A DNA stretch of 64,000 nt. Origin: an uncultured delta proteobacterium. GTDB taxonomy: Bacteria > Desulfobacterota > Desulfobacteria > Desulfobacterales > JAHEIW01. Under the pieces are notes generated by a model. That model did no database searches, was not told where the DNA came from, and worked only from the letters and a program-made list of their open reading frames with translations. Shown here piece after piece: positions 1 through 64,000 of the stretch; positions within the stretch are counted from its first letter, which is position 1; every line of letters begins with the position of its first letter. Location: assembly GCA_963706575.1 (NCBI GenBank), contig CAVPNL010000001.1, positions 448,001 through 512,000 of the forward strand, read 5' to 3'. Made by a program: the position numbers and the translations under genes.

Positions 1-203
1 TTTTCTGGACTAATATTCACTTCCTTTAAAGAGGCGGTCTCCCAGCCGTCATCAATTTTCTCGGGCTGTTGGTATGTATATTCGTGCTGCGGCAGGCCAT
101 AAGGGTTGACTCTTGGTGACCAGAGGCTGCATGATGCGACAAATAAGATAAAAATCGGAAACAAAGGTAAATACATGTTCGGGTTATTAAGGCTTCGAAT
201 CAT
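1..203 (-). CDS. Partial (5' end only) lipoprotein, probably serine hydrolase/beta-lactamase family
   Basis: Manual translation MIRSLNNPNMYLPLFPIFILFVASCSLWSPRVNPYGLPQHEYTYQQPEKIDDGWETASLKEVNISPE. It has a lipobox-like VASC and a GAGGAG RBS. The YQQPEKIDDGWETASL segment resembles serine hydrolase N-termini. Runs off the window edge. Confidence 0.55.
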   Translation of the reverse strand, partial: MIRSLNNPNMYLPLFPIFILFVASCSLWSPRVNPYGLPQHEYTYQQPEKIDDGWETASLKEVNISPE

Positions 204-250
204 CCTTTCTCCTCTTTTCATTTTGTTTCGGCTCAATAACGGCAAATTTT

Positions 251-1012
251 TTATCTGCTTATAAAATCTTCAATTATGGGCGCCAAGTCCATAAAGTTTA
301 CCTGCATTTCCTTCTCTAAATCTTTGACTTCTCCTTCTTCATAGGAAGGGCCGAATTGGGCGTTAATCGGTATGCTTTTTTGCTCACAATATCTTTTAAG
401 GGATGGTTTGGTCATATTTGCGATCAAAAAGGCGTTGTTTGCGCCACCCCATTCAAAATGCGGTCCGTCACCACCGCTGTCGCCCATGATGATGATGTTG
501 TTTGATGGAATATTAAAAGAATGAACGACCGATTCAGTATTTTTGCCCTTGTCCATCGTATCAAAAAGGTCGTAAATGTGTCGTGGATCTGCATCACCCT
601 TCGGGTAGCGAACCATCGGATGGGCGGATAGCACCGGCACTTTTGGAAGCAGATTTTTTGCGAAAACCCGTTGAAAATAACCGATCATACCGGTGGTGTT
701 GATCATCAGCAGGAGATTGTTACGCTGGCACCATTCGATGAGTTCCGGAACGCCGCTATAGGTAGCAAAGGAATCATCCAGATATTGATCCATCTGTTTT
801 TCGGTGATGGGGGCCGGCAACAATTTCTGAATTTGACGGACAGCTTCACCCAGGGAAATGAAATTGCCCGTATACTGCTTAAAGATGCTTTCTAATTGAC
901 TAGCGAGTTGTGGATAGTTGAAAGAAATGAAATCAAACGGACCGCAGGGCGCCAGGCACTCATTCCAGTCTGATGAAACCATGGCTTTGTATGTTTTATT
1001 TTTGGAATCCAT
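251..1012 (-). CDS. HAD-superfamily hydrolase-like protein
   Basis: N-terminal SSDWNECL (variant motif I) and C-terminal MGDSGGD (motif IV); start taken at MDSKN. Confidence 0.6.
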   Translation of the reverse strand: MDSKNKTYKAMVSSDWNECLAPCGPFDFISFNYPQLASQLESIFKQYTGNFISLGEAVRQIQKLLPAPITEKQMDQYLDDSFATYSGVPELIEWCQRNNLLLMINTTGMIGYFQRVFAKNLLPKVPVLSAHPMVRYPKGDADPRHIYDLFDTMDKGKNTESVVHSFNIPSNNIIIMGDSGGDGPHFEWGGANNAFLIANMTKPSLKRYCEQKSIPINAQFGPSYEEGEVKDLEKEMQVNFMDLAPIIEDFISR

Positions 1013-1134
1013 GAAAAATCTTTTAACGATTTGCGAAAATAAAAACAAGGTGCAATTCTGTACTTGATTTTTGACTTTATCCCGAAAATGTATGATCTTA
1101 TTTTAAGAATAGAATTTGAAAAAGGCCATAAATC

Positions 1135-2779
1135 TTGAACAGAAATGATGATTACATAAAAATAGCTAACAATTATTTTGATTTTTTGGCCGGGCACTTC
1201 CCGGTGATGTGCGCTAGCGATGAATTTGACTTTCTCCCCCGAGCAGAAAATGCTGCCAAACACTATGACAAACTGGATAAATTCGATTCTGATGCAATCG
1301 AAGAATCTATTGATAAACTGAAAAGTTATCACAATCAATTTGAAGCGACCAATGATGAAGCCGGAGATCTCGATCGTTTCATCGATCTCAAATTGCTGCA
1401 AGCCAATGCTGCCGGCATTTTAATCGAGCTGGATACCAAGCGCTCCTGGCGCTACAATCCGTTGCTGTATTTGAAAATCGGTTTTATCGGTCTGGACCAT
1501 GCCTTGAACAAACCGGCCGAAGACCCTCAGGAACTTCGGGAAAGAGCACTGGCACGATTGTCCGGTATCCCAGATCTTCTCAAAAATGGAATTGACAATA
1601 TCCAATCCGTGCCCGAAACTTATTACCAGGCATCATTGATGATGGCCGCGGATTGCAAACAATACCTGAATGAACTCGGCAACGATCTATCACAGATATT
1701 TGTCGATCATCATGACGCGGCTACCGGCGCTTTGAACAATGTTGCCGGTGCTCTCGAGGGTTTTAGCCGGTTTTTAAAATCCAAATCCCCTGAGCCCGAT
1801 AAACAGTTTGCAGTTTCCACTTTAGAGACCTCATTAAAAGATCATTTTTTAGCGAGCCATTCACCCGAAGAAATATTTGTAATTGCCAGGGAAGGATGGC
1901 AGGAAGATTTTAGGGCAGCTTGATAATCTGCAATCCCGAATAGACCCAAATAAAACCTGGGAGCAACTCTATCATGAACACACGCCTTCTCTGATAGAGG
2001 AAACCAAAATCTTTTCCCTTTATAAAGAAGAGATTATTCGGTTGCGGACATTTTTCAGCCAAAACGGATTTAGCGAAGAACTACTGAGTTCGCCGATCGA
2101 AATTAAATACACCCCTACCTATCTCAAATCCGTGAGGAGTTCTGCTTCCTTTGCAGCCGCATTTAGTAGGGACCCCCGTGAAAAGAGCTATTTTTATATT
2201 TCGACGCATTTTCCACAGCATAACAGCCCAAAAACCGACCATCACCTTCAAAGACGTTTGAATCGTGAATACAAAATGCTGACCGCACATGAGACAATAC
2301 CCGGACATCATTTCCTGGATTCTTTCCGCCGTATGCTTAACAATCCAATTCGCCGGCAGATCGAGTCTCCTCTTTTTTATGAAGGCTGGGCCTCTTATGC
2401 AGAGTCAATGTTGATCGAATACGGCTACTTAAATGATCCCTTGGAATCGCTCGTCAGTCTCAAGCGAGAATTGTGGCGTTCGGCGCGATGTCAAATCGAT
2501 GTGGGATTTACAATTGGAAAGCTTTCTGAACAGGCGGCATTGGACTTATTAAAAACATGCGGATTTGCATCGGCGGAAGCAAAAAGGCAACTGGATCGCT
2601 TTCGTCTCAATCCCGGGTATCAGCTGTGCTATGGTTACGGCAGTCATGAATTTAAACAATTGAAGAAAAAATACGGCCATTTATTAGAAGGCAAGGATTT
2701 CTACAGCCTCCTCCTCGAAGGTGGGGAATTACCATTTCACCTAATTGAGAAGCGATTTCAAAACTTCCATTTAAGATAA
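1135..2779 (+). pseudogene. DUF885-family protein split by a +1 frameshift (pseudogene or sequencing error)
   Basis: ORFs 1135-1923 and 1883-2779. Removing one T from the run at 1908-1911 joins them (EGWQEDLGQLDNL). AHETIPGHH and EGWA motifs lie in the second half. Confidence 0.75.
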
Positions 2780-2806
2780 CTGTAAGTCCAATAATTCTTA
2801 GTTCAA

Positions 2807-5800
2807 TTAATTGATTTCCGACCGGTGTTCTTCCAGCGGGAGGGACATCGGAGAATTATCAAGGACAGGATGCTTTACATCCGGCATGGCGCCGTACAAA
2901 TATCGGATTTCGGCTTTATCGTCCAATGGATGCGCGAGGTGTATCCGGATCGTATGGGAATCATGGCGGTATATTTTTGTGATAGGGACGGGAGCACCCC
3001 GGGCGATGACTTCCCATCCGGTAATTCCTGAAGTCGGGGTGAAATCACTGCCGCCACTGTGGTTGATTGCGATCTCTATGGTGCTGTTATCAATTTGCTT
3101 TACGCTGGTTACACGCGGGCCCCGGTAGTATGTCTCTTTGCCTAAGATATACAGAACCGTTTGGGCTACCCTGTTCCCCATCGATATATATGCTTTTGGT
3201 GTGAGGTGCTGCCGACCGTGGTTCTTAAGATCAAGCGTAGTCGCTGCTAAATAGCAGTCGGCAACGTTCTCGACAACATGCCTTTGGGCATTGCGGATAT
3301 CCTGGTGAGGTTCGTCTTTGCCTCCGGGGCGTTTGATCATCATAACGACCAGAAAAGGCAAGTTTTCACGAGCCGAACCATTGGCGATGTCGGATCTCAC
3401 TTGATTTATAATAAAATGTTCAAGGGAGTCTGCATATTCTTTCTCTGTTACGGTACCTCGCGCTGCGTCCGCTTCGCCCTGTATCCAGATTACAAATTCC
3501 GCGGCACCGCCTGCTTTGGATACGCCGGTAATAAAACGATCATAGATCGAATTCGGCGATATATCTTCCCAGTAGCCTGTGCCCCAATCGGCTTCCTTTC
3601 TCAATCCCGATCCATTAACCGAAAAATTCAGGAGCCCGACCGGAATCCCCAGCCGTTCGATTATGCGGTTACCAAAGGCAATTGCTGCATTGCCTTGAAC
3701 CGTTAATTTGGACCAGCTGTTATCACTAAATTTGCGTAGCAGCGAATGGCCTTTTAAATCCTTACCGGTGAAAAACCATTCTTTCATGTTCGACTGACCC
3801 AGGCAGGCGATTAATATTCCAACGCCCCATTTATGCTGGCCATTGATGAAAACTGTATGATCAGTATGACTGCGGACCTGGATGTTATACCACCCCCCCT
3901 GCGGCACATCTGCAAGTTTACCGACAAAGATTCCGTTTCGCGGTGCAGAATCGATAACCGTCCACGGTACGATTTCTTCAATGGTGTTGTTCCTGACCAC
4001 CCGCGCTTCTATGGGTTCAATTTGTCCGCTGTAAGTCCCGGAGACGACGATATCCGCACTTTGTTCATGGCGTTGAAAAATACTTCCATCTTCAAAATCG
4101 TTTACAGTTAGGGAGGGTGCTGTCGAGACCGGTATTGAAGCAATTATATCAGTTATTTCAGAAGCATGTGGCTCATCTTTCATGTTCACTGTTAAGGTAT
4201 TTGAATTTCTAATTTCGACTTGCTTCTCCGAAATGGGAATCTTGGAGTCTTCTGGCATGGGTTCATTTTTGTCTTGCGGTTTTTTTTCAGAAATCAGGCG
4301 CTTCTTTAATAGCGATGGGTCGCTGTTTGCGGGAGAATCTATATCAGAACTGGTACTTGGTTCGTTTTCATTCGACTTTGGATCCGTAATGTCCATGCCG
4401 GGATCCGATTCGGTTACGATGGTTTCTGATTCAGTGTCCTGGCTATCGGTCTCATTTTTATTATCCGATTTGGCCAGTAAAAATTTTTCTCCCTCGGGTT
4501 CGACACCACCTGGAATTTCAGGAAATTCGAGTATCTCAGCCGATTGCAAAATGAGCACCCCGGCTTTATTGCCTGGATGAATTTTCAGCGATATCAACTC
4601 TTGAAAGGGAAGTGGCAAATACAATGTTGTGATTCCAGGCTTGAGGGATTTGAGTTTAACAAGGGCAGGAGTGGTCATGTACTCGACAGTCATGATGTCG
4701 GAGTGCAGTGCTTCAGCGGTTAGCTTCAGGACTCTGAAGATACGATCATTTGATGCCGGAATGGCCGGGAGCTTAAAAGAGGATCGATGGCCGACTGATT
4801 TGATCTCCAGGTACTGGCTGCTTTTATCGAGCGACACATTTGAGCCCGGTATAGAACTCTTAAGATCGAGCAGATAACGATCAGGGATGGAAGCTTCGGT
4901 TTCAAATGTTGAAAAAAAGCTGTCAATTTCAAGACGTATCGTTCCCAGTTCGGATTCTGCCCTTTCAAGTAAGATGAGATCGCTGGCGTACAAATCTTCT
5001 CCATATTGTCTTGATGGGATACTGTCTGTGCGGATTACCTGAAGCTGACTGAATATTTGTGCCATGTAAGGGATAAGATTTTCAATATAATCATCTCCAT
5101 AGACGATTGCGGTTGAAAATTCAGACTGTACTTTAGATGCGATGTGCATAACCGGGGCATCATCAACCGCGGACAAGAAACCCATCAAATGCCTGGCAAG
5201 ATCACCGTCGCTGCCCGAATCACGGCGCTTGTAATCAAATACCCGTTTCTGTTTGTCGCCCTGAATCACCTGTGCCTGGATCGCCTCAGCAGCAACCCCG
5301 GCGCCCAGATCATTCCAACAGGTACCGGCTTTATCATAAAGCAGCGTATTGTTTGTTCTGGCGTCCAGTAGCAATTGTTCGAGCCTCACAAAGCTTTTCA
5401 CAGGGTTCAATTCATTGGCTTTGAGAAACAGGTCGTACTGGCTGCGATTACAGGCCGTGCTCTTTGGCACAAATCCCACATTTTCAGGATAGATCGTTGA
5501 TTTGTTCGGTGCGACAATAAATAAGAACCGACGACCGGTCGCTTCTATTATCTTTTCGATGGCGTGAAGATCTAAAATCAACCGTTGTATGTCCTGCATT
5601 CGATCGCAGGCTTCCTTGCGATAGTCATCAATAGATTGACGGCTGTAAAGCCATCCATTCTTGCCAATATGAACCTCTTCGATGTCGGTCATATGGAATA
5701 TGCGGTAATCCAACCAGCGTTTGGCGAGAATGAGCGGACTTCGCAAAGAAAAGCTGTCATTGAAATATTGGTCGAAAGACCCGTAGTATTCGTTGTCGAA

Positions 5801-5935
5801 AAGAGCCCGCCTATCAAACCGGGGAGGTTTTAATCCAATTCGATTCACTCCAAGGTTAAAATCAAAGTCGATTAACCATACCACGGCCGGTGTTAAAAGA
5901 AGGAAGACAAAAATGATTGAAAATATTTTTTTCAT
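2807..5935 (-). CDS. Fusion: AlgJ/AlgX-like SGNH domain + acidic linker + SASA/CE6-like SGNH acetylesterase
   Basis: N-terminal TM, then VHIGKNGWLY and VAPNKSTIYPE (ALGX-like). C-terminal GQSNM and WIQGEAD esterase blocks. Directly downstream of the MBOAT gene. Confidence 0.75.
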   Translation of the reverse strand: MKKIFSIIFVFLLLTPAVVWLIDFDFNLGVNRIGLKPPRFDRRALFDNEYYGSFDQYFNDSFSLRSPLILAKRWLDYRIFHMTDIEEVHIGKNGWLYSRQSIDDYRKEACDRMQDIQRLILDLHAIEKIIEATGRRFLFIVAPNKSTIYPENVGFVPKSTACNRSQYDLFLKANELNPVKSFVRLEQLLLDARTNNTLLYDKAGTCWNDLGAGVAAEAIQAQVIQGDKQKRVFDYKRRDSGSDGDLARHLMGFLSAVDDAPVMHIASKVQSEFSTAIVYGDDYIENLIPYMAQIFSQLQVIRTDSIPSRQYGEDLYASDLILLERAESELGTIRLEIDSFFSTFETEASIPDRYLLDLKSSIPGSNVSLDKSSQYLEIKSVGHRSSFKLPAIPASNDRIFRVLKLTAEALHSDIMTVEYMTTPALVKLKSLKPGITTLYLPLPFQELISLKIHPGNKAGVLILQSAEILEFPEIPGGVEPEGEKFLLAKSDNKNETDSQDTESETIVTESDPGMDITDPKSNENEPSTSSDIDSPANSDPSLLKKRLISEKKPQDKNEPMPEDSKIPISEKQVEIRNSNTLTVNMKDEPHASEITDIIASIPVSTAPSLTVNDFEDGSIFQRHEQSADIVVSGTYSGQIEPIEARVVRNNTIEEIVPWTVIDSAPRNGIFVGKLADVPQGGWYNIQVRSHTDHTVFINGQHKWGVGILIACLGQSNMKEWFFTGKDLKGHSLLRKFSDNSWSKLTVQGNAAIAFGNRIIERLGIPVGLLNFSVNGSGLRKEADWGTGYWEDISPNSIYDRFITGVSKAGGAAEFVIWIQGEADAARGTVTEKEYADSLEHFIINQVRSDIANGSARENLPFLVVMMIKRPGGKDEPHQDIRNAQRHVVENVADCYLAATTLDLKNHGRQHLTPKAYISMGNRVAQTVLYILGKETYYRGPRVTSVKQIDNSTIEIAINHSGGSDFTPTSGITGWEVIARGAPVPITKIYRHDSHTIRIHLAHPLDDKAEIRYLYGAMPDVKHPVLDNSPMSLPLEEHRSEIN

Positions 5936-5942
5936 TATCCGT

Positions 5943-7370
5943 TTAAAACCGATAGTAAATAAAGGGACTGCTCGCGCCACCCACAATAAGCGCCGCGCAA
6001 TACGGAAGCACCAGCAGGATCATTAAAGCACCCGCAAGCAACGGGACCGGATCTTTTTTGTCTATTAATTGTCTTATCAAAGAAAAGTCACCCGGCAGGA
6101 AGAATACCGGCAATGCTGCTATCAGAATAAGAAGGTTTCGGTAGTTCAACGCTCGGCTTAGTTCGTAAGAAACGGGCCAATCCGTTATGGTGAACATGGC
6201 GCCCAGAAACCTGATGGCCTGGGCGATATCTTCTGAGCGGAATAGCACCCAGCCGATAACAATGATTAACAGCGTTATGACACGACGCATAATTTTGTAT
6301 TTTTCCAGGGCAATTTCACGCATACCCGTAACACGTTCCAGAATCAGGAATACGCCATGGTAAATTCCCCAGATCAGGAATGTCCAATTTGCTCCATGCC
6401 ACAACCCGCAAAGGATACAAACAATTGCCATGTTCAGACAGGTTCTTGATGTTGTGCGACGGTTGCCTCCAAGGGGAATGTACAGGTAATCTCTAAACCA
6501 GCGACTCAAAGTGATATGCCAGCGACGCCAGAAGTCGGTAATACTAACGGCAGAATAGGGACGGTTGAAATTTTCGGGGAATGTAAAGCCAAACATCATG
6601 CCCATGCCAATGGCCATATCCGAATAGGCGGAGAAATCGAAATAGATCTGGAGTGTGTAGGTAATGGCACCAAGCCAGGCGACTTTTGTATCAAGCAATT
6701 CCAATTGGAGGCCAAAAACAACGTCCGTGATCTGGGCGCAGGAACTGGCGATCACTACTTTTTTTAACAGACCCCAGCAAAAGCGTAAGGTTCCGTAGTA
6801 GAAATTGTTCCAGGATTCACGGCGCTCCTTAAGCTGACGCCGTATATAGCTGAAGCGCACGATGGGCCCGGCAATGAGTTGCGGAAACATCGCAATGTAT
6901 AGGGCGAAATCAATAACATTCACAAGCGCACGGCTTTTTCCCCGGTAGACATCGATAATATAACTGAGTTTTTGGAACGTAAAAAATGAAATACCAATGG
7001 GAAGGATAACGGCATTCCACTCGATTGGGAAAAATTTCAATCCTAAAGGGAGGTTATTGAGTTCGGCCACGAAAAAATTGGCGTATTTAAAATAGGCCAG
7101 AAGTCCTAAATTAAGAAGCAGTGAAAAACTCAGCCACAATTTTTTGTATTTGACCTTGCGGTCGATCAGACGCCCGAGCAGATAGTCTGCCAAAGTGGAC
7201 AGGATCAGAATCAAAAGAAAACCGGCAGCACCGTATAGGTAAAATAGATAACTGAAAAAAAGAAGAACGATGTTGCGCAGTTTTTGAGGGGTCAGCAGTT
7301 GCTGGCCATAATAACTTATGATTACCGCGGGGAGAAAGCCGAACAGGAAAATAGTGGTTGAAAATACCAT
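5943..7370 (-). CDS. algI: MBOAT O-acyltransferase, AlgI-like
   Basis: LPIGISFFTFQ, FPQLIAGPI, YFDFSAYSDMA, FWRRWHITLS and GLWHGA motifs; polytopic membrane protein. Confidence 0.9.
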   Translation of the reverse strand: MVFSTTIFLFGFLPAVIISYYGQQLLTPQKLRNIVLLFFSYLFYLYGAAGFLLILILSTLADYLLGRLIDRKVKYKKLWLSFSLLLNLGLLAYFKYANFFVAELNNLPLGLKFFPIEWNAVILPIGISFFTFQKLSYIIDVYRGKSRALVNVIDFALYIAMFPQLIAGPIVRFSYIRRQLKERRESWNNFYYGTLRFCWGLLKKVVIASSCAQITDVVFGLQLELLDTKVAWLGAITYTLQIYFDFSAYSDMAIGMGMMFGFTFPENFNRPYSAVSITDFWRRWHITLSRWFRDYLYIPLGGNRRTTSRTCLNMAIVCILCGLWHGANWTFLIWGIYHGVFLILERVTGMREIALEKYKIMRRVITLLIIVIGWVLFRSEDIAQAIRFLGAMFTITDWPVSYELSRALNYRNLLILIAALPVFFLPGDFSLIRQLIDKKDPVPLLAGALMILLVLPYCAALIVGGASSPFIYYRF

Positions 7371-7467
7371 ATATAAACATAATAGACTATTTCATGGGAA
7401 GTAGTCTATTGTTATGTCCTTTATTTAATCTGCAAACACTGACACCTGACACCATAGATCTTGAGCA

Positions 7468-8409
7468 TTAAGTTTGAATCAATCCGTAAACGTGTTCCTT
7501 GCCCGTCCTTCCCTTGATTTCGACAGCCCCGAGATCCTTTGTCCTGAGATCGTCACGGATGAGTTCTGCAGTTTGCGAGCAGATCACTATTTTTTCAGAT
7601 AATTCTTTGTTGGCAAGACCGGATAAACGGAATGCCAAATTTGTGCAGTCACCAACCAGCGCTAAATCGGCCGCACGCGAACCATAGTGTGACATCGTGA
7701 CTTTACCGGTAGTTATTCCCCATCCCATCTGAAGATTATCAGCTGCAATATTTTTACCGCTTAATTTGGTGCGGATCTCGTTTATCGTCTGGGTTTGCTG
7801 GATTGCGGCCTGACAGGCCAAAACGGCCTGTTTGCTTATCGGTTCAACCGCATGATCCCAAAACGCGTAGACGGCGTCGCCGGCGTAATCTTTAATGGTT
7901 CCTTTGAAATTGTACACAATGGCGCTGAAGGTATCAAATATTTCCTTCATCAGGGCATAGACATCGGATGACGCGTTTGCCTGAGAGAAAGTGGTAAACT
8001 CTCTGACATCAGCGACAACATTGGTCACCATTATCTCGGTCGGGATCACGCGGGTGCCATCCGTTAAAATGGCTGCATCGGTAACATCGGTAACATTTTC
8101 AGGGTAAAACACGCGCAAAGAGAATCCGCCTAAACCAATGGTATCTCCATCAGCGAGGTTACTGGATGCACCCGCTGCCAATCGGATACCGTTTACCCAG
8201 GTACCATTTTTGCTTCTATCGGTAATTTGAAGCTGTTCCGCCCGGCGGCTAATTACGGCATGGTCCCTGGATATCTGTTCATCCTGCACCAGGATCCTTT
8301 TTTGTGGGTCCACTCCCTTGCAGCTACGTCCGATAAAAACCTTATCGACGATTTCTAACTGTTGAGTTTGACGGTTCTCATCGACCCATTCCAAATAAGG
8401 TTTCGGCAT
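7468..8409 (-). CDS. FHA domain + class III nucleotide cyclase
   Basis: FHA: IGRS, SRDH, SKNGTWVNG. Cyclase: VADVREFT, AGDAV, GDCTNLAFRL, IKGR. Confidence 0.88.
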   Translation of the reverse strand: MPKPYLEWVDENRQTQQLEIVDKVFIGRSCKGVDPQKRILVQDEQISRDHAVISRRAEQLQITDRSKNGTWVNGIRLAAGASSNLADGDTIGLGGFSLRVFYPENVTDVTDAAILTDGTRVIPTEIMVTNVVADVREFTTFSQANASSDVYALMKEIFDTFSAIVYNFKGTIKDYAGDAVYAFWDHAVEPISKQAVLACQAAIQQTQTINEIRTKLSGKNIAADNLQMGWGITTGKVTMSHYGSRAADLALVGDCTNLAFRLSGLANKELSEKIVICSQTAELIRDDLRTKDLGAVEIKGRTGKEHVYGLIQT

Positions 8410-8477
8410 GATTCCACTTTCAAAGCGGGTAAAATTAAAAAGATTGGTTTGAAGCGCCGGGTAATATTAATGACACA

Positions 8478-9206
8478 TTATTTAATGGCGGCCAGAACAA
8501 CGGTAATATTATCGGCTCCACCGGCAACCTTAGCGGACTCAATCAGGTCTTCGGCTTTTTGGTTGAGATCGATATCGGAGCACAGAATATCCTGAATCTG
8601 ATCATCTTGAATCATATCGGTCAGGCCGTCTGAACAGAGAAGAAACAGATCTTCAGGGTAAAATTTCCCATCCAATAGATCGATCGTGAGCTCTTCCTTT
8701 ACTCCAACTGCACGGAAGATGACGTTGCGCATGGGGTGGTTTTTGGCCTGGTCGGGAGATATCAGACCCTCTTGAAGCTGCTGTTGAACAAGCGTATGGT
8801 CCTGGGTGAGCTGCGCCAGTTGCCCGTTCCTTAATCGATAGGTACGGCTATCTCCGATATGACCGAGAATAAAACCTTCGTCAAAAAATGCCAACAATTC
8901 TGCGGTACAGCCCATCCCCCGGTGACTGGGGTGCTGAGTGACGTGCTCTAAAATTTTTTCATTTGCGCTGCTGTAGGCTTTTTGAACCCGATACAGAATT
9001 TCTTTCTCAGAACGATGGGTATTATCTGAAAAAATTTCGAGCGCTGTTTCTGCAAAAATTTTGCTGGCGACCTCACCTGCAGCTGCGCCACCCATGCCGT
9101 CCGCTGCAAGGCAGAAATCCTGCTCGGGACTCAGGGAAAATACATCTTCATTATTTTCACGTTTAAGTCCGGTATCGGTTTTGCCGGCGAATATTTTTGG
9201 GGGCAT
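8478..9206 (-). CDS. PP2C-type (Stp1/PrpC-like) Ser/Thr phosphatase
   Basis: RENNED, ADGMGG, HIGDSR, LCSDGL and DNITV motifs. Confidence 0.93.
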   Translation of the reverse strand: MPPKIFAGKTDTGLKRENNEDVFSLSPEQDFCLAADGMGGAAAGEVASKIFAETALEIFSDNTHRSEKEILYRVQKAYSSANEKILEHVTQHPSHRGMGCTAELLAFFDEGFILGHIGDSRTYRLRNGQLAQLTQDHTLVQQQLQEGLISPDQAKNHPMRNVIFRAVGVKEELTIDLLDGKFYPEDLFLLCSDGLTDMIQDDQIQDILCSDIDLNQKAEDLIESAKVAGGADNITVVLAAIK

Positions 9207-9229
9207 ATTAAACTCCTCTGGTTTTCGGC

Positions 9230-10897
9230 CTACTTTGACTGTGAGGAGTTATCGTTAGCCTTGAACTTTTTTTTCATGAAATCCGCAAGATCGGAAGCGT
9301 CAAAAGTCAAGTTTTGTTCTTTTTTAAATTTCAGCAAATCGGTATTTACTGCTGAAGCACTCTGATATCTATTATCTTTTTGTTTTTCCAGGCATTTCAT
9401 CACAATGCGGTTTAATTCTTCCGGAATATCGGGCACTGACATGCTTAACGGTTTAATATCCATTTGCGGTATCATCCGGATTGCATCAATATCATTTTTA
9501 AACGTGTATACTCTTTTTCCGGTAAGCGTTTCATAAAAAACAAGGCCCAGGGCGTAAATGTCCGCTCTGTGGTCGATCGGTTCTCCCAGAGCCTGTTCGG
9601 GCGACAAATAGGCCATTTTCCCTTTAACAACACCCGCCTGGGTTAAACTTGGCTCTGACCTTGCCTTGGAGATTCCAAAATCACTTATTTTCACTTCTCC
9701 TTGATAAGAAACCAGCAGGTTTTGAGGACTGATGTCGCGATGGACGATATGAAAAGGTTCTCCGGTGTTTTCATCCTTTTTGGTGTGGGAATAATCCAGG
9801 CCTTTGCAAATCTGGGAGATAACAAAAGCAGCATGGTCAAATGGGAGGCCCCGTTTCAAAGCAGAGAGGATTTGCCCTAAATTCTTGCCGTCGATGTACT
9901 CCATGGCGATAAAATAAGCATTTTCTATTTTGCCGTAATCGAAGATTTGGACCACGTTCGGATGTTGCAATAGGGCGGCAACCCTTGCTTCACGGGTAAA
10001 CATCTTAATAAAATTCCTATTTCCCGCAAGATGCGGTAGGATCCGCTTAATGGCTACCTTTCTTTTAAACCCGTCGCGACGAACGTAATCTGCCAGAAAC
10101 AGTTCGGCCATTCCTCCGCGGGCAACCTTTTTATGCAAAAGGTAAGGACCGATGCGGTCCATTTTTTCGATATCCTGCTGCACCTGAAGTGCCTTGGCCT
10201 TGGCGTGCCTATCCAATAGGAATAAGCTGCCCCCCAACATGATTATGGTCAACAAGACACCCGATAGATATAAAAACCGCAATCGATTCAGGTTGCCATT
10301 TAGATTCGCAGTAGAAAGGACGACACAAACTTTACCGATTTCGACATCTGAAAAAATAATATTTTTAAAAAAACTGACAACCGCTGTTTTATCTGCTGAA
10401 ATTCCTGAAGTAATCTTGATCCCGTCTAGCGTGTCGATTGCTTTTTCATTTGGCAGCGGCTCAAATTTTTTATTCATCATGTCGGCGTTTGTGTGCGCTA
10501 GGATGTTGTTTTTGTGATCTGTTATGGCGGCAAATTTCAGATCGTCTAAATTTTGCAATTCTTTGATCGCCACATTGAGCGATAAGATGTCTTTTTCTAA
10601 AACGAACGGCCCGCTTTTAGACTCAAGCGTTTGGGTCTCAGAAAGTCCTTGCTTGAGGAAGGCATCATTTCTACTTTCAAACGTGTAGTGATAAAATAAA
10701 AAGCCGCTAAAATTGATGAGAAGCCAGATAGCCAGACAGATGGCGAATGATCTTCGGTTGCGTTCAATTAATTTTATGTTAGAAATACCCTGCATGCCTC
10801 TTGCTATTTTGGTAAAGGTGCTCGTTGAAATTTCTTTCACTTTAACCGCTGTCATTGTGGCAATTTCATTGACAAGCATGGAACACCTCCTTGCCAT
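9230..10897 (-). CDS. Membrane Hanks-type Ser/Thr kinase (TM - periplasmic domain - TM - kinase)
   Basis: RGGMAELF, VAIK, HRDISPQN, SDFG and YLSPE; two hydrophobic segments in the N-terminal half. Exact start uncertain. Confidence 0.92.
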   Translation of the reverse strand: MARRCSMLVNEIATMTAVKVKEISTSTFTKIARGMQGISNIKLIERNRRSFAICLAIWLLINFSGFLFYHYTFESRNDAFLKQGLSETQTLESKSGPFVLEKDILSLNVAIKELQNLDDLKFAAITDHKNNILAHTNADMMNKKFEPLPNEKAIDTLDGIKITSGISADKTAVVSFFKNIIFSDVEIGKVCVVLSTANLNGNLNRLRFLYLSGVLLTIIMLGGSLFLLDRHAKAKALQVQQDIEKMDRIGPYLLHKKVARGGMAELFLADYVRRDGFKRKVAIKRILPHLAGNRNFIKMFTREARVAALLQHPNVVQIFDYGKIENAYFIAMEYIDGKNLGQILSALKRGLPFDHAAFVISQICKGLDYSHTKKDENTGEPFHIVHRDISPQNLLVSYQGEVKISDFGISKARSEPSLTQAGVVKGKMAYLSPEQALGEPIDHRADIYALGLVFYETLTGKRVYTFKNDIDAIRMIPQMDIKPLSMSVPDIPEELNRIVMKCLEKQKDNRYQSASAVNTDLLKFKKEQNLTFDASDLADFMKKKFKANDNSSQSK

Positions 10898-10910
10898 ATG
10901 CGAATCCGGT

Positions 10911-11786
10911 TTAGATGGTCAATTTTTTAATAATCTCGGTGCAGCGTAATATGATCTGGCGTCTAATCCCTGAAAAATCTTCAGTTTTTGCGAGTTTGTA
11001 CGGATTATTTTTTGACGAATCAGCAATGTCTCCATCATTTACGCCATGTTTCGAGTCGCCGATAGCCAAAAATTTATCTAAATTTGATTGCCTGAACAGG
11101 GTATCCGATGGTGCATTCTGTGTTCCGCACAATGGGCAGGTGATACCAGATCTTATTAGCATTGAATCCATTTCGGTATCCGAATGGCTTAAATTAAAAT
11201 ATTTTCCCAGAAATGCTTTGATCGACTGATATCGAAATATGATTACTAAGAACAATAGTGTCAAACTGCTTAAGACGGCGATAATTGCAAATTGTCTTTG
11301 GGCTTGAAACGATTCAGGGGTCGATAGGCCAATGAAAATTTCTCCGATTTTGGTGCCGCTATAGGTTATTTCGGAGACGAAGTTAAGAATGCGGGCATGG
11401 CTTGCGAAACCCCCTTCCCAAATCGATACTTTTTCGATCGAACTGGCCCCTTCGGTCATATCCGGCATAAGATGCCCGGTACCGGTAAAGGCGACAACTT
11501 TATTTCGGTGATCAACAACAGAAGCGTAAATTACATCGGCTTTATTGGCCGCATCGGTGAGTAACTTGTGAATTGACTGAGAATTGTTTTCTAAAAGCGG
11601 CAGGCTGACAAGTTTGGAAAATTCATTTGTTATTTCGACGCCTGATTCTCTTAACTCGCCTTTACGATGATTTATGCGTAAGGCGATCACTGAATAAACA
11701 ATAAGCATGACCAGCCACCATGCGGCCAGACCAACAAGCAAATAGCGGGTGTTTAAATGGTTGCCGAGTCGCTGGATCGAATTCAT
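10911..11786 (-). CDS. Two-TM membrane protein with a periplasmic sensor-like domain and cytoplasmic CPLC motif
   Basis: Two hydrophobic stretches; the periplasmic segment aligns by eye with that of the adjacent kinase. Confidence 0.65.
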   Translation of the reverse strand: MNSIQRLGNHLNTRYLLVGLAAWWLVMLIVYSVIALRINHRKGELRESGVEITNEFSKLVSLPLLENNSQSIHKLLTDAANKADVIYASVVDHRNKVVAFTGTGHLMPDMTEGASSIEKVSIWEGGFASHARILNFVSEITYSGTKIGEIFIGLSTPESFQAQRQFAIIAVLSSLTLLFLVIIFRYQSIKAFLGKYFNLSHSDTEMDSMLIRSGITCPLCGTQNAPSDTLFRQSNLDKFLAIGDSKHGVNDGDIADSSKNNPYKLAKTEDFSGIRRQIILRCTEIIKKLTI

Positions 11787-12163
11787 TTGGCGTTTTTCTC
11801 CCTTAAGTTTTTGGGTGATGGTTGGGTTCCATATGCCGTCCTGAATTTTTTATGGCGAAAGATCTGTTTGAGACGGTCAACACTACCATATTAACCTTAA
11901 CAAATTATTATGGTCCAAAACCAAAGTCAAGCAAATTAACTGCCGGGAATTTTTAGAATTTGATTGTTCAAAATGCGAATAGCGTTCCAATATTTCAATG
12001 CGAATCGCTAATTTGCCGAAAATGATATTTAATTTGACAAGCACCTAAAAATAAGCCTAGGATAATGGGTTAAATATTTGTAAACCAAACGACCAGGCAG
12101 ATTTAGGTGCCTGCTGTTTGAATAATCCTGATTTGTTGGTTCATCTTTTTACCGAGGGCTGCC

Positions 12164-13213
12164 ATGTTTGCTTATGTTATTGCTCAATTTCAGGTGAACT
12201 TGCGTTTGAATAGTCCTAAAATTGTATTCATTTGCGTATTCATCGGAATAACTTCGCTTGTTTTCAACTCCTGTGCGCCAACCCGAACAACAACTCAACC
12301 TGTAAATGCAAATGCTTTTCGTTCCGAGGATTATGTTGTTTACCAGCTAAAAGAAAACGAAACACCTGCTGATCTGGCAGCAAAATTCTTGGGAGGCCAA
12401 AAAAAATCATGGATAATTGAAGAGGCCAATCCCGGGACTCGGTTCCGCAACGGGAACGCTGTCGTGATTCCGTTGAAAGATAAAAATAGGGGAGGGCTGA
12501 GTGCCGATGGATTTCAAACCATACCGATATTGACGTATCACCGGTTTGCCGAAAATTGCAGTTCTCCTCTCTGCATGCCGGCAAAAACCTTTGAGCGCCA
12601 AATGCGGTACTTAAAGGAAAATGGGTATCATGTGATAACAGCTGAAGACCTGGTTGCCTTTCTTGAATATCGTCAGGGGCTTCCAAAAAAATCTGTGCTC
12701 ATCACCATGGATGATGGCTATCGCTCCGTCTATAATATTGCCTATCCGATCCTTAACAAATACGGGTTCAAGGCGACTTTATTTATCTATACTAATTTTG
12801 TCGGGGTTTCCAAAATGGCCATTACCTGGAATCAACTCAAAGAAATGCAGACCAACGGCTTTACAATCGGTTCGCACACCATTTATCATAGTGATCTCAC
12901 CAACCCCAAAGAGGGCGAATCAGAACAGGAACATATTGCCAGGGTTAAAGAGGAACTCAATGGATCTAAAAAAATAATTGATCACAAATTAGGCCAGGAC
13001 ACCTATTTTTTGGCGTATCCGTTCGGTTATTATGATCAAAGATCGATTCAGATGGCCAAAGCGGCGGGGTACAAATTAGCAATGTCAGTAAAAAGAGGGG
13101 GCAATGCCTTTTTCGCAAATCCCTTGACATTAAGAAGAGATCAGATATTGGAAAAGGACATGCAGTCATTCGTTTCAAGGCTGAAAACTTTTAATCATCT
13201 TTTGTTAAAGTGA
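12164..13213 (+). CDS. Polysaccharide deacetylase (CE4/NodB) lipoprotein with N-terminal LysM-like domain
   Basis: PILTYH, ITMDDGY, GSHTIYH and AYPFG motifs; lipobox-like FNSC; LysM-like YQLKENETPADLAAKFLG. Start uncertain. Confidence 0.85.
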   Translation: MFAYVIAQFQVNLRLNSPKIVFICVFIGITSLVFNSCAPTRTTTQPVNANAFRSEDYVVYQLKENETPADLAAKFLGGQKKSWIIEEANPGTRFRNGNAVVIPLKDKNRGGLSADGFQTIPILTYHRFAENCSSPLCMPAKTFERQMRYLKENGYHVITAEDLVAFLEYRQGLPKKSVLITMDDGYRSVYNIAYPILNKYGFKATLFIYTNFVGVSKMAITWNQLKEMQTNGFTIGSHTIYHSDLTNPKEGESEQEHIARVKEELNGSKKIIDHKLGQDTYFLAYPFGYYDQRSIQMAKAAGYKLAMSVKRGGNAFFANPLTLRRDQILEKDMQSFVSRLKTFNHLLLK

Positions 13214-13220
13214 GAAAACC

Positions 13221-14900
13221 ATGAAAAACAAAGCAGGAATTATCAGCGTTGTCTTTTTGCTTGTTCTGGTGGTGGGGTGCTCGACATTTGGCACCAAATC
13301 TCCGGAAACGCTTGCCAAAGAGTATATGGAAAAAGCACAGCAATATGAGAAAAAGGGTGATCTGGTTGAGGCTTTGAAGCAATACAAACTTGTTCTCACG
13401 GTGGATCCTGCAAATCAGCTGGCCCAGCAAAAAAGGGCAGCGCTCGAGCCGCAACTCCAAAAACTGGCTGATGAGCATTACAAAAACGGTATCAAGTTTT
13501 ATAACAAGGGCGAATACGGTCAGGCGCGCAAAGAGTTTTTAACTGCACTGCGATATAATCCCGAGCATGCGAATGCAAAAGCGAAACTAACGGCGACGAG
13601 CAAAGATTTAGGGCAGGTCAAAAGATATATTGTCCACACCGTTCAAGCAGACGAAAGTATTTCAACATTGGCCGAACGTTATTATGGCGATTATCGGAAG
13701 TTTCATTTCATTGCCGAGTACAACGAACTGGAGGATGCCACCCAGGTTAGAGTCGGTCAGGATATTAAAATTCCCGTTATTGAAGGCGTTCCGATTATTA
13801 CCGATCCTGCGGCAATTCAGACGGATCCGGGTGAAACGGCTGAACCATTGCCCGGTGAAATCATAACGGTTAAACGATTTGTCATTCATACGGTCCAGCC
13901 TGAGGAAACGCTTTCAAAACTGGCCAAGATGTACTACGGCGACCTCAGCAAATTCGATGTGATTGCCAAATTCAATGATATTGGAACCAGTTTGAGAGTC
14001 GGCCAGGAGCTTAAAATCCCCGAAGTCGAGGGACTTCCATTTTTGGTTGAGGGTAAGGTGGAAGAAACAAAAACGGTTGCACTGCCTAAATCCCAACCTT
14101 TGACCGAAGCGGTAACTGAAAAACCAAAAGAGCCGGAGATCATCAAAAAGCCCATCACAATGGAAGATCAGACAGCCAATTATCGTGAACTCGGTATTGA
14201 ACTCTATAAAAACAAAGAATATTCAGATGCTATCATTGAACTCGATAAAGTCTTAAGCGTAAATCCTGCTGATCAAACGGCGCTGAACTATATGGCACTC
14301 GCTTATTTTGAAAAAGGCCGTCAATTGTTCGACAATAAAGCCTATTCCCAGGCTGAAAAGGAATTTGAAGCCTCCCTTAAATACAACGAGAACTGTCCCG
14401 ACTGCCGGGATTACATTAATAAAATCGAGAAAAAGAGAAGCGCGAACCTCAGTGACGAAGCAATCGCATTGTACAATCAAAAAAAATTCAAAGAAGCTAT
14501 TGTTAAATTTGAAGCAGTTGTGAAAAACGATCCGAAAGATTCCGAGGCGCTCGCATACCTTGAAAAATCTCATTTTCAACAAGGGCTGATTCTGTTTGGC
14601 AAAGAGGATTATTTGGCTGCCAGGGATGAGTTCAAAACGGCACTGGAATACAATAAAAAATGTGACCAATGCGAGAAGAATATTCGAAAAAGCGAGGATA
14701 CTTACAAGGAAGTTCACTATGATAAGGGGCTTGCGTACTTTGGCGATCAAAAATTAGCTGAGGCCATTCAGGAGTGGGAGTCTGTCTCGGCACTCGATCC
14801 GAATTACAAAGACGTAAACAAAAACCTCACAAAGGCAAAAACGCTTTACGAGCGTCTGGAAAGCATTAAGCGAAGCAAGACCCAGGAAAACACGCAGTAA
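13221..14900 (+). CDS. Lipoprotein with TPR repeats and two LysM domains
   Basis: Lipobox VVGC; HTVQADESISTLAERYYG and HTVQPEETLSKLAKMYYG; multiple TPR-like helices. Confidence 0.88.
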   Translation: MKNKAGIISVVFLLVLVVGCSTFGTKSPETLAKEYMEKAQQYEKKGDLVEALKQYKLVLTVDPANQLAQQKRAALEPQLQKLADEHYKNGIKFYNKGEYGQARKEFLTALRYNPEHANAKAKLTATSKDLGQVKRYIVHTVQADESISTLAERYYGDYRKFHFIAEYNELEDATQVRVGQDIKIPVIEGVPIITDPAAIQTDPGETAEPLPGEIITVKRFVIHTVQPEETLSKLAKMYYGDLSKFDVIAKFNDIGTSLRVGQELKIPEVEGLPFLVEGKVEETKTVALPKSQPLTEAVTEKPKEPEIIKKPITMEDQTANYRELGIELYKNKEYSDAIIELDKVLSVNPADQTALNYMALAYFEKGRQLFDNKAYSQAEKEFEASLKYNENCPDCRDYINKIEKKRSANLSDEAIALYNQKKFKEAIVKFEAVVKNDPKDSEALAYLEKSHFQQGLILFGKEDYLAARDEFKTALEYNKKCDQCEKNIRKSEDTYKEVHYDKGLAYFGDQKLAEAIQEWESVSALDPNYKDVNKNLTKAKTLYERLESIKRSKTQENTQ

Positions 14901-14915
14901 GGCCTTCGGCCTTCA

Positions 14916-15068
14916 GGTTCAAAGTTCAAAGTTCAAAGGTTCAGAGGTTAGCGGTCAGAAAACAGATACCAGGCTGCTGGCTTCTCGCTTCTTGCTTCTG
15001 GCCAGGAACCAGTGCCCAGAAGCCAGTAGCAGGTGATCTAAACCCTTGAACCCTGAACCTTTGAACCC
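14916..15068. repeat. Nested short-period inverted-repeat element between convergent genes
   Basis: Outer arms ggttcaaagttcaaagttcaaaggttcagaggtt / aacccttgaaccctgaacctttgaaccc. Inner arms ctgctggcttct... / ...agaagccagtagcag. A small hairpin aaggcc-ttc-ggcctt lies at 14899-14913. Confidence 0.8.
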
Positions 15069-15078
15069 TTTTTTGAAA

Positions 15079-17103
15079 TTACTTTTTAAAATTCGGCGGT
15101 CGCTTTTCCAGGAAAGCCGAGATGCCTTCTTTAGCAGCTTCCGTACAGGCAATTTCTCCGAATCCTTTATATCCGATTTCAAGGGCGTCATTGAAATTTG
15201 CAGTTGCCGCGCCTTCCTGGACCACTTTCACTGTGAGGGATACTGCTTCTTTGCTAAGCACCTGTCTGCCTGATTTGGGTTCCTCTGAAATTTTGAATTC
15301 AGGAATTTCAATCTTACTATCCGGAATGCCGCCTATTTTTCCCTGCAGGTGGTTAACCGCCTCAACAGCAGCTGAAATTAATGCGGCATAATCATCCACG
15401 ATTCGGGTAACCATGCCGACATCTGCGGCTTCTTCAACCCCGAGCGGCCGGCCCAGACAAATCATTTCATGAAACAGAGCGGCACCCTGGGGCCATTTGC
15501 GGTAGGGCACTACACAGCCGCCGATCCCCGGCAGGATCCCCAGCATGATTTCGGGGAACTGAAAGCTTGCGTTTTTCGTAGCGACTATCGCGTGACAGCG
15601 GATGGCCACTTCCAACCCGCCGCCAAGGGCAAATCCGTTGACGGCCGCCACCACGGGTCTTTGCATTTGATCCATATAAATCTGGACATTGGCGCAATCT
15701 CTGGCATACTGGGCCGAAGCTCGGGCATCTCCGAGCATTTCCGGAAATTTGCCGATGTCAGCCCCTGCTGAAAAAGCGGCTGTTCCGTAACCGGTGATGA
15801 CAAATCCCTTGACCGCCGGGTCGACTTCGAATTCCTTGAAAACGGACAGGATTTCGTCTGTCAGCTCTTCGTTGAGGGCATTCATGGCCTGCGGACGGCG
15901 GATGGTAATCACCTTGACGCCGTCGATATCATCTACCAGGACGAAGCGCTTGAAATCCTGATATGTTCCAAGCGCTTGCTGCGGCATCGGAAATCCCGGT
16001 CGTTCTGATTGAAAGCGGTCCATGATCCGCTTGACTTCATCTTCCCCCAGTTCCCGCATCAGATCCAGCGGCCCTTTGCGAAACCCCAGGGCTACCTGAC
16101 AACCGAAGTTGAGATCGGCTTTGGTTCCGATCCCGCGGTCGATAATATCGAAAGACTGTGAGAACAGGATGCCCAGCAGGCGGTCACGGACGGCCGACTT
16201 TATGTCTTGCGGAACTTCCACCGGGCTGCCGGGGCGGTGCGTGAGCCAGCGATCCACCGACGCCAGAATGGAGGCGGGCAGGTAATGGGTGCCTTCTTCC
16301 ATCTGCAGGCTGTTGGTTTCAATGATAATCGGATTTCCGTTGGTCATGTTCATGACAAAAAATGGTCCGGCAAAGACGAATTCTTCGGCGACTTTGTCAA
16401 TCTGGCCGGCGGTTGCCTGATCCAGTAAGTAGGCGGATTCGTTGCACCAGTTGTCAAAGATGCGGTTCAGTATAAAACAGATGGCGTTGTCGGTAATGAT
16501 GGGTGCTTTGCCGGTATTGGCAAAAAACCAGAACAGGTAATCCAGGGTCTCCTGGCTGCCTTTTTCCCAGGCGATGACCTCAACCGGAAGGCTTCTCCAG
16601 GCCGGCGCAAAAAAGTGGGTGATGGAGGTGCGCTGCGGGTTTTTCATATGGCAAAAGATTCTGTCAGCCGGGATTGAGGAGGTGTTTGAGGTGATGATGG
16701 TATCGGCACTGACAATATTTTCAACGGTTTCAAAAATTTTTTGTTTCAGCGGAATGGATTCGGTGGCAGCTTCGATGACCAGCTGGCAATTTTTAATCTG
16801 CTGGTAGTCGGTGGTATAGACGATATTTTCGCGAACTGCGGCTGCTTTTTCGGGCTTCAGCTTCTTTTTGTCGATGGCCTTATCCGTGTATCCGGCAATA
16901 CGCTGTTCCGCCAGTTGGAGCGGCTTCTCAACAACATCCACCAGATACAGCTTGCTGTTCGGAATGGCGCTTTTCAAATAATAACCGATATCCGGACCGA
17001 TGGTGCCGGCGCCGATGACAGCGATTTCATCCGGCAGCGATCTTGAAGGCTCAATCAGCAAAGGGTTAAATGCCGTTTGATAGAGTTTTTTTTCAGCGTT
17101 CAT
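15079..17103 (-). CDS. 3-hydroxyacyl-CoA dehydrogenase / enoyl-CoA hydratase fusion (IaaP-like)
   Basis: VIGAGTIG, IEAATE, SNTSSI and THFF, followed by a crotonase domain (FSAGADI, ALGGGLE, FPEIMLG). Confidence 0.9.
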   Translation of the reverse strand: MNAEKKLYQTAFNPLLIEPSRSLPDEIAVIGAGTIGPDIGYYLKSAIPNSKLYLVDVVEKPLQLAEQRIAGYTDKAIDKKKLKPEKAAAVRENIVYTTDYQQIKNCQLVIEAATESIPLKQKIFETVENIVSADTIITSNTSSIPADRIFCHMKNPQRTSITHFFAPAWRSLPVEVIAWEKGSQETLDYLFWFFANTGKAPIITDNAICFILNRIFDNWCNESAYLLDQATAGQIDKVAEEFVFAGPFFVMNMTNGNPIIIETNSLQMEEGTHYLPASILASVDRWLTHRPGSPVEVPQDIKSAVRDRLLGILFSQSFDIIDRGIGTKADLNFGCQVALGFRKGPLDLMRELGEDEVKRIMDRFQSERPGFPMPQQALGTYQDFKRFVLVDDIDGVKVITIRRPQAMNALNEELTDEILSVFKEFEVDPAVKGFVITGYGTAAFSAGADIGKFPEMLGDARASAQYARDCANVQIYMDQMQRPVVAAVNGFALGGGLEVAIRCHAIVATKNASFQFPEIMLGILPGIGGCVVPYRKWPQGAALFHEMICLGRPLGVEEAADVGMVTRIVDDYAALISAAVEAVNHLQGKIGGIPDSKIEIPEFKISEEPKSGRQVLSKEAVSLTVKVVQEGAATANFNDALEIGYKGFGEIACTEAAKEGISAFLEKRPPNFKK

Positions 17104-17197
17104 GGCGAGCATTCCTTTCCGGTAAAGTTGGGTTCAATTTATATCATTATTCGCAAAAATAAAGTAAAGAAACTGAAATAAAGCGCAAGATAATTTC

Positions 17198-17238
17198 CTT
17201 GACACGTTTTTGTATACCGTATACAAAAGTGTGTCAAG
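17198..17238. promoter_or_regulatory. 41-bp palindrome: two opposed -35 boxes around operator TGTATACCGTATACA
   Basis: CTTGACACGTTTTTGTATAC-C-GTATACAAAAGTGTGTCAAG, between divergent genes. Confidence 0.8.
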
Positions 17239-17439
17239 TTGGTGTAAACACCCATTTCTGAAAAGCTGGCGGGCGCATTCATTGCCTCAGCCGTTTTGCA
17301 TTTTTTGCGATCGTAAAGTCACAATTACACGCACGGTTTGAGATTTTGCGAGATTATGCATATCCATTCTTGCGATTCCATTAAAACTCCACAAAAATAT
17401 TATTGGCAATAGCAACACCAGTAAAAAAGGGGACATACC

Positions 17440-19020
17440 ATGAAAGTTTTAGTTAGTGACAATCTCGGAGAAGCTGGCATTCAGATGTTTGAAGAAGAAG
17501 CGGGATTTGAAGTGGATGTAAAAACCGGTCTTGAGCCTGATGAACTCAAGAAAATCATCGGAAACTATGATGCGCTGGTGATTCGCAGTGCTACCAAGGT
17601 TACGGAAGAGCTCCTGGAAGCGGCTGAAAAACTCAAGGTGGTGGGGCGGGCCGGGATCGGGCTGGATAATGTCGATATACCGGCTGCTACGAAACGGGGC
17701 GTTCTGGTGATGAATACGCCCACCGGTAACGTGGTAACCACCGCGGAGCATACGATTGCAATGATGATGGCGCTGACCCGCAATATCCCCTGGGGCACTT
17801 CGACGTTAAAAGATGGAAAATGGGAAAAGAAAAAACTGCAGGGACGTGAAATTTATAACAAAGTAATCGGTATCATCGGCTTAGGTAAAATCGGGTCCAT
17901 TGTCGCTGACCGTGCCCGCGGGTTAAAGATGCAGGTAATTGTTCACGATCCCTATATTCCGGATGAGCAGATTGAAAAGGCCGGTTTTGAAGCGGTGTCT
18001 GTAGAAGATTTATACCGCAGAGCAGATTACATCACGGTGCATGTGCCTAAATTAAAGGATACCCTGGGACTCATTAACAAAAGAGCCTTCGATCAAATGA
18101 AAGACGGCGTCATGATCATCAACTGCGCCCGCGGTGGAATTGTCGATGAGGCTGATTTGAACGAAGCCCTGAAATCTGGCAAGGTGGCCGGCGCTGCTCT
18201 GGATGTGTTTGAGAACGAGCCCCCCGGAGTTTGCCCGCTGTTTGAAATCGACCGGGTAATCTGCACGCCCCATCTGGGCGCTTCGACCCTGGAAGCCCAG
18301 ACCAATGTGGCCGTTATGGTGGCGGAACAGATCATTGCTTATCTAAGAGATGCAACGGTTATCAATGCCGTCAATGTTCCGCCGGTCAGTGGCGATTTGC
18401 TTGAAAAACTGAACCCCTATTTAACCCTGGCAGATCGTATGGGCTGTTTGCTGGCTCAGCTTTCACAGGGGGCAGTGAAAGAGATTTTGATCGAATATGC
18501 CGGTCATTTTGACGACCTGGATCTGTCTCCGGTCACCACGGCAGTTTTAAAAGGGCTGATGACCCCCATGATTAAAGACGATGTCAACTTTGTCAACGCG
18601 CAGGTTCTGGCGAAGGAACGCGGAATTAAGATTACAGAAGCCAAGATTACCGAGTCCGAAGAATATGTAAATTTGATTACCGTCAATGCGGTTTCCGAGG
18701 AAGGTAAAAACAAAGTTGCCGGAACGATATTCGGACGGAAAAATCCAAGGGTGGTCAACATTAACAATTTTCGCCTCGAATTGGAGCCGGTGAATCGTTT
18801 TGTCTTGATCCACAACCATGACAAACCCGGTGCCATCGGCAGTATCGGAACCCTTCTGGGAGAGAACAATATCAACATCAGCCGGATGCGGCTGGGCCAG
18901 GAAGAGGGCTCCGACAAGACCATGATATTTCTGCGGACCGATACACCGATACCTGAAGATGTGATTGAAAAAATGAGAGCATTGCCGCTGATGATCAGCG
19001 TGGCATCGTTTGAGCTCTAA
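17440..19020 (+). CDS. serA: D-3-phosphoglycerate dehydrogenase (with ASB and ACT domains)
   Basis: IRSATK, GRAGIGLDNVD, GLGKIG, NCARGG, TPHLGAST; C-terminal HDKPGAIG ACT domain. Confidence 0.93.
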   Translation: MKVLVSDNLGEAGIQMFEEEAGFEVDVKTGLEPDELKKIIGNYDALVIRSATKVTEELLEAAEKLKVVGRAGIGLDNVDIPAATKRGVLVMNTPTGNVVTTAEHTIAMMMALTRNIPWGTSTLKDGKWEKKKLQGREIYNKVIGIIGLGKIGSIVADRARGLKMQVIVHDPYIPDEQIEKAGFEAVSVEDLYRRADYITVHVPKLKDTLGLINKRAFDQMKDGVMIINCARGGIVDEADLNEALKSGKVAGAALDVFENEPPGVCPLFEIDRVICTPHLGASTLEAQTNVAVMVAEQIIAYLRDATVINAVNVPPVSGDLLEKLNPYLTLADRMGCLLAQLSQGAVKEILIEYAGHFDDLDLSPVTTAVLKGLMTPMIKDDVNFVNAQVLAKERGIKITEAKITESEEYVNLITVNAVSEEGKNKVAGTIFGRKNPRVVNINNFRLELEPVNRFVLIHNHDKPGAIGSIGTLLGENNINISRMRLGQEEGSDKTMIFLRTDTPIPEDVIEKMRALPLMISVASFEL

Positions 19021-19040
19021 TAAGAATAGATTGAATTTTT

Positions 19041-19138
19041 TACCGCCGAGAACACAGAGGGCACAGAGAAAATAACTAGAAATAATTTTATAAACTTCAT
19101 CATTATTAAAAGAATTAATCTCTGTGATCTCTGTGGTA
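19041..19138. repeat. 9-mer-period inverted-repeat element
   Basis: accgccgagaacacagagggcacagag ... ctctgtgatctctgtggt with an AT-rich spacer. Confidence 0.75.
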
Positions 19139-19172
19139 ATTAATAAAGAAAAAAATAAAGGGAAATAGATCT

Positions 19173-20996
19173 GTGAGCAAGAGAAGATTATTACTGGGAA
19201 ATGAAGCCATCGCGCGCGGGTTGATCGAAAGCGGATGTACCATTGCAACATCTTATCCGGGGACGCCGGCATCCGAGATTCTTGCCGCCGTGGCCTATTT
19301 TCAAAACGAAGAATCGCTTTCCATGCATACCCAATGGGCGGTTAACGAAAAAGTCGCCTTCGAGATTGCCTATGCCGGGTGCCAGACCGGGCTGCGTGCC
19401 GCGGTCAGCATGAAGCAAGTCGGTTTGAATGTGGCTTCCGATCCGCTCATGAGTGCCGCTTATATGGGGATCAATGGCGGGTTTGTTTTGATCAGCGCCG
19501 ATGATCCCGGACCCCACTCTTCACAAACTGAGCAGGACAGCCGGCTGATGGCCATGTTTGCCAAGATACCGGTGCTGGATCCGGATTCACCCCGTCAGGC
19601 CAAAGAACTGATGGGGGTTGCGTATGAAATATCTGAATCCTTTAAAACCCCCGTGATGGTGCGGCCCACCACCCGGGTGTGCCATTCCAGGCAGGATATT
19701 TCGCTGGGCTCCATTCCGAAAAACAAACGCCGGGCGCATTTCGAAAAAAATCCGGCCCGCTGGGCTGCGACCCCTAAATTCCGACTGCAACTTCACAGGG
19801 AGTTGGAAGAAAAGCTGGCCGCCATTGCAAAGTATCGGCCGACAGCCCCCAAAAAGCTGAATCGCAAAGCCAAATCCGGCAAAGCAATTATTGCTTCGGG
19901 TGTGGCGGCCGCTCATACCAAAGACATTTTAAGAGAATTGAAAATCTGGTCAAAAATTCCTTTTTATCAGGTCATTCAACCGTTTCCGCTGCACAGCAAA
20001 TTTATTGAGCATATTATCGCCAGCTATGAAGAGGCTCTGGTTATTGAAGAAACCATGGGCGTGATTGAGATGCAACTGGCCGACCGTTATCGCATCAAAG
20101 GCAAATTATCGAATACGGTGCCAAGGGTTGGCGAACTTAGCCCTGAAAAGATAGAGGAAATTGTCAGTAAATTTGTCGGACTAAAATCCGAAGCGGTTAC
20201 CATAAAATCTATCCCTGGCAGACGCCCGACCCTGTGCCCCGGATGCCCGCATCGCGCCAGTTTTTTTGCCATAAAAAAAGCCGCTCCCAGAGGGATTTAC
20301 ACCAGCGATATCGGCTGCTATACGCTGGGCCTCAATCTCGGAGCCGTCGATACGGTGCTCTGTATGGGCGCTGCCATCAGTCAGGCCGCCGGATTTTATC
20401 ACGCCTATAAAAATGAAGAAAAACGGCCGGACATTGTGGCCACCATCGGTGATTCAACTTTTTTCCATGCCGGCGTACCGGCTCTTATCGATGCGGTCGT
20501 CCAGAATGTCGGCTTTGTGCTGGTGATCCTTGATAACCGCACCACTGCCATGACCGGCAATCAACCCACGCCGGCCACCGGCCATGGGGCCTGCGGCGAG
20601 TCCACTGAGACCGTTGATATCGAATCACTGGTTCGCGGATGCGGTGTTAAATTTATCCGGGAAAGCAATCCTTACGAACTCAAGGAGTTTACGGCTCTTC
20701 TTAAAAAGGCCGTTAAATACAGCCGCAAAAACGGACCCGCCGTGGTTATTTCAAGATATCCGTGCGTGCTGCACCGGGCCAGGCAGGGCGATACCGGGGA
20801 ATATATACCGGTCGAAGTGAGTGAAAAGTGCGACGGTTGCGGTTATTGCATCAAGCATTTTGAATGTCCGGCCCTGATCTATCATGATGACAAAGAAGAA
20901 AAACACGTCAGCATCGATCCGATTCTGTGCACTTCATGCGGCGTGTGTTTGAATGTCTGTCCCAAAGGGGCATTCGTTGAAAAAACTAGGGAGTAA
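19173..20996 (+). CDS. iorA: Indolepyruvate:ferredoxin oxidoreductase alpha subunit
   Basis: LLGNEAIARG, YPGTPASE, MKQVGLNVA, LCPGCPHR, DIGCY and GDSTF; C-terminal 2x[4Fe-4S] motifs. Confidence 0.92.
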   Translation: MSKRRLLLGNEAIARGLIESGCTIATSYPGTPASEILAAVAYFQNEESLSMHTQWAVNEKVAFEIAYAGCQTGLRAAVSMKQVGLNVASDPLMSAAYMGINGGFVLISADDPGPHSSQTEQDSRLMAMFAKIPVLDPDSPRQAKELMGVAYEISESFKTPVMVRPTTRVCHSRQDISLGSIPKNKRRAHFEKNPARWAATPKFRLQLHRELEEKLAAIAKYRPTAPKKLNRKAKSGKAIIASGVAAAHTKDILRELKIWSKIPFYQVIQPFPLHSKFIEHIIASYEEALVIEETMGVIEMQLADRYRIKGKLSNTVPRVGELSPEKIEEIVSKFVGLKSEAVTIKSIPGRRPTLCPGCPHRASFFAIKKAAPRGIYTSDIGCYTLGLNLGAVDTVLCMGAAISQAAGFYHAYKNEEKRPDIVATIGDSTFFHAGVPALIDAVVQNVGFVLVILDNRTTAMTGNQPTPATGHGACGESTETVDIESLVRGCGVKFIRESNPYELKEFTALLKKAVKYSRKNGPAVVISRYPCVLHRARQGDTGEYIPVEVSEKCDGCGYCIKHFECPALIYHDDKEEKHVSIDPILCTSCGVCLNVCPKGAFVEKTRE

Positions 20997-21080
20997 GCAT
21001 TAAATAGTAAGCAGTAAGCACCATAGAGTAGGCAGCCGTAAATGCAAACCGGCAAACTGCTTACTGCCTATTGCTTACTA
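20992..21080. repeat. 7-mer-period inverted-repeat element
   Basis: agtaagc/agtaggc units followed by gcttact/gcctatt units. The left arm overlaps the iorA stop codon. Confidence 0.7.
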
Positions 21081-21095
21081 TTATACGGGGGATAT

Positions 21096-21656
21096 ATGAG
21101 CAAGACAGTTAAACAGCAAATTCTGATCAGCGGAGTAGGCGGGCAGGGGGTTCTGTTTGTTACGGGCCTTCTGGCAGAAGCGGCCATCAGTAAAGGATTG
21201 GCGGTATTTACCTCGGAAACTCACGGTATGGCTCAACGCGGAGGAACGGTTGTGTCCCATTTTAAGGTCGGCGATTTCTCGAGCCCTTTGATCCGGCCAT
21301 TTAAGGCAGACGGGTTGCTGGTATTAAAGGACGAAAATATCGCCCAGCACGGGTCATTTCTAAGAAAGGGCGGCTGGGCGGTGGTTAATAGCGGTAATGA
21401 TTTGAAAATTGACAAAACATTAACGGCCAGCGGCATCGATGCGGACAAACTGGCCCAGGAAATCGCGAACCCGAAATCCGTTAATCTGATTATGCTGGGC
21501 TTTGCACTGGCAAAGGCCGGCAAAAAAGGCGGGGGTCCAATCAATCTGTTCTGCACATTGACCGATATTAAGAAAGTTCTGCGCAAAAAATTCAGCAGCC
21601 GCAAGAAGCTGATAGATGCCTCCATTAAGGCCTTAGATACAGGCTATTATTTCTGA
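21096..21656 (+). CDS. iorB: Indolepyruvate:ferredoxin oxidoreductase beta subunit
   Basis: GVGGQG and SETHGMAQRGGTV; start after a GGGGG RBS. Confidence 0.9.
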   Translation: MSKTVKQQILISGVGGQGVLFVTGLLAEAAISKGLAVFTSETHGMAQRGGTVVSHFKVGDFSSPLIRPFKADGLLVLKDENIAQHGSFLRKGGWAVVNSGNDLKIDKTLTASGIDADKLAQEIANPKSVNLIMLGFALAKAGKKGGGPINLFCTLTDIKKVLRKKFSSRKKLIDASIKALDTGYYF

Positions 21657-22909
21657 TTTTGATACTTCTTCTTGACAAATTCTAGTGATTCATCAATAGC
21701 GGTTAATGTTAGATTCAAGTCTTCTTGTGTATGCCGATAACAGATATATGCGTGATGATAAGGCGTGAAGAAAAATCCCTTTCGAATCATCTGTGTATAA
21801 AAATCTTTTCGTTTACCTTTATATGATCCTGATTCATCTTTTTTAAAAGTAATATAAAACATGGGTGCAATACCAGTGAGTTCGGCGCCCACGTCATGAT
21901 TTTCTATGATCTCCTGAATTTTTTCCATGAACCACTCACCTTTTTTCCATATCTCCGCCAAGACATTATCTCGTTCTAAAATTTCAATGGTCTTAAGCGC
22001 TGCAATAAAGGCTTCGCTGTTGGGGAAAAAAGTTGAAGAAATGAAGAGCTTTTCTGCAGCCGCCATCATAATATCCTTTTTACCGGTGACAACCGAAATC
22101 GGATACCCGTTGGCAATAGCTTTCCCTAAAACCGAGATATCCGGATATACACCGTAAAGGGCTTGGGCGCCGCCGAGAGACAGTCTGAAACCCGTTCGGA
22201 TTTCATCATAGATCAGAACAGCTCCGTATCTGTCACTCAGGTTCCTAACCCCTTCAAGGAATCCAGATTTGGGTATTTGCATTTTTTGATGGTTGGGGTG
22301 GCCGAATGGTGTCATTATGATAGCTGCAGTTTCGTCACCATGAGTAGCCAGAAGGTCTTCAAGTTGCTTAAGGTTATTGTACTCGAATTCAAACACGTCT
22401 TCATAGAATTTTGATGGAATCCCACCTTTCATCTCGACACACCAGTCATGCCAGCCATGATAACCACATCGCATGACTTTAATCCGGTTCGTGTAGGCTC
22501 TTGCAATTCGAATACTTGCCGTTGTTGCATCGGATCCGGTTTTTAAAAAAATACTCATTTCAGCGCAAGGGACAAGCTCAGCGATTTTTTTCGCCAAAAC
22601 ATTTTGATATTTTTGCGTAAGCGAGAAGCAAAAACCCTTTTCTTTAATCTGTTTATAAACTGCCTCATCTACCTCTTTTTCACGGTAACCGAGGATAATG
22701 GGGCCGTAACCACACAGAAAATCAATAAATTCATTGCCGTCCACATCATAAAGCCGGCATCCTTTACCACTTTCAAGAAAAATGGGATATTCGCCAGCAA
22801 TGAAATCGGTGGGTTTTCTAGCCCCCAGAACCCCACCAGCTATAAGCGCACATGCCTCTTCAAAAAGCTTTAGGCTATTTGATATATTGAGCTTGTCTGT
22901 CTCTTTCAT
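21647..22909 (-). CDS. Class III PLP aminotransferase (GSA-aminomutase-like)
   Basis: DVDGNEFID, GYHGWHDW, DEIRTGFR, GKAIANG. Confidence 0.88.
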   Translation of the reverse strand: MKETDKLNISNSLKLFEEACALIAGGVLGARKPTDFIAGEYPIFLESGKGCRLYDVDGNEFIDFLCGYGPIILGYREKEVDEAVYKQIKEKGFCFSLTQKYQNVLAKKIAELVPCAEMSIFLKTGSDATTASIRIARAYTNRIKVMRCGYHGWHDWCVEMKGGIPSKFYEDVFEFEYNNLKQLEDLLATHGDETAAIIMTPFGHPNHQKMQIPKSGFLEGVRNLSDRYGAVLIYDEIRTGFRLSLGGAQALYGVYPDISVLGKAIANGYPISVVTGKKDIMMAAAEKLFISSTFFPNSEAFIAALKTIEILERDNVLAEIWKKGEWFMEKIQEIIENHDVGAELTGIAPMFYITFKKDESGSYKGKRKDFYTQMIRKGFFFTPYHHAYICYRHTQEDLNLTLTAIDESLEFVKKKYQNQK

Positions 22910-22925
22910 GAAAGGCCTCCTCGAT

Positions 22926-24074
22926 TTATTTATCTGTTTTAAACATGGAAGCTATTTTTTCAGTCTGGTGGATCCTTGCCCCTCTCTTGATAAATGCACT
23001 TAGAAATTTGTCTGGGTCAATACAGCCCTCGGGAGCAACAACACCGGTTTCAGTCACATCACCTGCGTCCATCATTAAAGATGCTATTGATGCAGGAAGA
23101 CCGGTTCCAGGAGCCATTCTTCCGACCATGTCAGCCGTATATGTGACTCTATTTCCATTTTTTTTACCATTGACGATTACCTTTAGACCTGAAGACTGCG
23201 GACCGTTGTCTCTGCCTTCGGGAATCGTTTCCCAGAGCTTAAGTGCAAGATCATAAGGTGTCACCTGAACACCCTTTATATCAATAGGCTCTGTTCCCAA
23301 AAAACCGGTATCTTTCTGTTCTTTAATCAACTCATCGACCCATAGTGGGATAAGGGCGCCTTTAATGATGACGTTTTTAACCCCTTTGATGTACTTCGGT
23401 AGGGTCAAAGGTTGGGGATGTCCCACATAACGGACATGACAGGTACCAAGGGGTTCAAGGAATTGTGCGGCCACAACCTCGGTGCCACCTTCCACATAAA
23501 CCAGTTCCCCATTAATATATTGCGGGATTTTACCAAGGGTCATATGAAGACTATGATCCCAGGCAGCGCCTGCAAGTTCGGCAATACTGACCACCCAGTA
23601 AAGATAAATGTCGTCAACCTCATCAAGACGGTCTGCATACCATTTTACCAATACATTATTGGTACCAGGATCTGACCCCATGCCGGTGAGGACAGTGATC
23701 CCAGCATCCCTAGCCAAGTTATCTATTTCGGAGTTAAAAAGGATTTCAGTGCCCTCGTAATCATCACAAATATCGATATAATTCACCTTGGCCTCCACAG
23801 CAGCTTTTGCCACTGGTACCGCTGTTTTATAAAAAGGGCCTGCTGTGTTAATAACAACATTGACTTCCTTGAATGCATTAACCATAGATTCATGGTCATT
23901 GACATCCATCTTGACTAGTTCGGTCTTTTCATTTTCACGCAATTTTGTTGAGAGTCTTTGAGGATCAGGGAAAAGGTCTGCTAAGATGACAGATGTAACT
24001 TTTTCCTGTTTGATTAAATCTCTAGCGACACCCTGGCCCATACCACCAACTCCACCAATGATTAATACACGCAT
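22926..24074 (-). CDS. Saccharopine dehydrogenase-like NAD(P)-dependent oxidoreductase
   Basis: IGGVGGMG, NTAGPF, YIDICDD, GMGSDPG, GVVAPE. Confidence 0.85.
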   Translation of the reverse strand: MRVLIIGGVGGMGQGVARDLIKQEKVTSVILADLFPDPQRLSTKLRENEKTELVKMDVNDHESMVNAFKEVNVVINTAGPFYKTAVPVAKAAVEAKVNYIDICDDYEGTEILFNSEIDNLARDAGITVLTGMGSDPGTNNVLVKWYADRLDEVDDIYLYWVVSIAELAGAAWDHSLHMTLGKIPQYINGELVYVEGGTEVVAAQFLEPLGTCHVRYVGHPQPLTLPKYIKGVKNVIIKGALIPLWVDELIKEQKDTGFLGTEPIDIKGVQVTPYDLALKLWETIPEGRDNGPQSSGLKVIVNGKKNGNRVTYTADMVGRMAPGTGLPASIASLMMDAGDVTETGVVAPEGCIDPDKFLSAFIKRGARIHQTEKIASMFKTDK

Positions 24075-24140
24075 CTATTTTCCTCCTTAACATGATTTTT
24101 ATGAATAATAGAGCAGGAATCTTTTTATGGAAGCCTCATT

Positions 24141-26939
24141 CTACTCTTTTCGTTCTTTATTCTTAATCGCTTCAAGGATCTTATCCGGAGTAATGGGGTA
24201 ATCGTCAAAATAGACGCCCACGGCATTGGATACGGCGGCACTGTAAGCCTGAGCTGCCGACATTGCAATGGACATGGCCGCCTCTTTGGCGCCATATGGT
24301 CCTTTGGGATCATTGGATTCCACAATAATGGAATTGATTTTGGGCATGTCCACAGCAAGCGGAACCTTGTACTCCAGCATAGTGGGGTTCATCACCCGCC
24401 CCTTGTCATCCCAGAAATGATATTCGGTCAGCATGCCTCCCTGGCCGCCCATGGCGACCGATCCCTGGAACTGGCCTTCCAAGACCATGGGATTTAAGGC
24501 GAATCCCACATCCTGGGCTGCAGTAACTTCCAAAACATTCACCTGACCGGTTTCAGGATCAACTTCGACCTCGACGATGGTGGTCCCATAGGAAAAGGCT
24601 TCGCAAAGCTGCCCAAAGGGATTTTTAACCCACTCACGCTTCAAATCCGGTTTCGGCCAATACCCGCCTTCGCCAACAACTCCTCTGCCTTGGATCAAGC
24701 CCATACGAATGACTTTTTTCAGGGGGATGCTTTTGTCCTGGGTTCCCTTAACATAAATCATCCGGTCCCTGGCCACCAGATCATCCTTGTTGGCCTCAAG
24801 GGCATCGGCGGCGATGTCAAACAGTTTATCCCGAGCGTTTTGAGCGGCAATCTGTACCGCATGACCGCCCACGAAGGTCGAAACCTGGGAATAGGCACCC
24901 GGGTCCGATGGGGTCAATTCGGTATCGGCGGTGACCAGCTGGATGTCTTCGGGCCTCATCCCCAGCTCTTCTGCCGCTATTTGGACCAGCATATTGTCAT
25001 TGCCCTGCCCATTATCCACAACACCGGAAATCACCGTTGCCGCGCCGTCTTCGTTGAGCTTGATAATTGCCTGAGATCCCCCTCGTATCCCCATGGGGAA
25101 ACCCGTCTGCACGGAATTACAGCCAATACCGATCCCGTGATACGGCGGCAGCTTGCTGTATTTTTTGTCCCAGCCGGCTTTATCCGCTGCCTTTGCAATG
25201 GTTTCCTTCATGGCGCAGCTGCCGACATACGAACCGGTGCATGTGGTATCACCGACTTCCCGGGCGTTGCGCATCCGCATGGTCACCGGATCGATGTTCA
25301 AATGTTCGGCAATCATATCCAATTGGGTGTCTACACCGCAGGCAAATGACCGGCCGTGGACACGGATCATGCCGCGGATGGGCTTGTTGGTGTATATGCG
25401 GTAACCGTTGTAGCGGACATTCTCCATCCGATAGGCCTGTTCCATAGACAAAAAGGGCACACTGGTGGCAATGGGGCCGGTGCTGCTGTAAGCTCCCCCG
25501 TCCATGTAACAGGTGATGTCCCGGGCCAAAACCCGGCCTTCTTTATCCACACCGGTTTTGATCGTGGTGATCATGGCGTGGCCCTGACGGGTGGAAACCG
25601 TGTTTTCTTCACGAGTGTAAACAATCTTAACCGGCCGTTTGGTCTTTTGAGCCAGAAGCGCACAGATATAGTCGACGGGAGATATTTCCGATCGGCCGCC
25701 GAAGGCACCGCCGATGGCTATTTTGCGGACCCTGACCTTGTGCAGTGGGATTCCCAGAGCATTGGACAGGGGCTTTGACTTCATGTGCGGTCCGGCATTG
25801 GGGCACCAGATGTCCAGGTTGCCGTCGGCGTCGAATTTGGCCACAACCGCATGGGGCTCAGCCTGAAAATAGGATTCCTCGGCGGCCACAAAGGTATCTT
25901 CCCTAACGTAAAAAGACTCGGAAAAGCCTTTGTCGACATCCCCCACATCAATTGGTACGTGAATGTTGATGTTTTGGGGAAAATCTTCATGAATTAACGG
26001 CGCATCCGGGGCGATGGCGGACATAGGATCGAAAACCGCCGGCAGTTCCTCGTAGGTCACCCGGATCAGGTCGATGGCTTCAAGGGCTGTATTCTCGTCA
26101 ACGGCTGCCACGGCAGCGACTTCTTCACCGAAATAGCGCACCTTTTCAATAGGCAAAAACTGCTGATCCAGCGTGTAGCGGAACACGCCCCATTTGCTGC
26201 CACTGGTGTCTTTGCCCGTTACTACCGCTTTGACACCAGGCAGTTTTTCCGCAGCCGAAGTATCGATATCAACTATGCGTGCATGGGCATGGGGGCTTCG
26301 AAGTATTTTCCCCACCAGCATTCGGGGGAAGGCCAAATCCGCCGTGAATTTAGCTTCACCAGTCACTTTGGCCCGCGTATCGACTCTTGGCATGCTCTTT
26401 CCGACGATATCGTATTGGCTGGCAGTTCCGGTTTTGTGAAGCGCTGAAACCGGAGGTGTTGGCTCAGAAGGTTCTTCTCCTGTGGCCGCCTCTTTCACAG
26501 CTTCAACGATCTTCTGATACCCTGTACAGCGGCAGATATTGCCGCTGAGTGCTTTGCGGATACTGTCTTCATCAGGGATGCTATCAGCAAGGGCAAACCC
26601 TTTTGCAGCCATGACCATACCTGAGGCGCAGAATCCGCACTGAATCGCTCCATGTCGGATAAATGCCTCCTGGACCGGATCCAGGCTTTCTCCCTTGGCC
26701 AAACCCTCCACTGTGAGGATGCGCTTTCTCGAAGCTTCAAGAGCTAAGGTTAGACAGGCACGGACAGGCACATCATCCATAAGCACCGTGCACGACCCGC
26801 AGACACCCTCTCCGCAGCCTTCTTTGGCCCCTGTCAGGTCCAATTGCTCCCGGAGGACCTCCAGCAATGTCCAGTGAGGCTCAACATCCAGTTCGTGGAT
26901 TTCATCATTTACATTCAGGGTCAGGGGAACGCTCTTCAT
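24141..26939 (-). CDS. Xanthine-dehydrogenase-family molybdoprotein with fused 2x[2Fe-2S] domain (HcrC+HcrA-like)
   Basis: GCGEGVCGSC, QCGFC and CRCTGY, then a Mo domain (IGGAFGGR, GQG, GPYGAKE). Confidence 0.88.
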   Translation of the reverse strand: MKSVPLTLNVNDEIHELDVEPHWTLLEVLREQLDLTGAKEGCGEGVCGSCTVLMDDVPVRACLTLALEASRKRILTVEGLAKGESLDPVQEAFIRHGAIQCGFCASGMVMAAKGFALADSIPDEDSIRKALSGNICRCTGYQKIVEAVKEAATGEEPSEPTPPVSALHKTGTASQYDIVGKSMPRVDTRAKVTGEAKFTADLAFPRMLVGKILRSPHAHARIVDIDTSAAEKLPGVKAVVTGKDTSGSKWGVFRYTLDQQFLPIEKVRYFGEEVAAVAAVDENTALEAIDLIRVTYEELPAVFDPMSAIAPDAPLIHEDFPQNINIHVPIDVGDVDKGFSESFYVREDTFVAAEESYFQAEPHAVVAKFDADGNLDIWCPNAGPHMKSKPLSNALGIPLHKVRVRKIAIGGAFGGRSEISPVDYICALLAQKTKRPVKIVYTREENTVSTRQGHAMITTIKTGVDKEGRVLARDITCYMDGGAYSSTGPIATSVPFLSMEQAYRMENVRYNGYRIYTNKPIRGMIRVHGRSFACGVDTQLDMIAEHLNIDPVTMRMRNAREVGDTTCTGSYVGSCAMKETIAKAADKAGWDKKYSKLPPYHGIGIGCNSVQTGFPMGIRGGSQAIIKLNEDGAATVISGVVDNGQGNDNMLVQIAAEELGMRPEDIQLVTADTELTPSDPGAYSQVSTFVGGHAVQIAAQNARDKLFDIAADALEANKDDLVARDRMIYVKGTQDKSIPLKKVIRMGLIQGRGVVGEGGYWPKPDLKREWVKNPFGQLCEAFSYGTTIVEVEVDPETGQVNVLEVTAAQDVGFALNPMVLEGQFQGSVAMGGQGGMLTEYHFWDDKGRVMNPTMLEYKVPLAVDMPKINSIIVESNDPKGPYGAKEAAMSIAMSAAQAYSAAVSNAVGVYFDDYPITPDKILEAIKNKERKE

Positions 26940-26964
26940 TGGAAATCCTTCCATATTTCTTTTC

Positions 26965-27258
26965 TAGAAGTGGTTTCAAAACCTCAGATCAGGTTCAAGG
27001 GCTAACAGTGCCTAAAGTGAGCTAAAATGAGCTAAAGTGACTAAAGTTTTGGTGTCGCTTTGCTCCGTCGTTTATATAGATGATAGAATTCCTTAAACTT
27101 TAGTCACTTTAGTGCACTTCCAACTTTAGCTCACTTATTTATTGTGAGCATTTATCGGAGGACTGTGCTGCACCTTAATTTAAAAAATCAGATGCGAATC
27201 CCGCTTAGCGGGGCAACGCAGCCATTGGGTCTTAGATGGGGTTTTGAAAACACTTCTA
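26965..27258. mobile_element. MITE-like element copy 1, with a nested 10-mer inverted-repeat element (27007-27136)
   Basis: TIRs TAGAAGTGGTTTCAAAA ... TTTTGAAAACACTTCTA. The right 116 bp match 39285-39400 with 3 mismatches. No transposase. Confidence 0.8.
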
Positions 27259-28257
27259 TGCATCTATGTTTCTTAATGCTTCTTTAAGCGCCCGTCGAAC
27301 AAGGACCGATACCATTTGACTGCGGTAATCCACATTGGCGCCGACATTATCGACCGCAAAAGTCGAAGCTATGTCCATGCACTGACTGGCGACTTCGGCT
27401 ATGACTTCTGCATCCGTTATGCTGATTCCTTCAAGAAGTCGGGCGACCTGATTGAGCAATAAGGGGGCTCTGCTCATGGAGCCGACCGCAATTCTGGCTG
27501 TCTTGACAATTGCATCGTTTGTCTGGATAAAAACACCCACCGAAGCGATCGGGTAGTCAATGGCGGATCGATAGGCCAATCTTTTATAGGCGCTATAGGC
27601 ACCCGGGTCTGATAGCGGGACATGAATGTAAGTCAGAATTTCTCCGGGTTCCAGGGTAAGCGGGTGTTCTCCCACAGTCGAGTAGAGGTCCACAAGGGGA
27701 ATCCGTTTTTCACCCTGTACACCGGCAATGGTTATCTCTGCATCCAGTGCCAGCAGGGCCGTTGCGCCGTCCGATTGAAATGTGGCATGGCAGCGGTCTG
27801 AGTCCGCCCGGGCATAGCAGGTTTGCCCCCCGGCCTTGTGGCAGGGCGCTTTTCCTAAGCGCCATGCTGCAGACTGGTTGTAAAACAGGCATCTGGCGTC
27901 TTGGCAGAGGTTGCCGCCAATGGTCCCGCTGTGGTGCTGGATGGACGGGGCACCGATGGCTTCCATGGCCTGGGATAAAGCAGATAAATGTTTTTTAACG
28001 TCACTTGATGCCGCCACGGCGGCAAGAGATGTCCGTGCACCGATGGTAAGCTCGCCATTTTGCCGGGTGATGCCGTCCAACTCATCCAAGCTCTTGAGAC
28101 TCAAAAGATAGGCCGGCTGGCAGAGCCGCTTTTTCATCCGTACCAGCAGATCGGTGCCGCCGCCGAGGATGTGGCACGCCTCGCCGTGGGTGTTTAAAAG
28201 ATCCAGTGCTTTCTCAAGCGTTTCCGGTTCCAGGTACTTAAAACGGGGTAAACGCAA
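27256..28257 (-). CDS. FAD subunit of an XDH-family enzyme with Cys-rich [4Fe-4S] insertion (HcrB-like)
   Basis: MRLPRF, LGGGTDL, GTIGGNLCQDARC...PCHKAGGQTC...DRC, AIDYP. Confidence 0.85.
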   Translation of the reverse strand: MRLPRFKYLEPETLEKALDLLNTHGEACHILGGGTDLLVRMKKRLCQPAYLLSLKSLDELDGITRQNGELTIGARTSLAAVAASSDVKKHLSALSQAMEAIGAPSIQHHSGTIGGNLCQDARCLFYNQSAAWRLGKAPCHKAGGQTCYARADSDRCHATFQSDGATALLALDAEITIAGVQGEKRIPLVDLYSTVGEHPLTLEPGEILTYIHVPLSDPGAYSAYKRLAYRSAIDYPIASVGVFIQTNDAIVKTARIAVGSMSRAPLLLNQVARLLEGISITDAEVIAEVASQCMDIASTFAVDNVGANVDYRSQMVSVLVRRALKEALRNIDA

Positions 28258-28326
28258 TATGTCCTCCTGATATGATGATTATTATCTGTTTAGTCAGTTG
28301 ATTATTCGAATATTTTGGAATCAGCT

Positions 28327-29475
28327 TTATAGCTTGCCCAGTACTTCCCTAGAGATAACGATCTTCTCAACCTCCTTGGTTCCTTCATAAATCTCTAAAA
28401 CCTTGGCAGCGCGGTAAAATCGTTCGATATCGTAATCGTTAAAGTAGCCGTAACCGCCGTGCAGCTGCAATGCTTCATCCACGACTTCAACCGCTATATG
28501 GCAGGCATACATTTTGGCCATGGCAGTCAATTTCGTATCCGGTTTGCCCTGATCGAGCAACCAGGCGGATTTGTAAGTCATGTTGCGGGCGGTTTCAACC
28601 TTAGTTGCCATTTCGGCAATTTTAAACTGGGTGCCCTGAAATGCGGCCAGGGGTCGACCGAATTGCTGTCTGCCCTTTACATGTTTAACTGCCATATCCA
28701 GAGCGCCCTGGGCAAGTCCGACGCCGTGAGCTGCAACATATGCCCGGGAGTGATCGAAAAATTTCATCAGCTGGATAAACCCGTTTCCTTCCACACCGAT
28801 CAAATTTTCCCGGGGGACGCGGCAATTGTTAAAATAAATGGCTGCTGTATCTGACGCCCGTAGGCCCATCTTGCCATGCATCGGATCGGCCTTATACCCT
28901 TCGCGATCGGTCTCCACCAGAATGATGCTGTGGCGGCCGGTTTTGGATTTCGCATCCGGGTCGGTAAGGCAGTAAACCAGCATATGGGTTCCAACGGTAC
29001 CGTTTCCGATCATCACTTTGCTGCCGTTGATGATATAGTCATCACCGTCTTTAACGGCAGAGGTCGTAGCCGCGGCTGTATCACTGCCGGCATCCGGCTC
29101 GGTAATAGCAAACCCTAAAATGCCATCACCGGTAAAAAGTTGGGGAAGGTACTTCTTTTTTTGCTCTTCTGTGCCGAAAAGAATCAGTTCTTCAGCTCCG
29201 AATGACACCGAGCAAAGCTCCTGCGCGATGCCCGGGTCCACTTTCCAGAACTCTTCCAGCACCAGGGCCTGCTCGAAAAAACCGAGTCCGGGTCCGCCGT
29301 ATTCTTCAGGGATGAAAAGTCCGATCAGATCCAGTTCGCGCGCTTTTTTCAGGATTTCTGCCGGAAACGTTTCATTGATGTCATATTCAAGCGCAACAGC
29401 CGGAAATTCACCCACTGCAAATTCGCGGGCTGCTCTTTGAATGTACTGCTGTTCTTTGGTCAGATCATAGTCCAT
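28327..29475 (-). CDS. Acyl-CoA dehydrogenase
   Basis: FAITEPDAGSD, KMGLRAS, RQQFG, QLHGGYGY, IYEGT. Confidence 0.93.
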   Translation of the reverse strand: MDYDLTKEQQYIQRAAREFAVGEFPAVALEYDINETFPAEILKKARELDLIGLFIPEEYGGPGLGFFEQALVLEEFWKVDPGIAQELCSVSFGAEELILFGTEEQKKKYLPQLFTGDGILGFAITEPDAGSDTAAATTSAVKDGDDYIINGSKVMIGNGTVGTHMLVYCLTDPDAKSKTGRHSIILVETDREGYKADPMHGKMGLRASDTAAIYFNNCRVPRENLIGVEGNGFIQLMKFFDHSRAYVAAHGVGLAQGALDMAVKHVKGRQQFGRPLAAFQGTQFKIAEMATKVETARNMTYKSAWLLDQGKPDTKLTAMAKMYACHIAVEVVDEALQLHGGYGYFNDYDIERFYRAAKVLEIYEGTKEVEKIVISREVLGKL

Positions 29476-29549
29476 GGGTCGTTCCTCTCTATGTATGTTG
29501 AAATCCTTAGCATTCTAGTTTTTCAGAAACTTATTAGAATCCCCAAACC

Positions 29550-29648
29550 GGAATGATGGAATGGTGGAAAAATGGAATAATGGGTTTCGGAAGGCAGACA
29601 TCCCCTTTTAAAATCAACATTCCAGCATTCCATTATTCCAATGTTCCA
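29550..29648. repeat. 8-mer-period inverted-repeat element
   Basis: ggaatgatggaatggtggaaaaatggaataatgg ... cattccagcattccattattccaatgttcca. Confidence 0.78.
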
Positions 29649-29704
29649 GATCGTATTTGCTCTTTCCTTAATATTTTAAATACATTTTCTATACTTAACC
29701 GGGA

Positions 29705-31267
29705 TCACAACGGGATGTTACCGTGTCGTTTTTTGATCTCAGGTCGCTGTTTATTGCGCAGCATCCTCAGGGCTTTGATTAACTCGGGTCGCGTTTCTTT
29801 AGGCTTGATGACGCTATCGACCAGCATATTGGAAGCTGCGTGGTAGGGATTCGAATATTTATAATCATATTCCTCGATTTTCTGCTGACGGAGTTCATCG
29901 GGATTTTCCGCAGCCTGAATTTCTTTGCGGAATATCAAATTCACGGCGGCTGTTGTATCCAGCACAACCAGTTGAGCAATCGGCCAGGCTAGCATCAGAT
30001 CAACTCCCATGCCGACACAGCACATCCCCATCACGGCGCCGCCGTATTCCTTGCGCAGGGCCAGCGTGATCTTGGGCACGGTGGCTTCTGAATAGGCATA
30101 GAGCATTTTAGCGCCATGACGGATAATTCCGGCATGCTCTTGGGCCACCCCGGGAAAATAGCCGGGCACATCCACAAAATTAATCAGGGGGATATTGAAC
30201 GCGTCGCAAAATCGAATGAAACGGGCGGCTTTGTCGGACGCATCGACATCCAGACACCCGGCCTTTATTCGCGGCTGATTGGCAACGATTCCGACGACAT
30301 GGCCGTCCATACGGGCAAAGCCGACGATAATATTCAGGGCGTAACGGCGCAGGACTTCAAAAAAGGTTGCCTGATCGACCACTCGCTCGATGACCTGATG
30401 CATGTCATAGGATTTTTTAAAGTCTGCGGGGACGATTTCCTTAAGCTTTTTGTCGATTCGTTCAGGATCATCACCGGTATTCACGATCGGTGGATTTTCA
30501 CTATTATTCGATGGCAGATAACTGAGCAGTTTTTTTATGAGTTCCAAACACTCTTCATCACTGTCGGCAACGAAATGCGCGGTTCCGGTGATCTCGCTGT
30601 GGACTTTGGCACCGCCGAGCTCTTCCAGACTGATATCTTCACCGGTCACTGATTTGATGATCCCGGGCCCGGTAATCACCATGTGGCTTTTGCCTTTTAC
30701 CATAACGATAAAATCGGTCAAGGCCGGCGAATAAACGGCCACCCCCGCACTGGATCCCATCATGCCGGTAATTTGAGGAATTAGGCCTGAAGCCGCCGTA
30801 TTGCGATAAAACATGCCGGCAACGCCTTTGGATGCGAAAAAGCCTTCATGCAATCGGCCGCCTCCGGAGTCATTTAAAGCCACCAGGGGCGCTTTAACTT
30901 TTATGGCCTCATCCATAATACGGCAGATTTTTTGCCCGTGGATGGTGCCGACGGACCCGCCGAGAACGGTAACGTCCTGGGCATAAGCAAATACCAGACG
31001 GCCTTCTATGTTGCCATAACCGGTAACCACACCGTCGCCAGGTACCTTCTTTTGCTGCATACCAAAAGCAACGGACTGACTTTCGGCCAATTTGTTGACC
31101 TCCACAAAACTGCCCGGATCGAAAAGCAGGTTAAGGCGTTCTCTGGCCGTCAATTTGCCTCTTTCGTGCTGGCGGTCGACCATCTTTTGACCGCCGCCGA
31201 TTTCGGCCTGTTGCTCAAGAGCCGCCAGCCTTTCCAATTCACTCTGATGTGTTTTGGATTTCGTCAT
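29705..31267 (-). CDS. Acyl-CoA carboxyltransferase (PccB/MmdA family)
   Basis: GKLTARER, GDGVVTG, DSGGGR, DVPGY, KRHGNIPL. Confidence 0.92.
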   Translation of the reverse strand: MTKSKTHQSELERLAALEQQAEIGGGQKMVDRQHERGKLTARERLNLLFDPGSFVEVNKLAESQSVAFGMQQKKVPGDGVVTGYGNIEGRLVFAYAQDVTVLGGSVGTIHGQKICRIMDEAIKVKAPLVALNDSGGGRLHEGFFASKGVAGMFYRNTAASGLIPQITGMMGSSAGVAVYSPALTDFIVMVKGKSHMVITGPGIIKSVTGEDISLEELGGAKVHSEITGTAHFVADSDEECLELIKKLLSYLPSNNSENPPIVNTGDDPERIDKKLKEIVPADFKKSYDMHQVIERVVDQATFFEVLRRYALNIIVGFARMDGHVVGIVANQPRIKAGCLDVDASDKAARFIRFCDAFNIPLINFVDVPGYFPGVAQEHAGIIRHGAKMLYAYSEATVPKITLALRKEYGGAVMGMCCVGMGVDLMLAWPIAQLVVLDTTAAVNLIFRKEIQAAENPDELRQQKIEEYDYKYSNPYHAASNMLVDSVIKPKETRPELIKALRMLRNKQRPEIKKRHGNIPL

Positions 31268-31375
31268 GGTTGTTTATCCTTTGTTGATTTCTAATGATTA
31301 TAGAGGTTTCAAAGATTGAGAAGGATTAAATCAAACTATTTGTGTTTTTTGCGGCTTACCGGCATTACCTGCAAC

Positions 31376-31405
31376 TGTATACTGTATACCATATGAAACT
31401 GTCAA
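31376..31405 (-). promoter_or_regulatory. Promoter (-35 TTGACA) with operator copy over the -10 region, for the carboxyltransferase operon
   Basis: Minus strand reads TTGACA-GTTTCATAT-GGTATACAGTATACA. Confidence 0.75.
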
Positions 31406-31561
31406 TTATTAAAAATGTTCATTTTCATTCTAGACCTGTACTGTTTGCTTGGAATTTGATACATGAAATTTTCGCCATATTTCACAAATTAGGATCCGAT
31501 TTCTTTTGTTCATATGCAACCTTCAGCAGACACTATATAATTTTTAAAGGAGAAATTGAGC

Positions 31562-32807
31562 ATGTCCGGCAAAAAGAAGAAATTTTCAAGAAGAGATTTT
31601 ATTAAATCCGCTGGTGCAGCTAGTTTAGGATCGGTTCTGGTTCCTTTAAGCACTTTGAATCAAGCGCATGGCAGTACTTCAACGAAGACGCCTGAACATA
31701 TGATTGTGCCGAAGCGACCGTTTGGGAAAACAGGCGTTGATGTCTCAATCCTTTCACTGGGCGGCGTATTAAGGAGTTCTGACCTGTTAATATTCAGGCA
31801 GGCATTTAAAATGGGCGTAACCTACTGGGATACGGCGGATTCATATGGATGGGGTAAAAATGAAAAGGCAATCGGCAAATACTTTGCCAAGTTCCCAAAC
31901 GATCGCGAAAAAGTGTTCTTGGTAACTAAAGGCGGCACTTCAGACCCCAAAAAACTAACTGAGAAATTAAATACCTCACTTCAAAGAATGAATACATCGT
32001 ATGTCGATTTGTATTTTATTCATTATGTAAACGATGTAAAAAGTGAATTGACAGATGAAGTCAAGGCCTGGGCTGAAAAAGCCAAATCCGAAGGAAAGAT
32101 TCGGTTTTTTGGATTTAGCACCCATAAAAATATGGAAAACACGATGCTTGCGGGAGCCAAACTGGGGTGGATCGATGGCATCATGATGAGCTATAATTAC
32201 AGGCTAATGGTAAAAGATAAAATGAAAAGAGCGGTTGATGCCTGTGTTAAGGCGGGGATAGGATTGACAGCCATGAAAACACAGGCTGCTTTCTCGGCAA
32301 ATTTTTATGCTTCGATCGGCTCTGAAACCGACGATGCCCTGAAAATGACTGAAAATTTTCTTAAAAAAGGATATACCGCTGAACAGGCGAAACTTAAAGT
32401 CGTGTGGGAAAATCCAAATATTGCCAGTATCTGCTCGGCGATGTCCGAATATGACCATCCTGCAGGCAAATGTAGCCGCGGCTTTGAACAAGCAACGTCT
32501 GTCCGGAGGTGACAAACAACGTCTGGAACAATATGCACAACAAACTGCTCCCGGCTACTGTGCCGGCTGCGCAAATATTTGCGAATCAGCGGTCGATCTT
32601 GGTATCCCTATCAGCGATATATTGCGCTATTCCATGTACCATCACAGCTATGGAGATCGAGATACGGCTTTAGCGTTATTCAAGGCGCTACCAGCAAATA
32701 TTAAGGTAAACATTTTTAAGGCCGACTATTCTAAAGCTGAAAAATATTGCCCCCAAAAAATTCAAATCGGTAGAGTTTTGAAAAAAACATATAAAGATTT
32801 AACTTAA
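31562..32807 (+). pseudogene. Tat-signal aldo/keto reductase with C-terminal Fe-S motif, split by a +1 frameshift
   Basis: SRRDFIK, YWDTADSY, FGFSTH; CAGCANIC in the second ORF. Removing T32444 gives ICSAMPNMTILQAN. Confidence 0.75.
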
Positions 32808-32883
32808 ACAGTACATTTTGCCACCCCGAGAAGTGGGGTTATCAGTTTCATATCTAAAATACATTTATTTTTAGGAGGCTAAA

Positions 32884-33717
32884 ATGAAAGAACAAGTAAT
32901 GCATTTACTGCCACAATTCCTTGAAACTATTGGGGTTGATGAGGAACCAATGGGTATTTTTTATACTGCTGAAAAACCAGCTGAAGGTTTTTCCCCGAAA
33001 CCAATGGATTTGCCCACTCGCGAAAAGGAAATGAAAAATGAAATTGACTGGCAAAAAGTGTTCAGTCAGTTTTCCTGTGTGATGGGAAATATTTGGCGGG
33101 CCCGAAAGAAGAAGACAGCAGCTTATTTCTCTGCCGAACAATTTGGGTGTCCTGGTGGTGCTTTCTGGCTTGGCTTTAACAAACCCCAGGCTGAAACGAT
33201 GATTCAGTATGTATCCACCGGCATTCCCAATTGGACGGACGGTGAGTTTTACTGTGATTCTCCGGACAATCTAAGACAAATCTTTGAATATGTTGATCCA
33301 CGACCGGCGCCCAAAACTTTTTGCGTTGTAAAGCCGCTAAGCCTATTCTGCGGTGATGAAGAGCCGGAACTTGTTGCTTTTTTTACCAGACCGGAATCAC
33401 TGTGTGGGCTTCATCAACTGGCAACTTATGTGACCAATGACCCTGAAGTGGTCGCATCACCCTGGGGTCCCGGGTGCGGGAGCGTTGTCACATGGCCGCT
33501 GCACTACTCATCAAAAGGAAAGAACAAAGCTGTGGTCGGGGGATGGGATCCTTCCGCGCGAATGTTTTTTAAAACTGATGAGCTGTCATTTACCGTGCCT
33601 TTTGCGATGTTTATGGATATGGTCACGCGTTTTAACGAATCATTTCTAAAAACCAATAGCTGGGAAACGGTTCAGAAGAAGATCGAACGAAGTAAAAAAA
33701 CATGGGGAGAGGTTTAG
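32884..33717 (+). CDS. DUF169-family protein
   Basis: SCVMG, GCPGG, PWGPGCGS, GGWDPSAR pattern; AGGAGG RBS. Confidence 0.7.
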   Translation: MKEQVMHLLPQFLETIGVDEEPMGIFYTAEKPAEGFSPKPMDLPTREKEMKNEIDWQKVFSQFSCVMGNIWRARKKKTAAYFSAEQFGCPGGAFWLGFNKPQAETMIQYVSTGIPNWTDGEFYCDSPDNLRQIFEYVDPRPAPKTFCVVKPLSLFCGDEEPELVAFFTRPESLCGLHQLATYVTNDPEVVASPWGPGCGSVVTWPLHYSSKGKNKAVVGGWDPSARMFFKTDELSFTVPFAMFMDMVTRFNESFLKTNSWETVQKKIERSKKTWGEV

Positions 33718-33874
33718 TCTATAATGGTATCTTCGTTGGTGATATCCGTTACACACACCTCAAACCAGTGATTCAAATGAACGAAGTGCAGATCTAACGG
33801 TGTTTCGGACTCCCTAAAAGTGTTGGCAAAAAGATAATAACTTTGCAATTAGCCGGATAGCTTTTAACAAACCA

Positions 33875-33908
33875 GGGCAGGGCTATCATAACCCTGCCTT
33901 TTATTTTC
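33875..33908 (+). terminator. Probable intrinsic terminator
   Basis: gggcaggg-ctatcataa-ccctgcct followed by a T-rich tract. Confidence 0.55.
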
Positions 33909-34107
33909 AGAAACAAATATATTGATATGAAGTGCACAATATTTTATTGTTAGCTGTTGCAAGATCACATCTCACATTTTTTTGATCCTTCTTTTCTGAT
34001 TCTGCTTATTGTTCATTTGGATCCTCTTTGCTGTAATAGCTCTATATGGTGAAGTCGTCTTAATTCAATTATTCCTAAACAACTAAAAATATTAGGGATA
34101 ATTACCA

Positions 34108-34434
34108 ATGGCACCTTTCATCGCAAGAGCAATTCTATGGCTCATTTTTTCAGTTATTCTTTTTGATACCATTAAAGAATTTAACAAGCTTTTTCACCAA
34201 ACTTTAAATCCATATTTTGCCATTGTACCGGCAGTCCTTAATTTTTTGTTTGGGGAGTATATTTTCAAAAAATGGAAATTCAACCAGGAAGTTCAAATTA
34301 ATAAATCAACAGCGTCCAGAATTGATAAAATTATATTTTTGATCGGTTTTATAATTGTAGGCAGCCTTATTCTTTGTGTTTTAATCGTATGGGCTTTGGT
34401 GATCTATAAGGCATCGATAAAAGGTCGTCTATAA
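34108..34434 (+). CDS. Hypothetical AT-rich membrane protein
   Basis: 108-aa ORF with three hydrophobic stretches and an AGGGA RBS. Confidence 0.5.
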   Translation: MAPFIARAILWLIFSVILFDTIKEFNKLFHQTLNPYFAIVPAVLNFLFGEYIFKKWKFNQEVQINKSTASRIDKIIFLIGFIIVGSLILCVLIVWALVIYKASIKGRL

Positions 34435-34684
34435 GGCATTGATGAAACTTAACATTTATTTGCTTCCAGAATTTCTTCCGCCCCAAGCGGGCCTTTTTGA
34501 TTTGCCTATTTTTTTAAACTTCTGGCGATGATGGCTCGACTCGATCGACATGGTGTATTATCTTGAAGTGTCTTTGATCCATGCTTCCTGATCGTCGTGT
34601 TTCCGATGTGATAGTCAGTAAAGGGGAGCACAATCGTTATTGGTCAGGACGATGACAAAATGAATTAAAAAGGGGGACATTATC

Positions 34685-35428
34685 ATGCGCCATTTTATAT
34701 ATGTGTTTTTGCTTTTATTTGTTTCAACTGTGGCCTTTGGTGGTACGGGCGCTTCAGTGACATATCAGGTCAACGGACAATCTTATGAGGGTTATTACAT
34801 CAGCCCTTCTGACCGGGCGCCGTTTGTGCTGCTGATTCATGACTGGGATGGCTTAACAGATTATGAAATCAAGCGGGCCAATATGCTTGCTGATTTGGGC
34901 TACGCGGTATTTGCTTTGGATTTGTTTGGTGCCGGCGTGCGACCGACCGAAGTAAAGGACAAACGCCAGCATACGGGCGAACTCTATAAAAACAGGGGAA
35001 AAATGCGGACTTTGATGAAAGCGGCTCTGGATACGGCTAAAAACAAAGGCGCCAACATCAAAAATGCCGTTGTATTCGGCTATTGTTTCGGCGGCGCGGC
35101 AGTGCTTGAATTGGCGCGCTCCGGGGCGGACCTGAAGGGTTTTGCCACTTTTCATGGGGGCTTAAAAACACCGCAAGGACAAAATTACAGCCAAACCCGG
35201 GGGAAAATTTTAATTATGCACGGTTCAGCCGATACAGCGATTACCATGGATCAGTTCGCTGACCTGGCCAAAGAACTGGAATCAGCCGGAGTTGCCCACG
35301 AAATGATCACCTATGGTGGAGCCCAACATGCCTTTACCGTTTTTGGTGCTAAACCCTATCAAAAAACTGCAGATAAAAAATCCTGGAAGCGCTTTACAGA
35401 ATTCCTTGCAGAAACGTTGAAAAATTGA
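34685..35428 (+). CDS. Dienelactone hydrolase family protein with signal peptide
   Basis: IHDWDGL, GYCFGG, HG..D, HAFT. Confidence 0.9.
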   Translation: MRHFIYVFLLLFVSTVAFGGTGASVTYQVNGQSYEGYYISPSDRAPFVLLIHDWDGLTDYEIKRANMLADLGYAVFALDLFGAGVRPTEVKDKRQHTGELYKNRGKMRTLMKAALDTAKNKGANIKNAVVFGYCFGGAAVLELARSGADLKGFATFHGGLKTPQGQNYSQTRGKILIMHGSADTAITMDQFADLAKELESAGVAHEMITYGGAQHAFTVFGAKPYQKTADKKSWKRFTEFLAETLKN

Positions 35429-35551
35429 AATGAATAAATTGTGAAATTTCAAAATGAAATCACAATTGCACAATTTTTTTTCGTAGCGTTGGCCTTACAG
35501 ACCGGCTGCCAATTGGGTGAGGCTCTCAATGTTTAACACAGGAGGCTATCT

Positions 35552-36349
35552 TTGAGTAATCATCTGCTATTGGTACAGAAAAAAAGCAATATTTGTACCC
35601 TAACACTTAACCGGCCGGAAAAGAAAAATTCTCTTTCTCTTGAATTGATTGAACAGATTAAATCTACCATGGAAGAACTGGCTGAGGACGATGGGGTTCG
35701 GACCGTTATCCTGCGCGGGGCAGGGGATCAGGCCTTTTGTTCGGGATTTGATATTGGGTCGTTACCCACCCAATCCAAAGGGGATGCAGAGCAAAGATTA
35801 AAATCATTGGATCAGGTTGAGTCGCTATTTCAATGTCTGATTCGCTTTCCATACCCGGTGATTGCCATGCTGAATGGCTTTGCATTTGGACTGGGATGTG
35901 AGCTGGCCATGTGCTGTGACATTCGCATTGGCATCGAGGATATCCACATGGGGGTGCCGCCGGTCAAGCTGGGCATGGTTTATCCATGGACTGGGCTGCA
36001 GCGGTTTATTCAGAACATCGGGCTGCAAAGCACCAAAGAAATGTTTTTTACCGGTCGCAGCTACACCGGCCGACGGATCAAAGAGCTCGGGCTGGTAGAC
36101 TATCTTGTACCCGGCGATGAGTTAGAAGAATTTACTTATGGCATGGCTGAAGAAATTGCCGGGAACGCACCGCTGGCGCTAAAGGGCACCAAAAAAGTCA
36201 TCAATTTGTTGATGCAATCCAACCGCTTGGATGAAACCCAAATCAAAGAAGCACAAACGATTTTTAATACAACCCTGTTGAGCGAAGATATGCAGGAAGG
36301 GCAGTCTGCATTTTTGGAAAAGCGAAAACCTCAGTTTAAGGGAAAATAG
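35552..36349 (+). CDS. Enoyl-CoA hydratase/isomerase family protein
   Basis: LNRPEKKNS, FCSGFDI, AFLEKRKPQF. Confidence 0.88.
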   Translation: MSNHLLLVQKKSNICTLTLNRPEKKNSLSLELIEQIKSTMEELAEDDGVRTVILRGAGDQAFCSGFDIGSLPTQSKGDAEQRLKSLDQVESLFQCLIRFPYPVIAMLNGFAFGLGCELAMCCDIRIGIEDIHMGVPPVKLGMVYPWTGLQRFIQNIGLQSTKEMFFTGRSYTGRRIKELGLVDYLVPGDELEEFTYGMAEEIAGNAPLALKGTKKVINLLMQSNRLDETQIKEAQTIFNTTLLSEDMQEGQSAFLEKRKPQFKGK

Positions 36350-36367
36350 ATCTGAATTATAGTTCCT

Positions 36368-36392
36368 CACGCAAAGACGCAAAGTCGCAAAG
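36368..36392. repeat. 8-mer tandem repeat (single arm)
   Basis: cacgcaaagacgcaaagtcgcaaag. Confidence 0.6.
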
Positions 36393-36500
36393 ATTTTATA
36401 ATTTGTTGTAACGGATTTAATTATTCCGGTTCCTAAATAAAAAATAAATCATTTATTTTTAAATTCTGGAACGATCAATTAGGGTGAAGAGGAGGAATAC

Positions 36501-37652
36501 ATGGAGCTCACGTCTTACAAAGCAGAAGATCTTTTTGAATGGGTGACCCGGGCAGGAGAAGAATTTTTATTGCTGGACGTTCGCGTGAATGAAGAGTTTG
36601 ACCGTTTTAAAGTCGAAGGACCCTTTCTTTCCGATATGGTCAATGTCCCTTACGTGGAATTTGTTGAACACGAGGAAGAAAGTGTGGCCAAAGTACCTGC
36701 GGCTGAAAAAGTCCGGATTGTGTGTGCCAAAGAAGGCTCAGCCAAGTATGTCGGGGAAATTATGGTCAATCACGGCTTTAAAGATGTTCGCTATCTGGAG
36801 GGCGGAATCAAAACCTGGGGCAATATGCTGGCACCAGAGCTGGTGGCATCTGATGACGGTTATAAACTCTACCAGTTCATCCGTCCGGGAAAGGCCTCTT
36901 GCAGTTACGGACTGATATACAATGACGAAATGGTTTTGTTCGATCCATCCCGCAATGTCGATTTTTATCAGCGCTTTGCTGAAAATAACGGTGCCAGGAT
37001 CGTTAAGTCCTGCGAAACCCACCTGCAGGCCGATTATATCTCCGGCAGCAAACAAATCGCTGCCGATTTCGGTGCGCATATATTGGGGCACGAAAACGAT
37101 TTTAAAGAGGCAGCTTTCAAATACGAGAAGATTGTCGATGAGCAGGTTTACTCCTTTTCCAAAGGCGGCCCGGAAATCAAAGCCCTGCACATGCCGGGAC
37201 ACACGCCGGGCAGCACTTCTTACCTGATTGATAATAAATACCTGATTACCGGAGATACGGTATTTATTTTATCAATCGGTCGTCCGGATCTCGGAGGGAA
37301 AGCCGAGGAATGGTCAAAACTGCTGTATCACACCCTTAAAACAAAGATTGAGGAATTGAAAGCTGACCTGATCATTTTACCCGGTCATTATATGGATTGG
37401 AGTGAAGCCAATCCATCCCGGATATTTTCAGACACACTGGGGAACATAAAAAATAAGAATTCAGATATTTACGGCATATCAACCGAAAGGGAGTTTATTG
37501 AATTTATTAAAGACAATATGCGCCCTCAGCCGGAAGTGTACGCAGAGGTTCGTAAGGTCAATGCGGGTTTATTGGAAGTTGACGCGGAAGAGCAGGAGAT
37601 AATGGATCTGGGTAAGAATGAGTGTGCTGCCAGTGCACAAAAAGCATCCTGA
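36501..37652 (+). CDS. Rhodanese + metallo-beta-lactamase-fold protein (persulfide dioxygenase-like)
   Basis: LLDVR, VCAKEG, LEGGI; ETHLQADY, PGHTPGS, TGDTVF, GRPDL, PGH. Confidence 0.82.
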   Translation: MELTSYKAEDLFEWVTRAGEEFLLLDVRVNEEFDRFKVEGPFLSDMVNVPYVEFVEHEEESVAKVPAAEKVRIVCAKEGSAKYVGEIMVNHGFKDVRYLEGGIKTWGNMLAPELVASDDGYKLYQFIRPGKASCSYGLIYNDEMVLFDPSRNVDFYQRFAENNGARIVKSCETHLQADYISGSKQIAADFGAHILGHENDFKEAAFKYEKIVDEQVYSFSKGGPEIKALHMPGHTPGSTSYLIDNKYLITGDTVFILSIGRPDLGGKAEEWSKLLYHTLKTKIEELKADLIILPGHYMDWSEANPSRIFSDTLGNIKNKNSDIYGISTEREFIEFIKDNMRPQPEVYAEVRKVNAGLLEVDAEEQEIMDLGKNECAASAQKAS

Positions 37653-37687
37653 GGGTAGCTTATCTTAAAATTGAACCGGACACAGCG

Positions 37688-37739
37688 GAGGAGGGCCATT
37701 TCAAGTGCTAACAACACTAAATGGCGCCTCCTCTTTTTT
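37688..37739 (+). terminator. Probable intrinsic terminator
   Basis: gaggagggccattt...aaatggcgcctcctc followed by a T tract. Confidence 0.6.
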
Positions 37740-37988
37740 ATGTGAACTATAAAATTAAAACCCGAATTTTAATTAAAGTAACTATTTAAATAAAATATTC
37801 TAACAATTTAAAAATAAATATAAAAATATAAATTAATTTTCAGTCCCTTGATTTAAACCCGCCTCTCAAATTTAACGATTTCCGGTCTAAAGAAGACTAA
37901 AGTAAACCGATAAATTATCCGATATAAATTTCGGAAACCGTTTACTTATGGAATAACCTGCTGAACTGTACCTAATTTTTTATAAAGG

Positions 37989-38441
37989 ATGCAAACCTGT
38001 ATGAAGGTTCCGGAAACTGCATTAAAAAAATACAACGTTGTTATTCCGAAATTATTTCAGATTATTTTAAATTTACCGGAGGAAAAGCAATTAGCGCTTC
38101 TGCAACATGCCGAAGAATTGCTGGTAAAGGAAAGACGCTCCTTTATCCGGAAAAAATGCTCTATCCCGGTCAGTTACGCGACCTATGACCGCGTTTATAC
38201 AAACACCATAAAAAATATCAGTCAGAGAGGCTTGTTTATAGAAACCCAAAGGCCTTTATTTGTCGGAGAAGAGCTCGTCATGTCGTTTTCAATGAAGGGT
38301 TTTGGCAAGCCGCTTAAGGTAAAAGGCGAAATTGTGCAGGTTTCTCGCAGTGGAATCGGGGTCGAATTTAAAAACATGAGCCCCTACGTCGAAGAGATGA
38401 TTGCAAAACTTATCAACCGCATGAAAACGGAACTGGTTTAA
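37989..38441 (+). CDS. PilZ domain protein
   Basis: ERRSFIR (RxxxR), NISQRG (D/NxSxxG), GIGVEF. Confidence 0.85.
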   Translation: MQTCMKVPETALKKYNVVIPKLFQIILNLPEEKQLALLQHAEELLVKERRSFIRKKCSIPVSYATYDRVYTNTIKNISQRGLFIETQRPLFVGEELVMSFSMKGFGKPLKVKGEIVQVSRSGIGVEFKNMSPYVEEMIAKLINRMKTELV

Positions 38442-38447
38442 TCCCAT

Positions 38448-39056
38448 TTAACAATTGTCATACATTCTAATGATCTCGCCGGTTCCTTTCCCTTCAACGC
38501 TTTTTACATATCCGTTTATTACCTTTTTCATTGGAATCGGATTGTGGCCGGGGAAATAGGCCTCATATTTTTCGACTGCATCTTCAACCAATCCGGATGA
38601 AACTGCATTGATCCTAAGTTCGTTTTTTAATTCTAAGGCGGCTGCTTTGACAAAACTGTGAATTGCTCCATTGACCATGGCAGCGCTTGTCGTCATCCTT
38701 ACAGGATGATCCGCCAATATCCCGGTCGTAAGCGTAAATGACCCTCCAGTATTCAAGTAATCCTGCCCGATCCTTACAAGATTTACCTGTCCCATTAACT
38801 TGCTCCGTAGCCCGATATCGTAATCGTCTTCCGTCAATGAATCAAATGGTGCCCATTTAGCCTCTCCGGCTATACATAAAATTGCATCTACTGCTCCAAT
38901 GGATTCAAACATCGCTTTAATAGACCTCGAGTCCGCAATATCGACAGTGACATCGCCGGAAGTTCTTCCGGCAATAATAATTTCATGTGTCTTCGAGAAA
39001 TGAGCTGCCACTTTTTTGCCAATTGTACCGTTACCGCCAATTACGAGAAGTTTCAT
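38448..39056 (-). CDS. Short-chain dehydrogenase/reductase (short atypical type)
   Basis: IGGNGTIG, SKLMGQVNL, RINAVS. Confidence 0.85.
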   Translation of the reverse strand: MKLLVIGGNGTIGKKVAAHFSKTHEIIIAGRTSGDVTVDIADSRSIKAMFESIGAVDAILCIAGEAKWAPFDSLTEDDYDIGLRSKLMGQVNLVRIGQDYLNTGGSFTLTTGILADHPVRMTTSAAMVNGAIHSFVKAAALELKNELRINAVSSGLVEDAVEKYEAYFPGHNPIPMKKVINGYVKSVEGKGTGEIIRMYDNC

Positions 39057-39088
39057 TTTTTCTCCTTTTTAATCAATAAATATTTCGT

Positions 39089-39400
39089 TAGAAGTGGTTT
39101 CAAAATCTCAAATCAGGTTTCCCGCTTCAATGCGGGATTGCACGTCTTGATTTTAAAAAATTAATGTGTGCATCAAAGCCCCGCTAAGCGGGATTACATA
39201 TCTGATCTTTAAAAATTAATGTATGCATCAAGGCGCAGGCCGATCGAGAAAGTCGTTGTTCTCAGCATACATGATGGGCTAGTATGTGAGCATTTATCGG
39301 AGGACTGTGCTGCACCTTAATTTAAAAAATCAGATGCGAATCCCGCTTAGCGGGGCAACGCAGCCATTGGGCCTCAGATGGGGTTTTGAAACCACTTCTA
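39089..39400. mobile_element. MITE-like element copy 2, containing three internal ~45-50 bp hairpin modules
   Basis: Perfect TIRs TAGAAGTGGTTTCAAAA / TTTTGAAACCACTTCTA. CCCGC-loop-GCGGG modules at 39121, 39179 and (inverted) 39312. Confidence 0.82.
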
Positions 39401-39892
39401 GAGTTCACAGGCCATGAAGGTGACCTTAAATGGTAAGTGACTGAATTCTTTGGTTTCACCTTCGATAAAGCCGAATTTCCGGTACCATTGCTTTAAGTCC
39501 GTTTGCGCTGCGATTATACCGATGCTGATTTTTTTTGATCCGAGTTTGCGCGCGTTACGAAAAATATGTCCGACCAGCTGACTCCCAAGGCCTTTTTTTC
39601 TTTCATGCGGCAAAACAGCCAGACGCTCAAGATAGCAAAGATTGTCATCAGCCTTTTCGATCGCAACGCATCCTGCCGGTATGCTCGTGCGCTCCAGTAT
39701 GAAATAGCTGACACCCCTGCCAAAGTCATTTTCAATCCACTCCTCCGTACAGTTAGAAGGGTGCTTGGGACAGTTTGCCGGTGTGAGCTTGAATCTGGCG
39801 GCCACGTCGCGATAGGATTGCCGAATCAGGCGGGATAATAGAGATATGTCGTCAGAATTCGCTTCTCTGATATGGATAAGGCTGCCGGTCAT
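39398..39892 (-). CDS. GNAT acetyltransferase
   Basis: LERLAVLPHERKKGLGSQL, WYRKFGF. Confidence 0.88.
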   Translation of the reverse strand: MTGSLIHIREANSDDISLLSRLIRQSYRDVAARFKLTPANCPKHPSNCTEEWIENDFGRGVSYFILERTSIPAGCVAIEKADDNLCYLERLAVLPHERKKGLGSQLVGHIFRNARKLGSKKISIGIIAAQTDLKQWYRKFGFIEGETKEFSHLPFKVTFMACEL

Positions 39893-39972
39893 CTTTTACC
39901 TAAATTGAGCGTTTCGAATATTTAAAAGGAGTCCTTCTCTCAACCAGCGGCAAATAGATTGCGACACTTATA

Positions 39973-40464
39973 TTAGCGGACTTTAAAGGCATCTAATGTG
40001 TCGGTAATTTGATCCAGATGATCTTCCAAATGCCGAAGATAGTCGGTCATCAAGTCAAAAAGCGTAACTCTGGTTTTCGCATCAAGCTGCCAGACGTGGC
40101 TTAGGCAAGCTGAATCCACTGAGCGGATGATGTGAGCCAGCTGAATATTGAAATGGCGCCACAGGCCCAGTAATTCCTTCCATTGTCGATCCTGGTAATT
40201 CTGAATTCTGACCCAGTGTATGTTATCTTGCCCATAGTCGGGGAAAGTGAGATGCTCCACGAGCTGGAGACGCACAAACCGCTGATGGTTATTGGCAGCC
40301 GAATCAATCAGATGACCGATGATCTCCTTGGTAGACCAGGCATCTTCTGAAGGGCGGAATTTTAGCGTTTGTTCCGGTATATCGCGCCAGCGCTCAACAG
40401 CAGCATTTACGCCTCGTTCAATGCTGTCGGCAACTTGAACCAATTTATCCCTTTTCTCTTTCAT
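39973..40464 (-). CDS. DinB family protein
   Basis: WSTKEIIGHLIDS and HLEDHL. Confidence 0.85.
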   Translation of the reverse strand: MKEKRDKLVQVADSIERGVNAAVERWRDIPEQTLKFRPSEDAWSTKEIIGHLIDSAANNHQRFVRLQLVEHLTFPDYGQDNIHWVRIQNYQDRQWKELLGLWRHFNIQLAHIIRSVDSACLSHVWQLDAKTRVTLFDLMTDYLRHLEDHLDQITDTLDAFKVR

Positions 40465-40512
40465 CTATCCGATTTCATTTATATTTTTACCAGGTTGCTA
40501 TCAGACTTATTT

Positions 40513-40830
40513 TCAGGGTAATACGAACAATTTCACCCCGATCGCGGCGCCCAGCCAACAACCGGAGATGACAACAGCCAGAAAGGAGATTCTGGCCCAC
40601 GAATGTGGCATCCAGCGTCGTTGCAAAAGCAGGCCTACAGAGATCACATGAAACGGCACCGGAAGACCAAGGGAAAGTACAACCAAGGCTTTCGACACGG
40701 ATTCCTGCGATTCAGGGAAAAGCTGAGCGGCCAGAGAACCGCTTACGGCACCATAAATCATCCTGGCAAACAGATAAAGCCCTACTAAAATTGCGACGTT
40801 AGCAATTAATCTGATAACCATCCGGGACAT
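40513..40830 (-). CDS. Hypothetical membrane protein
   Basis: Hydrophobic ORF with about 3 TM segments; start uncertain. Confidence 0.55.
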   Translation of the reverse strand: MSRMVIRLIANVAILVGLYLFARMIYGAVSGSLAAQLFPESQESVSKALVVLSLGLPVPFHVISVGLLLQRRWMPHSWARISFLAVVISGCWLGAAIGVKLFVLP

Positions 40831-40911
40831 ACAAATTTCTTTTAGGCTTTTGCGCACGTCAAATCAACCATTTAAAATTAATAAAAATCGCCTACCGGCG
40901 CAAAACATCTC

Positions 40912-40941
40912 TTGACATTTGTACATTGTATACCGTATACA
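40912..40941 (+). promoter_or_regulatory. Promoter (-35 TTGACA) with operator TGTATACCGTATACA over the -10 region
   Basis: TTGACA-TTTGTACAT-TGTATACCGTATACA, upstream of the CoA-transferase/GntR operon. Confidence 0.8.
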
Positions 40942-41036
40942 AAAACCTGCCGAATCCACACCTTTTGTATCGCCGGCTCTGAAACAAATGGCCTCACAAT
41001 CTTTGATCCCCAACTCAAATGCCAATGGAGAGGACA

Positions 41037-42227
41037 ATGGATTTTTTCAATAACCTTACAGTGGTTTCTCTGGAGCAGGCGACGGTGCTGCCGTATTTAA
41101 CCTACCGCCTGGCTCAGGATGGAATGAATATCATTCGCCTGGAACATCCGATTTATGGTGATCCCAATCGATTCATCGGTGAAAATGTTCTCAATGAAGA
41201 ACGAATGAATTCATACTTCTTGTGCATCAATGCCGGTAAAAAAGCGCTGACACTGAATTTGGCAGAGGATGAGGGGCAGCAAATTTTTCATTCTTTGATT
41301 AAAGAACTCGAAGTGGATATTTTTGCGACCAATCAGCTTCCTAAAAATTATCAGAAGCTGGGAATTGATTACGACAGTTTAAAGTCTCTCAAACCGGATA
41401 TCATCTGGCTGGGAGTGACCGGGTTTGGCCCTGACAGCAATGAAGCCGCTTACGACCCGATATTGCAGGCCCGATCGGGTTTAATGGAATTGACCGGTGA
41501 AGCCGAAGGCGATCCCCAGGTTATGGGCATCCCCCTGCCGGATATGGGCACCAGTGAGCACGCATATGGAATGGTAATGAAAGCCCTTTACAAACGCCAG
41601 TTGACCGCTAAGGGCAGTTGCATCAATATGGCCATGTTTGAATCAACGGTATCATGGCTTACGGTACCCATCACCTTGACTGACAGTTTTGGAAAAAGTA
41701 TCAGCCGCAGGGGAAACACCCATGAATTCTTTGCACCGGTTTCGGTTTACCAGACTAAAAACGGATTTATCTATCTGGCGGTCGGCAACGACCGTCAGTG
41801 GAAAACAATGGTTTCCCAGGAAATTTTTAAGAGTCTTGATCAGCCGGACTATGAAAGAAATGAGGGCCGCATAAAGGATGTGAAGAATTTGAATCAGGCG
41901 ATTAATGCGATTACGCGCCACCACACAACTGAAGATCTGATTGAATTGTTCACCGCCATCACCGTTCCCATCAGTAAAATTAAACTAGTCGATGAAGTTA
42001 TTCAAGATCCGCTGGTCAAACGACGACTGCTGCATGCCCAGGATTCAGCCACCGGTACCCGCATAACTCTGGCTCCTCCGCCGAATATGACACCGTTTTT
42101 GGAACAATCCGACCGTCGGCTTTCGTTTCCCCCGCGATTCGGTGAACAAAACAGCGAAATATACGGCAAGAAATTGGGATATTCTGAGGATGATCTTAGC
42201 CGCTTGAAAGAAAAGGGCGTTATATGA
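41037..42227 (+). CDS. Family III (CaiB/BaiF) CoA-transferase
   Basis: GDPNR, NAGKK, YDPILQARSG, PLPDMG, PPRFGEQ. Confidence 0.9.
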   Translation: MDFFNNLTVVSLEQATVLPYLTYRLAQDGMNIIRLEHPIYGDPNRFIGENVLNEERMNSYFLCINAGKKALTLNLAEDEGQQIFHSLIKELEVDIFATNQLPKNYQKLGIDYDSLKSLKPDIIWLGVTGFGPDSNEAAYDPILQARSGLMELTGEAEGDPQVMGIPLPDMGTSEHAYGMVMKALYKRQLTAKGSCINMAMFESTVSWLTVPITLTDSFGKSISRRGNTHEFFAPVSVYQTKNGFIYLAVGNDRQWKTMVSQEIFKSLDQPDYERNEGRIKDVKNLNQAINAITRHHTTEDLIELFTAITVPISKIKLVDEVIQDPLVKRRLLHAQDSATGTRITLAPPPNMTPFLEQSDRRLSFPPRFGEQNSEIYGKKLGYSEDDLSRLKEKGVI

Positions 42228-42321
42228 ATAGCGCTTAAAGATTGCAGGATTCAAGGAATTTAGGAAACCGAGGGTTTATCTTTTTAAGGGTTATAATTCC
42301 CAGAAATTTTAAGGTAACATT

Positions 42322-43029
42322 ATGAGAAAAAGGGCAGAGTTAAATGACTTGGATCTTGGGCCGCTACAGGCGTTTCAGGAGCGAAAATCTTTAGGGGAGC
42401 ATGTTTTTGAAAGCCTGAAGCATTCGATTGTCAGGGGAAAAATTTCTTCGGGTGAATGGCTGGTTGAAAGCCATATTGCTGAAACTTTGGGAATCAGCCG
42501 AACCCCTGTAAGAGAGGCGATTCACAAACTTGAACGTGAAGGGCTCATTGAGCGCCAGCCCCGGGGGGGGTTCACGGTTCTCGGTCTTGAGCGCGATGAT
42601 ATCGAAGAGACCTTCGGTATTCGCAGCGTACTTGAAGGGTATGCCGCCCGGCTGGCCGCTGTCAAGCATGATGCGCAAGAACTGGAGCAATTGGAGAACA
42701 AAATTGATGAATTTCAAAATGCGCTGGATCAAAAAAAAATGAATTTGCTGCCGGGAATCAATACCGAATTTCATGATTTGCTCTACAGCCTGAGTAAAAG
42801 CCCTAAATTGATCAATATGATTAATGGCCTGCACGATCAGATTTACCGCTACCGGCAAATGATCCTTAAAGAAAAAAAATTTGCATCGACCAGCAACCTG
42901 GATCACAAAAAGATGTTGAAATATATTCGCAGGCAGGATGCTGAAGGTGCGGAGCGCCTGGTCCGGGATCACATCTTAAGAGGGAAGGAAATGGTATTAA
43001 AGGAATATGACCGGCAACGGCAGGATTAG
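42322..43029 (+). CDS. GntR-family regulator (FadR/FCD type)
   Basis: LGISRTPVREAI wHTH; NTEFH and DHKKM FCD motifs. Confidence 0.93.
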   Translation: MRKRAELNDLDLGPLQAFQERKSLGEHVFESLKHSIVRGKISSGEWLVESHIAETLGISRTPVREAIHKLEREGLIERQPRGGFTVLGLERDDIEETFGIRSVLEGYAARLAAVKHDAQELEQLENKIDEFQNALDQKKMNLLPGINTEFHDLLYSLSKSPKLINMINGLHDQIYRYRQMILKEKKFASTSNLDHKKMLKYIRRQDAEGAERLVRDHILRGKEMVLKEYDRQRQD

Positions 43030-43059
43030 CCACTTCTAGAATCATCAGGGGAATATAAT

Positions 43060-43455
43060 ATGACCACAAAGAAGATAAAAATACTGATCGGCAAGCCCGG
43101 TCTGGACGGGCATGATCGCGGGGCCAAGGTAACCGCTCTGGCGCTAAGAGATGCCGGCATGGAAGTGATTTACACCGGACTCCATCAGACTGTGGAACAG
43201 ATTGTCCGAACGGCCATACAGGAAGCGGTGGATGTGGTCGGCTTAAGCATTATGTCCGGCGCCCACATCCCCATTTGCCAGAAGCTTTTAGAAATGATGA
43301 AAAATGAAGGACTTCAGGAAATTCCGGTGGTCGTGGGAGGGGTTATTCCCAAGCAGGATATACCCAAACTAAATAAACAGGGTATTGCCGGTGTTTTTCC
43401 CGGAGGCACGACCTTTGATGAAATTGTGGCCGGTATTAATGAAGTGGTTACTTAA
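43060..43455 (+). CDS. Cobalamin-binding subunit of an acyl-CoA mutase
   Basis: KPGLDGHDRG, GLSIMSG, VGGVIP. Confidence 0.93.
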   Translation: MTTKKIKILIGKPGLDGHDRGAKVTALALRDAGMEVIYTGLHQTVEQIVRTAIQEAVDVVGLSIMSGAHIPICQKLLEMMKNEGLQEIPVVVGGVIPKQDIPKLNKQGIAGVFPGGTTFDEIVAGINEVVT

Positions 43456-43476
43456 TTGTAAAAGGCCTTAAAAAGC

Positions 43477-43634
43477 AAATGAGCTAAAATTAAAAATGAT
43501 CTAAAATGCCTAAAATTGAGGAGTTCTATCCATTTTAAAAAAGATGGAGCATCACGCGGCGCAAGCGCCTGCGCTGCGCGAGCGATGCCACAACTTTAGG
43601 CATTTTAGCTCATTTTAGCTCATTTTAGGCATTT
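43477..43634. repeat. 10-mer-period inverted-repeat element with a GC-rich hairpin insert
   Basis: gagctaaaat/gcctaaaat units ... cattttagct/cattttaggc units; same unit type as 27007-27136. Insert at 43549-43588. Confidence 0.8.
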
Positions 43635-43648
43635 ATTAAGGAGTCATT

Positions 43649-45283
43649 ATGGGAGTCGCAAAATACATTAAAGACGAAAAAGATGCGGTTAAGGAAGTCA
43701 TCTACCAGTCGGGCATCAAGATCAAAGCGGTTTACACTCCCCAAGATCTCGCAGAGGCCGGTTTTGAGTACGAAAACGATCTGGGGGACCCCGGAGAATA
43801 TCCTTTCACCCGCAGCCTGCATCCCCAGGGTTACCGTTCCCGGGCCTGGACTACACGGCAGTACACTGGCTTTGGCACGCCCCAGGAGACCAATGAACGC
43901 TTTAAGTTAATGATTTCTCACGGGCAGACCGGTTTGAATGTCGCTTTTGATTTGCCGACACAGATGGGATACGATTCGGATGATCCTATGGCTCTGGGTG
44001 AGGTCGGTCGGGTCGGGATGGCCATCGATTCGCTGCGTGACTTTGAAATCGCTTTTGACGGCATACCGCTGGATCGTATCGGGTCCGGACTGACCATCAA
44101 TGCGGTCGCCTCAATCATGCTGGCTATGTATCAGGCCACAGCGGAAAAATTCGGCTATCCCAAAGAAAAAATCAGTGCGACTCCGCAAAACGACATCCTC
44201 AAAGAAATGATTGGCCGCGGGGCCTGGATATTTCCGGTTGAACCCGCCGTGCGTTTGGTGGGAGACAGCATTGAATATGCGGTCAGAGAGCTGCCGCGCT
44301 GCAATCCGGTCAGTATCTGCGGATATCATATCCGCGAATCCGGGGCCAACCCTGCGCAGGAAATCGCCTGTGCTTTTGAAATCGCCAGGGCTTATATCGA
44401 AGATGTTAAGTCCAGAGGATTGGCGGTCGAAGATTTCGTGGGGCGGTTTTCATTTAACCTGAATGTCTTTGGCAATCTGTGGGAACAGATCGCTAAATTC
44501 CGGGCGGCCCGCAAGTTGTGGGCAAAGATGCTGAAGGAAGAATATGGTGTTCAGGAAAAGAAAAAGTTATTTCTCAGAGGACTTTTCGGCGGCGGCGGCA
44601 GCGGCCTGACCAAAGATCAGCCGGAAAACAATATTATGCGCGGGGCCTTTTATGCCCTGGGTGCTGCGCTCAGCGGCGCCCAAACCACCGCCCTGTGCTC
44701 CTTTGACGAAGCCTATACAATTCCAACCCCGAGAGCAGCGTTGTTATCTTTGCGGACCCTTGAAATCATTATGGACGAGGTCGGTCTACGCGATACGGTT
44801 GACCCGCTGGCGGGTTCGTATTTTATAGAGACCCTGACCAAACAGATGGAAGAAAAAATCCTGGATGAAATGCAACAGATTCAGAAAGTGGGCGGCATGG
44901 TTCACGCGGTCGCCAGCGGTTTTATCCAGCGAAAAGTCGCCCAGCAGGCATACGAATATGAAAGCGGGCTTCAAAAAGGCGAATACATTAAAGTCGGCGT
45001 CAACAAATACACGGAAGGCGCCGAAGCGCAAACCGATGTGGAACTTCACGAATACAATGAACAATGGGTCGAGAATCAAAAGGCCGGCCTCAAGGAGCTC
45101 CGCAGGACCCGCGATAACCGAGAAGTTACGCGGCTACTCAAAGAATTGGAAAAATGTGCGCGCGATGGCAGAAATGTGATGCCGCTACTGGTCGACTGTT
45201 GCCGGGCCTATGCAACCGTTGGAGAAATGGCCGGCGTATTTCGAGATGTTTTCGGTGAATGGGACGAACCCAGTATTTTTTGA
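43649..45283 (+). CDS. Acyl-CoA mutase large subunit (methylmalonyl-CoA mutase family, IaaH-like)
   Basis: PGEYPFTR, RQYTGFG, AFDLPTQMG, QNDILKE, GYHIRE, DPLAGSY. Confidence 0.9.
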   Translation: MGVAKYIKDEKDAVKEVIYQSGIKIKAVYTPQDLAEAGFEYENDLGDPGEYPFTRSLHPQGYRSRAWTTRQYTGFGTPQETNERFKLMISHGQTGLNVAFDLPTQMGYDSDDPMALGEVGRVGMAIDSLRDFEIAFDGIPLDRIGSGLTINAVASIMLAMYQATAEKFGYPKEKISATPQNDILKEMIGRGAWIFPVEPAVRLVGDSIEYAVRELPRCNPVSICGYHIRESGANPAQEIACAFEIARAYIEDVKSRGLAVEDFVGRFSFNLNVFGNLWEQIAKFRAARKLWAKMLKEEYGVQEKKKLFLRGLFGGGGSGLTKDQPENNIMRGAFYALGAALSGAQTTALCSFDEAYTIPTPRAALLSLRTLEIIMDEVGLRDTVDPLAGSYFIETLTKQMEEKILDEMQQIQKVGGMVHAVASGFIQRKVAQQAYEYESGLQKGEYIKVGVNKYTEGAEAQTDVELHEYNEQWVENQKAGLKELRRTRDNREVTRLLKELEKCARDGRNVMPLLVDCCRAYATVGEMAGVFRDVFGEWDEPSIF

Positions 45284-45467
45284 TTGCGGATTTCAGATTT
45301 CGGATTGCGGAATTTAAAAGAAACAAAAGAATTAATTTTTTAATTATCAATCTTAGACGATTAAGAAAATACAAAAGGACTGAGTAATGGAAGAACTGCG
45401 CGGAAGCGGGAATAATAAAACTGAGAAAGAAACAAATCCGCAATCCGCAATCCGCAATCCGAATTCG
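45282..45467. repeat. 7-mer-period inverted-repeat element containing the next gene's RBS and start
   Basis: gattgcggatttcagatttcggattgcgga ... aatccgcaatccgcaatccgcaatccga. Confidence 0.85.
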
Positions 45468-47549
45468 ACTTATCGACTGGGTTGTGACATCGGCGGTACC
45501 TTTACAGACTTTGTGCTGGTTGATGATGAAACCGGTGAGTTTCAGATTAACAAGTGTTTGACGACACCGGCTGACCCTTCAGATGCGGTGGAAGAGGGTA
45601 TCCGCGGTTTGCTGGAACGGGTTCCGGGGTTTATGCCTAAAATTGATGAAATTATCCATGGCACCACCCTGGTGATCAATGCCATTATTGAAAGAAAAGG
45701 CGCTAAGACAGCGTTGATCACCACCCGCGGATTTCGGGATGTCCTGGAGCTGGGGCGCGAGATGCGATATGACGCCTATGATATATTTGCCGAATATCCG
45801 GAGCCGCTCGTACCGCGATCGCTCCGCAAAGAAGTAACCGAACGGATTACTGCCGACGGCCGTGTCATTGTGAAGTTAAATTCCGAAGAGGTCAACCAGG
45901 TGCTTGCCGGGCTTTGTGATTCGGGGATCGAGTCTCTGGCCGTATGCTTGATTAATTCTTATGAGAATCCATCCCACGAAGTCCGGATTAAAGAAATTGT
46001 AAACAAAATCGCACCCGATCTATCTTTGTCTACCTCTTATGAAGTATTGCCCCAGATCCGTGAATACGAACGAACCTGCACCACCGCAACCAATGCCTAT
46101 GTCAAGCCGATTACAGCGAAATACCTGACCAAGCTATCCGCAAGATTAGAATCCCTTGGCTTTCAGGGAAAGCTTTTCATCATGCTTTCAAGCGGGGGGA
46201 TTACCTCTGTTGAAACCGCCCGCGAATATCCGGTAAGAATCATTGAATCGGGTCCGACAGCAGCAGTCATCGCTTCGCAGCATTATGGCAAAATGTTTCA
46301 GATTAAAGATATGTTTTGCTTTGATATGGGTGGCACGACCGCCAAATCCTGCCTGATTCAAAAAGGTCATGCCGGGCTGGTATCCACTTTTGAAGTTGGT
46401 CGCGTTCAGCGGTTCAAGAAAGGCAGCGGCCTTCCCATACAGGTTCCGGTGGTGGATTTGATGGAAATCGGAGCCGGAGGCGGCAGTATTGCCCATATGA
46501 GCAAAATGGGACTTTTGCAGGTCGGCCCGGAAAGCGCCGGCGCCGATCCGGGACCGGCCAGCTACAAGCGCGGTGGGAATAACCCTACCGTGACGGATGC
46601 GGATCTGGTGCTGGGATATCTGGATCCAAATTATTTTCTAGGTGGAACTATGCCGCTGGACAAATCGGCTGCAGAAAAAGCCATTGAAGAAAAAGTTGCC
46701 AAACCCTTAGGGACCCAGGTTACGGAAGCCGCCTTCGGTATTCACGATCTGATTAACGAGACCATGGCGGCGGCAGCCAAAACCCATATCGCCGAAAAAG
46801 GCGGTAATCCGAATATCGTCACCATCTCTGCATTTGGCGGCGCCGGACCGGTTCACGCTTACGGCCTGGCCAAAAAAATTGGTGCTCCGCGCGTTATGGT
46901 CCCGCCCCTTGCCGGAGTCGGATCTGCTCTTGGATTCTTTACGGCACCGGTGGCATTTGATCTGACGCGCAGTCATCGTGAAGCCCTGGATGATGCTGAT
47001 TTTAAACATATAGAGCAGTTATTTGAGGCACTCGAAAAAGAAGGCGCTGCGATTCTGCAAGAAGCGGAAAAGGATCAAAAAATAATATTTGAACGAACAC
47101 TGATGATGCGGTTCGTGGGGCAGGGCGCTGAAACGGACCTTAGCATTGACAACAAACCCTTTGATCAATGGAAAAAAGCGGAAATCAGAGCTCTTTTTGA
47201 TGCAGTTTATCAAAAGCTGTACGGTCGAACCTATCCTGAAACACCGGTCGAATTTGTTACGTTTAAAGTGCGCGCAAGCCTGCCGGAGCGGCCTTTTCGC
47301 ATTCCACAATTGAAAAATTCGGGAAAGTCAGTTGAAGAATGCTTGAAAGGTGAACGACAGGCGTATTCTCTAATAAAAAAAGCGTATATCCCTTATCAGG
47401 TGTTTGATCGTTTCAAACTCTTTGCGGGCGCTTCGTTGAGCGGGCCGGCGATCATCGAAGAAAAGGAGTCAACGATAATCGTTGGAGAAGATGCCAAAGC
47501 GTCTGTTGATGAGTACGGATTCGTCTGGATCACTTTGAATGCGGAATGA
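45387..47549 (+). CDS. Hydantoinase/oxoprolinase subunit A (ATP-dependent cyclic amide hydrolase)
   Basis: CDIGGTFTD, HGTT, ESGP, DMGGTT, IGAGGGS, GPESAGA, TVTDAD. Confidence 0.93.
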   Translation: MEELRGSGNNKTEKETNPQSAIRNPNSTYRLGCDIGGTFTDFVLVDDETGEFQINKCLTTPADPSDAVEEGIRGLLERVPGFMPKIDEIIHGTTLVINAIIERKGAKTALITTRGFRDVLELGREMRYDAYDIFAEYPEPLVPRSLRKEVTERITADGRVIVKLNSEEVNQVLAGLCDSGIESLAVCLINSYENPSHEVRIKEIVNKIAPDLSLSTSYEVLPQIREYERTCTTATNAYVKPITAKYLTKLSARLESLGFQGKLFIMLSSGGITSVETAREYPVRIIESGPTAAVIASQHYGKMFQIKDMFCFDMGGTTAKSCLIQKGHAGLVSTFEVGRVQRFKKGSGLPIQVPVVDLMEIGAGGGSIAHMSKMGLLQVGPESAGADPGPASYKRGGNNPTVTDADLVLGYLDPNYFLGGTMPLDKSAAEKAIEEKVAKPLGTQVTEAAFGIHDLINETMAAAAKTHIAEKGGNPNIVTISAFGGAGPVHAYGLAKKIGAPRVMVPPLAGVGSALGFFTAPVAFDLTRSHREALDDADFKHIEQLFEALEKEGAAILQEAEKDQKIIFERTLMMRFVGQGAETDLSIDNKPFDQWKKAEIRALFDAVYQKLYGRTYPETPVEFVTFKVRASLPERPFRIPQLKNSGKSVEECLKGERQAYSLIKKAYIPYQVFDRFKLFAGASLSGPAIIEEKESTIIVGEDAKASVDEYGFVWITLNAE

Positions 47550-47760
47550 TTCGATTGCAGATTGCAGATTTCGGATTGCGGAATGATTCAATTTCGGATT
47601 TCGGAATTCAAAATAACTGCTAAAAATCATATTCCCAGTTAATATTTACACATATCAAAAAATTCTAAAGGACCAAGAAATGAAAGATAAACGCGGAAGC
47701 CGGGAAAATATATCAAAAAAAGAAACAGATCCGCAATCCGCAATCCGAAATCCAAAATCT
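47538..47760. repeat. 7-mer-period inverted-repeat element containing the next gene's RBS and start
   Basis: gattgcagattgcagatttcggattgcgga ... gatccgcaatccgcaatccgaaatccaaaatc. Confidence 0.85.
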
Positions 47761-49479
47761 CAGTTTGATCCGATTACGCTGGAGATTTTGTGGCGTCGAT
47801 TGATTTCGATTGTTGATGAAGCCGACGCTTCTGTTGCCCGAACCGCCTTTTCCAGCCTTTTGCGAGATGCCCACGACTATACCTGTATGTTTACCGACAG
47901 CCGGGGGCAGGAACTGGTTCAGGGCACCTTTTGCACACCGGGGCAGGCCGGCGCGATGGCCTTAGGGGTCAAAACGATCATCAATTCGATTCCGTTGGAG
48001 GATTATCGGCCGGAGGATGTGTATATTGTGAACGATCCCTGGTTGCTGGCGGGCCATTTAAATGACGTCTGTGTGTTAAGCCCGATATTTTATAAGGAAA
48101 AACCGGTGGCATTTACCGCCTGTGTCTTCCACCACTCGGATATCGGCGGCAGAGTGGCTTCCGATAACCGTCAGGTCTATGAAGAAGGGTTGTTTATCCC
48201 ACCGATAAAACTCTATGATGCCGGCGTCTTAAATGAATCGGTACTCAATATGATCCGATGGAATGTGAGAACTCCCGAAGAAGTCACCGGGGATATCCGC
48301 TCTCAGGTAGCTGCCAACCATGTTTGCTCGCAAAAGATCATCGAAATGCTAGCAGATGAGGGCCTGGATACGCTGGATGATCTGGCAGATGAGATTATTG
48401 GCCGGACTGAAACCAGCATGCGGGCCGCCATCGCAAAAATTCCCGATGGAATCTACCCTTACCAAGGTATTATTGAAGGGGCCGGCAAACGCAAGGATAT
48501 CACCATTAAATTAAGCGTACAGGTCGAGGGCAGCGATATTCATATCGACTTTGACGGAACATCTCCTCAAGTCGATTGGGGCGGCAATGTTGTCTATAAT
48601 TTTACCTATGCTTATGTTTTTATGGCGGTTAAAAGTGCATTCGATCCGGAAATCCCCATCAATGAGGGCGCTATCCGGCCTGTAAAGATGACCGCGCCGG
48701 AGGGCAGTGTGGTCAATTGCAAGTTTCCGGCAGCTGTGGCCGCCCGTATGCAAATCGGTCATTTTATGACCGAGATGGTGTTTAAAGCATTAGCGAACGC
48801 AACACCGGATAACATCATTGCCGAAAGCGGCGGCACACCGGCGCAGACCAACATTTTTTACGGCAAGCGCCATAACGGCAAGCCCTGGCTGACCATGATC
48901 ATTCGCGGTGGCGGAATGGGCGCCAGCAGTAAAATGGATGGCCACCATTGCGCCATTTTCCCGGCAAACGGCGCGAATACCCCTGCGGAAATCTTTGAAA
49001 GCGACACGCCGCTCATTGTGGAAGAGCGCAGCCTGATGCGCGATTCCGGTGGGCCCGGGAAGATGCGCGGCGGGTTGGGAAGAAAATTTGTGATCCGGGT
49101 ACCGAATGATGAATTTGCACCTGAACCACCGACTTCCATAGCGATTCAGGCGGGAAGGTTTCGTTACCCACCCCAGGGTTTGTTTCACGGAGGTGCTGCT
49201 AACAAGGCAAAATTCATCGTTAATGAGCAGCCAGGGGATCCCAGCGGTTTGACCCTATGTGAATCCGGTGATGTTATTCAATTCCAAAGCGCCGGTGGAG
49301 GTGGTTACGGTGACCCGTTAAAGAGAGACCCGCTGGCAGTTGAACAGGACGTTCTTAACGAATATGTGAGCATTGAACAGGCGCGCAAGGATTACGGGGT
49401 GGTTATTCATCCGAAAACCCTGAAAGTTGATTTGGAGGAAACCAACAAGCTGCGCGCAGCTAGAAAAGGGAGTGAGTAA
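47680..49479 (+). CDS. Hydantoinase/oxoprolinase subunit B
   Basis: DPITLEI, RTAFS, NDPW..GHLND, HHSDIGG, EEGL, DSGGPG..RGG, GGGGYGDP. Confidence 0.93.
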   Translation: MKDKRGSRENISKKETDPQSAIRNPKSQFDPITLEILWRRLISIVDEADASVARTAFSSLLRDAHDYTCMFTDSRGQELVQGTFCTPGQAGAMALGVKTIINSIPLEDYRPEDVYIVNDPWLLAGHLNDVCVLSPIFYKEKPVAFTACVFHHSDIGGRVASDNRQVYEEGLFIPPIKLYDAGVLNESVLNMIRWNVRTPEEVTGDIRSQVAANHVCSQKIIEMLADEGLDTLDDLADEIIGRTETSMRAAIAKIPDGIYPYQGIIEGAGKRKDITIKLSVQVEGSDIHIDFDGTSPQVDWGGNVVYNFTYAYVFMAVKSAFDPEIPINEGAIRPVKMTAPEGSVVNCKFPAAVAARMQIGHFMTEMVFKALANATPDNIIAESGGTPAQTNIFYGKRHNGKPWLTMIIRGGGMGASSKMDGHHCAIFPANGANTPAEIFESDTPLIVEERSLMRDSGGPGKMRGGLGRKFVIRVPNDEFAPEPPTSIAIQAGRFRYPPQGLFHGGAANKAKFIVNEQPGDPSGLTLCESGDVIQFQSAGGGGYGDPLKRDPLAVEQDVLNEYVSIEQARKDYGVVIHPKTLKVDLEETNKLRAARKGSE

Positions 49480-49488
49480 GCCTAAATA

Positions 49489-49595
49489 ATTGCGGATTTC
49501 AGATTTCGGATTTCGGAATTGTTGACAGAATGAGCGACAGCGATTTAAGTCCAGGCCCTTTTCAATCCGAAATCCGCAATCTGCAATGCAAAATC
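49489..49595. repeat. 7-mer-period inverted-repeat element
   Basis: attgcggatttcagatttcggatttcggaatt ... aatccgaaatccgcaatctgcaatgcaaaatc. Confidence 0.8.
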
Positions 49596-49610
49596 AGGGA
49601 GAGTCCGACT

Positions 49611-50903
49611 ATGCCCAAAACCTTTATGCCCTCATTTACGAATATCGAAGATCTGAAAGCACATCAATTAAAGGGTCTTCAGTGGACGGTTGCCCATGCT
49701 TTTCAGGGCTCTGATTTTTATCGCGCAAAACTCGACGAAGCCGGGATCAGCCCCGCGGACATACGGTCTTTGGATGACATTTTAAGCTTACCGTTTACCA
49801 CAGCAGATGATCTGCGAGATGGGTATCCGTTTCCGTTGCTTTCAGTGCCCGAATCAAAGGTTGTAAGAATACATGCGTCATCCGGTACCACCGGTAAACG
49901 TAAAATTCTGTCATATACTCAGAAGGATATCGACGATTGGATACATTTTTTTGCCCGATGCTATGAGTTGGCCGGTTTGACTCAGGAAGACCGGGTGCAG
50001 ATCGCAGTCGGCTACGGCGTTTGGACGGCCGGGGTGGGATTTCAAATGGGGTGCGAAAAGTTTGGTGCAATGGCGCTTCCGGTCGGTCCCGGTAATGTGG
50101 ACATGCAATGTCAGTTTCTGGTGGATATACAACCTACTGCCATGTGCTGCACGGCCTCCATGGGCCTGCTGATGGCAGAAGAAATCAGAAAAAGAGGCTT
50201 GAAGGATAAAATTGCCCTTAAAAAAATGATATTCGGCTCCGAGCGCAGCAGCGATGCCATGCGCAAGCATATAAAAGAACTGCTGGGTCTGGAAGACATG
50301 TTTGATATTCCCGGCATGACGGAACTTTACGGACCGGGCACCGGGCTGGACTGTTACAAACATGAAGGTATCCACTACTGGGCGGATTACTTCATCATCG
50401 AGATCGTCGATCCGGTAACACTGGAACCGGTAACGACGGGCGAAACCGGCGAAATGGTACTCACCACTTTGTGCAAGGAAGCGGCGCCTCTAATTCGTTA
50501 TCGAACCCGGGATTTGACACGGCTGATCGATCATCCGTGTTCATGCGGCAATATTTTACCGATGCACGACCGCATTTTAGGGCGGTCGGACGATATGATC
50601 ATATTTAGGGCCGTTAACATTTATCCCGGCCAGATTGACCAGGTGCTTTCGGCCATTCCCGATGCCAGTTGCGAATATCAGGTCCACCTGGACAGAAAAG
50701 AAGACGGCAAAGACCACATGTCCATTCGGGTGGAGTGCGGGGAAGACTTTGATCAATCGCGCAAACCGGAGCTCGCCCAGACAATTGTTAAGGAAATTAA
50801 AAACAAGATAATGGTCAGTGCTGAGGTGGAAGTGCTGGACTATGGGTCTCTGCCCAGATCGGAAAGGAAATCCAAACGGTTTTTCGATAACCGCTTAGAT
50901 TAG
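49611..50903 (+). CDS. Phenylacetate-CoA ligase family (aryl-acetate CoA ligase, IaaB-like)
   Basis: HASSGTTGK, YRTRD, GRSDDM, NIYPGQI; start after an AGGGAG RBS. Confidence 0.9.
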   Translation: MPKTFMPSFTNIEDLKAHQLKGLQWTVAHAFQGSDFYRAKLDEAGISPADIRSLDDILSLPFTTADDLRDGYPFPLLSVPESKVVRIHASSGTTGKRKILSYTQKDIDDWIHFFARCYELAGLTQEDRVQIAVGYGVWTAGVGFQMGCEKFGAMALPVGPGNVDMQCQFLVDIQPTAMCCTASMGLLMAEEIRKRGLKDKIALKKMIFGSERSSDAMRKHIKELLGLEDMFDIPGMTELYGPGTGLDCYKHEGIHYWADYFIIEIVDPVTLEPVTTGETGEMVLTTLCKEAAPLIRYRTRDLTRLIDHPCSCGNILPMHDRILGRSDDMIIFRAVNIYPGQIDQVLSAIPDASCEYQVHLDRKEDGKDHMSIRVECGEDFDQSRKPELAQTIVKEIKNKIMVSAEVEVLDYGSLPRSERKSKRFFDNRLD

Positions 50904-50961
50904 CCTTGGTGTATCAAAAAAAGCACTTATTTTAAGAATAACGTTTAACCAATATCGCGAA

Positions 50962-51041
50962 AATTGGTTAATTGTTATTCGAATGTATCGAATAAAAGGA
51001 TTCAGCGGTCAGTTTTAAACTAATAACCAATAATAAATAAC
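50962..51041. repeat. Degenerate 7-mer inverted-repeat element
   Basis: aattggttaattgttatt ... aataaccaataataaataac. Confidence 0.5.
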
Positions 51042-51090
51042 TTTGAACACGAATTCCGGTCGGACCGGAATTAGAAGGGAGGATATTGAG

Positions 51091-52281
51091 ATGCTGCAAA
51101 AAGCGTTTATACCGTATGGAGGATATTTCAGCTCGCCGTTTTCCCGCTGGCAGGGGAGTCTGGCCAATGAGAACGCAATTACGTTAGGCGCCGCCACCGC
51201 CAAACGATGGCTGGCCCATAAAAATTGGGACCCGAAAGCAATCGAGTATCTGGTATTCGGGATTACGATTCATCAAATTTATGGCTTTTACGGCAGCCCT
51301 TATGCGGCAGCGTTGATGGGGTGCCCGAATATTCCAGGCGTGCTTCTCAGCCAGGCCTGCACCACTTCAACTACCGGTATCTGGCAGGCCGCCATCGGTA
51401 TTGAGACCGGGACCTATGAGAATTGCTTCTGTCTGATGGTCGATCGCTGTTCCAACGGCCCGCATGCCATCTGGCCAAACCCCCAGGGACCCGGCGGCCA
51501 GGTCATATCCGAAGACTGGGTGATGGATAATTTCGCCAAGGATCCGTGGGCCGGCGGCGCCATGATCCAAACGGCGGAAAATGTGGCCAAGGATGCCGGT
51601 ATTACCCGGGAGCAATGTGATGCCCTGACTTTGAGACGCTACCAGCAGTATCAGGATGCCTTGGCAGACGACCGCGCCTTTCAAAAACGCTACATGTTTC
51701 CCGTCGAGGTCGCGGTTTCCCGAAAGAAGACCATTCTGGTGGAGGCTGACGAAGGTGTGATGGAGACCACCGCCGAAGGACTGGCCGGACTCAAACCGGT
51801 CATGCAGGATGGTGTGCATACCTTCGGCGCTCAGACTCATCCGGCTGACGGAAACTGTGGTCTGGCGGTAACGACCCGTGAAAAAGCCAAAGAGCTGAGT
51901 GCTGATCCGAATATTGAAATTCAACTGATCTCTTATGGCTATGCACGCGCCAAAAAGGGCTATATGGCCGCAGCCGTGTATCCGGCTGCGCAAATGGCGC
52001 TCGACAAAGCCGGTATCAGTGCGCAGGACGCTAAGGCTATCAAAACCCACAACCCCTTTGCGGTCAACGACATTTACCTGGCCCAGAAATTAAATGTGGA
52101 TGTCGATCAGATCAACAACTATGGCTGTTCGATGATATACGGCCATCCTCAGGCACCCACTGCCGGGCGCAGCATCATAGAGGGAATTGAGGCCGTGGTT
52201 ATGGCCGGCGGCGGCTATTTGCTCTGGGGCGGCTGTGCGGCAGGAGATACCGGCGGCGGAATGGTACTGAAAATTGGATAA
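51091..52281 (+). CDS. Thiolase family protein
   Basis: SQACTTS, HPADG, THNPFA, YGHPQ, GCAAGD; GGAGG RBS. Confidence 0.88.
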   Translation: MLQKAFIPYGGYFSSPFSRWQGSLANENAITLGAATAKRWLAHKNWDPKAIEYLVFGITIHQIYGFYGSPYAAALMGCPNIPGVLLSQACTTSTTGIWQAAIGIETGTYENCFCLMVDRCSNGPHAIWPNPQGPGGQVISEDWVMDNFAKDPWAGGAMIQTAENVAKDAGITREQCDALTLRRYQQYQDALADDRAFQKRYMFPVEVAVSRKKTILVEADEGVMETTAEGLAGLKPVMQDGVHTFGAQTHPADGNCGLAVTTREKAKELSADPNIEIQLISYGYARAKKGYMAAAVYPAAQMALDKAGISAQDAKAIKTHNPFAVNDIYLAQKLNVDVDQINNYGCSMIYGHPQAPTAGRSIIEGIEAVVMAGGGYLLWGGCAAGDTGGGMVLKIG

Positions 52282-52376
52282 AAATACGAATCACCTTTTG
52301 CTGTTTACCTGAATAAATTAATTTATTAATCTACTTTAAATAGTTCGCTTAAATAATTGTTATTTAAGAGGTTTAT

Positions 52377-53276
52377 ATGAGACAATTCACCTATCTCATG
52401 CCAAAAACATTAGATGAAGCCATTTCCTTACTGGAATCTCATGGAGAGCGGGCCAAATACATGGCCGGAGGAACTGACGTATTGGTTAAAATCAAAGAGG
52501 GCAAAGTCGCACCGGATTATCTGATTTCCTTGAAACATATCATCGGTCAGGATCGCCCCTTTTTGAATCATGAAACCGGAGAGCTTTATATTGGCGCGTT
52601 TTGCACCCATCGTTCGATAGAACTATCAACACTGGTGCAGCATCAATACCCCATTATCCATGATGCCGTAAAAAATATCGGATCGGTGCAGATCCGGAAT
52701 GTGGCAACCATTGGCGGGAATCTGGTCAACGCCGTACCTTCGGCCGATGGTGCCATTCCGCTAATTGCGCTGGACGCGAAAGCCAATATTTATGGCACAA
52801 AGGGCTTGCGTTCGATTGATCTCAAACGGTTTTTTCTGGGACCGGGGCAATGCGATCTCGAGGGAGGAGAAATACTAACCGAGATCGTGATTCCCCCTTT
52901 AGCGCCTCGAACCGGCAATGCGTATATAAAACATGGCAGAAGAGAAGCCATGGAGCTGCCCATGCTGGGGGTAGGGGTTCTAGTGAGTCTAGAGGAAGAC
53001 ATGGCCACCTGCGCGAAAGCAAGGATTTGTCTGGGGGTTGCGGCTCCCACACCTTTCAGGGCGTTGGAGGCCGAGAAATACCTTAAAGGAAAAACCGTAG
53101 ACGAAATTAACCTGTCTGAGGCCGGCAGGATCGCCGGCCAGGAATCCAGGGTTCGAGATAGCATCCGGGGAGTTGCCTGGTACCGCAGGGAAATGGTCGG
53201 CGTGCTTGTCAAACGCATGGGTTTGAAGGCTCTGGAGCGGGCCAAGGAGAAGAATAAAAAAAGTGATGAGGACTGA
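52377..53276 (+). CDS. XDH-family FAD subunit (no Fe-S insertion)
   Basis: MAGGTD, QIRNVATIGGN, PSADG. Confidence 0.9.
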   Translation: MRQFTYLMPKTLDEAISLLESHGERAKYMAGGTDVLVKIKEGKVAPDYLISLKHIIGQDRPFLNHETGELYIGAFCTHRSIELSTLVQHQYPIIHDAVKNIGSVQIRNVATIGGNLVNAVPSADGAIPLIALDAKANIYGTKGLRSIDLKRFFLGPGQCDLEGGEILTEIVIPPLAPRTGNAYIKHGRREAMELPMLGVGVLVSLEEDMATCAKARICLGVAAPTPFRALEAEKYLKGKTVDEINLSEAGRIAGQESRVRDSIRGVAWYRREMVGVLVKRMGLKALERAKEKNKKSDED

Positions 53277-53367
53277 GGACTGAGAGGAAGAATTGCGGAT
53301 AGAAACGAGGAGTAAGATCTAAAACAGAAATAATCTAACGATTGATAAATAAAATCCGGAGGATTTT

Positions 53368-53889
53368 ATGGCAAGAGAAATATCGTTTGTGTTTAACGGA
53401 AATCCAATGAAAATGATGATCGCGGACCATTGGACGCTGTTGCATCTGATTCGGGAAGAATTGGGTTATACCGGAACCAAGGAGGGTTGCGGCAGCGGTG
53501 AATGCGGGGCCTGTACGGTTATTGTGGACAACGAAGCCGTCAACTCCTGTCTTTACCTGGCAGCAGAAATCGACGGCAAACAGTTAACCACGATTGAAGG
53601 ATTGGCCGCCGCAGATGGAACCCTGCACCCCATTCAGAAGTCTTTTGTCGAAAATGGCGGCATTCAGTGCGGATTCTGCTCGCCGGGTATGATCCTGTCG
53701 GCCAAGGCCCTGCTGGATAAAACACCCAACGCTCCCGAGGAAGAGATCAAGGAGGCGATTGCCGGTAATTTATGCCGCTGTACCGGATATGTTCAGATCA
53801 TCGACTCGATTAAAGCCGTTAGCGGACACGGCGAAGATGAACCTCGCGTGGTTGCTTTTAAGGCCGAAAACGGAGATCGCGGAGAATAA
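53368..53889 (+). CDS. XDH-family 2x[2Fe-2S] subunit
   Basis: GCGSGECGAC, QCGFC, CRCTGY. Confidence 0.93.
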   Translation: MAREISFVFNGNPMKMMIADHWTLLHLIREELGYTGTKEGCGSGECGACTVIVDNEAVNSCLYLAAEIDGKQLTTIEGLAAADGTLHPIQKSFVENGGIQCGFCSPGMILSAKALLDKTPNAPEEEIKEAIAGNLCRCTGYVQIIDSIKAVSGHGEDEPRVVAFKAENGDRGE

Positions 53890-53902
53890 AATTCGCTATT
53901 GC

Positions 53903-53995
53903 ATCGCGGCAAGATGCCGCTCCCACATATTTTTTATAGGGTTAGACATAAGTGTTGTGATTGAATAGATAGTGGGAGTGGCTTCCAGCCTCGAT
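53903..53995. repeat. Inverted pair of REP-like palindromes
   Basis: atcgcggcaagatgccgctcccac ... gtgggagtggcttccagcctcgat (GTGG-type REP form). Confidence 0.7.
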
Positions 53996-54029
53996 TTGTA
54001 CCGAGTTTAATAATTTGAGGAGAAAATCG

Positions 54030-56357
54030 ATGCAAAACTTGTGTTCAGTCGGAAAAAGAGTTCCCAAGCTGGATGCGGTGGATAAGGCCACCGGGCGGGT
54101 CAAATATATTCAAGATCTTAAAGTCCCGGGGATGCTGTACGGGAAAATTCTTTACAGCAAGTATGCCCATGCGAAAATTGTAAAAATTGATACATCAAAA
54201 GCCAGGGAACTGCCCGGTGTTCTGGCGGTACTGACCGGGGAAGATATACCCGATATCCGCATGGGGGTCTATAAAGACAATCGCCCGTTAAAGAAGGGAA
54301 AAGTGTGCTCTTTTCGCGACGAGGTCGCGGCTGTGGCGGCCACCACACCTGAAATCGCCCAGGAGGCGTTGAAACTCATCGAGGTGACCTATGAAGCCCT
54401 GCCGGCCGTTTTTGACCCTGAGGAGGCCATGAAGGAGGGTGCGCCTCTGGTTCATGAAGCCCACAAGACCAATCTGCTGAAAATGCCATGGAAGCTGCAT
54501 TATGGAGACGTAGATGCAGCTAAAAAAGAGGCTGCTTATGTCGTTGAAGATCGATTCAGTACCACCTGGGTAACTCACTGCTGCCTGGGCACCAGCGGCG
54601 CCATTGCCGAGTTTGATCCCACCAATAATCTGACCATTCATTCCAATACCCAGATCCCGTCACTGGCGCAGAAGGATTTTCTCGATGTCCTCAAAACGAT
54701 GGGACTAAAAGATCGCAGGGTCAGGGTAATCAAACCCTGCATCGGCGGCGGCTTTGGCAGCAAACTGGACACCTATGCCTATGAATATATTGCCATTTTA
54801 CTGGCATTTTACACTCGCCGACCGGTGAAGATTGAATTTGATCGTACTGAAGAATTTGTTGCGACCTCCACCCGGCAGCCGACAATTGCTTATATCTCAC
54901 AGGGGTGCGACAAAAACGGAAAATTACTATTCCGGGATGTGTCCATGATTTTAGACAATGGTGCCCATACATCATGGGGCGCCACCACGCCGCATGTGAT
55001 GATGATGGCCATGACAACCCTGTATCGGATGCCCAATGTTCGCTATGAAGCCAAATGTGTTTACACCAACAACACCTATGCTCAGGCGATGCGCGGCTAT
55101 GGTAACCCCCAGGCAACTTTTGTGGTCGAAAGCTCGATGGACATGTTGGCTGAAGCGGCCGGTATTGATCCTGCTGAATTTCGGCGCATAAATGCCAACC
55201 AGTCCGGAGATGTGTCCACCCAGGGCCTGCGCATCACCACTTGCGGTCTGGAAGAATGCATGGATACGGTCAAGAAACAGCTCAAATGGGATCAACCGAA
55301 AAAGGAAGGTGAAGGGGTCGGCATGGCATCCCTGATTCATGTTGGGGGCGGTGCTCGGGTCTACAAATCAGATGGCTGTGGGACTATAATTAAAATGGAC
55401 GACTTTGCCAAAGTCGATGTTTTTACCGGCGCCACCGATATGGGGCAGGGGTCGGATACGGTTATCGCCCAGATCGTGGCCGAAGAGCTCGGCCTGGAAA
55501 TCGAAGATATTCATGTTATTCACAGCGACACGGATGTTTGTCCATGGGATGTCGGCGCGCATGCGAGCCGGACCACTTTTGTGGCCGGCAATTCGGCGCT
55601 GGGCGCAGCTCGCAAGATCAAGGCTCGTATTCTTGAGCTGGGCGCCAAACAACTCGAAGCGCCTCTGGAAAAAATACATTTACAAAACCGACATCTCATT
55701 CATAAAGAGGATCCGGAAAGGAAGATGGAAATCGGAAAGCTTTTGAGAAAAGCGCATTTCAGCCACGGTGGACAAATGCTGATGGCCGAATATTTTTACG
55801 ACCCGGACAACGAAAATGTTGGAAAAGATTTCCGTGGCAACACCTCTATGACCTATACTTTCGGTACGCATGGCGTCAGGGTAAAGATAGACGAAGAAAC
55901 CGGAAAGATAAAAATTCTTAAATATGTTGCCGCGCATGATATCGGCAAAGCCATCAATCCACTGCTTCTGGAAGGTCAGGTGTACGGCGGTGTTATGATG
56001 GGTGTCGGTTATGCACTGACCGAACAGATTCTCTGCGAAAAGGGACAAAATATGAACCCGAATTTCAGGGATTATAAGATTCTGACCGCCAAAGATGTCG
56101 TACCGATTGAGGCACCGGTTCTTGAAACTTACGATGAAGACGGGCCTTTCGGCGCCAAAGGCATCGGTGAGCCGGGCTGTGTACCGACGGCTCCGGCAAT
56201 CGCGAATGCGATTTACAATGCCATCGGAGTGCGCATCAAAGATTTACCGATTACACCAGAAAGAGTTCTGGCAGCAATCAGAGAGAAGAAAGGTCTGGAT
56301 CTGTGCGGACAGGAATCGGGAAAAGATGATGCGGAGGAATGTATCATAGAGGAGTAA
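54030..56357 (+). CDS. XDH-family molybdopterin subunit with canonical active site
   Basis: SNTQ, IGGGFGSK, AMRGYG, MGQG, GAKGIGEPG. Confidence 0.92.
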   Translation: MQNLCSVGKRVPKLDAVDKATGRVKYIQDLKVPGMLYGKILYSKYAHAKIVKIDTSKARELPGVLAVLTGEDIPDIRMGVYKDNRPLKKGKVCSFRDEVAAVAATTPEIAQEALKLIEVTYEALPAVFDPEEAMKEGAPLVHEAHKTNLLKMPWKLHYGDVDAAKKEAAYVVEDRFSTTWVTHCCLGTSGAIAEFDPTNNLTIHSNTQIPSLAQKDFLDVLKTMGLKDRRVRVIKPCIGGGFGSKLDTYAYEYIAILLAFYTRRPVKIEFDRTEEFVATSTRQPTIAYISQGCDKNGKLLFRDVSMILDNGAHTSWGATTPHVMMMAMTTLYRMPNVRYEAKCVYTNNTYAQAMRGYGNPQATFVVESSMDMLAEAAGIDPAEFRRINANQSGDVSTQGLRITTCGLEECMDTVKKQLKWDQPKKEGEGVGMASLIHVGGGARVYKSDGCGTIIKMDDFAKVDVFTGATDMGQGSDTVIAQIVAEELGLEIEDIHVIHSDTDVCPWDVGAHASRTTFVAGNSALGAARKIKARILELGAKQLEAPLEKIHLQNRHLIHKEDPERKMEIGKLLRKAHFSHGGQMLMAEYFYDPDNENVGKDFRGNTSMTYTFGTHGVRVKIDEETGKIKILKYVAAHDIGKAINPLLLEGQVYGGVMMGVGYALTEQILCEKGQNMNPNFRDYKILTAKDVVPIEAPVLETYDEDGPFGAKGIGEPGCVPTAPAIANAIYNAIGVRIKDLPITPERVLAAIREKKGLDLCGQESGKDDAEECIIEE

Positions 56358-56365
56358 CCTCGCCA

Positions 56366-56490
56366 GGATTTCGGATTTTAGATTTCGGATTTGTTGCAAA
56401 TGATGTTCAACAAAGTATCAAATTTCAGGTTATCTTCAAAAATCCGCAATCTGCTTTTTGATGTATTTTTAATCGACGCAATCCAAAATT
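56366..56490. repeat. Degenerate 7-mer inverted-repeat element
   Basis: ggatttcggattttagatttcggattt ... aatccgcaatctgc ... gcaatccaaaatt. Confidence 0.65.
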
Positions 56491-56502
56491 TAACAATTGC
56501 CT

Positions 56503-58609
56503 ATGAACTTCAAGATTGGAATTGATGTAGGGGGAACATTTACCGATTTTTTACTGGTCCTGGATGACGGTTCCTCCAAAATCTACAAGGTTCTTTCCAC
56601 CCCACAGGACCCTTCCATAGCGACCATGACCGGCCTTGGCGAAATGGCATCCGATCAGAATCTGAGTCTCGCAGGAATTTTTGGAGCGTGTCGCCGTTAT
56701 TGTTCATGGAACAACGGTAACGACCAATGCCGTTCTGACCTATACCGGTTCTAAAACCGCCCTGCTGACCACCGAAGGGCTGCGAGACACTCTTGAGATG
56801 CGAAGAGGCATCCGGGAGCGTCAATACGACAACCGTTATCCGAATGTTGAGCCGCTTGTCGAACGATACCTGAGAATACCCGTGGAAGAACGAATCGATT
56901 ATAATGGCGAAGTCGTTATTGCATTAAAGCGGGCGGATGTGGAAAATGCCGTCGATTTTATGGTTCAGGAGGGCGTTGAAGCCATCGGCGTTTGTTTTAT
57001 GAATGCCTTCGCAAACAATCAGCATGAGGAAGAGGTGGGCGGAATCATTCAGCAAAGGATTCCACAGGCCTATCTGACGATATCGAGTCGGCTGCTGCCA
57101 TCCATTCGTTTTTACGACCGGGTGAGTACCACGGTTCTAAATTCTTATGTCGGCCCTACGCTAAAACGCTACCTCTCCGCTTTGATCTCTAAACTGCAGC
57201 AGGCAAAATACGAAGGTATCCTCCTGATCATGCAATCCAACGGTGGTGTCGTGTCTCCGGAAGTGGCGATCGAAAGAGCTGCGGTTACCCTACTGTCAGG
57301 GCCCGCCGGCGGTCCGGTGGCAGGGGTGGAATATGCCGCTGCACAGGGATATGATGATTGCATCACCGTTGACATGGGTGGGACCAGTTTTGATGCTTCG
57401 ATGGTCAAGGATAAAACGCCCATGGTGACGACCAGCGGAGAGATCAACCGGCTCAAGCTTGCCCTGCCGATGCTGAATGTTGTCACGATAGGTGCCGGCG
57501 GCGGCAGCATTGGCTGGATCGATGAGGGCGGGCTGCTAAAGATGGGGCCTCAAAGTGCCGGCGCCAATCCGGGACCGGCGTGTTATGACCTTGGCGGGGA
57601 ATTGCCGACCTGTACCGATGCGGATCTGGTGCTGGGATACCTGGACAAGGACTTTTTCGCAGGCGGACGCATTTCTCTGAATCTGAATAAAAGCCGGGAT
57701 TCGATTGAGAAGCATATTGCCGGGCCATTGAAGCTCGATTTAGCAGAAGCTGCAGCCGGAATGTACAGCGTGATCAATGTAAATATGGCAGCTGCTGTTC
57801 GTGAAGTTTCGGTCAAGCAGGGATATGATCCCCGGGATTTTCCGCTGGTGATTGCAGGGGGGGCAGGTCCGAATCATGCGTGCATGATCGCCTTGGAACT
57901 GGAGATTCCGGTTATGATCATTCCCAAGGAATCATCAATCTTTTGTGCGGCCGGGATGCTCAGGTCTGATTTAAAGCACGATTTCGTAAACACCTATGCA
58001 ACAGAGCTAGACGCTGCCGATCCCGCCAGATTTAAAAAGTCATTTGGGGATATGAAAGCACAGGGAATCGAGCTTTTAATATCCGAAGGAATTCCGCAAA
58101 ATCGGATTGAGCATATTTTTTCCCTGGATTTGAGATATGTAAAGCAGTACCATGAGGTCAATGTCGAAATCTCCTTGCAAGAAATCGAACGGGCAGACTT
58201 CGGCTCTATCGCCACCCGTTTTCATAAAAAGCACAATGCGCTATTTGGCTATTCACTTGAAGAAGAACAAACTCCCGTGGAGCTGATTAACCTCAGGGTC
58301 ATGTGCATCGGTCAAACCGCAAAACCAAAATTTCAGCTGGAAGCATATGACGGTTCAGATCCGTCAAAGGCCCACAAGAAAAGCCGGCAAATCTATTTGT
58401 CCCTGCAAAAGTCCTTTAAAACGGTGGATGTTTTTGACGGCGCCAAACTTAGATTCGGTAACAAGGTCGTTGGGCCCGCTGTCATCGAGCAGGTCAATAC
58501 CACCACCTTTGTAGCGCCGGAATTCAGCCTGCTGGTGGATAAATTCGGGTCGTATACCATGTACATGAAAACCCATGAAGAAGCGGCCGAAAAAAGAATA
58601 TTGAATTAA
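56503..58609 (+). pseudogene. Second hydantoinase/oxoprolinase subunit A, split by a +1 frameshift
   Basis: IDVGGTFTD in the first ORF; HGTT, LSGP, DMGGTS and IGAGGGS in the second. Removing one base near 56669-56676 joins them. Confidence 0.8.
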
Positions 58610-58615
58610 GCAAGC

Positions 58616-58741
58616 GTGTTTAGTATTTGGTGTTTAGTGTTTAGAATTCTAAAAAAGTGATATAACGCCTTATAGGTTATACTAAACACAAAACACGAAA
58701 AACCAAACACCTGATGAATTCAGCTTTTTACGAATTCATCA
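58616..58741. repeat. 7-mer inverted-repeat element plus a small palindrome
   Basis: gtgtttagtatttggtgtttagtgttt ... actaaacacaaaacacgaaaaaccaaacac; then tgatgaattc-N10-gaattcatca. Confidence 0.7.
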
Positions 58742-58775
58742 AACTTTAGCGGTAAAAAATTAGGGAATTTAGGAA

Positions 58776-59558
58776 TTGAACGATAAAATTATTTTTGCGT
58801 TGCAGGGCATTTCAATCAGCTTTGGCGGGCTGCAGGCTGTCGCCGATTGCTCATTTGAAATATGCGACGGCGAAATTTTTTCTCTGATCGGGCCCAACGG
58901 CGCCGGTAAAACAACCATATTTAATATTATTAATGCGCTTTACAAACCCGATAGCGGTCGCGTTTTGCTGGAAGGTGAAGATTTAGTTTCCCTGAAACCG
59001 CATCAAATCGCAAGGCGTGGAATTGCGCGCACATTTCAAAATATCGAGCTTTTCAGTGAGATGAGTGTGCTGGAAAATATTCTGGTGGGCCGGCACTTTT
59101 TTTTCAAATCAGGTGTTTTAGCCAACAGTCTGGCATTCGGTAATTCTAAAAATGAAGAAGCCCAAAATATAGAAACAGCTACTGAAATTATCTCGTTTTT
59201 GGAATTGGAAGAATACGAGAACCAGAAAGTCACCGACCTGTCTTTCGGGATTCAAAAGCGTGTCGAGCTGGCCCGGGCGCTGGCACTGAACCCCAAAGTG
59301 CTGCTGCTGGATGAACCCGCAGGAGGATTAAACCCCCAGGAGACAGAACACCTGATGGAAGTCATCAAAGCCATCCGGGATAAACGTGGCATTACGATTT
59401 TCCTGGTCGAACACGACATGCGCCTGGTGATGGGGCTCTCGGACAGAATATGTGTGCTGCATTTCGGTGTCAAAATTGCAGAGGGAACTCCGGAGGTCAT
59501 CCAAAAAGACCCCAAAGTTATCGAAGCCTACTTAGGAACTACCCGAACCCATGCTTGA
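58776..59558 (+). CDS. livG: HAAT-family ABC transporter ATPase (LivG-like)
   Basis: GPNGAGKTT, ARTFQN, LLLDEP, VEHDM. Confidence 0.88.
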   Translation: MNDKIIFALQGISISFGGLQAVADCSFEICDGEIFSLIGPNGAGKTTIFNIINALYKPDSGRVLLEGEDLVSLKPHQIARRGIARTFQNIELFSEMSVLENILVGRHFFFKSGVLANSLAFGNSKNEEAQNIETATEIISFLELEEYENQKVTDLSFGIQKRVELARALALNPKVLLLDEPAGGLNPQETEHLMEVIKAIRDKRGITIFLVEHDMRLVMGLSDRICVLHFGVKIAEGTPEVIQKDPKVIEAYLGTTRTHA

Positions 59559-60258
59559 ATTAAAATCGATAGAGTCATATTACGGCAAGATACAGGCCCT
59601 CAAAGGGATAGACCTGGAGGTGCCCGAAGGCGGAATCGTTGCCATATTGGGCGCTAACGGTGCCGGCAAAAGTACGACCTTGAAGACGATTTCAGGATTG
59701 ATTCAACCACTGCGAGGCCAGATTTTGTTCCAGGGGCAATCCATCCATAAAAGTGAACCGCATCAAATTGTGCGCATGGGAATTTGTCAGGTGCCGGAGG
59801 GGCGCGATATCTTTATGGGTCTGACGGTGCAGGAAAACTTGAAGATGGGCGCCTTTACCCGCAAAGACACGAAGGACATTCAGAATGATCTGGAACGGAT
59901 TTTTCAATCGTTTCCGATATTACAAGAACGGGCAAGGCAACAGGCGGGGACGCTGAGCGGCGGCGAACAACAGATGCTGGCGATTGCCAGAGGATTGATG
60001 TCAAACCCCAAATTGATGCTGCTGGACGAGCCGTCCCTGGGATTGGCGCCACTGATGGTGGCAGAAATATTTCAGATTATCGCAGAAATAAATAAAGAAG
60101 GCGTCACCATTTTGCTGGTGGAGCAAAATGCCAATATGGCACTGCAAACCGCCCAGTACGGCTATGTGATGGAAACTGGAAGTGTTGCCCTGCATGATTC
60201 CGCAGAGAATCTGATCCAGAACGATTACGTCCGGCAAGTATATTTGGGCGCCGGCTAA
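59551..60258 (+). CDS. livF: HAAT-family ABC transporter ATPase (LivF-like)
   Basis: GANGAGKST, LSGGEQQM, LDEPSLGLAP, VEQNA. Confidence 0.9.
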   Translation: MLELKSIESYYGKIQALKGIDLEVPEGGIVAILGANGAGKSTTLKTISGLIQPLRGQILFQGQSIHKSEPHQIVRMGICQVPEGRDIFMGLTVQENLKMGAFTRKDTKDIQNDLERIFQSFPILQERARQQAGTLSGGEQQMLAIARGLMSNPKLMLLDEPSLGLAPLMVAEIFQIIAEINKEGVTILLVEQNANMALQTAQYGYVMETGSVALHDSAENLIQNDYVRQVYLGAG

Positions 60259-60276
60259 CTAAAAGGGATGAAGTTT

Positions 60277-60303
60277 CCCTGGGGCCCCGATTGGACCCCA
60301 GGG
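60277..60303. terminator. GC-rich hairpin between convergent genes
   Basis: CCCTGGGG-N11-CCCCAGGG. Confidence 0.5.
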
Positions 60304-60313
60304 GTGTAGTTTC

Positions 60314-61522
60314 TTACTGTTTTAACGGTACGAGTCTGCCGTCTTGCAAAGTCAGCCAGCTTGAGATGGATCGGAATACGCTTTGCTGGACTTCCACCAT
60401 AAAACCGGAATTTTGGGCGAGGTGATCCGTCGCTGAAAAACTGACCGGTGGCGCAATTCCGCTCTCCCAATTCTTAATCCCTTCAAGGGCGGCAATATAA
60501 CTTTCACGGGTGACATTTTTACCGGCCCTTTTGAGACCCTCAACAAACAGCTTGGCATAATAGTAGCCGAACAGGCTGTAACGATTCGGCGTTTTGTCTC
60601 TATCCTCACCGTACTGGTCTACGATTTTTCTGTATTCCACCACAGCCGGGTCCTGAGAATGCACCGGATCAGGCCACAGAGAGAGTCCCCAGACACCTTC
60701 ACCGACACCGCCGGACAGGTTGATATATTTTTCGTCCGTCAGCGGACCCGAGGATATGATCTTGGTGTCTTTCCAACCCTGTTTATGGGCTTCTTTCAGG
60801 AAAGTGGCTCCCGGCGGGGGCGTGGCCACCAGCAGACAGGCATCCAGCTTGGCTTTGCGCAACTTGGCTACCTGGGCGCTCAGATCCTTGGCCCCGCGCT
60901 TGTAAGACTCTGCTGCTGCCCAGTTCAACCCTAATTTCTGGAGTGTTTTTTGACCGGGATCCCTGAAAGTGTGACCATAGGCATCGTCCTGATACAGGAT
61001 GCCGATTCTTTTAAACCCTTTGACCTTTACCAGCCAGGTGACAACCAGCTCTGATTGATTCGAATACGGCGTAAAAGATGTAAATATCGTCTTTTGGCCT
61101 GAAATCGGTACCCCTTGAAACGGGAATAGCAGGGGCACTTTGTTTTGCGTTAAATACTTTACCGTTGCCATGACGGGTCCGGTCCCCTGGGAAGAAAGGA
61201 TTGCGAAAACCTTATCCTGTTCCACCAGTCGCTTGGTGTTAGCAACGGCATTCTGGGGTTTATAGCCGTCGTCGTAAAATTTAGTATCGATTTTCCTGCC
61301 GTTAACTCCGCCCTGGGCGTTGATATATCCGATGTAAGATTTCAGCCCGTTGTTCACCAGCTGGGTGCCCGGATAAACCAGGGGCCCCGAAAAACTGTTG
61401 GAGCACCCGACCAGGATCGAGTTATCGGTGACACCCACTTCGGCGTTCACATCGTTTGCCGCGAAGCAGAGTGCAACCATAACGATAAGTCCGAAAGTGG
61501 ATAAGTACCTCAGTTTAAGCAT
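60314..61522 (-). CDS. HAAT-family ABC substrate-binding protein
   Basis: Signal peptide; INAQGGVNGRKI, DDGY, YQDDAYG; AGGAGG RBS. Confidence 0.9.
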   Translation of the reverse strand: MLKLRYLSTFGLIVMVALCFAANDVNAEVGVTDNSILVGCSNSFSGPLVYPGTQLVNNGLKSYIGYINAQGGVNGRKIDTKFYDDGYKPQNAVANTKRLVEQDKVFAILSSQGTGPVMATVKYLTQNKVPLLFPFQGVPISGQKTIFTSFTPYSNQSELVVTWLVKVKGFKRIGILYQDDAYGHTFRDPGQKTLQKLGLNWAAAESYKRGAKDLSAQVAKLRKAKLDACLLVATPPPGATFLKEAHKQGWKDTKIISSGPLTDEKYINLSGGVGEGVWGLSLWPDPVHSQDPAVVEYRKIVDQYGEDRDKTPNRYSLFGYYYAKLFVEGLKRAGKNVTRESYIAALEGIKNWESGIAPPVSFSATDHLAQNSGFMVEVQQSVFRSISSWLTLQDGRLVPLKQ

Positions 61523-61621
61523 AATGGAACCTCCTTTCATGGTGGGATTGATTGAGATAAGAAAATTCGTTTATTTTTTTGCCACTGCCTTTTCGTGTTT
61601 GGTTGTACAGCGCATGCAGCG

Positions 61622-62563
61622 TTAAAGAAACCTTTCTTTGAGATCGGTTAACATGCCGACAATACCTCTGGGCATAAATATCATAAAGATGATCAAAGAC
61701 AAGCCAAAAATCAATATCTGCAGGTCCAGCAAGCCAGCAAATGCCTGTTGGATACCGGTCAGAATGACCGCCCCGATTATGGATCCTAAAATCGAGCCCA
61801 TCCCGCCGATGACGATCATGGCGATAAAGTCAATCGAAAGTTCAATCGTAAAGGCATCCGGGGATAAAAACGTAATTAAATAGGCAAACAGGCCGCCGGC
61901 AACACCGGTGTAGAAGGCGCTGATGGCAAAGGCGATGGTTTTATACTTGGCCAGATCGACTCCGATGGTCTGGGCAGCGACTTCACTCTCTCTCAAAGCA
62001 ATAAACGCTCTGCCGATATAACCATTGACCAGATTTTTTGCCAAGAGGGTCATAATAACTGTTACCGGGATGATCAGATAAAAAAGCTTGAAATCGGAAT
62101 CAAACACAAAGCTGCCGATTCTGGCTGTGGGCACACTGAAGCCGTCATCACCGCCGGTCACCGAGCTCCACTGCAGAATAATCTCACTGATGACCACGCC
62201 GAATGCCAATGTGGCCATGGCGATGTAAAAACCTTTTAAACGCAGGATCGGTATACCCAGCAGAAAGCCGATCAGTCCGCTGATGGTGCCGGCCAGCAAA
62301 AGCGTCAGCGGGCAGGGTAGCCATTCCAAATTGGCCGTAACGATAGCGGTGACATAGGCACCGATAGCCAGAAATCCGGCATGCCCGGCAGCGATCTGGC
62401 CGGTATAGCCCATCAACAGGTTCAAACCCAGGGAAACCAGGGCATAAATAGACAGCAGACTTAGGAGGAAAACAGAGTATTTCCCTAAAAACAAGGGCAT
62501 GATGAGCAAGACGACCAAAGCGCTTATCCAACCCAATATTTTCCATTTACCCGATAATTGCAT
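61622..62563 (-). CDS. livM: HAAT-family ABC permease (LivM-like)
   Basis: GLNLLMGYTGQ, LRLKGFYIAMATL, VIGGMGS. Confidence 0.88.
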   Translation of the reverse strand: MQLSGKWKILGWISALVVLLIMPLFLGKYSVFLLSLLSIYALVSLGLNLLMGYTGQIAAGHAGFLAIGAYVTAIVTANLEWLPCPLTLLLAGTISGLIGFLLGIPILRLKGFYIAMATLAFGVVISEIILQWSSVTGGDDGFSVPTARIGSFVFDSDFKLFYLIIPVTVIMTLLAKNLVNGYIGRAFIALRESEVAAQTIGVDLAKYKTIAFAISAFYTGVAGGLFAYLITFLSPDAFTIELSIDFIAMIVIGGMGSILGSIIGAVILTGIQQAFAGLLDLQILIFGLSLIIFMIFMPRGIVGMLTDLKERFL

Positions 62564-62577
62564 TAAAAATCACCTGT

Positions 62578-63444
62578 TTAAACCTTGGTAAAGCGCTCTA
62601 CGCCCATGATTCCCTTGGGGCGGATGACCAGTACAATGAAAATCACCGCAAAGGGAACCACATTTTTGATTTGAGAAGGCAGATACAGGGGCGCCACATT
62701 ATCGATGACGCCCAGCAGCATGCCGCCAATAATCGCACCCGGGATGCTGCCCCAGCCGCCTAGTATCGCCGCGGCAAAACCGTTGATAACCACGATTCCC
62801 ATGTGGGTGCTGAGAAATACGACCGGTGCCATCAGAATACCAGCCACCGCCGCCACCAGAAAGCTAATAGCCCAGGTGACGGCAAAGGATTGCTTGACAT
62901 TCACCCCCATCAGTAAAGCCGCACTCTGGCTTTCACTTACCGCCCGCATGGCCGTTCCATAACGCGTGTACATGAAAAATGCATACAGAATCACCATGAG
63001 CAGGACGGTGGCGCTGATATTTCCCAGACCGATCAAATCAATGGTGGCGCCGCCGATAGAAATGGTTTCATCGGGAAAGACACTGGGGTAGGGATAGTCA
63101 TTGTGACTCCAGATAAAGCCGGACAGGCTTTTCATCACAATCGACACCCCCAGGGTTATGATAAAGATATTGAAATGTGGGGCCCGCATGGCCGGGCGGA
63201 TAAAGAGCCGCTCGGTGATGATCCCCAGCAGGGCTGATATCACAAGGGTCAGCAAAATAGCGATCCAGAGCGAAAGCCCCAGCATACTAAAAAAAGTAAA
63301 TCCCACAAAAGCAGAAACCATCGACATTTCGCCCTGGGCAAAATTGACATGTTCGGTTGTATTGTAGATTAAAGCTAACCCCAGGGCCACAAGGGCATAG
63401 ATACTGCCGGTGGCCAGACCGCTGAATATGACCTGAAGTAGCAT
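62578..63444 (-). CDS. livH: HAAT-family ABC permease (LivH-like)
   Basis: GSIYALVALG, VNFAQGE, GTAMRAV, AILGGWGS. Confidence 0.88.
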   Translation of the reverse strand: MLLQVIFSGLATGSIYALVALGLALIYNTTEHVNFAQGEMSMVSAFVGFTFFSMLGLSLWIAILLTLVISALLGIITERLFIRPAMRAPHFNIFIITLGVSIVMKSLSGFIWSHNDYPYPSVFPDETISIGGATIDLIGLGNISATVLLMVILYAFFMYTRYGTAMRAVSESQSAALLMGVNVKQSFAVTWAISFLVAAVAGILMAPVVFLSTHMGIVVINGFAAAILGGWGSIPGAIIGGMLLGVIDNVAPLYLPSQIKNVVPFAVIFIVLVIRPKGIMGVERFTKV

Positions 63445-63518
63445 ATGATCTCCCTTGTGGGGCTTTAGAAGAGATTTGAGATTAGAATGTGTGAGTCTGT
63501 CTTGGCCAGGACCTGTCG

Positions 63519-63578
63519 TTGACAACCATTTTCGTATACTGTATACAACCGGATAGCATAAGCCATCTTGACTGTCAA
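63519..63578. promoter_or_regulatory. Divergent promoter region with operator CGTATACTGTATACA
   Basis: Plus strand: TTGACA (63519)-17 nt-TATACA. Operator at 63533-63547. Minus-strand TTGACA at 63573-63578. Confidence 0.75.
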
Positions 63579-63658
63579 CCGAGGCCTCTGAAAAATGCTG
63601 CCTCGAACCTCTCCCGCGTTGATTGTTAATTTAAATTCCGGGGTCGGGGTGTTTTTCC

Positions 63659-63733
63659 CGTTATGCCCGCGTAGGCGGGCATCCAGGTTGCTGCACTCAA
63701 TTTTTCTGGATTCCTGCCTTCGCAGGAATGACG
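63659..63733. repeat. Inverted pair of GTCATTCCCGC-type palindromic repeats
   Basis: cgttatgcccgcgtaggcgggcatccag ... ctggattcctgccttcgcaggaatgacg. Confidence 0.75.
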
Positions 63734-63778
63734 GATCTTAGCACAGAAAACATCGCTACTGCTCAATTAAATTAGAAA

Positions 63779-64000
63779 ATGGCAATTTTCAAGAAATTTG
63801 ATCATATCGGCGTTGTTGTCGAAGACCTCCGGAAAGCTATGGATGAGCTTTCGGATTTCTTTGGTTTAGAGTGTCAGGAGGTAATGGAAATTAAAGATGC
63901 CGGAATTCGAATCGCCTTTTATCCTTTGGGCTCCGGGCAAATGGAGCTTATTGAATTTCAAAAACCGATAGCGGATGTTGATCCGATCGTCACCCGCCCA
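63779..64000 (+). CDS. Partial VOC-family protein, methylmalonyl-CoA epimerase-like
   Basis: Manual translation MAIFKKFDHIGVVVEDLRKAMDELSDFFGL...IAFYPLGSGQMELIEF (DHIGV and ELIE motifs). Runs off the window edge. Confidence 0.7.
   Translation, partial: MAIFKKFDHIGVVVEDLRKAMDELSDFFGLECQEVMEIKDAGIRIAFYPLGSGQMELIEFQKPIADVDPIVTRP

Follow-up and report, generated by a model that had tools for sequence, protein, structure and literature searches.

Indoleacetate is a product of tryptophan and a plant hormone, and the regulon described here belongs to a sediment bacterium of the class Desulfobacteria, akin to sulfate reducers. Its locus, analysed as a stretch of 64,000 nucleotides (the window), raises the question of how an iaa-type gene set lacking IaaF could carry indoleacetyl-CoA to an aromatic CoA ester. 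Judging from gene content, a shared operator, orthology, motifs and distribution among genomes, a GntR-controlled regulon probably directs the anaerobic conversion of indoleacetyl-CoA to 2-aminobenzoyl-CoA, acetyl-CoA and CO2, with a carboxyltransferase and an ordinary (YEG) acyl-CoA dehydrogenase replacing IaaF; the reactions are all predicted.

Entry would be supplied by a CoA ligase acting on free indoleacetate or by IorAB acting on tryptophan via indolepyruvate. By orthology with Aromatoleum, an XDH-type enzyme would hydroxylate C2, an ATP-dependent lactamase would open the ring (two pairs are encoded, the core pair being non-orthologous), and an IaaL-type transferase and the IaaGH mutase would then yield (2-aminobenzyl)malonyl-CoA. 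Where IaaF carries out a single oxidative decarboxylation, complementary distribution suggests that the carboxyltransferase takes off CO2, probably following epimerisation and by way of a biotin carrier whose gene lies elsewhere; the YEG dehydrogenase would oxidise 3-(2-aminophenyl)propionyl-CoA, giving 2-aminocinnamoyl-CoA, and a 3-hydroxyacyl-CoA dehydrogenase/enoyl-CoA hydratase (HAD-ECH) fusion and an IaaA-type thiolase would complete beta-oxidation. Less certainly, a 4-hydroxybenzoyl-CoA reductase (HBCR)-like enzyme, the adjoining dehydrogenase and an aminotransferase may strip the ring amino group.

Operator and extent of the regulon

The sequence-only reading had proposed a catabolic regulon of ~49 kb, and profile and domain scans located all the enzyme families that it listed where it had placed them. 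The co-regulation it inferred gains direct support from a 13-bp operator, GTATACnGTATAC, of which four sites head four transcription units in the window against 0.05 expected (0 of 100 shuffles reached four); the whole 5.67-Mb genome has six exact sites. The first (GTATACCGTATAC, 17212..17224) lies between the divergent HAD-ECH and serA-iorAB genes, the second (31377..31389) is 5' of the carboxyltransferase operon, the third (40928..40940) is 5' of the main operon, and the fourth (63534..63546) separates the ABC permeases from an epimerase-ligase-hydantoinase B unit. Some 9 kb within the interval has nothing to do with the regulon: the block at 31556-40857 (aldo-keto reductase, DUF169, dienelactone hydrolase, crotonase, MBL-rhodanese, PilZ, SDR, GNAT and DinB) itself carries no operator by the exact-site search, and a same-genus genome keeps only MBL and PilZ of these genes at the locus. 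The regulon also overruns both window ends, with an epimerase, a second ligase and a hydantoinase B to the right (C1:511779-515443) and an IaaB-like ligase (C1:404633, operator site C1:404038) to the left. The epimerase, named by its resemblance to methylmalonyl-CoA epimerase, begins in the window (5' part, 63779..64000, + strand; whole gene C1:511779-512177).

The likely operator binder is a GntR/FCD regulator (42322..43029, +), a Pfam-level call with 26-29% identity to IaaQ, whose best hit lies elsewhere. The Aromatoleum-type iaaQ is itself preceded by an operator copy with one mismatch, and in relatives the operator precedes the HAD-ECH fusion gene as well.

Core indoleacetate genes

For IaaH, IaaG, IaaK, IaaL and IaaA the top match, or one close to it, is a window protein, which bears out the earlier view of an iaa-type set in a strict anaerobe. 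The B12 mutase subunits (43060..45283, +, starting at 43060 and 43649) are IaaG/IaaH orthologues with 52%/54% identity; the clade of the large subunit forms the sister group of IaaH (support 100) and has in common with it a Gly-rich active-site segment where solved mutases have HCQT. The family III CoA-transferase (41019..42227, +; 38% to CAI07268) belongs to the IaaL clade (support 100), although a paralogue at C1:431247 is equally close to IaaL itself, and the thiolase (51043..52281, +) is an IaaA orthologue (48% identity vs 28% for the next hit; support 100). In the FAD, 2Fe-2S and Mo subunits of the XDH family (52377..56357, +) the Mo subunit falls in the IaaK clade (support 96; 48% to CAI07267) and keeps the catalytic Glu in GAKGIGEP. 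An IaaP-like role in beta-oxidation is suggested for the HAD-ECH fusion (15079..17112, -) by its Pfam domains, 3HCDH_N and ECH_1. IaaI and IaaJ gave weak matches or were not best hits. Trees for the XDH Mo subunit, CoA-transferase, thiolase and hydantoinase B were made with FastTree, and outgroups were paralogues from the source genome only; the proteins used as references, from L081, match IaaF, B, L, K and M of EbN1 at 94-99% identity.

Lactamases, ligases and transport

In phylogenies IaaH, K, L and A group with the window proteins. The family-by-family match to the iaa cluster proposed earlier holds for these and IaaG; it breaks down for the dehydrogenase, the ligase, the binding protein and both core hydantoinase subunits, five genes that belong to other subfamilies, an outcome named beforehand as counting against the reading. 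The pathway as a whole stands. The core lactamase pair HyuA1/HyuB1 (45387..49479, +; hydantoinase A at 45387, B at 47680), found at 66 and 56 of 80 mutase loci respectively, is not IaaCE (37%/31% identity, with the B subunit in a separate clade) and is probably isofunctional with it. Few mutase genomes (7/79) carry IaaCE orthologues; here these are the second pair (55%/57% to IaaC/IaaE), made up of a hydantoinase A at 56504..58609 (+) and HyuB2 just outside the window (C1:513692-515443). This hydantoinase A is broken by an extra base at 56671, most likely an assembly error, as contigs of two public runs are without it.

The aryl-acid CoA ligase taken earlier as the IaaB counterpart is a PaaK-type enzyme by profile (49530..50903, +; in 46/80 mutase loci) that starts at 49530, 49611 being the second Met of the same gene; its IaaB similarity is limited to a 28-residue HSP and is not meaningful. 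The IaaB orthologue lies ~44 kb upstream at C1:404633 and carries an operator. The LIV-type ABC transporter (58776..63525; ATPases on +, permeases and binding protein on -) likewise departs from the iaa set, its binding protein (60314-61540) being only 22% identical to IaaM; relatives mostly have a TRAP transporter at this position.

The divergent lactamase, the PaaK-type ligase and the non-IaaM binding protein, three substrate-selecting entry proteins that are not Iaa orthologues, would be accounted for if the same chemistry served another substrate, such as a ring-substituted indoleacetate, 2-oxindole-3-acetate, another N-heteroaryl acetate or phenylsuccinate. The sequence-only reading had also allowed for another N-heterocyclic aryl acid, and the moderate identities to Iaa proteins (38-57%) and a further cluster made up of paralogues (C1:406-442 kb), a sign that the chassis is reused, lean the same way. 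Such a substrate is nevertheless unlikely: the same core bears IaaF in 22 sampled genomes, the IaaB orthologue has the operator, and an IaaCE-type pair adjoins the same PaaK-type ligase in G045/G046. The neighbouring TrpB2, IorAB, TrpD and Trp-tRNA ligase genes fit unsubstituted indole and independently point to an indolic substrate.

Probable replacement of IaaF

A route drawn via IaaF needs another step here, as no IaaF was found in a genome-wide search of the source genome. Since that genome is 91.8% complete and 6.4% contaminated, absence from it proves little alone. The acyl-CoA dehydrogenase previously equated with IaaF (28327..29475, -) is 33% identical to it and has YEG in place of the IaaF GGG motif; it is the proposed 3-(2-aminophenyl)propionyl-CoA dehydrogenase. 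Beside it, a carboxyltransferase of PccB/MmdA fold (29705..31267, -), with a private pocket signature conserved in 17/17 orthologues, is the proposed (2-aminobenzyl)malonyl-CoA decarboxylase.

In a class sample of 301 genomes, the 54 with the mutase comprise 30 with the carboxyltransferase only, 22 with IaaF only, none with both and 2 with neither, both of the latter being cut off by the end of a contig within the cluster or next to it; among the 247 mutase-negative genomes the carboxyltransferase occurs in 3 and IaaF in 1. Across 80 mutase loci, the 38 GGG dehydrogenases (29 loci) and the 12 of the window type (12 other loci) never occur together, and GGG dehydrogenases all sit in iaa clusters (PMC8360864). 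Both states occur within genus g31, and the mutase tree shows 7 changes between them; just 4 independent pairs have good branch support (p 0.125-0.25 by sign test), so that the exclusivity is not significant with kinship counted.

These few independent swaps leave some room for the two enzymes to form a side branch (e.g. for indole-3-propionate, or in carboxylation) with decarboxylation of the malonyl intermediate left to some enzyme that has escaped recognition. The cluster is without a biotin carrier gene, partners being found only elsewhere, and in G043 the carboxyltransferase adjoins a GGG-type dehydrogenase, a counter-case. Yet a side branch should accompany IaaF at least occasionally, exactly one of the two is present in 52/54 genomes, and no other gene family among recurrent neighbours tracks IaaF absence, which makes a side branch improbable. 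It appears from distribution and motifs that the carboxyltransferase and ordinary dehydrogenase replace IaaF; mutase followed by carboxyltransferase has a precedent in a proposal for alkane degradation (PMC5606693).

Links to tryptophan and indole

The first operator also serves SerA (17440..19020, +; TIGR01327 656.8 vs cut-off 454), a phosphoglycerate dehydrogenase that alone of six matches in the genome exceeds the cut-off, and IorA/IorB of the indolepyruvate:ferredoxin oxidoreductase family (19173..21656, +; TIGR03336 665.2 vs 650.9, IorB slightly below at 219.6 vs 227). IorAB thus shares the operator, as had been anticipated, and is in the regulon of other lineages too (46-50% identity); an extension of the predicted pathway to tryptophan is plausible. 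In relatives TrpB2 joins the regulon, which suggests that indole could enter via tryptophan; TrpB2 is near-universal in the class (70/80 mutase-negative genomes).

Independently of the core pathway, SerA and IorAB (in relatives also TrpB2/SerC) may be anabolic and, in the presence of indolic compounds, make tryptophan either from indole or from indoleacetyl-CoA through reductive carboxylation. This is a reasonable minority view: methanogens use IOR reversibly, some clusters have TrpD and Trp-tRNA ligase nearby, TrpB2 is common without the mutase, and TrpA was found neither in the source genome (G000) nor in same-genus G234, neither of which has TrpB1 over cut-off. Against it, TrpB2 stays with IorAB in the regulon of G224 and G231 even though both possess TrpA and TrpB1, and the only full-length SerA stands behind a catabolic operator, so that serine flux would be well above tryptophan demand.

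The HBCR-like module

Between IorAB and the YEG dehydrogenase lie a class III (HemL-like) aminotransferase (21647..22909, -), which in relatives adjoins the saccharopine-dehydrogenase-like gene, that accessory NAD(P) oxidoreductase itself (22926..24074, -), an HBCR-clade Mo subunit fused to the 2Fe-2S subunit (24141..26954, -; best PDB hit 1rm6, E 1.3e-138) and an HcrB-like FAD subunit with a four-Cys insertion (27256..28257, -; TIGR03195 255 vs 404.55). Met894 of the Mo subunit aligns to 1rm6 E726, replacing the catalytic Glu, as in 6/6 orthologues with a readable C-terminus, the window's included. The enzyme is a candidate 2-aminobenzoyl-CoA reductase.

Class III aminotransferases typically act on omega-amines, and the module could rather admit an extra amine, e.g. 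tryptamine, than act on 2-aminobenzoyl-CoA at the exit. It is dispensable, the saccharopine-dehydrogenase-like gene not being found in 22 of the 54 mutase-positive genomes (32/54 have it, vs 3/247 mutase-negative) nor the module in the complete chromosome G049. Amine entry is still the less likely reading, for a Mo subunit of the reductase clade, with the GAKE and RxHG motifs of 1rm6 and no hydroxylase Glu, fits aldehyde oxidation poorly, and HBCR-like proteins of Desulfatiglans anilini have been proposed for 4-aminobenzoyl-CoA deamination (PMC7500099). The candidate reductase is closest in structure-linked sequence to the Thauera aromatica enzyme (1rm6) and the putative D. anilini 4-aminobenzoyl-CoA reductase, sharing GAKE, RxHG and the Cys insertion of the FAD subunit; it differs in missing both TIGRFAM cut-offs, in its Met at the E726 position and in its operon partners.

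Relation to known pathways

The iaa cluster of Aromatoleum aromaticum EbN1 and A. evansii (iaaA-M, P, Q, R) likewise has IaaGH, IaaK, IaaL, IaaA, an IaaCE-type lactamase, an IaaB-type ligase (here outside the window) and a GntR regulator with a near-identical operator ahead of iaaQ. The present regulon differs in lacking IaaF and IaaM, in its carboxyltransferase and YEG dehydrogenase, in a core lactamase from another clade and in additional PaaK-type ligases; and, as noted earlier from sequence, it is spread over several operons rather than one and includes enzymes outside the denitrifier cluster (SerA, IorAB, the epimerase and the HBCR-like module). In the alkylsuccinyl-CoA alkane route of Desulfatibacillum and Smithella, a B12 rearrangement to a substituted malonyl-CoA likewise precedes a separate carboxyltransferase, after which beta-oxidation takes its ordinary course (a proposal in PMC5606693), whereas here the substituent is aryl, not alkyl, there is no glycyl-radical step and the carboxyltransferase signature is distinct.

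Host type and iaa core are shared with the operons predicted in the strict anaerobes Desulfatiglans anilini, strain NaphS2, Desulfocarbo indianensis and Ferroglobus placidus (PMC8360864); the descriptions of these include iaaF and ETF, neither of which is in the cluster here, and relatives with IaaF also have the ETF pair. The iaa operons of sulfate reducers are already published; the main result is the predicted two-enzyme variant that would replace IaaF. The extra genes may serve to feed in free indole and to remove the ring nitrogen.

The probable indoleacetate core

All gene families named by the sequence-only reading, which had seen in this DNA an expanded, strictly anaerobic form of the indoleacetate (iaa) pathway of Aromatoleum, were found where they had been placed. 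Comparison was made with a metagenomic reference locus, L081, found with a stretch of an iaaF primer given in the available text of PMC8360864. Its gene order is Q-A-B-C-E-F-G-H-I-J-K-L-M, and its proteins cluster with the Aromatoleum aromaticum EbN1 accessions of IaaF, B, L, K and M at 94-99% identity; L081 proteins were used in place of EbN1 ones as references for IaaA, C, E, G, H, I, J and Q. A plasmid search for an Aromatoleum-type reference yielded, among the matches listed, only mutases of 43-46%.

The B12 mutase is of the IaaGH type, as had been proposed: its large subunit (43649, the best match to IaaH in the source genome at 54%; IaaG, 43060, 52%) is sister to IaaH with a tree support of 100, and motifs are common to both. 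The window mutase retains the carboxylate-binding Tyr and Arg. In place of the HCQT of solved mutases it has, like IaaH, a Gly-rich segment, which would leave space for an aryl group. Assignments also held for the XDH-type Mo subunit at 54015 (IaaK clade, 48%, top score; support 96), the family III CoA-transferase at 41019 (IaaL clade, support 100) and the thiolase at 51043 (IaaA clade, 48% vs 28% for the next match; support 100), these three trees being FastTree trees with outgroups from the source genome only. With 38% identity to 41019 and 39% to a paralogue at C1:431247, IaaL is about equally close to the two, and the small subunits IaaI and IaaJ find matches of 34% (top by 4 bits) and 48% (third-ranked). 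The HAD-ECH fusion at 15079-17112 (minus strand) is likened to IaaP of Aromatoleum by domain content alone. The regulon is very probably one that works like the iaa pathway on an indolic substrate. It is not a gene-for-gene member, because its candidates for IaaF and IaaM do not qualify as such, and it is instead an IaaF-less variant of the known pathway that is widespread in the class.

Operator and extent of the regulon

The palindrome GTATACnGTATAC occurs at 17212, 31377, 40928 and 63534, four sites vs 0.05 expected, a number reached in 0 of 100 shuffles. Six exact sites are present in the source genome, the two outside the window being at C1:105570 and C1:404038. In relatives the motif precedes genes for the CoA-transferase, carboxyltransferase, IorA, HAD-ECH, HcrB and TrpB2. 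It would be a GntR/FadR-type operator bound by the GntR protein at 42322, which is the third-ranked match to IaaQ (26-29%); an Aromatoleum-type iaaQ is itself preceded by a copy of the operator with one mismatch. The window spans C1:448001-512000, and the regulon extends beyond it to an epimerase-like gene, a second ligase and a second hydantoinase B at C1:511779-515443.

No operator site lies in the stretch 31556-40857, of which a same-genus genome keeps only two genes. Within this stretch, the rhodanese-MBL fusion at 36501-37652 has a counterpart in genome G234 and locus L039 that directly faces the carboxyltransferase with an operator between them, and may belong to the regulon but have been moved away from it by an insertion here. 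The crotonase at 35552 was considered as a core gene and ruled out, since a match of at least 50% occurs in only 2 of 80 loci. Dispersed intergenic repeats at 26960-27260 and 58615-58743 recur many times in related genomes or reach a high depth in public runs, and heptamer-like short repeats lie between several window genes. The block at 2807-14900 (an AlgI/AlgX-type O-acetyltransferase pair, FHA-cyclase, PP2C phosphatase, Ser/Thr kinase, polysaccharide deacetylase and TPR-LysM protein) keeps its synteny in G234 and has no relation to the regulon.

Proposed replacement of IaaF

According to the available text of PMC8360864, the IaaF subclass of decarboxylating dehydrogenases is defined by a GGG motif, all its members lie within iaa clusters, and its anaerobic electron acceptor is unknown. 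The acyl-CoA dehydrogenase at 28327-29475 (minus strand), previously counted toward the iaa set, is not an IaaF: it reads YEG rather than GGG and has 33% identity. No close IaaF was found among 28 dehydrogenase-like ORFs of the source genome, nor by a search of the genome. Of 50 aligned dehydrogenase ORFs longer than 250 aa from 80 mutase loci, 38 have GGG and come from 29 loci. The remaining 12, of the window type, are spread over 12 loci distinct from those 29; YEG is readable in 11 of them, and one is truncated.

The carboxyltransferase (29705-31267, minus strand) and the YEG enzyme are together proposed to stand in for IaaF. Among 79 mutase genomes (the 80 less L024, a likely misbinned record), 46 have IaaF only, 22 carboxyltransferase and YEG enzyme, 3 carboxyltransferase only, 1 YEG only, 1 carboxyltransferase with a GGG enzyme and 6 none; the IaaF labels derive from a genome-wide search in 50 of the 79 (12 of these 50 by score, with the motif unchecked) and from the loci in the other 29. 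The single exception, G043 (L092:11975-14886), has a carboxyltransferase orthologue that lies beside, and is transcribed divergently from, a distinct kind of GGG-type dehydrogenase. Syntrophorhabdus-type clusters (L062, L064, L067, L069-L071, L075-L077) have two divergent tandem GGG dehydrogenases, with ETF and FixC in most, which are possibly a heteromeric IaaF.

A class-wide sample of 301 genomes, picked regardless of the pathway and partially overlapping the first set, gave the mutase in 54 genomes; the corresponding counts are 33 for the carboxyltransferase and 23 for IaaF, with the top 4-6 candidates scored per genome per search. Among the mutase-positive genomes, the carboxyltransferase alone is present in 30 and IaaF alone in 22, and no genome has both. 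Two have neither, and in each of these a contig ends within or next to the cluster. Three genomes are carboxyltransferase-positive and mutase-negative; in G270, IaaF-positive and mutase-negative, the mutase is frameshifted. A Fisher test on these counts (30/22/0/2; p 4e-13) ignores kinship and hence carries no weight. On the mutase tree there are 7 state changes vs 19-25 in the 20 shuffles listed, and one genus (g31) contains both states. Because just four of the independent pairs are placed on branches with good support (p 0.125-0.25), the exclusivity of carboxyltransferase and IaaF is a strong pattern that is not phylogenetically significant.

The carboxyltransferase scores below the TIGR01117 cut-off (730.9 vs 998.8). 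Where the pocket of methylmalonyl-CoA decarboxylase alpha/PccB reads GGARIQEG, GGAY and AVMG, the window protein reads GGGRLHEG, GGAVM and LVVLDT, and at conserved positions of the pocket it differs from both PccB and 12S in a manner common to 17 of 17 orthologues. No biotin carrier or Na+-pump subunit is encoded within the window; elsewhere in the genome are biotin carriers at C15:396896 and C6:797249, and pump beta subunits at C6:11780 and C9:28830. In the IaaF-less branch, decarboxylation would proceed via biotin, a step that might power a Na+ pump or serve to carboxylate pyruvate. Neither an IaaF-less iaa cluster nor a TrpB2 funnel appeared in the titles and abstract openings searched, a coverage that leaves out most subscription journals. 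Schuhle 2016 reportedly lists iaa operons of sulfate reducers, and could already show an IaaF-less variant.

Ligases, binding protein and lactamases

The ligase at 49530/49611 had been taken for the iaa ligase; it is of the PaaK family, with a similarity to IaaB consisting of one 28-residue HSP. The IaaB-clade ligase lies outside the window at C1:404633 (tree support 99), behind the operator at C1:404038. Equation of the ABC binding protein at 60314 with IaaM likewise fell away, at 22% over 220 aa and outside the top 6 matches; its best PDB match is 3lop, and no relative there is informative on the ligand.

The proposal that hydantoinase A+B correspond to IaaCE held for one pair and not the other. 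The core pair, HyuA1/HyuB1 (45387-49479), has 37% and 31%, with the B subunit in a clade of its own, whereas the second pair has 55% (hydantoinase A, 56504-58609) and 57% (HyuB2, C1:513692-515443), these being the best matches to IaaC and IaaE in the source genome. The core pair is the commoner type (A in 66 and B in 56 of 80 mutase loci); IaaE orthologues occur in 7 of 79 mutase genomes. That the IaaCE-type pair adjoins a PaaK-type ligase of the window type in G045 and G046 suggests that the two pairs may be interchangeable.

The IaaC-type gene has one extra base at 56671 that is absent from contigs of runs X2 and X4, on which the comparison rests, X1 and X3 being uninformative at that position; one such contig is otherwise identical over 275 bases. 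A pseudogene like iaaD is ruled out by these contigs of two runs. The aldo-keto reductase gene at 31556-32807 is also split, by a frameshift near 32500 that is probably an assembly indel, and this second frameshift agrees with assembly indels.

The accessory module

The module at 21647-28257 encodes 4-hydroxybenzoyl-CoA-reductase-like (HBCR-like) subunits, a saccharopine-dehydrogenase-like protein and a class III aminotransferase. The best PDB match of the Mo subunit is 4-hydroxybenzoyl-CoA reductase (1rm6), and the HBCR-like subunits fall below the TIGR03194/TIGR03195 cut-offs (676 vs 994.55; 255 vs 404.55). Met894 aligns to the catalytic active-site Glu of both 1rm6 (E726) and aldehyde oxidoreductase (E869), and all 6 of the orthologues whose C-terminus is readable have Met at this position. 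One ORF (24141-26954) carries both 2Fe-2S and Mo subunits, which are separate genes in most relatives; the joined ORF may be a true fusion or an assembly error. For the saccharopine-dehydrogenase-like protein there is no informative PDB relative, and Atlas gave a family name only.

Among the 54 mutase-positive genomes, 32 have the saccharopine-dehydrogenase-like gene, vs 3 of 247 mutase-negative ones; of these three, two have broken iaa clusters and the third has the carboxyltransferase. In the 79-genome set the gene is present in 46, the Mo subunit in 49 and both in 42; the module was not found in the close relatives G003, G008 and G024 or in the complete chromosome G049.

The best guess for the module, put at an even chance, is reductive deamination of 2-aminobenzoyl-CoA; HBCR-like proteins of D. 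anilini are suggested for aminobenzoyl-CoA deamination, without test, in the available part of PMC7500099. A rival reading of the same genes is that they serve the entry of an amine such as tryptamine. It is also conceivable, if rather unlikely, that the substrate of the Glu-less HBCR-type enzyme is an N-alkylated intermediate, which the saccharopine-dehydrogenase-like protein and the class III aminotransferase would form and recycle.

Possible link to tryptophan and indole

The SerA-IorAB genes sit behind the operator at 17212, and this SerA is the sole full-length copy in the genome. IorA passes the TIGR03336 cut-off (665.2 vs 650.9); by family IorAB is an indolepyruvate:ferredoxin oxidoreductase, with a putative preference for indolepyruvate. 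TrpB2, which uses O-phosphoserine, lies in one run with IorAB in G146, G224, G231, G290 and G311 (the G311 stretch without an operator site) and immediately behind the operator in G158, G234 and G270. Among 50 mutase-positive genomes with TrpB2, it shares a contig with the mutase in 20, no more than 25 kb away in 14 of the 20. Its presence as such is ruled out as a pathway marker, since 70 of 80 mutase-negative genomes (80 searched of 241 eligible) also have it. In the source genome TrpB2 is 76 kb from the mutase, and control by the regulon operator is ruled out there, the best site having 3 mismatches. TrpA was not found in this genome, and a salvage role for TrpB2 is therefore possible. These observations count against a dedicated role of TrpB2. 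An indole-scavenging role of the enzyme is described in the available part of PMC2700814. Presence of TrpA and TrpB1 as well in G224 and G231 counts for a catabolic role.

On one proposal the regulon would be an entire anaerobic pathway for free indole. In the proposed route TrpB2 would join indole to (phospho)serine from the co-regulated SerA/SerC to give tryptophan, which would be transaminated with return of the nitrogen to SerC, and IorAB would yield indoleacetyl-CoA directly. This differs from the oxindole-isatin-anthranilate route of Desulfobacterium indolicum, as given in the available part of PMC6221969. That such a funnel is catabolic in at least some carriers is a tentative proposal, with the chances somewhat against it.

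Paralogous clusters and the host genome

Upstream of the window, C1:406385-442213 holds a further cluster, paralogous to the first, that has a GntR of its own, a B12 mutase (RNY for RQY), XDH-type enzyme, two CoA-transferases, carboxyltransferase (48%) and YEG dehydrogenase (57%), together with thiolase, epimerase, TrpB2, IorAB and SerC; no hydantoinase was seen in it. It is absent at the same place in the same-genus genome G234, and its upstream motif is a different AT-rich repeat. A third related cluster (C1:251042-273896) has a mutase, GntR, epimerase, carboxyltransferase (51%), HBCR-like enzyme, PaaK-type ligase, ABC transporter and a distant saccharopine-dehydrogenase-like gene. Little of the pathway is present in the cluster flanks in two complete chromosomes.

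The source genome is 91.8% complete and 6.4% contaminated, and its nearest mutase relatives are Desulfobacterales MAGs at 91-94%. A near-identical yidC-mnmE-oadB region in two copies on different contigs (C6:5367-13339 and C9:28281-36401) is consistent with strain mixing in the bin. In RNA runs just 0.05-0.08 of words are present, a share too small for judging expression.

Conclusions

The regulon, traceable across genomes via its 13-bp operator, yields three assay-ready candidate enzymes. A candidate biotin-type benzylmalonyl-CoA decarboxylase that sidesteps IaaF can be assayed, and there is a candidate enzyme for the reductive deamination of aminobenzoyl-CoA, a step proposed since 1991 and untested in the available part of PMC7500099. 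Candidate genes for indole use by sulfate reducers are also provided. With an iaa-type core in 54 of 301 (~18%) sampled Desulfobacteria-class genomes, the pathway may commonly act in anoxic sediments as a sink for indoles derived from tryptophan.
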